From: Octopus sinensis
Taxonomy: Eukaryota
Length of the DNA: 31,074 nucleotides
Assembly: GCF_006345805.1 (NCBI RefSeq)
Contig: NW_021833373.1
Location: 1-31,074, forward strand
Reading direction: 5' to 3'
In this document: positions 1 to 31,074 of the stretch, in pieces
Position numbering within the stretch: position 1 is the stretch's first letter
Layout: each line of letters opens with the position of its first letter
The notes under the pieces: generated by a model
Databases searched by the model: none
Told to the model about the DNA's origin: nothing
The model's input: only the letters and a program-made list of their open reading frames with translations
Translations under genes and position numbers: made by a program

Positions 1-290
1 GAGAGAGAGAATGGATGTTTTGATAAGATTACACATGTCGTACAAGTCCACCTTGGAAATTTAATCAAATATCGGCGAAATTTATGTCTTTATTACAGTT
101 TCCCAACTTAGTCGCCATTTTGTCGTCTGCCTTTCTTCTTTGCATTTTTGTGTTGTTCTTGTTGCTGTTTGCGTGTCTGTGTGTGTGTGTGTCTGCGTGT
201 GTGTGTGCGTGCGTATTTTGTTATTCTTACAAATGTCAGGGCATCGTCCTTAGTTTACGCGATTGTTTATTATGTTGCTTTCAAGAATTA

Positions 291-800
291 TGTGGCTGTG
301 TGGTAAGAAGCTTGCTTCGGGGTTCAGTCCCGCTGCGTGGCACCTCAGCCAAGTGTTTTCTATTATGGCCGCGTACCGACCAAATCCTTGTGGGTGGATT
401 TGGTAGACGGACACTGGAAGAAGCCCGTCGTGTGTGTGCGTTTGCGTGTGTGTGTGTGTGCGTGTGTGTGTGTGTGTGTGTGTGCGCTGTGTGTGTGTTT
501 GTGTCTGTGTTTGTTCCCCATCTATTTCTTTACTACCCACAAGGGGCTAAACACAGAGGGGACAAACAAGGACAGACAAACGGATTAAGTGTTTGTTCCC
601 CATCACCACATGACAACCAGTGTTGGTGTGTTTACATCCTTGTAACTTAGCTGTTCGGCTAAAGAGACCGACAGAATAAGTACTAGGCTTCAAAAAATAG
701 GTCCTCGGGTCGATTTGTTCGACTAAGACTGTTTAAGGCGGTGCTCAAGCAAGGCCACAGTCAAATGACTGAAACAAGTAAAAGAATAAATGAATAAAAG
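291..800 (+). mobile_element. tRNA-derived SINE, family A (internal microsatellite, AAAAGAGT-like tail)
   Basis: A-box-like TGGCTGTGTGGTAAG and B-box-like GGGTTCAGTCCC. Body and tail (GACAACC...AAATGACTGAAACAAGTAAAAGA) are homologous to the copies at 12653-13066, 15135-15557 and 16268-16440. Confidence 0.85.
523..588 (-). mobile_element. 66-bp 3' tail of SINE family B inserted antisense into family A SINE
   Basis: Near-identical to 18413-18478. Flanked by a perfect 16-bp direct repeat GTGTTTGTTCCCCATC at 507-522 and 589-604. Confidence 0.85.
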
Positions 801-820
801 AATGTGTGTGCATGTGTGCG

Positions 821-1138
821 TGCGCGTGACTTAGTGGTAAGGATATCGGCTCACAATCGGAAGGTCATGAGATCAATTCCCGGCAACGCGTTGTGTCCTT
901 GAGCATGACACTTTATTTCACATTGCTCCAGTCCTTTCAGTTAGCAAAAATGAGTAGTACCTGTATTTCAAATGATCAGGCTGGTCACACTCTGTGTTAC
1001 GTTGAACCACCCTGAGAACTACATTAAGGGCCACATGTTTGTGGAGTGCTCAGCCCCATGCACTTAATTTCACAAGCAGGCTGTTCCGTTGATCGAATTA
1101 ACTGGAACCTTCGTCGTCGAAAACCGACGGAATACCAT
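821..1138 (+). mobile_element. tRNA-derived SINE, family D head (CORE-like TGTGTCCTTGAGC segment) with tail Y
   Basis: Head resembles 25481-25625. The 3' part (GTACCTGTATTTCAAA...GCAGGCTGTTCCGTTGATC...CGTCGTCG) resembles 29933-30117. Confidence 0.75.
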
Positions 1139-1289
1139 ACACACACACGCGCACACACACCTGTATGTATATATGTATATATGTATGTATGTCATTATTC
1201 AGTTTTATTTCAAGAGCCGATTTCTAATCTAGATCCACTGAATATGCGTACGTTTGTATATGCCTGCGTTTGTATTTATGTTCTACCAT

Positions 1290-1470
1290 CACTTCAGAAA
1301 CGGTGTCGGTTTGTTTACGTCCCGTAACTCAGCAGTTCGGCAAAAAGAAACCGATTGAATAAATTTTAAGCTTAAAGATAAGTACTGGAGTCGGTTTATT
1401 CGACTAAAACTTTCACAGCGGTGCTCAATCATAGCTGCGAACGATGGCTGAAAGAAGCAAAAGATAAAAC
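1290..1470 (+). mobile_element. degenerate 3' half of SINE family A
   Basis: GTTTACGTCCCGTAACTCAGCAGTTCGGCAAAAAG...CGACTAAAAC...GCGGTGCTC aligns with 12897-13040. Confidence 0.7.
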
Positions 1471-1512
1471 ATATATATATATGTACGTGTGTGTGTTATA
1501 TTATATTATATA

Positions 1513-1825
1513 TCACCGTGATCACCGTGACCGATCAGGCTATCAGATGTTGCTACACATAGGTGTTCACAATGCGCTTCGCATTGTTTTAGCCGTCAAA
1601 TGACACCACCTCGCTGGCCAAGCGAGCAGGCCAACAGAAGAAAGAGTGAGAGAAAGTTGTGGTGAAAGAGTGCAGCAGGGATCGCCACCCCCCCCTGCCG
1701 GAGCCTCGTGAAGCTTTTAGGAGTTTTTGTTCAATAAACACGCACAACGCCCGGTCTGGGAATCGAAACCGCGATCCTACGACCGCGAGTCCGCTGCCCT
1801 AACCACTGAGCCATTGCGCCTCCAC
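1513..1825 (-). mobile_element. tRNA-derived SINE, family C head with tail X
   Basis: The minus strand begins GTGGAGGCGCAATGGCTCAGTGGTTAGGGCAGCGGACTCGCGGTCG...GGTTTCGATTCCC (A and B boxes). The first ~190 bp match 29734-29925. Confidence 0.85.
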
Positions 1826-1846
1826 AGTATTATATATATAATAAAA

Positions 1847-1988
1847 TGTTAGCGCGCCGGGCGAAATGCGTAGCCGTATTTCGTCTGTCGTTGCGTTGTG
1901 AGTTCAAATTCCGCCGAGATCGACTTTGCCTTTCATCCTTTCGGGGTCGATAAATAAAGTACCAGTTTCGCACTGGGGCAATGTAATT
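1847..1988 (+). mobile_element. SINE family B fragment
   Basis: GTTAGCGCGCCGGGCGAAATGCGTAGCCGTATTTCGTC...GAGTTCAAATTCCGCCGAG...CCTTTCGGGGTCGAT matches 21110-21250. Confidence 0.85.
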
Positions 1989-1989
1989 A

Positions 1990-1998
1990 TATAATATA

Positions 1999-2095
<97 letters not shown>

Positions 2096-2214
2096 GAAAA
2101 AAACAAAACACGAAGACAGGTGGTGTAGAAAACAACAGATGTATTAGTATAACACTCGGGAATTGAAAAAGTCTTTAACGTTTCGAGCCTACGCTCTTCC
2201 ACAGAAAGAAACAA

Positions 2215-2275
<61 letters not shown>
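1990..2275. repeat. (TA)n microsatellite interrupted by a ~120-bp element (2095-2216)
   Basis: TA runs at about 1990-2094 and 2217-2275 flank a unique insert. Confidence 0.95.
2172..2209 (-). ncRNA. minimal type I hammerhead-ribozyme-like motif (variant core)
   Basis: Minus strand reads TCTTT-CTGTGGAA-GAGC-GTAG-GCTC-GAAA-CG-TT-AAAGA: stem I 5 bp, stem II 4 bp, palindromic ACGT stem III. The core differs from CUGANGA (A6U plus an extra A). Confidence 0.55.
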
Positions 2276-2276
<1 letters not shown>

Positions 2277-2299
2277 GGTGTGTATGTGTGTATGTATAT

Positions 2300-2510
2300 T
2301 CTTTTCTTTTACATGTTTCAGTCTTTGACTGCGGCCATGCTGGAGCACCGCTTGAAGTGTTTTAGTCGAACGACTCAACCTTCATACCTGATTTTTTTCG
2401 AAGTCTGTTACTTATTCTATCGCTCTTTTTTGCTGAACCGCTAACTTACGGGACATAACCAAACTCCAGTTGTCAAAAGATAGTAGGGGACAAACACAAA
2501 GACACAGACT
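2300..2510 (-). mobile_element. 3' half of SINE family A
   Basis: TTTCAGTC...GACTGCGGCCATGCTGGAGCACCGC...GCTGAACCGCTAAC...GGGACAAACACA is the reverse complement of 12845-13045. Confidence 0.8.
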
Positions 2511-2599
2511 CACGAAGTTTATTGGAGATGGAGTTAAAATACATTCTACATTCTTTATGTGCAAAATCTTGAATGTTAACTTTTTTAGATTTAAACTCT

Positions 2600-3312
2600 G
2601 ATTCACATGGAGAAAACCGTTTCTTCTGATGTAATTGATTTGCTCATCAATCCTAAGTCAAATTGCTGAAGGCACGCAGATGAAAAGAAATTTGACATCG
2701 AACAAACAGCAAACCACCAGAATGACTGACTTTGGACTTCGGGGTGTATTTGGCTCCGTGAAGGGAAGACTCGTAAATTGACGTCAGTTATGGTTATGAT
2801 CATCGTAAATCCATATTCAGTTATGGTTATGATTAGGGTTAGGGTTAGGGTTTGGGTGGTCGTGACAGCCACTGGAAGGTCTCTCCTCGTTTTTGTGCTT
2901 TCAGGTGTTAAAATTAACACCCGACGATACATTAGCAACATTCTGGAAGCTGAACTGCTTCCATGAGCAAATGAACGCTTTCAAGGCGCACCTTGGAGTT
3001 TCCAACAGGAATTGGCACCATCCCACAGCTCCAAACAGATACAACACTGGGTTCAGAAAGAAAACATTCCGTCGTTCAAAGACAAGTATGCGAGGCCCTC
3101 AAAAAGTCCCGATCACAACCCGTTGGGTTTTTGTTTGGTCCATTTTGGAAACGAAGTTCTCGAGCACTCCTCATGCTTCGCTCGACACTTTGAAGGCAAA
3201 ATTGCGCCAGGAACGGGCTTCGATTCCACAAGAACAGCTATGTGTTGTGTGTGAAGCACTCGCACCTAGACTTAAGGCTGTGATTCGAAACAGAGGTGGT
3301 CATATTGAATAA
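2600..3312 (+). pseudogene. decayed Tc1/mariner (maT/DD37D-like) transposase
   Basis: Motifs across frames: SVMV..W..VTATGRSLLVFV.GVKIN..YI..ILEAELLP, QQELAPSHSSK..Q.W, PSKSPDHNPLG, VWSILETK...SLDTLKAKL...RLKAVIRNRGGHIE*. Frameshifted, with catalytic Asp positions mutated. Confidence 0.85.
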
Positions 3313-3504
3313 ATGTGGTAGGGGCATAATTGTTTTCTTTTTTCATTGCATTGCAGCACTCGGACCCGAAATATAACAATATTTTGTTTCGGTAAAATTG
3401 AAAAAAAGTTGGTTGCTTTAATTATAGGGGCATATATTATATATACAAATATAATAAGTACAGAGCAAAAGATTTGTTCAAGAAATTGTCTAATTATTAT
3501 TTGG

Positions 3505-3767
3505 ACATACATACATACATACATACATACATACATACATACATACATAGGTAGACAGACTGACAACATGCACAGACAGACAGACGCGCGATCATTTTCA
3601 CAAATAGACACACAAGACACACAAAACAGATAGGCAGGTAGGCAGACAGACAGACATCCAGACTGACAGACATACAGACAGGCAGGCAGACAGACTGACT
3701 GACTGACAGACAGACATACAGACAGACACATAGATAGAGAGAGAGACAGACAGACAGACAGACAAAC

Positions 3768-3848
<81 letters not shown>
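3505..3848. repeat. compound tetranucleotide microsatellite (ACAT)n/(AGAC)n/(AGAT)n
   Basis: Read directly from the sequence. Confidence 0.95.
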
Positions 3849-4149
3849 CGAAATGAGATGACAGGAGATAAGATGTATATCTTGTAAGGAACTTCTTAGG
3901 GAATGGATCATACGTGAATGCTTTTAACAAGTGGACGGAAGAAGTGGTTGAGAGGGTTTGGCTGTGTGTAGTGGAAGCAACATTTAAGAATGACCGGAAA
4001 CGTTAACGAAACAATCTGTTTATAAATAAAAGATCACAGCAGTTGATTCTTGATATACAAATAGTTTATATTGTCAGCGGTGAGAAACCATGATAGAAGG
4101 TGACGGTGCTGCGTGATAGGTGGGGTGCGGGGCGATAGGTGCGGCTGAG

Positions 4150-5330
4150 GTAGTGGTGGTGGTGGTGGTGGTGGTGGTGGTGGTGGTGGTGGTGGTGGTG
4201 GTGGTGACGGTGGTGATGGTGGTGGTGCTGGTAATGCAGTGGTATGTTTATGTTGATATTTGAAGTCAGGGTGGAGGTGCTAGTTATAATGGGGGAGAGG
4301 AGTTAGTCAAAGTGGTGGAGATGAGGGGTTGTGGTGGTGTAGGTTGAGGTGGTGGTGGGGTAGTGGTAGCGGTGGGGTGTAGCAGTGGAAGTGGTAGTAG
4401 TAGTAGTGGTAGTGGTGGTGGTGGTGGTGCTGCTGCTGCTGCTCAAGTGTTTATGTTTTTGGTAGGTTAGGGATGGTAGGGTGTAATGTCGGTCATATGT
4501 TCGTGGTGCAGGTGGTGGTGTGGTGACACTGACGGTGGTAGTAGTGGCGGTGGTGGTGGCGGTGATGGTGATGGTGGTGGTGGTGGTGGTGGCGGTGCTG
4601 CTGGTGCTGGTGCTGCTGGTGCTGGTGCTGGCGGTGGTGGTGTGGCGTTGGGGTGGCAGGGTGTGGTGGGGGAGTGGGGTGATAGTGGTGGTCGTGGTGG
4701 TGGTGGTGGTGCTAGTGGTAGCGGTAACGGTGGCAGCGGCCTCGGCGATAGTGGTGGTTGGTGTTGGTGGTGGTGTGGTGGTGGTGTGGTGGTGATGGTA
4801 GTTGTAATGCGGTGATGTATTGGTGTAGCGCGTCGATGTGGCGTTCTTTATGATGCTAGCGGTGCTGGCGGTGTGGTGTTGATGGTTGTGATATTGATGG
4901 TGATGCTGGTGGCAGTGGTGGTGGTGGTGGTGATGGTGGTGGTGGTGGTGGTGGTGGTGGTGATGGTGGTAATGGCGGTGATGGTATTGGTTAGCGCGTC
5001 GATGGTGGCGTTCTTGATGATGCTAGTGCGTGTTGCGGCGGTGGTGGTGTTGATGGTTGTGATATTGATGGTGATGCTGGTGGCAGTGGTGGTGGTGGTG
5101 GTGATGGTGGTGGTGGTGGTGGTGGTGGTGGTGATGGTGGTAATGGCGGTGATGGTATTGGTGGTAGCGCGTCGATGGTGGCGTTCTTGATGATGCTAGC
5201 GGTGCTGGCGGTGGTGGTGTTGATGGTTGTGATATTGATGGTGATGCTGGTGGCAGTGGTGGTGGTGGTGGTGATGGTGGTGGTGGTGGTGGTGCTAGTG
5301 GTGGTGGTGGTGGTGGTGTGGTATTGGTGG
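4150..5330. repeat. (GGT)n-rich low-complexity tract including three ~170-bp tandem units (about 4815-5320)
   Basis: AGCGCGTCGATGGTGGCGTTCTTGATGATGCTAG...GTGATATTGATGGTGATGCTGGTGGCAGTGG recurs near 4827, 4993 and 5166. Confidence 0.9.
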
Positions 5331-5812
5331 TTCATCTATAAGACTAAACACTTTTGTCATTGCCGTCGGAGTTTAACAGAAGAAAGAAAAATGACTGCTA
5401 TTTCTAACAGATCTAGTGACCACGTCGATATACCTTTATGGTTACTTTCATGTTATTGTTATTGTTGTTGTTTCCAAGGACTGGTTATGGTAGCGGTGAT
5501 GGCGGTGATAGTTTTTGAAAAAGAAAGCTGTGTGATGACATTGGAATTACTTTAAAGAAATCCAGACGATATTATAAAGTCAAAATCAGAAACCAAGTTG
5601 GCAAAACTCCCCAGTGTGTGTGTGTGTGTGGTGTGTGTGTGTGTGTGTCTGTCTGTCTGGTAGCCTGTGCGCGCACGCAGTGAGGATTCGACAAACGTGA
5701 ACCTCACAAAACATCTTAATTCGTATAAATGATGCTTTTAATCTCTGAGAGCGCTCCATAACTAGTTAGAATGAAAAGTATATGTATATTATCACATATA
5801 TATGTATGTATG

Positions 5813-5860
<48 letters not shown>

Positions 5861-5907
5861 GTGTGTGTGTGTGTGTTGTGTGTGTGTGTGCATTTACATA
5901 TATATAT

Positions 5908-5962
<55 letters not shown>

Positions 5963-6059
5963 CGACTAAACATAAATGTGAAACAAGGTGGAAAAAAAAG
6001 AGTACTCAAATACCAGTGGTAGAGTAATATGCTTTATTTAAAGCAGCAGAAAATTCAAC

Positions 6060-6107
6060 AAAAACTGTTACTCTGAGTTTCACGTTCCCGTTTATCGGAC
6101 AGTTTTT
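6060..6107 (-). ncRNA. type I hammerhead copy, probably inactive (G8A)
   Basis: Minus strand reads AAAAACTGT-CCGATAA-ACG-GGAA-CGT-GAAA-CTC-A-GAG-TA-ACAGTTTTT, with a 9-bp stem I. Confidence 0.65.
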
Positions 6108-6144
6108 GCTAGAATAGAACCGACATATCGGTTCTATTCTAGCA

Positions 6145-6190
6145 AAAACTGTCCGATGAACGGGAACGTGAAACTCAGAGTAACAGGTTT
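6145..6190 (+). ncRNA. type I hammerhead ribozyme, U4C core variant
   Basis: CTGT-CCGATGA-ACG-GGAA-CGT-GAAA-CTC-A-GAG-TA-ACAG: all three stems pair, loop II is GNRA, and cleavage is predicted after GUA at 6182. Confidence 0.75.
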
Positions 6191-6216
6191 CGTTGAATTT
6201 CTGCGCTTTAAATAAA

Positions 6217-6282
<66 letters not shown>

Positions 6283-7415
6283 CTAGCTGGTGTACCCGGT
6301 AATTCCCGGAGGTAAAGATGTTCTATTGAAACGCCTTATTACTCTGATATAAGAAAGCAATTCCGTTATAACTGCCACGAAAGGTGTATTTTCCGTCACG
6401 AAAAAGTACAAAAACTACCAGCTGAAGGATGGAGAGATTGTTGGAGGCTGGTGAGAGAAGTTTTCGGAGGTTGGCGAGAGGCAAAGACATTATTCTGCTT
6501 CGCGAATGCATCTGGGAAATGTATAACTGTCATTCACAGAAAAAACTATTGTTTTACCGTGAGAAAAGCGCTGTTGAAGTGTTAAGTGAAATTAGGCAAT
6601 CAAGAATCTAATCCACGCTATGCCTGCATGAAGCCACTACAAATACGTTGTGGAATAAAACATTATCTACTGTCATGGAAAAAGTGTAACTGTAAAAATG
6701 CAGAATTATCGGAGTAATGGGCATTCAAAACAGTATGTATGTATAGAAATGTATGAATGAAGTCTTCAAGGTTTAAGATTCAAATTAAGGAAGTGCAATA
6801 ATAATGTGTAGCAGTTCAAAACTGTGAGTAGTGAAATGCAAAATTAGGTCGGCTGATCGTGAGAATCAAATGTTGATCGCTTCGCTACAATCTGCAGGTG
6901 GTATGGGTTATTTCCCTTGGGTTGTTTAAATAAAATATTAATAATATGTAGTAGATGGAAAGATCCATTGGAAGGGCCCTATTATCGATTTTTTTCAAGA
7001 GTTTAAGTATGTCACGAGATTTCCAGACATGAGTTCTACTCACGTGTCAAATAAAGTATAAAAGTGATATTGTCTACAAAAATTAGAAATAGGACACTAA
7101 AAAAAATCAATATTCAAAGTAATCGAACATAAACAATGAAATGGGTTATTTCCCTTGAGTGTTTAAAAATATTGTACAGGTGCTATGGGTTATTTCCCTT
7201 GGGTGTTTAAAAAATTAGTTATATGAGGTAAATATAAAGGTCCCTTCCAGGGGCTGTATTATCTATGTTTTCAACAATCTAAGTACGTCACGAGGTTTCC
7301 AGACATGAGTTTTACTCACGTGTGAAGTTTCATTAAAATCAATAAAACAACGTAGGAGGAGTTAGATAACAATGCCACAAACAAACACACACCGATTTTC
7401 CACATATGTAGTAGA
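6283..7415 (-). mobile_element. non-autonomous Helitron family 1 (~1.13 kb)
   Basis: Minus strand 5' A|TCTACTACATATG and 3' CCGG-GAATTA-CCGG hairpin followed by CTAG|T, with no TSD. Internal GGGAAATAACCCAT repeats. Copies at 10585-11706 and 13493-14610. Confidence 0.8.
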
Positions 7416-7419
7416 TTTA

Positions 7420-7474
<55 letters not shown>

Positions 7475-7479
7475 TGTGT

Positions 7480-7620
7480 TCAGCTTATGGAACATCTGAA
7501 TGTTTCTGGGTCTTCTCAGCCAATACAACGGGAGATGGATTCCAAGAAACCCTGCTAGAAGTAGCAGTTATTCACAAGGGGTTGGATATAAATGAAACGA
7601 ACATGGAAAATTAAGCCAGC
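7480..7620 (+). pseudogene. possible hAT transposase fragment
   Basis: ECFWVFSANTTGDGFQETLLEV...GLDI resembles the ExFLGF...TTGxxL...L...GLDI segment of hAT/Tip100-type transposases. Short and degenerate. Confidence 0.3.
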
Positions 7621-7827
7621 GCGTTTATATAGAAGTGAACAATTCCAGTTTTACTGAGAAAGTAAAATACCTCCAGATTGTTTGACTAGTAATGATATTA
7701 ACATAGAATATTCAGTATGTTCTGAGAGCAATTATATAAACATATACACATACATACATACATACATACATACATACATACATACATACATACATACATG
7801 CATGCATGCATACATACATACATACAT

Positions 7828-7866
<39 letters not shown>

Positions 7867-7883
7867 CATAGATACATAGATAC

Positions 7884-7971
<88 letters not shown>

Positions 7972-8369
7972 ACAGACAGACGGACAGACATATAAGCATG
8001 CGTGCGTACGTATATGTGTATATAAGGAAGAGAGAGAGAGAGGGAGAGTGAGTGTGTGTGAGAGAGAGAGGGGAAAGGAGAGGAGAGGGAAAGATCGGCA
8101 GAAAGGAAAATAAAATACAATCGATTTTGTTTGAAGGCATACCAGGTGAAGGCATAATTTGTTAATTGCATAACATTTCGAAATACTGAACGTTTTAGCA
8201 TCAAATCTTTGTCAAATTGATAAGTTAATTATAGTTGCAGAGCAGCAGAACAACGTGAGTACGCGAAGCAAACATCTTAGCCCTTGCTTGCATCTCTATC
8301 CTTACTTACCTATGAATGCTCCCATCTCCTATTAGCATAATATTGGAAGAAGTGTAAAAACATGGTATA

Positions 8370-8569
8370 AGATGTAGGATAAACTGCTCAAATGGTTCTC
8401 TTTAGAGAAATCCCTATCCCTACTAATCTACACTCGTTATGCCGATAACATAAACATTGTGATTAAAGCCACTGTACAAAAGAAATCTGGAAAATAACAA
8501 CACTCTATGGAAAACATCCGGCAGATAGCAAACTCCATCCGCGAAAGCATTAAAGTTACCATTCATTGC
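8370..8569 (+). pseudogene. Penelope-like reverse transcriptase fragment
   Basis: One frame reads M*DKLLKWFSLEKSLSLLIYTRYADNINIVI...*QHSMENIRQIANSIRESIKVTIHC. YADN (8438-8449) corresponds to the YxRYVDD motif, and the partner copy continues PSKH. Confidence 0.6.
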
Positions 8570-8610
8570 GGTTGTTTAGCAAGCTACTTACCACACAGCC
8601 ACTCTGCGCC
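8570..8610 (-). mobile_element. 5' 41 bp of a family A SINE at an inversion breakpoint
   Basis: Minus strand GGCGCAGAGTGGCTGTGTGGTAAGTAGCTTGCTAAACAACC. The last 22 nt are identical to 12653-12674. Confidence 0.85.
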
Positions 8611-9487
8611 TATGTCTTTTTTTTTTAATAAGTATAACTTACACAATACAGACTCGATGGAACTGCATGTTTTTCTCTTACATCGATTTTCAGTTTTGTT
8701 TTATGTTGCACTCTCCTAAATTTGTTAACCGTTTCACTCTGAATGTAACCCCGATAAACATCGAACTTAGCAATTTGTTGTTATCTTACCTAGAATTTTT
8801 CTTGTCTAATCTTTACCTGTTTTTTTTATTAGTTTGTTCCAGAACCTGCTCCGGTACATGTATCGTTGCTGACGATTATTTCAATTTTTTTTTACCCCTT
8901 TATATTCTCTGATACGATCTCACTAGTTACATCCAGAGAATTGCGTAAAGTGGATGAAATCCTACACATGCTTTCTCTGTTTGCACGACGGACACGCGAA
9001 ATACGTTTCTCCTGGTCATCACAGGGTCTTTTATTAAGGTTTTTATGTTTGCATTTGTTAACATAGCAGGTAGGTTGAGGACCAGGTACATAGTGGCTAT
9101 AGGTTTCATTTAATGCGAGTGGAGAATTTGTTTCATGCTACTTGAAATTTTTAGCTATAATTCCGTATCAAGAACGAGTAGTCTTGTGTTAGGAAATATC
9201 TATTAGCGACAGAGAGGGCATTAACACGGAGAAGTAATATTTAACCGCACTTAACGTGGATGTTCTGTTAGAACAAACTATACTGCGATAGATAGCATGA
9301 GAGAAACTCTCATGTTGGCTTTTGGTGCAAAATGCTCTCTTGTTTATATTGTTAGCGGGGAGATAAATCCTCATCACCTCCAGCGTCGAAATAATCAGAT
9401 AACGTGATTTCGACCTTCCTTGGTCTTGTCAATGATGGACGCTCGATCGCTAGAGATAGCAGCGATTCATCTCCGCGCCAGCAGAGC

Positions 9488-9700
9488 GTGTTTGGATGGG
9501 CAATGAATGGTAACTTTAATGCTTTCGCGGATGGAGTTTGCTATCTGCCGGATGTTTTCCATAGAGTGTTGTTATTTTCCAGATTTCTTTTGTACAGTGG
9601 CTTTAATCACAATGTTTATGTTATCGGCATAACGAGTGTAGATTAGTAGGGATAGGGATTTCTCTAAAGAGAACCATTTGAGCAGTTTATCCTACATCTT
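9488..9700 (-). pseudogene. Penelope-like RT fragment (inverted copy, slightly longer)
   Basis: Reverse complement of 8370-8569, extending to ...SIKVTIHCPSKH. Confidence 0.6.
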
Positions 9701-10092
9701 ATACCATGTTTACACTTCTTCCAATATTATGCTAATAGGAGATGGGAGCATTCATAGGTAAGTTAGGATAGAGATGCAAGCAAGGGCTAAGATGTTTGCT
9801 TCGCGTACTCACGTTGTTCTGCTGCTCTGCAACTATAATTAACTTATCAATTTGACAAAGATTTGATGCTAAAACGTTCAGTATTTCGAAATGTTATGCA
9901 ATTAACAAATTATGCCTTCACCTGGTATGCCTTCAAACAAAATCGATTGTATTTTATTTTCCTTTCTGCCGATCTTTCCCTCTCCTCTCCTTTCCTCTCT
10001 CTCTCACACACACACTCACTCTCCCTCTCTCTCTCTCTTCCTTATATACACATATACGTACGCACGCATGCTTATATGTCTCTGTCCGTCTG

Positions 10093-10133
<41 letters not shown>

Positions 10134-11705
10134 GTATCTATCTATCTATGTGTCTGTCTGTCTGTCTGTCTGTCTGTATGTATGTATGTATGTATGCATG
10201 CATGTATGTATGTATGTATGTATGTATGTATGTATGTATGTATGTATGTATGTATGTATGTATGTATGTGTATATGTTTATATAATTGCTCTCAGAACAT
10301 ACTGAATATTCTATGTTAATATCATTACTAGTCAAACAATCTGGAGGTATTTTACTTTCTCAGTAAAACTGGAATTGTTCACTTCTATATAAACGCGCTG
10401 GCTTAATTTTCCATGTTCGTTTCATTTATATCCAACCCCTTGTGAATAACTGCTACTTCTAGCAGGGTTCTTGGAATCCATCTCCCGTGTATTGGCTGAG
10501 AAGACCCAGAAACATTCAGATGTTCCATAAGCTGAACACACACACACACACAACACACACAACACACACACACACACGCATAAATCTACTACATATGTGG
10601 AAAATCGGTGTGTGTTTGTTTGTGGCATTGTTATCTAACTCCTCCTACGTTGTTTTATTGATTTTAATGAAACTTCACATGTGAGTAAAACTCATGTCTG
10701 GAAACCTCGTGACGTACTTAAATTGTTGAAAACATAGATAATACAGCCCCTGGAAGGGACCTTTATAACTAATTTTTTAAACACCCAAGGGAAATAACCC
10801 ATAGCACCTGTACAATATTTTTAAACACTCAAGGGAAATAACCCATTTCATTGTTTATGTTCGATTACTTTGAATATTGATTTTTTTTAGTGTCCTATTT
10901 CTAATTTTTGTAGACAATATCACTTTTATACTTTATTTGACACGTGAGTAGAACTCATGTCTGGAAATCTCGTGACATACTTAGACTCTTGAAAAAAATC
11001 GATAATAGGGCCCTTCCAATGGATCTTTCCATCTACTACATATTATTAATATTTTATTTAAACAACCCAAGGGAAATAACCCATACCACCTGCAGATTGT
11101 AGCGAAGCGATCAACATTTGATTCTCACGATCAGCCGACCTAATTTTGCATTTCACTACTCACAGTTTTGAACTGCTACACATTATTATTGCACTTCCTT
11201 AATTTGAATCTTAAACCTTGAAGACTTCATTCATACATTTCTATACATACATACTTTTTTGAATGCCCATTACTCCGATAATTCTGCATTTTTACAGTTA
11301 CACTTTTTCCATGACAGTAGATAAATGTTTTATTCCACAACGTATTTGTAGTGGCTTCATGCAGGCATAGCGTGGATTAGATTCTTGATTGCCTAATTTC
11401 ACTTAACACTTCAACAGCGCTTTTCTCACGGTAAAACAATAGTTTTTTCTGTGAATGACAGTTATACATTTCCCAGATGCCTTCGCGAAGCAGAATAATG
11501 TCTTTGCCTCTCGCCAACCTCCGAAAACTTCTCTCACCAGCCTCCAACAATCTCTCCATCCTTCAGCTGGTAGTTTTTTGTACTTTTTCGTGACGGAAAA
11601 TACACCTTTCGTGGCAGTTATAACGGAATTGCTTTCTTATATCAGAGTAATAAGGCGTTTCAATAGAACATCTTTACCTCCGGGAATTACCGGGTACACC
11701 AGCTA

Positions 11706-11706
<1 letters not shown>
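9500..11706. repeat. right arm of the inverted duplication (homology resumes at 12557-12654 after Helitron insertions)
   Basis: Reverse complement of 6283-8569. Confidence 0.95.
10585..11706 (+). mobile_element. non-autonomous Helitron family 1, copy 2
   Basis: A|TC start at 10585, hairpin at 11680-11693, CTAG|T at 11703-11706. Confidence 0.8.
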
Positions 11707-11750
<44 letters not shown>

Positions 11751-11755
<5 letters not shown>

Positions 11756-12123
11756 GGCAGTTTGTCTGTGCGTGTTTCTGTGTGTCTGTTTGCTTGTACC
11801 CTCACCCTAACCACCGCTTTCAACCGATTCTGATGAAACTTGACACACACATAGCCCAATGTCATAATTCAAAACTAACGCAGCGAAAATTTTGAAAAGT
11901 TCCCCCAGTTCTGAAAAAAATCGATAAATTCGACATGGGGTCGAGAATCAGAAACACAAACCACAAACTGTCTAGGGGACGCAACTCCACCTTTTTTAAA
12001 TCTCAAAAAAAAAATTTACCATCATTTTTTTCCATTTTTTGCTATTTTTTGGCTATAACTCTCTAAAAATGCTTTATAGTTATTTCCCTTACAAACCTGA
12101 GCAACGCCGGGCGATACTGCTAG
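11751..12123 (+). mobile_element. non-autonomous Helitron family 2 (~370 bp)
   Basis: 3' end CCTGAGCAACGCCGGG hairpin-like motif followed by CTAG|T. The 5' end merges into (TA)n and is followed by GTCTGT repeats and AACCGATTCTGATGAAAC. Confidence 0.75.
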
Positions 12124-12154
<31 letters not shown>

Positions 12155-12162
12155 TATATATA

Positions 12163-12535
12163 TAAACGGCAGTTTGTCTGTGCGTGTTTCTGTGTGTCTG
12201 TTTGCTTGTACCCTCACCCTGACCACGGCTTTCAACCGATTCTGATGAAACTTGACACACACATAGCCCAATGTCATAATTCAAATCTAACGCAGCGAAA
12301 ATTTTGAAAAGTTCCCCCAGTTCTGAAAAAAATCGATAAATTCGACATGGGGTCGAGAATCAGAAACACAAACCACAAACTGTCTAGGGGACGCAACTCC
12401 ACCTTTTTTAAATCTCAAAAAAAAATTTAGCATCATTTTTTTCCATTTTTTTGCTATTTTTTGGCTATAACTCTCTAAAAATGCTTTATAGTTATTTCCC
12501 TTACAAACCTGAGCAACGCCGGGCGATACTGCTAG
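12163..12535 (+). mobile_element. non-autonomous Helitron family 2, tandem copy
   Basis: Near-identical to 11751-12123, separated by (TA)n. Confidence 0.75.
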
Positions 12536-12556
12536 TATATATGTATATATATATAT

Positions 12557-12654
12557 ACTTTATTTAAAGTAGCAGAAAATTCAACAAAACCTGTTACTCC
12601 GAGTTTCACGTTCCCGTTCATCGGACAGTTTTTGCTAGAATAGAACCGATATGT
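12557..12654 (-). ncRNA. half-palindrome copy with U4C hammerhead (core 12591-12628)
   Basis: Reverse complement of about 6123-6219. Within the ribozyme core only the stem III loop base differs (A to G). Confidence 0.7.
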
Positions 12655-12797
12655 AAGTAGCTTGCTAAACAACCACATGGTTCCGGGTTCAGCGCCACTG
12701 CGTGGCATTTTGGGCAAGTGTCTTCTGCGATAGCCCCGGGCCGACCAATGCCTTGTGAGTGGATTTGGTAGACGGAAAGTGAAAGAAGCCTGTCGTA

Positions 12798-12844
<47 letters not shown>

Positions 12845-13066
12845 TTGTGTGTCTGTGTTTGTCCCCCTAGCATTGCTTGACAACCGATGCTGGTGTGTTT
12901 ACGTCCCCGTCACTTAGCGGTTCGGCAAAAGAGACCGATAGAATAAGTACTGGGCTTACAAAGAATAAGTCCCGGGGTCGATTTGCTCGACTAAAGGCGG
13001 TGCTCCAGCATGGCCGCAGTCAAATGACTGAAACAAGTAAAAGAGTAAAAGAGAGAGTAAAAGAGT
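12653..13066 (+). mobile_element. SINE family A, 5'-truncated at a rearrangement junction
   Basis: B-box GGGTTCAGCGCC, internal (TA)n/(TG)n, GAGTAAAA tail repeats. Confidence 0.9.
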
Positions 13067-13492
13067 TGACGAAAAATCCTGTGTGAGCACAACCAACCCT
13101 TAGATTAGCTGCCAAGCTAGAAATATATAGCGCATGACATGCAGGAAAAAGCATTGAAAGGATACAATCAGAATCTTTATAGAAGAGGCTTCTGCAGTAG
13201 GAGAAAGGATTGCAGAATATAGGTGTAAATACAATGAAACATAGAAATATTTATACTTTACAGATTAGACCTACGGAAACACAATGTGTTAACAAAGAAA
13301 GTTAACGTAAAAGTTCTTTCCACACACCCAAAAGACCCGAAAATTAAGACAGATTACAGGGGCTGCACGAATAGAGGAAACAAATATAGACACACACACC
13401 ACACACACACACGCACACACACACGCACACACACACACCACACACACACACAACACACACACACACACACACCACACACACACACGCATAAA

Positions 13493-14609
13493 TCTACTGT
13501 ATATGTGGAAAATCGGTGTGTGTTTGTTTGTGGCATTGTTATCTAACTCCTCCTACGTTGTTTTATTGATTTTAATGAAACTTCACATGTGAGTAAAACT
13601 CATGTCTGGAAACCTCGTGACGTACTTAGATTGTTGAAAACATAGATAATACAGCCCCTGGAAGGGACCTTTATAACTAATTTTTTAAACACCCAAGGGA
13701 AATAACCCATAGCACCTGTACAATATTTTTAAACACTCAAGGGAAATAACCCATTTCATTGTTTATGTTCGATTACTTTGATATTGATTTTTTTTAGTGT
13801 CCTATTCTAATTTTGTAGACAATATCACTTTTATACTTTATTTGACACGTGAGTAGAACTCATGTCTGGAAATCTCGTGACATACTTAGACTCTTGAAAA
13901 AAATCGATAATAGGGCCCTTCCAATGGATCTTTCCATCTACTACATATTATTAATATTTTATTTAAACAACCCAAGGAAATAACCATACCACCTGCAGAT
14001 TGTAGCGAAGCGATCAACATTTGATTCTCACGATCAGCCGACCTAATTTTGCATTTCACTACTCACAGTTTGAACTGCTACACATTATTATTGCACTTCC
14101 TTAATTTGAATCTTAAACCTTGAAGACTTCATTCATACATTTCTATACATACATACTTTTTTGAATGCCCATTACTCCGATAATTCTGCATTTTTACAGT
14201 TACACTTTTTCCATGACAGTAGATAAATGTTTTATTCCACAACGTATTTGTAGTGGCTTCATGCAGGCATAGCGTGGATTAGATTCTTGATTGCCTATTT
14301 CACTTAACACTTCAACAGCGCTTTTCTCACGGTTTAAAAACAATAGTTTTTTCTGTGAATGACAGTTATACATTTCCCAGATGCCTTCGCGAAGCAGAAT
14401 AATGTCTTTGCCTCTCGCGAACCTCCGAAAACTTCTCTCACCAGCCTCCAACAATCTCTCCATCCTTCAGCTGGTAGTTTTTTGTACTTTTTCGTGACGG
14501 AAAATACACCTTTCGTGGCAGTTATAACGGAATTGCTTTCTTATATCAGAGTAATAAGGCGTTTCAATAGAACATCTTTACCTCCGGGAATTACCGGGTA
14601 CACCAGCTA

Positions 14610-14610
<1 letters not shown>
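13493..14610 (+). mobile_element. non-autonomous Helitron family 1, copy 3
   Basis: A|TC start at 13493, CTAG|T at 14607-14610. Confidence 0.8.
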
Positions 14611-14650
<40 letters not shown>

Positions 14651-14655
<5 letters not shown>

Positions 14656-15022
14656 GGCAGTTTGTCTGTGCGTGTTTCTGTGTGTCTGTTTGCTTGTACC
14701 CTCACCCTGACCACGGCTTTCAACCGATTCTGATGAAACTTGACACACACATAGCCCAATGTCATAATTCAAAACTAACGCAGCGAAAATTTTGAAAAGT
14801 TCCCCCAGTTCTGAAAAAAATCGATAAATTCGACATGGGGTCGAGAATCAGAAACACAAACCACAAACTGTCTAGGGGACGCAACTCCACCTTTTTTAAA
14901 TCTCAAAAAAAAAATTTAGCATCATTTTTTTCCATTTTTTGCTATTTTTTGGCTATAACTCTCTAAAAATGCTTTATAGTTATTCCCTTACAAACCTGAG
15001 CAACGCCGGGCGATACTGCTAG
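14651..15022 (+). mobile_element. non-autonomous Helitron family 2, copy 3
   Basis: Near-identical to 11751-12123. Confidence 0.75.
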
Positions 15023-15038
15023 TATATATATATAATAT

Positions 15039-15136
15039 ACTTTATTTAAAGTAGCAGAAAATTCAACAAAACCTGTTACTCCGAGTTTCACGTTCCCGTT
15101 CATCGGACAGTTTTTGCTAGAATAGAACCGATATGT
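15039..15136 (-). ncRNA. half-palindrome copy with U4C hammerhead (core 15073-15110)
   Basis: Same as 12557-12654. Confidence 0.7.
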
Positions 15137-15279
15137 AAGTAGCTTGCTAAACAACCACATGGTTCCGGGTTCAGCCCCACTGCGTGGCATTTTGGGCAAG
15201 TGTCTTCTGCGATAGCCCCGGGCCGACCAATGCCTTGTGAGTGGATTTGGTAGACGGAAAGTGAAAGAAGCCTGTCGTA

Positions 15280-15336
<57 letters not shown>

Positions 15337-15557
15337 TTGTGTGTCTGTGTTTGTCCCCCTAGCATTGCTTGACAACCGATGCTGGTGTGTTTACGTCCCC
15401 GTCACTTAGCGGTTCGGCAAAAGAGACCGATAGAATAAGTACTGGGCTTACAAGAATAAGTCCCGGGGTCGATTTGCTCGACTAAAGGCGGTGCTCCAGC
15501 ATGGCCGCAGTCAAATGACTGAAACAAGTAAAAGAGTAAAAGAGAGAGTAAAAGAGT
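15135..15557 (+). mobile_element. SINE family A, duplicated copy
   Basis: Near-identical to 12653-13066. Confidence 0.9.
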
Positions 15558-15911
15558 TGACGAAAAATCCTGTGTGAGCACAACCAACCCTTAGATTAGC
15601 TGCCAAGCTAGAAATATATAGCGCATGACATGCAGGAAAAAGCATTGAAAGGATACAATCAGAATCTTTATAGAAGAGGCTTCTGCAGTAGGAGAAAGGA
15701 TTGCAGAATATAGGTGTAAATACAATGAAACATAGAAATATTTATACTTTACAGATTAGACCTACGGAAACACAATGTGTTAACAAAGAAAGTTAACGTA
15801 AAAGTTCTTTCCACACACCCAAAAGACCCGAAAATTAAGACAGATTACAGGGGCTGCACGAATAGAGGAAACAAATATAGACACACACACACACACACAA
15901 CACACACACAC

Positions 15912-15953
<42 letters not shown>

Positions 15954-16267
15954 CACACACACACACACGCACACACACACACACACGCACACACGCACAC
16001 GCATTCACATACACACACCTAGTTATAAGAATGAATGAAATAACAACACTCTCCTTAACTACAATCTTCCACTACAATAATGCAAAAATAAAGACGAAAT
16101 AAAACTAAACCAACTAAAGTGAACAATTGTACACGCGCACATAACCCTCACACACACACACACAGATGTTCTTATGTGAACAATAAAATAAGCAAAAATG
16201 AATTAAAAACTAAAACTAAAGAAGTTCATTAACTCACACTTTTGCCAGTGAGATATAACGTAACAGC

Positions 16268-16440
16268 ACAGGCGTAGCTATGAGATAAGAAGCTTGCTTC
16301 CCAACCACATGGTTCTGGATTCTGTCCAACAGCGTAGCACCTTAGGCAAGTGTCTTCTACTACAGCCTCAAGCCGACCAAAGCTTTGTGTGTGAATTTGG
16401 TAGACGGAAACTGAAAGAAGTCCGTCGTATATATGTGTGT
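16268..16440 (+). mobile_element. older SINE family A, 5' half
   Basis: GCTTGCTTCCCAACCACATGGTTC...GGCAAGTGTCTTCTAC...TTTGGTAGACGGAAACTGAAAGAAG. Confidence 0.8.
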
Positions 16441-16449
16441 GCATGTGTG

Positions 16450-16904
16450 TTATGGTATGACTGGACTACCAAAGAGCTTTTGACTGCATAGCGCATGAGT
16501 GGAATATCAAGGCACTGGCAATAAGCCAAATTACTACCACCACTAGTAACTGCCGTCCACTACCTGACCAAAAGTTAGTACACTCACTGCTTCATAAAGG
16601 CTACAATGAAGACATCTAATCTGACATCATACACTACCAAAAAGGTATCCTTCAGTGCGATAGCTTGTACTCTCACTGATCCCCAAGTCATAACTATCAC
16701 AGAATACAATAGCTATAGGAGTGAGTGCAACAACATCTCTTATTTTTTCGTTGTTATGATCTGAAGTTGTATAGGCCAAGAATTAACATTAAAAAAAAAG
16801 CTGAATTTATACCCAATTCTCCAAAGAAACTCGAATTAAATTTGGTGAGTCCAAATGTGCATTTATGGAGATAAAACGAAAGAAATTTGTGCTCCCATCC
16901 AAGG

Positions 16905-16935
<31 letters not shown>

Positions 16936-18800
16936 ATCTAGAAATATAACCTCTGCTCTCTGGCCAAAGCTACAATTATCTTAGACAGAGTGAAAAAGAC
17001 AACTTCGACGGACACATCAATAAGAAACCAAGGAATGTCAAGGGAGCAAAAATAAAATATGGCCATCGGAACTCTCAGCTTACAACAAGTATATCGCCCA
17101 CAATACCTTTGCAGTGCATATCGACGCTCACATTTGGCGTTCTTAATTGGTCACTGCAACTCAGTGAGATAGATGTACAAGCTCGCAAACTAATCAGTTG
17201 TCACTGGAAACTTCAGCATCAATGAAGATGTAAACATGCTATACTTTCTACGCAAGGTTGTTGACCGTGGTCTCAAATCTGTGTCGATGTCATATGAAGC
17301 ACGCATTGTGGCATTGAAGCTACACCTGCTGCAAAGAAAAGAGATCGGTAACTATTTTCCCCAAGTTTTTGACCATGAAATCAACAAGATAATTAGGATA
17401 GCTAATGAACTTCAGGAGCGCATGAAATAAGAGTTGATACAGATCTCACCCCAAAGAGCACTGGTAAATTCTATCTATCAACAGAACAAATTAAAGTAGT
17501 GCATCGATATTTGGCACAGAAGATAAAAGTCAGAGAGGGATTTGACCATATCAAGAGATATGCTCTGGGGTACCGGCAAGTTTATGACACCTCACATCGA
17601 AGGATACCTTCATGCCATTCAAGAACAAGAGATCTCCACCAAGTACCTACAGCATAAAATACAGAAAACGTTGACAGACAACAGATGTAGACCGTGCAAA
17701 ACTAAAACTGAAGCCAGCAACCACACTATTGTCAACTGCGAGAGAATGTTCTCTAAATATTATCTTCCTGTAATGCATGATGCGCTGGCCAGAGCAGTCA
17801 GGAACAAGATAACAAAAAATGAAAAAAATATCTACAGATGAAGTTGACTATATTGAGACCATCGGTGAAACTTAGAAATTAAAACAGCCACCAGGTTAAA
17901 ACATAACATAATGTTGTGTGGGACCACAAGAAAAATAGCTTTGTTGCGGAAATCAGCAGCCCTCTGAACACCAACGTGATCAGAATGCAGAAGAAAGAAG
18001 TGGATATCTATGGACCACAGTAAAGAGTTTGCAAATTCAGTATCCAAGATACACTTTCAGCTTCATACCTATAATTATTTATTTAAATTTTTGGCACAAG
18101 GCCAGCAATTTCGAAGAAGGGGCTAAGTTGATCGCATCGACTGTAGTACTCAACTGGTACTTATTTTATCGCCCCAAAAAGGATCAAAGGCAAAGTTGAC
18201 CTCGGTAGAATTTGAGCTCAACATGAAGACGGACGAAATACCTATTTCTTTACTACACACAGAGGAGACAAACAAGAACAGACAAATGGAATAAGTCGAT
18301 TATATCGACCCCAGTGCGTAACTGGTACTTATTTAATCGACCCCGAAAGGATGAAAGGCAAAGTCGACCTCGACGGAATTTGAACTCAGAACGTAGCGGC
18401 AGACGAAATACCTATTTCTTTATTACCCACAAGGGGCTAAACACAGAGGAGACAAACAAGGACAGACAAACGGATTAAGTCGATTACATCGACTCCAGGG
18501 CGTAACTGGTACTTAATTTATCGACCCCGAAAGGATGAAAGGCAAAGTTCGGCGTCGGCGGAATTTGAACTCAGAACGTAACGGCAGACGAAATACGGCT
18601 ACGCATTTCGCCCGGCGTGCTAACAATTCAGGCACCTCGCTATCATGCTTCACACCTATAATTATTGGAAGCAACTTGATACTTACCAACCCGTCTGGAG
18701 CAAAGTATGACTGCACTTGGATTTTTAGGGAAGGAAGGCAACTCCTTAATTAATAGACAGCATATGATATCTGGGACAACAACGTTCTGTAAGACCTTAA
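16450..18800 (+). pseudogene. decayed R4/Dong-like (RLE-type) non-LTR retrotransposon ORF, interrupted by SINEs
   Basis: RT motifs KGILQCDSL (~16641), FFV/DLKLY, KFGESKCA, IWPSELSAYNK..AHNTFAV, LYFLRK..DRGLKSV. EGYLHAIQEQEISTK is followed by the CRPC..TE..NH..VNC zinc knuckle and HD. The endonuclease-region EISSP...FIPIII|G is split by the insertion. Many stops and frameshifts; boundaries approximate. Confidence 0.75.
18080..18646 (-). mobile_element. head-to-tail trimer of SINE family B
   Basis: Units at about 18080-18240, 18241-18410 and 18411-18646. Flanked by the 20-bp direct repeat GCTTCA(T/C)ACCTATAATTATT at 18060-18079 and 18647-18666. Confidence 0.85.
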
Positions 18801-18899
18801 GATTTAAAGGACGACAAACAAAGCAAAATGTTTCCCTTTACAATCTTGCTACCAAACAGGTAACAAGTCAAAATTAACTCTAAATTTAGAAGAGAAAAA

Positions 18900-19210
18900 G
18901 AAAACACACACACATATATATATATATATACACACACAATACATAGATACACACACACGTACAAACATACACACATACATACATAGGTACATTCACATGC
19001 ACATGGACAGAAACATATATACATGAATACATACACAAATATACACATACATATATATATATATACATACAAACATGCATACTTACACATACATAAATAC
19101 ATACATACATTACCATGTCCACCGTGTTAGTTCATTTCCGCCATGTCCGCCATGTTATTAAAAATATCAACTTCTAGATCTCAACAGCAGTTCCTCTCTT
19201 TCTCTCCCTA

Positions 19211-19269
<59 letters not shown>

Positions 19270-19449
19270 CGCTCTTAATGCTTAAACGTCTGTTCCATTC
19301 TCCTCATCCTCCCCCCCCTCTTCGTCCTCTCTATTTTCTTTTTTTCATTCCTCTTTACGTTTACATTAGCCCAGTTGTCTTTCACACCATCTTTGAAACT
19401 GATTTTTCTCTTACTCAGTCCTCTCTTTCGCACGCCATACGTCTCACGT

Positions 19450-19496
<47 letters not shown>

Positions 19497-19735
19497 CTCT
19501 TTTTCTCACTCATTCTCTCTTGTTTTCACTCTTTTTCTTCCTCTCTCGTTTTCCTTCTTTTTATCTTTCTTTCTCTCTCCCCCCTCTCTCTCCTCTCACC
19601 CTCTCTCTATCTATCCATCTATCTAAAAAAATTTTCTTACTCTTTCAAAATCTTTCGGTTCCTCATCCAACTACTACTACTACTAACTACTACTACTACT
19701 ACTACTACTATTACTACTACTACTACTACTACTAT

Positions 19736-19767
<32 letters not shown>

Positions 19768-20760
19768 CTACTACTACTACTACTACTGCTGTTGCTGCTA
19801 CTACCACTATTACCAATTCCATCATGGCATCACCACCACCACCACCACCATCATCATCATCATCGTCATCATCATCATCAAAACCATGGTAATGACCACC
19901 AATACACCAACTTCAATACACGCACACACACACACACACACGCACTATGACTGAGCTACTGACTCCAACAACTTCGTGGCCACCACCCACAACTCCCCAC
20001 TCATCACCTATCAACTTGACCCCAGGAAGTCGTTGGTGGAGATGTCACAAAAATGTTTGTGTTTGTATAAGAGTGTTCAAGCATCTGTGTATATATATGT
20101 ATGCGTTCACACATTTCTCTGTAAGTGTGTCCGCGTGTGTTTATGTGTATATGTATGTGTGTGTGCCTGCGCATTTGTGTGCATGTTTATGTCTGCCTGT
20201 GCATGCTTATGTGTCTATTCATTTGTGTGTATGTCTATGTCTATACGTGTGTTCTTGCGTGTCTCTGTGTGTATGCATCCACGACTTTGTAGGTTTGTGT
20301 GCATACATGCGTGAGTATGTGTATGTGTCGGTCTGTGTATGCGTTTCTAAGTCTGCTGGTCTACATCTGAGTGCTCTTGTGTGTATGGATGAGTGTGTGA
20401 GTGCGTGTTCTGTCTCAGCAGTGGCCATGTGTCTAATCTCATCCCCGTATTCCTTACCGACTTCTTAAATTAGCAGTGAGTAGTCGATAACGCGAACACA
20501 CACGCACACATGCACGCGCACGCGCGCACACACACACACACCACACACACACACACGAATACACGCACACACTCACACACATACAAATGCATACAGACGA
20601 ACACATATACACACATACGAACTCACATACACATTCTCACACACACACACACACACACTTGAACGCACAAACACACACGAACCACACACGCACACACACA
20701 CGCGCGCAAACACACAAACACACAAACACGCGCACACGTGCATCTACACATTCGTGCAAA
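18900..20760. repeat. mixed microsatellite and low-complexity block: (CA)n, (CT)n, (ACT)n, (ACC)n, (ATC)n, decayed (TG)n
   Basis: Read directly, e.g. (CT)n 19200-19270 and (ACT)n 19670-19790. Confidence 0.9.
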
Positions 20761-20779
20761 TGGGTAATGACACATACGT

Positions 20780-21010
20780 GCAGTGTCGTTAAGAAAATCG
20801 CTTTGCAACCACGTGATTTCGGGCTCCCAACTGCGGCGGCAATGTTATCTACTATAACTCCGGGCTCACCTTATGAGTGAATTTGGTAGGCGGAAACTGC
20901 ATGAAAACCCGATGTGTGTGTGTGTGTGTGTGTGGATACTGAGGCTGCTTTGTTCGATTAAACCCTTCGAAGTGTGACCAAAGCATGACCATTGACCAGT
21001 GAATAAAACA
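20780..21010 (+). mobile_element. highly decayed SINE family A
   Basis: GCAACCACGTGATTTCGGG...TCTACTATAAC...GAGTGAATTTGGTAGGCGGAAACTG. Confidence 0.6.
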
Positions 21011-21062
21011 AATAAAATATATAAGAAAAGATAAAATATATACATATATACAGGGTGCCTAA

Positions 21063-21320
21063 GGCGAGCTGGCAGAATCGTTAGCAAAGGCGGCGAGCTG
21101 GCAGAATCGTTAGCACGTCGGGCGAAATGCTTAGCGGTATTTCGGCTGCCGTGACGTTGTGAGTTCAAATTCCGCCGAGGTCGACTTTGCCTTTCATCCT
21201 TTCGGGGTCGATAAATTAAGTACCAGTTATGCACTGGGGTCGATGTAATCGACTTAATACCTATGTCTGTCCATGTTTGTCCCCTCTATGTTTAGCCCCT
21301 TGTGGGTAATAAAGAAATAG
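21063..21320 (+). mobile_element. SINE family B, full length with duplicated 5' head
   Basis: GGCGAGCTGGCAGAATCGTTAGCA occurs twice, then B-box GAGTTCAAATTCC and tail ...GGTAATAAAGAAATAG. Confidence 0.9.
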
Positions 21321-21430
21321 GTATTTGAGGACAAATTTATTTTTCTAAAAATCGATACTTATCATAAAAGAAAACAACTTTATCGATGACAAAATGTGTT
21401 CATGTAAACTAGATTATTTTCTTTATAATC

Positions 21431-22442
21431 TTATTCAATGTAGTCATCTTCAACATCAGTAACTGCTTCTATGAGAGATCTGAATCGTCTATATGACCGT
21501 AATAAATGGTTTTGGTTCATATCGGACATTACTCTTGCTATGGTGGCTTTCAAAGAATCCTTGGTGTAATGCGGATGTTGATTAACCTCTCTCTCAACAA
21601 CGCTCCACATATAGTAGTCCAATGGATTGTGATCTGGTGAGTTTGGAAGCCAAATGTTAGGAGTTATGCGGTATGAACTTTATCAGCCATCCGTTCTTAA
21701 GTTGTTTGAGCATTATGTGATGGCGCAGATACCTGCTGAAATACGTACGGTATTCCTTCGTGTACTCTGTCTATGCAGGGCTTGACAACTGTTCCTAGGG
21801 CCTCAGTGTATCCTGCAGAATTAATTCTAAGGCTTTGTAGAAAGAAATGAGGAGGTATCACATGTCCGTCATTACAGACAACTCCAAAAGCTATGACAGT
21901 TGTAGGAAATTTTCTATGCATAACTGTTGGAACTTCAAAAGGGTCTGAACATAACCATCTGTCACTTTTCTGTTCATTTTCTGGTCCTGGTCAAAGTTTT
22001 TCTCATCTGAGAAAAACCGAATCATGCCACGTTCTTCTTGGTTTTTAACTTTGTTTTTTTACAACTGTTTAAACAGTTTTCCTTTGTTTTGTTTTATTTT
22101 CTGAGATTAATGAATTGACCTCTCCTCATCACGTAAGACTTGTGCCGGATCTTTCCATGAGCAACATTACTGATTGTCCCTTATGACACATGGGGATCTT
22201 TTGTTATTGACCTTATGAATATTTTGGGGGTTTCTGTCAGTGATTTCCTAAAGTTTGCTGAATAAATTATGGTATTCTAATGGTATCGGAGCGTTAGAAA
22301 TGCTTTTTGTATATCGATCCTGGTTACCTCTGAAGCTTCTAACTCGTTGCAAACAAGATCTCTACATCACTGTGCCCAGCCTTTAAGGCCACAATTACAG
22401 CACGCACCCACTCATTTCTTGGCTATGCTGAAGGTCTGCCAT
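21431..22442 (-). pseudogene. maT/DD37D-like transposase pseudogene
   Basis: FFSDEKNFDQDQK, HRKFPTTVIAFGVVCNDGHVIPPHFF, YVFQQVSAPSH (D to V), ITPNIWLPNSPDHNPLDYYMWS. The spacing between the second and third catalytic positions is 37 residues after correcting one 1-nt deletion. Confidence 0.85.
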
Positions 22443-22538
22443 TATTATTTTCTAAGACAAAAATGACATAAAGCAAATTTTAAAACACTATAACTCAAAA
22501 ATGTCGTGTTCTCAAATAACCTGTGCACCCCGCATATA

Positions 22539-24314
22539 TCTCTATATTATAATTCTGAAATGCGAAAAGTTTGTCTGTTTGTCTGGTTTTGGCATTGAAA
22601 ACGGGTTAAAGGCCACTAGATCCCGTCGGATTGGCTCCAAAATTTACAGGGACATGTAAAATGAGGTGAGGATGTTAGAAATCCCCATCTTAAAAGGTGT
22701 CGTTGCTAGGGCCAAAAACGCACTTTGACAAGTCTACTCTCATTTTTTTATGCATCTGTCTTCCTCCATCACTCACTCTCTTTCGTCCCTTCCTTTCAAT
22801 TTCTATCTATAACGTCGTTTCACAGCGCCTACCTCCCTTCTCTTCACTTTCTCTTTATAACGTCGTTTCACAGCGTCCTATATCTCCCCTCCCCGCCTTC
22901 GACAGCGCTTTCACACACTCTCTCTCTCTCTCTACGTCTGTCTGCATTCATAGAGAGAATTATCATCGCTACCACCACCACATAATCATGAGAACAAATA
23001 TTATGAATCAGATATTTATTGGGTTAATTTATATATGTGTGTGTGTCTATATATAAATATGTATATATAATGAATATATACAAAGTGTATATATCTGTAT
23101 TTATGTATATTAAACTTTTTAATACTTTTTGATAGTTATATATATTTTTTTAAAATTATAAATATAAATTAATGATTTTAATTTTAAATTTAAATAACTT
23201 AAATTTTTTAATTTTATATTTTATATATTTTGTGTATTATATTTTTATTTTTATGTTTTGGTTTATGTTTTTCACTGTTTGATTTGCCTAATAGTGGTTT
23301 TACTCTAATTTAATTTATATATATATATATATATATATATAAATTATATACATTGTATATATAATGCGTACACACACACACATATATATATAATGCGTAT
23401 ATATATATATATATAATGTGTGCATTATGTGGTCGGTTATGCTGAAAATAATGCCACCTATCTTAAAAGTGCTGGCGAGTTTGCATGGCACACTATTTTT
23501 GACCTCAAATGAAGGCGTGACCTCTAGGACAAAATTCCTCATCTTAAAATGTGGCCCGAGTAGACCCGAATGAAATCGGGTTATATTAACCAAAATGTGA
23601 AAAGAGGTCTAAATGGGGCTTGAAGGGGATTAAAATTTACAGGAGCAGGTTTTTTAGGAATTCTCTGTTACATCAAGTTAAAAATTTGCGCCAGCCTTTT
23701 AATCGATCGTGATGTATTGCCGTCCATGATGAAGAAGTTTTGAATGCTTGCCATGGTGAGTCTACTGTCGTGAGAAAGAATCACTTCAAAGCTTGGTGTC
23801 TAGGAATTTTCTTTTACATCAAGTTCAACATTTTACGCCAGCCGTTAAACTGCTACTACGTTGCTGTTCGTCGTTAAGAAATGCCAGCCATGGTGACTCT
23901 ACTATCCTCAGATTCTATCCCTTCAAACTTTTGTTTCCAATATTTTTTTTTATTTTTATTCAACTCGCAAGTTCGTCAGTCCCTTTTAAATGTTAGTGTT
24001 TTGCTGTCTGCCTTGAAGCAGACCTTTCCGTTGTCACTGCCTGATATTTATGATTGATCTTTCAAAATATATTCTTTCTCAACTTACTCAAGATCTTTTG
24101 TTGTTTATAAATGGGAGAGAGATAGATAGAGAAAGATAGAGAGTAAGAGAAAGCGAAGGAGAGTCCGAGAGAAAGGAAGAGTAAGAGAGTGGGAAAGTGA
24201 GAGAGAAAGGAGAGAGAAACAAAGAGGGAGAATGAGGTGATAAAAAACAGAAAGGAAGCAACAGAAAGTTACAACCACACTCTTACCCGCGCGTAGAGCG
24301 GTCACCTTAAGCTA

Positions 24315-24315
<1 letters not shown>
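22539..24315 (+). mobile_element. non-autonomous Helitron family 3 (~1.8 kb)
   Basis: 5' A|TCTCTATATTATAAT followed by GTCTGT repeats. 3' CCGCGCGTAGAGCGG hairpin followed by CTAG|T (24312-24315). Pairing of these two ends is inferred. Confidence 0.65.
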
Positions 24316-24382
<67 letters not shown>

Positions 24383-24383
<1 letters not shown>

Positions 24384-24914
24384 AATTCTAGTTCTAAAAT
24401 CTCTTTAAGAGATCAACGCAGTAGTTGTACTAATAAGTAATGTTCGTAGCCACTTCAACACCCCAAGAAGATATTTCTTCTAGCTGGTTAACGATGCACA
24501 GCTGCATCCGAGATATTGCGAGCAGGGGAACGAACCCCTACCACCTTCCAGTGATGGGACCAGTAAACCGTCCTTGATCTCTTAGAGAGATTTTAAAACT
24601 AGCATTTGTGCTTATTGCAAAATCAGCGACTGTATGCCACTTGGAATTTTATATATTGCGAGCAGAAGCGAGCTACTGCTATCTTTAGCAGGCGAAGTGT
24701 TCAATACTGAAGAGAGACTGAAATAGCCCGAAACCAGGCTGGTCTGCTGACCCCGTCAATAGAAGGTGGTAGGAGTTCGCTTCCCCTGCTCACAATATAT
24801 CGGATGCAGCTGTGAGGAGGCGTCCAGCTAGAGAAGACGTCTTCTTGAGTTTAAAAAATCGCAGTAAAGCTCATTCGAACTGACAGTCATGTTGGAGTGG
24901 CTGCGAACATTACT

Positions 24915-24915
<1 letters not shown>
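24383..24915. mobile_element. (TA)n-embedded hammerhead-containing element with circularly permuted inverted copy (retrozyme-like or Penelope-like)
   Basis: Inverted pairs: 24383-24416/24574-24607 (31/34), 24435-24460/24890-24915 (24/26), and 24464-24569/24741-24847. Confidence 0.75.
24701..24750 (+). ncRNA. type I hammerhead ribozyme, canonical core, decayed stems I and II
   Basis: TCAATA-CTGAAGA-GAGACTGAAATAGCCC-GAAA-CCAG-G-CTGG-TC-TGCTGA, with cleavage predicted after GUC at 24744. Confidence 0.75.
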
Positions 24916-24945
<30 letters not shown>

Positions 24946-25218
24946 ACATACATACATACATACATACATACATACTACATACATACATACGTGCATGCAT
25001 GCATGCATGCATGCATGCATACATACATACATACATACATACATACATACATACATACATACATACATACATACATACATACATGTATATGCACACACCT
25101 GTCGAACGCTACCTGTGGGACACGAATCCTCAAACCTTGTAGTCCAACATCTTTGATCCAAAAGACTTTTTATTAACCCATTATTTACATGCTATTATTT
25201 ACAGCTTTATAAAAGCAG

Positions 25219-25382
25219 AGAGCTGGCAGAATCGTTAGCATACGGAACAAAATGCTTAGTAGTATTTCGTCCGTGTCTACGTTCTAAGTTCAAATTCTGC
25301 CTTTCATTCTTGCATCCTTTGAGCACTGGTGTCGATGTAATCGACTTAACACCTCCCTCTAATTGCTGGCCTTATGTCAGAA
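25219..25382 (+). mobile_element. older SINE family B, tail split by a Helitron (continues at 27303)
   Basis: GAGCTGGCAGAATCGTTAGCA...GTATTTCGTC...TTGCTGGCCTTATGTCAGAA | TAGAAAATTATT. Confidence 0.75.
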
Positions 25383-25480
25383 CTAGCAAATGCACCCGTC
25401 CTTTGGACGGTGTTATTTATTATAACGGTGCACTCCTGTGAACTGTTTAAGTTGAATAAACCCGCAGTTAGAAGTCGTTT

Positions 25481-25697
25481 GTGGAGGCGCATGGCTTAGT
25501 GGTTAGTGTGTCAGCATCATGATCGTAAGATTGTGGTTTCGATTCCTGAACCGGGCGACGCGTTGTGTTCTTGAGCAAAACACTTCATTTCACGTTGCTC
25601 CAGTCCACTCAGCTCGCAAAAATTAGTAACGCTGCGAAACCGGAAACCGGGCCAATGAGCCTGACTAGGCTTTAAAAGGGCGCATTTGTTTATTTTA
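25481..25697 (+). mobile_element. SINE family D head with tail Z, nested in the Helitron
   Basis: TGGCTTAGTGGTTAG and GGTTTCGATTCC boxes. 12-bp TSD TAGAAGT(C/G)GTTT at 25469-25480 and 25698-25709. Confidence 0.85.
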
Positions 25698-26249
25698 TAG
25701 AAGTGGTTTCAAGTTGGTAAACGTAAAATGTATAATTACCATTTTCGTCAACAGTTTATAATATGGTATTAAGCAACTTAGGTAATGAATAAAGTGTTTT
25801 GAACACAAATTTAGCAGTTAGTAATAAAGGAAAGGCCATAAAATGAGATCGCAATCGCAGTGGGCATTAGGGATCTTACCTATATCTTACCTGAAGCGTT
25901 TTGCATCATGTATGTATTTTTCTCGTAAAGCCTGACACAACCGCATTGAAGTTTTTTTTCAATGAAAGTAATTTATGAAAAAGAAAAGTAAACATTTATA
26001 GTAAACACACAAATAGAATAATGCCATGTACAAAAATAAATATTGGAGCGTGCCTATGGGCGAACAGCGTGTGTGAAGTAAGGAGGGTCATTGAAGGTAA
26101 TGTACTGTTAACAGCGATCAGGGAAATGAAGCAAAATATCAATGAAATACTTGCTAACGGCTACAGTTTGGCACATATATGAAGATTGCAGTAGAGGAAT
26201 AACTACTGTAGGGCTGCTTTGTAGACGACATTCTTGGTTTTTCCTTCTG

Positions 26250-27185
26250 GAGTATAGAGGAATAAGCTGCCTGGATGGCCAACACTGGGACAACCGACGT
26301 AGAACTGACCATGTGGAAAGAACTACTTTCGAAGGTCCAATCCAACAACATTCAAGTACTGACCTTGTGGTTTGTTAATTGTCAGGGATAAGCTGAGTTT
26401 AAGAGGAAACTGTTGTCTCTGCATAGGGTAAGAGCAGTCTGTTGGGGTTAGCGGAATTTTCGGAATGAAAACGGTATCGTTTTCGCCGTGTCTCGTGATA
26501 ATTTGGGCTTCAATGACGTGGTCCATCATTTGACTGCAATGCAAGTTCCATTGCATAGTGTGGGTGCGTTTAGATTTCGTAGGAAGATGACAGAGCAACC
26601 GTCTTTTAAATTAAGTTCATGGGGAGAGAGTCCTGGAAGATCTTGGGAGTTGAGAAATTCTGTTGGAAAGTGTATAACCTGATCGAGGCCAGTAACCTTG
26701 TCAACTGATCTGTAACAACGTTCTTGAGAAGGTAGCTAACTGAGTAAGTTGTAGTTAAGAGTGTTGACAGCTGCATTTGTAGGTGCAAGAACAGCTTTGC
26801 CGTGAAGCCAATCTGATTTTATAGATTCCGTTGTAAAATTTGAGTAAACGGCGGAACATAAGTCATCAGGACTGGAGAGTGTGGCCAATGGTGGTCCGTT
26901 GTTGTCGGACGTAATTTGTCTATTGCCGAATTTAAGGAGCATTTCCGAAAACTGGGTTGTAGGCTGACCAGTCTGTAGGAGTGATCTCATGTTGATGGTG
27001 AGTTGTTTCGATCGGACAAGCGACCAAAGGAGGGATTTTATAAGACAGGTATTAAGTGCATCAGCGGGGCATTTTGGGTCTAATTGGCAGCGTTTGACGA
27101 AAATCTCCTGCAAGAAGTAGAGTCGCACCTCCGAGGATGTTGTTGTTCACTTTAAGGTCTCTCATTATGTTATCAAGTAAATGGC
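26250..27185 (-). pseudogene. Pif1-family (Helitron RepHel) helicase C-terminal remnant
   Basis: GGATLLLAGDFRQTLP, LWSLV..KQLTINMR, AVLAPTNAAVNTLN, LRNLNAPTLCNGT, VFIPKIPL...RQQFPLKLS.SLTINKPQGQ.L.VVGLDL, HGQFYVG. Frameshifted. Confidence 0.92.
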
Positions 27186-27242
27186 CTGTCACATATGCGC
27201 ACACACACACACGCTCACACACACACACACACCACACACACA

Positions 27243-27281
<39 letters not shown>

Positions 27282-27743
27282 TTCTGTCTTATATATTATA
27301 GATAGAAAATTATTATTTATACCTTTATATGTAGTTCGAGAACCAATTCTCAAAATGGATTATTCCACATTCTCTCGAAAGTTTATAAATTCTGATGACG
27401 TCAAACAACAAACCTATATATGTGTAAACACGGCAATGAAATATGCCTTTTATCATATATACTTCCCATGGCTTCGCCTAGAGGAGTCAAAGGATGTTAT
27501 GTTATTCCATACATCAACGACATACTAGGTTTTTATTATGAATGAACCTGATTACGACTTAAGCCATGGCTCTTAGTCTGTATTCTGCATTTTGTAATCC
27601 ATGTAAATGTACGTATTAAGTGTCCTTGTGTTTACCTGCGTTTGTAATCACACACACACACAAACACACACACACAACACACACACACACACACACACAC
27701 AAATTTATATTTTGTGTCAAATTTTTCTCGAGGGCTAATCGAT

Positions 27744-27807
27744 TATAGATCACTGATGAGCTGAAATTACTGTGAAATATAGACATACAGCGAAATATCG
27801 ACATATA
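27744..27807 (+). ncRNA. minimal type I hammerhead ribozyme with canonical core
   Basis: TATAGATC-A-CTGATGA-GCTG-[24 nt]-CAGC-GAAA-TA-TC-GACATATA. Loop II contains an 18-nt duplication, stem III is the palindrome ATAT, and stem I is imperfect. Confidence 0.6.
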
Positions 27808-28361
27808 TCTTTCTCGTTCACCTACGGGGCGATTCGTTTCGCGTGACTTTGAAGTATACAGTGTTTTTCTACACACTACGTCTATAAGAGGTCTTTCCCT
27901 GGATGAAATGTCGCATCTTAAAAATGGCTAACAGCATACATACATTAAGTATGTGACATCGATAACGTAAAAATATATGCAGATGTATAGAAGGAGAGAC
28001 GACAGACAGACAGAGTTTAAAAGTGTGCTAGAAGGTATGATATGACATCAGAAACTCGGTAAACCGCTTCACACTCCACTCTTATTTCACTCAACTATTA
28101 TTTCATGCAGTATTTATGCTCTTAATACTGAGGAATCATGCTAATCGTTTAAGCAAACTTGCCAATCGGCCTATTGAAACGTGTGTCTGCTAAGCAAATC
28201 TGAGAAATACCAGTTACGTCTTCTGCGTTCCTTAATGTGTGTGTGCGTGCGAGCGCGTGCTCGCATGCGTATGTGCAAGCATCTGTGTGCGTGTGTTCAT
28301 GTGTGTATGTATATGGTTTAGTTGATGGTAGTGCCACTGCTACTGCTGCTGCTGCTGATGA

Positions 28362-28396
<35 letters not shown>

Positions 28397-28639
28397 AGAA
28401 GAGATTGCTAAAGGTGCTGATGATGTTATTGATAACAATAATGTTATTACTCTTCTCTAGTCCCAACACCTTCCCGTTACCACTAACGTGTATGGAAGGT
28501 GGCGCAAGGATGGAGTGAAACGGGAAGTCAATGGAGCATGACATAACAGATAAAGAGATGATGTCAGCAATGTGGCAGCCTGTTAGCTGTGAAGCTCATC
28601 AAAGATAGTTGTGATGATGATGATGCTATAGCTGCGCCT

Positions 28640-28709
28640 GTAGTTTTGGCGGCGGCAGCAGCGGCGGCGGTGGTGGTTATGGTGGTGGTTGGTGGTGGTG
28701 GTGGTGGTG

Positions 28710-28741
<32 letters not shown>

Positions 28742-29085
28742 GGTATCGGCGGGGTGGCGGCATCGGCGGCGGCGGCATCGGCGGCGGCGGCATCGGCGGC
28801 GGCGGCATCGGCGGCGCGGGGGCATCGGCGGCGGCGGCATCGGCGGCGGCGGCATCGGCGGCGGCGGCATCGCGGCGCGGCATCGGCGGCGCGGCATCGG
28901 CGGCGGCGGCGTCAATCGGCGGCGGCGGCATCGGCGGCGGCGGCATCGGTGGCGGTGGCGGTGGTGGAGGAGGCAGCGGCGGTGGAAGGCAGGGGCGGTG
29001 CGGTGACGGCGGCAGCGATTGGTGGCGGCGACAGCGGTGGCGGCGGCGGCAGCGGCGATGGCAACGGGAGTGGCGGCGACGGAGG
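28640..29085. repeat. (GGC)n-rich tract with a 15-bp GGCATCGGCGGCGGC higher-order repeat
   Basis: The unit recurs about ten times at 28758-28950. Confidence 0.92.
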
Positions 29086-29489
29086 TGTTGGTGATGTGAC
29101 TAACATCTCTTTAAGATGGGGAACGTGCTCATTTCTGAATCAACTTGACATTTACCGGGACAGAATACACTTTCTATGAAGGTGGGCGTTGGAATGTTGT
29201 ATACATATGTGTGTGTGTGTGCGTGTGTGTATGTATGTGTATGTATACGTATATATATTATTAATATATATATATATATATATAAATTTATGCATGTGTA
29301 TGTGCATATATATAAATATATGTATGTGCATATGTGTATATATATAAAGGTAAGTATGCTTGCATGCACGCATGCATGTATGTACATATATATATATGTA
29401 TGTATATGCATGCGTGTATATATGTATGTATGTATGCATGTATGTATGTATGCATGTATGCATGTATGTATATATAAATATGTATGTAT

Positions 29490-30490
29490 AACCCATTCAG
29501 CTTGCATAGCAGACACTTTTCTCATCAGTTGTCGATCAGATGTCATAATTGTTTCGACACCTTCCAACAGCCTCCGCCAGAGCCGAGTAGCATTGGTACC
29601 AACCATGAAATGGCCAGCTTTTTTCACCTCACACTAACACACTTTCCCTCACTATAGCACACGTAACCCTCCTTCATACACACACTGACCACAGCATAAC
29701 CTTTCCTGCCGTACAACATCTATTATTAATTACTGGAGGCGCAATGGCCCAGTGGTTAGGGCAGCGGACTCGCGGTCATAGAATCGCGGTTTCGATTCCC
29801 AGACCGGGCGTTGTGAGTGTTTATTGAGCGAAAACACCTAAAAGCTCCACGAGGCTCCGGCAGGGGATGGTGGTGATCCCTGCTGTACTCTTTCACCACA
29901 ACTTTCTCTCACTCTTACTTCCTGTTTCTGTTGTACCTGTATTTCAAAGTGCCGGCCTTGTCACTCTCTGTGTCACGCTGAATATCCCCGAGAACTACAT
30001 TAAGGGTATACGTGTCTGTGGAGTGCTCAGCCACTTACATGTTAATTTCACGAGCAGGCTGTTCCGTTGATTCGGATCAACCGGAATTCTCGTCGTCGTA
30101 ACCGATGGAGTGCTTCCATTATTAATTACCTATTGTGTATCTCTCCCTTTCTCTCAGCATTGGTCTTTGCCTTAAGCATCTTTGCCCATCCATTTCCTAT
30201 TACAATCTTCATTTCACGAATCACTGCCTCTCGCTCCTGCCATTCCTCCAAAGTGCATTTTGCAAGGGATGACACGCTGTACCAGAATATGTTTCAACAA
30301 TACATAACTTCTTCACCGTTAACAATCACCAATTTCACTCCTTTGATCCCAATTACTTTAGTTCCAATATCTTTCTTACCACTGTAATAATACTTGCAGG
30401 AAATCCTTTTAATCTATGCTCGTCCCTCTCCTACCCATGAGTCCTATACTGTACTTAACACCGCTTTTACTTTCAGGCTGCTCCCTAGAC
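29490..30490 (-). pseudogene. possible highly decayed APE-endonuclease region of an RTE-like LINE, interrupted by a SINE
   Basis: Weak motifs V*DSWVGEG...KYYYSG and ...RRLLEG. Very degenerate. Confidence 0.25.
29734..30117 (+). mobile_element. SINE family C head with tail Y, full length
   Basis: A-box TGGCCCAGTGG, B-box GGTTTCGATTCCC, 12-bp TSD ATTATTAATTAC at 29722-29733 and 30118-30129. Confidence 0.9.
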
Positions 30491-30534
30491 AAGATCAGTC
30501 CCTTTAACTACATTCGTGTCTGATTCAGGCATAA

Positions 30535-30660
30535 AGTGGTTTAGTCGATGCCATTGACACCATTTCTTACACAGGTACTTTATCTTATCGATCTTGAAAG
30601 ACCAAAGGCAAAGTTGACCTCAAAATGTAAAAATTTGGGACAAATACCACAATGCATTTT
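30535..30660 (-). mobile_element. decayed SINE family B fragment
   Basis: AGTCGATG...GGTACTTTAT...ATCGA...GAAAG...AAAGGCAAAGTTGACCTC matches 18125-18205. Confidence 0.65.
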
Positions 30661-30871
30661 TTCACAAAAATGTTATATTAAAGTAATTGTATCATCTTAA
30701 ATGGATGATACTGGGATGGATGACTGCGGTATTCTCTCCTCTTGGCACCCTAAATAGAGATTAATTCTGTCTTTGTATGAGTCAGACCGAATCGGACATC
30801 CATTGAGCACACAGATATAACTCGATAAGAAGGTGCATGTATCTGCGCGTGTGCTTGAGTGTGTGTGTGTG

Positions 30872-30908
<37 letters not shown>

Positions 30909-31074
30909 CGTGTGTGTGTGTGTGTGTTAACTGGCTGTGTTAGTTCTTCATACTGTAGTAGGTCATCTGTTGCAATGCCCTCCTGCAATACCGCTCACAC
31001 CTCCGACCCACCACCACCGACCCACCACCACTAACAACAGTCACAGAACAATTGTATAGGCTATTTCTCCTTTT

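Follow-up and report, generated by a model that had tools for sequence, protein, structure and literature searches.

Hammerhead ribozyme motifs in a 31-kb stretch of Octopus sinensis DNA belong to dispersed Penelope-like and retrozyme-like repeat families

All four type I hammerhead ribozyme (HHR) motifs in a 31,074-nt stretch of Octopus sinensis DNA (NW_021833373.1; the window) are members of families of repeats dispersed through the 2.7-Gb genome. We consider it likely, at a probability of roughly four in five, that two of them (H1 and H2) are the HHR-bearing pseudo-LTR (pLTR) ends of two protein-coding Penelope-like elements (PLEs), and that the other two (H3 and H4) are non-coding units likely copied in trans by PLE enzymes. 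The occurrence of hammerheads in PLE ends beside (TA)n, octopus included, is already published, and most of the biology is familiar; the exception is a testable, naturally occurring core variant, a U at core position 6 of H1 (U6).

H2 is the pLTR of a putative Hydra-like PLE, the clade being assigned by eye comparison with reference proteins. Its forward arm (6126–6217, plus strand) carries the HHR at 6145–6190, with the core CCGATGA (C3 at 6153, H17 at 6182), stem III ACTC-A-GAGT and a predicted cut after 6182, and is followed by (TA)n at 6218–6282. An inverted arm with a one-sided tail (5960–6123, minus strand; tail about 5960–6031) contains an HHR at about 6060–6107 in which G8 is mutated to A. 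Two single minus-strand arms are found at 12553–12651 (U4C, stem III ACTC-G-GAGT) and 15035–15133. Three copies besides the forward one had been noted; their presence stands and their independence does not, as 6027–6123 is the other, G8-mutated arm of one insertion, and the two single arms lie in a segmental duplication with 97–98% identity. The H2 family is connected to coding sequence in several ways. One locus (L121) joins an RT thumb, GIY-YIG, a 1.25-kb UTR and the H2 HHR with its tail, and RT/GIY-YIG ORFs of 721–766 aa are present in 7 of the 10 loci fetched for long frames. In another locus (L159), a pLTR (1656–1749), an ORF (1835–3997), a second pLTR (5019–5112) and (TA)n follow each other, the H2 tail running on into the ORF start. 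Furthermore, when loci were retrieved with the endonuclease alone, 27 of the 30, some of them near-duplicates, held H2 within 1.5 kb; this endonuclease has 18,317 first-look candidates in the genome.

The single ORF with RT and C-terminal GIY-YIG resembles Hydra-clade PLEs, including Hydra-1_Obim and Hydra-2_aMil (Craig et al., 2021; PMC8557442), in its RWK and DKT motifs, the CxxC and CxH around E and N, the lack of an IFD and of an endonuclease CCHH, and the (TA)n target. The HHR likewise resembles that of Hydra-2_aMil (stem III ACTC-n-GAGT, stem I CTGT/ACAG). The Hydra linker CxCX5C is replaced by CNFx5C (CNFKNESSC), with Phe for the second Cys, and the family is therefore labelled Hydra-like; a Pfam search left its ORF undetected. 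H2 further differs from the clade in its large U4C subfamily, its very high copy number and a unit of about 3.36 kb, attributable to a UTR of 1.0–1.25 kb, whereas published members are generally <3 kb (PMC8557442). It is a different family from Hydra-1_Obim and has a different HHR; the Hydra-1_oBim HHR also occurs in locus L055. The copies show partial pLTR tandems, inverted 5′-truncated copies and a one-sided tail: of 46 segments selected for their ORFs, 41 terminate exactly +42 or +108 relative to the cut site, (TA)3+ follows 35/36 short ends and 28/34 tail ends, and a head-to-head partner is present at 15 of 25 independent loci. In a search of sequencing runs for H2, no holder recorded as RNA was listed. 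Contigs of four runs, RNA by guess only, cover the H2 pLTR/ORF junction and have (TA)n loose ends at the two 3′ termini; they are no evidence for H2 expression or cleavage.

H1 is the 3′ end of what appears, again by eye comparison with reference proteins, to be a Neptune-type PLE. The window copy is a 5′-truncated pLTR (2096–2216, minus strand) between (TA)n tracts at 1988–2094 and 2217–2275, with a minimal type I HHR at 2172–2209 and a predicted cut after 2177. The core reads CTGTGGA plus an extra A (C3 at 2204, H17 at 2177), with stem II GAGC/GCTC and stem III ACGT. An extra nucleotide separating position 9 from 10.1 is already described for hammerheads of PLEs (Cervera and de la Pena, 2014; PMC4209133), so that the relaxation of position 9 suggested earlier is unneeded. 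There are 2,626 first-look genome candidates, the best 40 of the 2,626 matching at 94–100%. A Neptune-type endonuclease end lies upstream of same-strand H1 in 21 of 30 loci and is joined to it by a UTR of 650–900 nt. The RT3-4 and CxxxxCxxC/GIY-YIG regions match by eye the Neptune rows of Figures S1 and S2 of Craig et al. (2021), and homologues of the linked protein have RVT_1 and GIY-YIG annotations. The partner has a CX2-5CxxC linker, a C-terminal GIY-YIG with CCHH and no IFD, its motifs (CSRPRCRTC ... IYCISCSLCHSLYIG ... EH ... RHF) being read across many broken copies; no intact H1 ORF was seen in the loci examined. A Neptune-type ORF near H1 in locus L193 was rejected as partner, since other repeats intervene and the ORF ends in a different HHR.

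Resemblance to Neptune-clade PLEs (Neptune1_Nv and DrerioNep1 rows; PMC4209133) extends to the RT3-4 layout, the Zn-finger linker before GIY-YIG, the predominance of solo truncated copies and, in the HHR, the short stem I, the extra nucleotide after A9, G10.1-C11.1 and the palindromic minimal stem III. H1 differs in that most copies are 190-nt units with a sharp 5′ edge near −97 and in that the whole family has U6 in place of A. The 5′ edge falls at −92 to −98 in 20/30 copies, the search pattern itself having forced the −92 bound in one sample, and at −94 to −97 in 12/33. 5′ truncation is common, (TA)3+ follows 58 of 71 3′ ends, and an inverted copy is found in locus L225.

Core position 6 is U in 14,676 of 15,228 exact H1 matches, while position 7 varies freely among all four bases. 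A6 is kept in a sister family (10/10), which is split off in the H1 tree (100/99), the order of the subfamilies being not settled. Another register for the H1 core, UNGAAGA, was discarded: it would require 2 nt to be inserted ahead of GAAA, and the alignment with the sister family is base for base. U6 is predicted to further impair self-cutting: A6C lowers HHR activity (k < 0.1/min; PMC3088659), and an A6C HHR found in nature cleaves well with Mn2+ and much more slowly with Mg2+ (PMC7151607). It is a possible but rather doubtful alternative that U6 is a fully functional, metal- or protein-dependent variant kept by selection for cleavage. In keeping with it, only N7 changes among the 27 columns from C3 to U16.1 across five subfamily majorities, as opposed to 15 of 76 columns downstream (one-sided p = 0.039, a value that is partly circular as the copies were picked by that region); the Mn2+ result and the protein requirement of the PAc HHR (PMC11167929) point the same way. 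However, the known changes of A6 reduce activity, no compensating change for U6 is seen against the A6 sister family, none of seven incidental H1 copies begins at the cut site, and conservation may instead reflect protein binding. No U6 hammerhead was found in the literature, where Lunse et al. (2017) and Cervera (2014, Figure 2D and supplements) could already show one. The only A6U report found concerns twister, not the hammerhead.

H3 is represented by a decayed forward unit (24578–24914, plus strand) with an HHR at about 24690–24760 and a long stem I, ending at the proximal 3′ end before (TA)n. Its inverted arm (24383–24574, minus strand; L061) begins about 9 nt ahead of the predicted cut and extends as far as the distal (tail) 3′ end, where (TA)n follows at 24316–24383. 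The core is the canonical CTGAAGA (C3 at 24707, C17 at 24744) with stem III ACCAG-G-CTGGT. Stems I and II, intact in the family majority, are disrupted in the window copy. With units of 361 and 341 nt, 42–43% GC and a longest ORF of 38–44 aa, H3 fits the description of non-LTR retrozymes as non-coding tandem units of 150–450 bp with low GC and a type I HHR. Of 832 candidates, 40 were scored. Units lie head-to-tail at 11 of 29 loci, and 10 of these 29 show an inverted arrangement; the arrays are about two units long and old (about 80% pairwise identity). The positions +164 to +175 or +221 to +241 terminate 45 of 63 segments, and H3 thus shares with H2 the PLE insertion signature of two fixed 3′ ends about 60–66 nt apart and inverted partners; (TA)3+ follows just 4/12 short ends. 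Covariation is absent, 210 of 500 shuffles scoring as high.

H4 is an old, retrozyme-like unit (27702–27960, plus strand) preceded by (CA)n at 27649–27701, with an HHR at about 27741–27815 (C3 at 27753, H17 at 27805). Its stem III had been misread as ATAT; in the family it is a palindrome of 10 nt, ATATCGATAT. In the window copy, stem I is broken and loop II contains a duplication of 18 nt. Of 67 candidates, 40 were scored. Copies are 70–80% identical pairwise with a period of about 337 nt (an approximately 340-nt unit), tandem in 3/29 and inverted in 7/29 loci. Covariation is weak here: 12 of 500 shuffles reach the score, with several two-sided changes, and 210/500 the pair counts.

Both H3 and H4 resemble metazoan non-LTR retrozymes as described in the consulted parts of Cervera and de la Pena (2020; PMC7229834) and Li et al. 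(2026; bioRxiv 10.64898/2026.07.22.740005) in being non-coding head-to-tail units, of 340–360 nt compared with 350–390 bp in molluscs such as mussels, with GC below 45% (computed for H3) and a long-stem-I type I HHR, beside autonomous PLEs. They differ in their short and old arrays, the long palindromic stem III, the U4C of the H4 majority, and the two fixed 3′ ends and inversions of H3, which these parts of the literature do not describe for retrozymes. Expression of the published ones yields self-cleaved RNA in linear and in circular form, whereas the likeness here is known from genomic sequence. Each of the two is likely a short, non-coding, retrozyme-like passenger copied in trans by PLE enzymes. 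Counting against this reading, no autonomous partner was found for either family. That they are instead pLTRs of undetected autonomous PLEs, or were multiplied by tandem duplication of DNA rather than through RNA circles, seems unlikely. The H3 stem III of 4–5 bp around one base does resemble published Hydra-clade HHRs, the arrays seen are about two units long, and scoring covered 40 of the 832 H3 candidates and 40 of the 67 H4 candidates. On the other side, the end of one unit leads directly into the beginning of another without an intervening ORF, what forms the H3 tail is the next unit's start, and the fixed 3′ ends and inversions of H3 indicate reverse transcription.

The original prediction connected the motifs with PLEs and retrozymes, which is borne out, and took all four for non-autonomous families, which fits only H3 and H4. 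The linkage of H1 and H2 to RT/GIY-YIG frames marks them as remnants of autonomous elements. It is quite improbable that all four are independent non-autonomous ribozyme elements, with the 190-nt H1 form in particular a SINE-like family amplified from its own master copies. Short copies are far commoner than ORF-bearing ones, and the sharp H1 5′ edge is equally compatible with a true non-autonomous derivative. However, intact ORFs are flanked by H2 on both sides, H1 is continuous with the Neptune-type endonuclease, long H1 copies share the G7 and A7 core states with short ones, and PLE truncation itself predicts short ORF-less copies (PMC8557442; PMC4209133).

A relaxed descriptor (C/U at position 4, A/U at 6) yields four window matches, which belong to two families, compared with an average of 0.02 (maximum 1) over 200 block-wise dinucleotide shuffles. 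A strict descriptor finds none in the window, as the proposed non-canonical cores would have it. The canonical core CUGANGA / GAAA / UH at the three-way junction fits the H3 majority and the ORF-intact H2 subfamily; U4C, an already described natural variant, is carried by the H2 window subfamily, the H4 majority and 40 of the first 100 H2 exact matches listed. Due to H1 U6 and H2 U4C, a strict CUGANGA search misses almost all of H1 and a large part of H2. Genome-wide, exact family patterns give 15,228 (H1), 4,826 (H2) and 14 (H3) matches, with none for reversed-pattern controls. The motifs are therefore real, the microsatellites lie beside them as described, and the predicted diversity extends to 12 distinct HHR clusters among the fetched loci. 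Four families within 31 kb suggest an above-average density; nine arbitrary 10-kb stretches, a sample too small for a rate, contained neither descriptor nor family matches. Hammerheads are absent from 117 Rfam matches in the window (E ≤ 5) and, at gathering score, from six loci, and as Rfam finds no hammerhead model it neither confirms nor refutes the motifs. The minimum free energy structure differs from the HHR fold in H2, H3 and H4, and predicted stem III self-duplex energies are −1.7 (H1), −7.4 (H2), −16.6 (H3) and −9.1 kcal/mol (H4). Chance matches in microsatellite-rich DNA can be dismissed, for although six folded natural copies are not clearly better than shuffles (z −1.6 to +1.4) and neither descriptor is passed by the decayed H3 and H4 copies of the window, the shuffle and genome-wide counts refute this at family level and stems I and III of H2 agree at nearly every base with the layout published for Hydra HHRs.

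A Penelope-like RT relic had also been proposed, without coordinates; a weak, candidate PLE-like relic with an RYxDD motif, a thumb region and an insertion of about 290 nt lies at about 8340–9720 (minus strand) and is not the partner of H1 or H2. It is old and unrelated to either, with six genome matches (five others at 68–73%), no Pfam RT or database match and no link seen to H3 or H4. Its homologue in locus L255 weakly matches a Neptune-type RT profile (iE 0.002–0.005), the window copy giving no match; assignment to Naiad is unsupported, the homologue appearing to carry a downstream Cys linker. A second relic at 16460–18080 (zf-RVT, E = 0.0034) is presumably an R4/Dong-type LINE.

Tails, inverted copies and (TA)n are reported for PLEs (Craig et al., 2021; PMC8557442), and in the PAc Poseidon element of Anolis two internal RT starts define the tail, uncut RNA is the dominant template and cleavage by the HHR requires protein (Frangieh et al., 2024; PMC11167929). 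The octopus PLE ends share with PAc two such sites, an AT-rich target and insertions spanning the HHR cut; they belong to other clades and have tails of 61–66 nt versus 30–40 bp, and the start codon lies downstream of the tail in H2 but inside the HHR in PAc. By analogy with PAc, the PLE protein would nick TA-rich DNA, and reverse transcription would begin at a pair of internal positions immediately 3′ of the HHR, with premature termination and strand switching then giving short arms, hairpins and the one-sided tail. The 190-nt H1 copies likely represent starts in the 5′ pLTR running to the transcript 5′ end, and multimeric or circular RNA is the likely template of H3 and H4. Slow cutting, in dimeric form or assisted by protein, would be expected of the minimal ribozymes of H1 and H2. 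With U6, H1 is predicted to be impaired further, so that uncut RNA was likely the main source from which its lineage spread. The predicted cut site lies within nearly all copies. Copy 5′ ends were rejected as evidence for cleavage in vivo, as they do not pile up at the cut in H1 (0/7 incidental copies), H2 or H3 (4/63, p = 0.12).

More tentatively, a Neptune-type lineage may have fixed A6U and then been amplified several times over, to no fewer than 14,676 exact-match copies, with the other core positions and stems kept. Either U6 would work through the element protein or a metal other than Mg2+, or the fold would be a non-catalytic RNA handle; H3 would be a retrozyme recording PLE-type two-site internal priming on circular or multimeric RNA. 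If so, H1 and its A6 sister would offer a natural comparison by which to ask whether PLEs depend on cleavage by the ribozyme.

The role of the hammerhead in PLEs has been called unclear (PMC8557442), and in the one reconstituted PLE it is dispensable in vitro (PMC11167929). For the proposal that PLE enzymes mobilise retrozymes, the end pattern of H3 provides additional evidence at the sequence level. An abundant family with a fixed core change, H1, together with a sister family that has the normal base, makes the role of the hammerhead in PLEs testable with short RNAs.

The hammerhead ribozyme (HHR) feature of this window is real and consists mostly of further members of known element kinds. 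The window is the entire 31-kb contig, from a genome of 2.72 Gb, and is rich in microsatellites (76 tandem-repeat rows). The positions originally given for its four HHR motifs, H1 (2172–2209, minus strand), H2 (6145–6190), H3 (24701–24750) and H4 (27744–27807), were confirmed. A relaxed type I descriptor matches H1 and three H2 copies, whereas 200 local dinucleotide shuffles yielded a mean of 0.02 matches. The strict type I descriptor gives 0 matches in the window, and H3 and H4 match neither descriptor, their window copies having decayed too far. The original prediction also listed further copies of H2, which do exist, although one is an inverted arm and two are copies within a segmental duplication, and it misread stem III of H4, which in the family is ATATCGATAT; the H4 window copy bears an 18-nt duplication.

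Each of the four motifs represents a dispersed repeat family, with first-look genome candidates numbering 2,626 for H1, 959 for H2, 832 for H3 and 67 for H4, of which 40 per family were scored. Exact genome-wide patterns matched 15,228 times for H1, 4,826 for H2 and 14 for H3, an old family, and reversed controls gave 0 matches. At least 12 HHR clusters were present in loci fetched elsewhere in the genome, as against 0 in 90 kb of arbitrary genomic DNA. A C in place of U at core position 4 (U4C) is common to several unrelated HHR families here, namely the sister family of H1 (L064, L015, L029, L182), an H2 subfamily and the H4 majority. An octopus repeat annotation from 2026 gives 190 Penelope-like families, with neither “ribozyme” nor “hammerhead” appearing in its main text (PMC13282606).

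H2 is the pseudo-LTR (pLTR) of a Hydra-like Penelope-like element (PLE). In a long copy, a frame encoding an RT thumb and GIY-YIG domain is followed by a 1.25-kb UTR and then the HHR. A search with this endonuclease returned 18,317 candidates, of which 150 were scored at ≥85% identity, and H2 lies within 1.5 kb in 27 of the 30 endonuclease-found loci listed, some of them near-duplicates. At least 7 of the 10 loci retrieved in search of long frames have ORFs of 721–766 aa, and locus L159 is laid out as pLTR-ORF-pLTR-(TA)n. The protein contains RWK, DKT, CxxC and CxH and lacks IFD, as described for the Hydra clade (PMC8557442 section 11, Fig S1), but carries Phe in place of the second Cys of the Hydra linker motif. 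Homologues at E ≤ 1e-20 number 1,710 of the 7,999 scored. A nearly identical counterpart of the HHR printed by Craig et al. (PMC8557442) for Hydra-1_oBim, an octopus element, is present in locus L055, which makes an octopus the likely source of this DNA.

Of 46 H2 segments selected through the ORF, 41 terminate at precisely +42 or +108 relative to the predicted cut. (TA)n follows 35 of 36 short ends and 28 of 34 tail ends, and a head-to-head partner is found at 15 of 25 independent loci. The window insertion (5960–6217), composed of a tail arm, an inversion and a short arm, is of this standard form. Since a (TA)n run also lies within the 3′ UTR of the element itself, some 170 nt upstream of the cut site (L121:7600–7685, L159:4880–4895), part of the “flanking” TA is element-borne, and PLEs may seed microsatellites as well as target them. 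Canonical U4 is found in 9 of 12 ORF-intact copies; among the first 100 genome matches listed, position 4 is U in 57, C in 40 and another base in 3. Across loci L031–L162, loop II is GGAA, GCAA or GAAA, all GNRA tetraloops, and position 11.1 is T, A or G. At L121:4720–5592 (minus strand), a second, distinct GIY-YIG frame (Pfam E = 0.00058) lies head-to-head with a truncated H2 element, which may record a change of template from one PLE family to another.

H3 and H4 are, as judged from sequence, retrozyme-like, that is, akin to non-coding HHR-bearing retroelements. H3 units measure 361 and 341 nt, have 42–43% GC and contain no ORF above 44 aa; mussel retrozymes are 350–390 bp (PMC7229834), and retrozymes have been proposed to be PLE passengers (bioRxiv 10.64898/2026.07.22.740005). 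Head-to-tail and inverted arrangements occur at 11 and 10 of 29 H3 loci, respectively, and at 3 and 7 of 29 H4 loci. The majorities of both families give full type I folds with a long, interrupted stem I. Covariation was weak for H4 and absent for H3; decay of copies derived from a small number of masters would leave such scant covariation, which adds no positive support. Of 63 H3 segments, 21 terminate at +164..175 and 24 at +221..241, about 61 nt apart, the second position falling within the start of the next unit, a pattern suggestive of PLE tails made on a tandem or circular template. (TA)n follows only 4 of 12 short H3 ends, and the searches made found no autonomous partner of H3 or H4. 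Locus L193 holds, at ~5420–5650 (minus strand), a sequence distantly related to H3 whose core is CCGAGGA and whose stem III is ACCA-T-TGGT. In L065 (G000:C5:117.43 Mb) an inverted H3 arm adjoins, at stem I, a putative coding fragment, presumably an R4/Dong N-terminal piece from its motifs.

The families fit the published PLE model because nearly all copies of H1, H2 and H3 span the predicted cut site and 5′ ends are not piled up there. PLE insertions are described as targeting (TA)n and as showing partial tandems, inverted copies and a tail on one side (PMC8557442), and minimal palindromic HHRs as having low activity, dimers included (PMC4209133). For PAc, the reconstituted Poseidon PLE of Anolis, uncut RNA is reported as the dominant template, the tail as set by two internal reverse-transcription starts, and HHR cleavage as occurring only with protein (PMC11167929).

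Other elements occupy further parts of the window. An RT fragment at ~8340–9720, with 5 other genome matches at 68–73%, showed no similarity to the H1 and H2 frames and is tentatively PLE-like, going by the weak profile match of a homologue and by its motifs. It lies at the center of a 5.5-kb inverted repeat (6236–8569 versus 9500–11752), and two tandem segmental duplications are present (10536–12141 versus 13442–15039; 12119–13488 versus 14606–15983). With 95–98% identity and many small indels, these repeats may be genuine or may be an artifact of errors in the long reads behind a contig that is small and unplaced. A broken non-LTR retrotransposon (16460–18080, plus strand), which we take to be R4/Dong-like from its motifs, has an RT, a CCHC finger (zf-RVT E = 0.0034) and restriction-like endonuclease motifs, and includes a (TA)n run at 16908–16935. 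A broken Helitron-type PIF1 helicase lies at 25900–27180 (minus strand; Pfam E = 0.0051). Non-coding elements with a hairpin and CTAG end beside (TA)n, presumably non-autonomous Helitrons by this signature, occur at 6283–7400 (minus strand), 11753–12120, 12165–12535, 14653–15022 and 22535–24315; one is a 412-bp tandem pair, and their (TA)n runs are also used by H2 and H3. Transposase fragments at 2866–3312 (plus strand) and 21430–22500 (minus strand) gave no Pfam match; we assume them to be Tc1/mariner-like from their SPDHNP motif. Abundant SINE-like families (300–800, 1720–1990, 12654–13050, 18117–18640, 21086–21330 and 29734–30110) have many copies both in the window and in fetched loci, and a short broken coding fragment (30110–30500, minus strand) resembles, and may derive from, the C-terminal region of a LINE of the RTE type.

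H1 belongs to a Neptune-type PLE, of which it forms the 3′ end. Long H1 copies were traced upstream to an endonuclease C-terminus, which was then used as a coding query; in 21 of the 30 loci found with this piece, H1 lies 650–900 nt downstream on the same strand. The broken frames upstream of H1 encode an RT, a CxxxxCxxC linker and GIY-YIG, match by eye the Neptune rows of Figs S1 and S2 of Craig et al. (PMC8557442) and have homologues annotated RVT_1 and GIY-YIG; no intact frame was seen among the loci examined. Most H1 copies are ~190 nt long, with the cut site mid-copy and a 5′ boundary sharply defined near −97, found in 20 of 30 copies of a sample with a pattern-forced lower bound and in 12 of 33 of a sample selected on the 3′ part, only 3 of which are longer. 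At L193:2990–5250 (minus strand), a different Neptune-type PLE carries its own HHR with stem III ACCGGT.

Core position 6 of H1 is T in 14,676 of the 15,228 exact matches. The first 100 listed of the remaining 552 have C (67), A (24) or G (9) there, which reads as random decay rather than an A6 subfamily. Position 7 is unconstrained in hammerheads, and the core register of H1 is fixed because this position varies: the first 100 matches listed have 48 T, 23 A, 17 C and 12 G. A sister family has the stems and downstream sequence in common, carries A6 in 10 of 10 copies and forms one side of a 100/99 branch in the tree. Majorities of five subfamilies differ only at position 7 in the 27 HHR columns, as opposed to 15 of 76 downstream columns (p = 0.039), a weak result because the HHR region had in part served to select the copies. 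A6C variants are reported to cleave slowly in Mg2+ and to perform better in Mn2+ (PMC3088659, PMC7151607), and no U6 hammerhead was found in the literature searched, a scope outside which Lunse et al. (2017) and the alignments of Cervera (2014) fall. The fixed U6 core of H1 is the one variant that we single out as worth a test.

Follow-up and report, generated by a model that had tools for sequence, protein, structure and literature searches.

The closest described systems are the metazoan non-LTR retrozymes and the Penelope-like elements (PLEs). Mussel non-LTR retrozymes measure ~350-390 nt (Cervera and de la Peña 2020, PMC7229834), and animal retrozymes have been argued to be non-autonomous PLE derivatives (Li, Clavereau and Pollet 2026, bioRxiv 10.64898/2026.07.22.740005). 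The enzyme that mobilizes them is still argued from co-occurrence and from the phylogeny of pseudo-LTRs (pLTRs) (PMC7229834; Li et al. 2026); the available text of the 2026 preprint contains neither "tail" nor "head-to-head," nor any relevant use of "inverted." PLE insertions have an inverted, 5'-truncated copy at the 5' end and a 30-40-bp tail that is often found at one end only, and they are biased toward microsatellites (PMC8557442); the commonest inverted form is head-to-head (PMC3846280). In the anole PLE, two internal reverse transcriptase (RT) start sites in a stem-loop enclose the tail, the enzyme nicks AT-rich DNA, the main template is uncleaved RNA, and RNA ends at the cut were not seen (Frangieh et al. 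2024, PMC11167929). Octopus genomes contain Hydra and Naiad PLEs that target (TA)n (supplement of PMC8557442). As for cephalopod hammerheads, a giant squid paper counts 235 loci without describing them. Our literature search found no octopus or cephalopod retrozyme described; repeat databases and some supplements lay outside that search, and the family may be catalogued there.

The locus described here occupies positions 24383-24915 of a 31,074-nt stretch of Octopus sinensis DNA (contig NW_021833373.1), the whole of which we call the window. It is probably a decayed copy of a many-copy, ~360-nt non-coding hammerhead repeat, likely non-autonomous, that was inserted into (TA)n by PLE enzymes. 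The likeness to metazoan non-LTR retrozymes lies in a ~360-nt non-coding unit with a GC content of 0.44 (within the retrozyme range of ~150-450 bp and GC <50%), one type I hammerhead per unit, a stable stem III, a self-paired predicted fold, and many dispersed copies. Unlike them, the locus holds a single ribozyme and an inverted partial copy rather than a head-to-tail array. We therefore file the repeat under a putative label, retrozyme-type, given for its ribozyme motif, size, GC content, lack of an open reading frame (ORF), and fold, and not as a proven retrozyme. With EN+ PLEs, especially those of the Hydra and Naiad clades, it shares a head-to-head 5'-truncated inversion, a short block at one end, a (TA)n target, and a type I hammerhead, but it has no RT or GIY-YIG ORF in the frames scanned, and its unit is 360 nt as opposed to 2-4 kb. 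The Chlamys elements, such as MRC1 (Craig et al. 2021, PMC8557442), are comparable as non-autonomous PLE derivatives that form pLTRs and occur as multi-copy insertions; they differ in being green algal and in having 3' ends that resemble those of autonomous partners, whereas no partner is named here.

Compared by eye, Hydra-1_Obim has identical ribozyme core letters and a similar palindromic stem III (PMC8557442). No likeness to published PLEs was found beyond the ribozyme core, either by eye or in two motif look-ups (0 matches). The consensus ends of octopus Naiad and Hydra PLEs were also compared by eye with a possible parent in mind, and none was convincing.

For the wider family, we drew on contigs assembled from four public DNA runs and matched to 24384-24915 at 80% likeness; no RNA run figured among the 23 runs listed. 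These runs (X1, X2, X3, and X9) have the organism labels A, B, C, and E, respectively; 16 further runs with smaller shares were left out. X1 and X2 contain most of the stretch, while X9, which has a different organism label, contains the family and not this locus.

Structure of the locus and its hammerhead motif

The window is microsatellite-rich, animal-type DNA carrying pieces of decayed transposons. At the locus (Table 1), a plus-strand unit (24574-24915) reads in the order A-hammerhead-C-B and a minus-strand inverted copy (24569 to 24383) in the order C-B-18 nt-A. The two copies diverge, 5' end to 5' end, and the outer ends of both abut (TA)n. Block A is absent from the right end of the insertion and so occurs at one end only. 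Because both flanks are microsatellite, a target-site duplication is unreadable. Blocks A, B, and C, the ribozyme, and the 18-nt linker all lie where the first-pass annotation had placed them, with identities of 31/34 for A and 24/26 for B; for C, BLAST aligned 24741-24847 with minus-strand 24569-24464 at 77.6% over 107 nt (E = 3e-18). The last 3 nt of the inverted copy overlap the start of the direct block A, which may reflect microhomology.

Table 1. Coordinates of the insertion, its flanks, and the duplicated segments of the window
Feature	Position	Strand	Remarks
Duplication pairs, inverted and direct	6236-8569 / 9500-11752; 10536-12141 / 13440-15039; 12119-13485 / 14606-15982		~5.5 kb inverted, 95-97%; 1.4-1.6 kb direct, ~98%
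Left (TA)n tract	24316-24382		Period 2, 35 copies over 24316-24383; presumed target
Block A, 3' end of inverted copy	24383-24416	-	34 bp; 31/34 identical to 24574-24607; candidate PLE-type "tail"
18-nt linker between B and A	24417-24434	-	Absent from direct copy; family contigs span B-linker-A in 4/4 runs
Block B, inverted copy	24435-24460	-	24/26 identical to 24890-24915
Site of ~39-nt deletion, inverted copy	24461-24463	-	Direct copy keeps the segment at 24848-24889
Block C, inverted copy, downstream of cut-site equivalent	24464-24565	-	80/103 columns match 24745-24847; 15 differences are transitions
Start of inverted copy, part of stem III upstream of cut-site equivalent	24566-24576	-	7/12 columns match 24733-24744
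Block A, 5' end of direct copy	24574-24607	+	Contains a predicted 7-bp hairpin
Long predicted hairpin extending stem I, ribozyme at tip	24651-24800	+	24651-24685 self-complementary to 24763-24800
Type I hammerhead	24701-24750	+	6-bp stem I, CUGAAGA, stem II with one bulged A, GAAA, palindromic stem III, GUC
Block C, direct copy	24745-24847	+	Matched to inverted copy
Segment between C and B	24848-24889	+	42 nt; family standard
Block B, 3' end of direct copy	24890-24915	+	The 3' end of the inverted copy extends 52 nt further
Right-end tract, (TA)n then (TACA)n	24916-25084		Right end of the insertion

The hammerhead descriptor has a single match in the whole window, both strands included (at 24707). 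Among 5000 dinucleotide shuffles of the 532-nt element it matched once, and among 100 shuffles of the whole window it never matched. The core CUGAAGA lies at 24707-24713, GAAA at 24730-24733, and the GUC triplet at 24742-24744, with cleavage predicted after 24744. In Rfam, no hammerhead family was matched, and the only models returned were hairpin-driven miRNA models far under their thresholds; the minimum-energy fold of the isolated motif is not hammerhead-shaped. The fold of 24660-24800 has a z score of -4.0, with 1 of 200 shuffles equally stable.

In the window copy, stems I and II of the ribozyme each contain one mismatch, and the family majority letters mend both. Of 27 stem pairs, 22 form in the window copy and 26 with the majority letters, a count that draws on the 12 majority letters shown for 24685-24774 (from 40 of 316 variant rows listed), that includes one pair closing a 1-nt loop, possible only in a dimer, and that is not blind, since the stem registers were chosen partly with the majority letters known. 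The change consists of the repair of all five broken pairs, a double change at 24701/24750, the conversion of two wobbles to Watson-Crick pairs, and the breaking of one pair. At one ribozyme position, the majority letter is present in 48-72 distinct contigs per run. The family letters argue that the window's hammerhead copy is decayed rather than spurious. The motif is in itself no proof of activity, as just one of nine predicted frog retrozymes was found to cleave (Li et al. 2026).

A separate observation concerns one family copy (joint 24679 to 24785; one contig each in X1, X2, and X3), which skips or replaces the ribozyme-bearing tip of the hairpin, 105 nt in all.

Several other repeats share the window. 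A short hairpin followed by CTAG adjoins the left (TA)n tract (24285-24315, plus strand), and a CTAG-(TA)n ending recurs at five other places (6286 on the minus strand, 11703, 12120, 14607, and 15019); we take the hairpin-CTAG ending to resemble a Helitron-type 3' end. Broken Pif1-like helicase fragments at 26529-27146 (minus strand; Pif1_2B_dom, E = 2.7e-12; PIF1, E = 0.005) are probably a decayed Helitron. There is also a ~5.5-kb near-perfect inverted duplication bounded by (TA)n (95-97%, simple repeats included), overlapped by 1.4-1.6-kb direct duplications (~98%) and a 412-nt tandem unit. These duplications, at 6236-15982, are either a recent rearrangement of a CTAG-ending repeat or an assembly artifact. 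An interspersed short repeat with a tRNA-like head at 25480-25628 has relatives at 822-956, 1748-1826, and 29734-29837 and resembles octopus SINEs. A weak zf-RVT match (E = 0.003) in a fragment at 17527-17841 (plus strand) is probably the end of a decayed LINE.

A many-copy family with a permuted unit

The first-pass annotation had supposed a repeat family, and the contigs bear this out: 1177 match in X1, 1497 in X2, 1379 in X3, and 1532 in X9. About half of them are <90% alike, and the commonest changes among them are C>T and G>A. Judged from these contigs, the repeat is a family of many copies, mostly old. X1 and X2 contigs reproduce the direct unit with 0-1 differences; the locus's own inverted junction is spanned by none of the contigs listed (32 of 6368 records). 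Pattern scans of metagenome contigs and viral contigs gave no match to the repeat.

Each step around the unit, that is, A, ribozyme, C, the 42-nt segment, B, linker, and A again, is seen in family contigs. Coverage of B, linker, and A is unbroken in all four runs. Past the inverted copy's block A, 25 contigs in X1, 38 in X2, and 48 in X9 continue with sequence like that which follows the direct block A, the consensus of loose ends beyond block A having a low agreement of 0.53-0.54. From block A into the ribozyme, sequence is continuous in 16 of the 32 listed records, two near-identical ones excepted, and some of these loci recur across runs. With block A on both sides of the unit family-wide, a permuted monomer of ~360 nt is supported. 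The permuted non-coding unit with a type I hammerhead that had been proposed from this locus is thus found again in other copies, B-linker-A junction included. The proposed sum of 342 + 18 nt fares less evenly, for ~360 nt fits the family but the inverted copy itself is without ~39 nt between C and B. In all four runs, loose contig ends at 24460 resemble 24848-24889 (compared by eye, among the loose ends listed), so that the 42-nt C-to-B segment is standard in the family and the inverted copy is a deleted one.

The unit is non-coding, the longest stop-free stretches of the tripled monomer being 46 and 49 aa. Folded as a circle, the joined monomer is predicted to reach -110.4 kcal/mol with 62% paired (z = -4.1, with none of 100 shuffles equally stable), a stability largely contributed by one hairpin. 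Among the listed records (32 of 6368), no contig contains two whole ribozymes, an array that contigs of this length could not show. Contig depth is greater over C-B-A than over the ribozyme, which would fit 5' truncation, but depth cannot rank the parts. No clustered ends were recorded for the contigs, which by their nature do not reveal where copies end.

Copy ends and competing explanations

The first-pass annotation had the inverted copy begin within about 3 nt of the predicted cleavage site and named clustering of copy ends there as a check. A start at the cut itself narrowly fails. The inverted copy's homology begins upstream, 4 nt ahead of the cut by BLAST; across stem III, up to 11 nt ahead of the cut, 7/12 columns match. 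The inverted copy still has stem III's 3' strand together with positions one and two of the cleavage triplet, all of which would be missing from a 3' cleavage product. A start inside stem III would imply that the template was uncleaved or re-ligated RNA, if it was RNA at all. Two same-strand joints in the contigs add further ends. At 24440 to 24577 (two contigs each in X1, X2, and X3), the inverted copy has its start within block B, and the direct copy begins 3 nt inside block A. At 24548 to 24609 (one contig each in the same runs), the inverted start lies ~9 nt before the cut, and just past block A the direct copy begins, with only 25 letters on the shorter side. By their sequence arrangement, both joints are further head-to-head insertions elsewhere in the family. 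Four joints (24460/24720, 24509/24604, 24546/24615, and 24548/24705) may be further junctions of this kind but were left out of the head-to-head count, because no strand is listed for them and the region before the ribozyme is self-complementary to block C.

The direct copy starts at an edge of block A in all three junctions, this locus included, and the inverted copy here ends at the block's far edge. Among the joints, loose ends, and records listed (15 of 278, 24 of 1222, and 32 of 6368, respectively), end positions come from these three junctions, which, though few, point to block A rather than the ribozyme cut as the main determinant of copy ends. Two of the three inverted starts fall in stem III, and our guess is that the template was switched at the palindrome.

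These ends bear directly on the idea that the inverted copy derives, as cDNA, from the 3' product of ribozyme cleavage, with copy ends marking the cut of a circular or tandem retrozyme RNA. The inverted starts at this locus and at 24548 to 24609 do lie within ~11 nt of the cut, but both retain stem III letters upstream of it, the third junction begins in block B, and the anole PLE mainly uses uncleaved RNA and gave no cut-site RNA ends (PMC11167929), so that we find this origin improbable. We give slightly less credence still to a tandem hammerhead satellite that was inverted after insertion by DNA repair or stem III fold-back, with a PLE enzyme uninvolved in the inversion. Such an event would suit the palindrome of stem III, the two junctions within it, and the other large inverted duplication in the window; against it, head-to-head joints occur at other loci with differing breakpoints, both outer ends adjoin (TA)n, and the starts of direct copies at block A edges would go unexplained. 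A polymerase III SINE-like element whose transcript began in stem III and stopped at the T run following block A would match the span of the inverted copy, and box-like words are visible. An A-box-like word lies at ~24740-24750 and a B-box-like word at ~24774-24784 (plus strand), at a spacing that is shorter than in tRNA genes and counts against such an element. ARAGORN finds no tRNA gene in the window, the A-box-like word is dictated by ribozyme pairing, and the transcript would be without the whole ribozyme, yet the ribozyme stems are conserved; of all the explanations weighed, we rate this the least probable.

The remaining alternative keeps the PLE but dispenses with a separate non-autonomous family: the repeat would be the pseudo-LTR of an autonomous PLE (e.g., Hydra- or Neptune-type), and the locus would consist of two heavily 5'-truncated copies. 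The insertion footprint would be identical, Hydra-clade PLEs bear canonical hammerheads with a 4-bp palindromic stem III and target (TA)n (PMC8557442), and one X9 record extends upstream of block A by 1098 letters, which are unread. We nevertheless think it unlikely, since family contigs show every step around the unit, so that an ORF has no obligatory place in it, since no PLE protein match lies nearby in the flanking frames scanned, and since the 3' end of Hydra-1_Obim, compared by eye, is unlike the unit beyond the ribozyme core.

Probable mobilization by Penelope-like enzymes

The preferred reading, a non-autonomous hammerhead repeat inserted by PLE enzymes, takes its second half from the footprint of the insertion. 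A head-to-head, inverted, 5'-truncated copy is present at this locus and in the two other junction types, and both flanks at this one locus are a PLE-type (TA)n target. Block A, at 34 bp, is tail-sized and repeats the start of the direct unit, though the two ends of the insertion differ by 52 nt, the 18-nt linker also being missing, as against 30-40 bp. No Pfam match to RT or GIY-YIG was found in 32 of 64 frames (at least 45 aa, 21-28.5 kb), the scanned frames lying between 20.9 and 27.9 kb; the other 32 are mainly simple-repeat frames or overlap scanned DNA. The flanking frames scanned likewise gave no Pfam match to the tyrosine recombinase and RT ORFs of a DIRS element. Attachment to a coding Penelope or DIRS element, which the first-pass annotation had allowed for, thus finds no RT, GIY-YIG, or tyrosine recombinase match in the scanned frames flanking this locus. 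The simplest reading of these sequences is that a PLE, acting in trans, moved a non-autonomous unit.

How this might proceed can be sketched from better-studied elements. A PLE RT/GIY-YIG protein would bind a transcript longer than one unit, either a multimer left uncleaved or a circle formed by re-ligation. After nicking (TA)n, the protein would start cDNA at sites around the 34-nt block A, by analogy with the anole PLE, whose two start sites bound its tail (PMC11167929). Next, another cDNA, this one 5'-truncated, would be attached in head-to-head orientation, an arrangement common in PLE insertions (PMC8557442, PMC3846280), and most copy ends would be set by block A rather than by the ribozyme cut. 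The ribozyme, for its part, would cut multimers into monomers, perhaps circularized, as in mussel and coral retrozymes (PMC7229834). More tentatively, we suggest as a possibility that this is a cephalopod retrozyme family with a full Penelope footprint, in which cDNA starts and stops at the edges of the 34-nt hairpin block and not at the cut.

A retrozyme and a Penelope pLTR had been set against each other as origins of the repeat. Given the PLE footprint at the locus and the argument of Li et al. (2026), the two readings largely merge. Taken alone, the locus is a single decayed copy of a mobile repeat of an ordinary sort. Its interest is that a retrozyme-sized unit with PLE-type inversions, a tail-sized block, and a (TA)n target constitutes evidence from insertion structure, and that the unit is a 360-nt candidate substrate for a PLE reverse transcriptase in vitro. 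The cis element that is recognized was given as unknown in a 2020 review (PMC7761336). If the block A reading is true, the family would provide direct structural evidence that PLE enzymes move animal retrozymes, together with the cis element through which they would do so.
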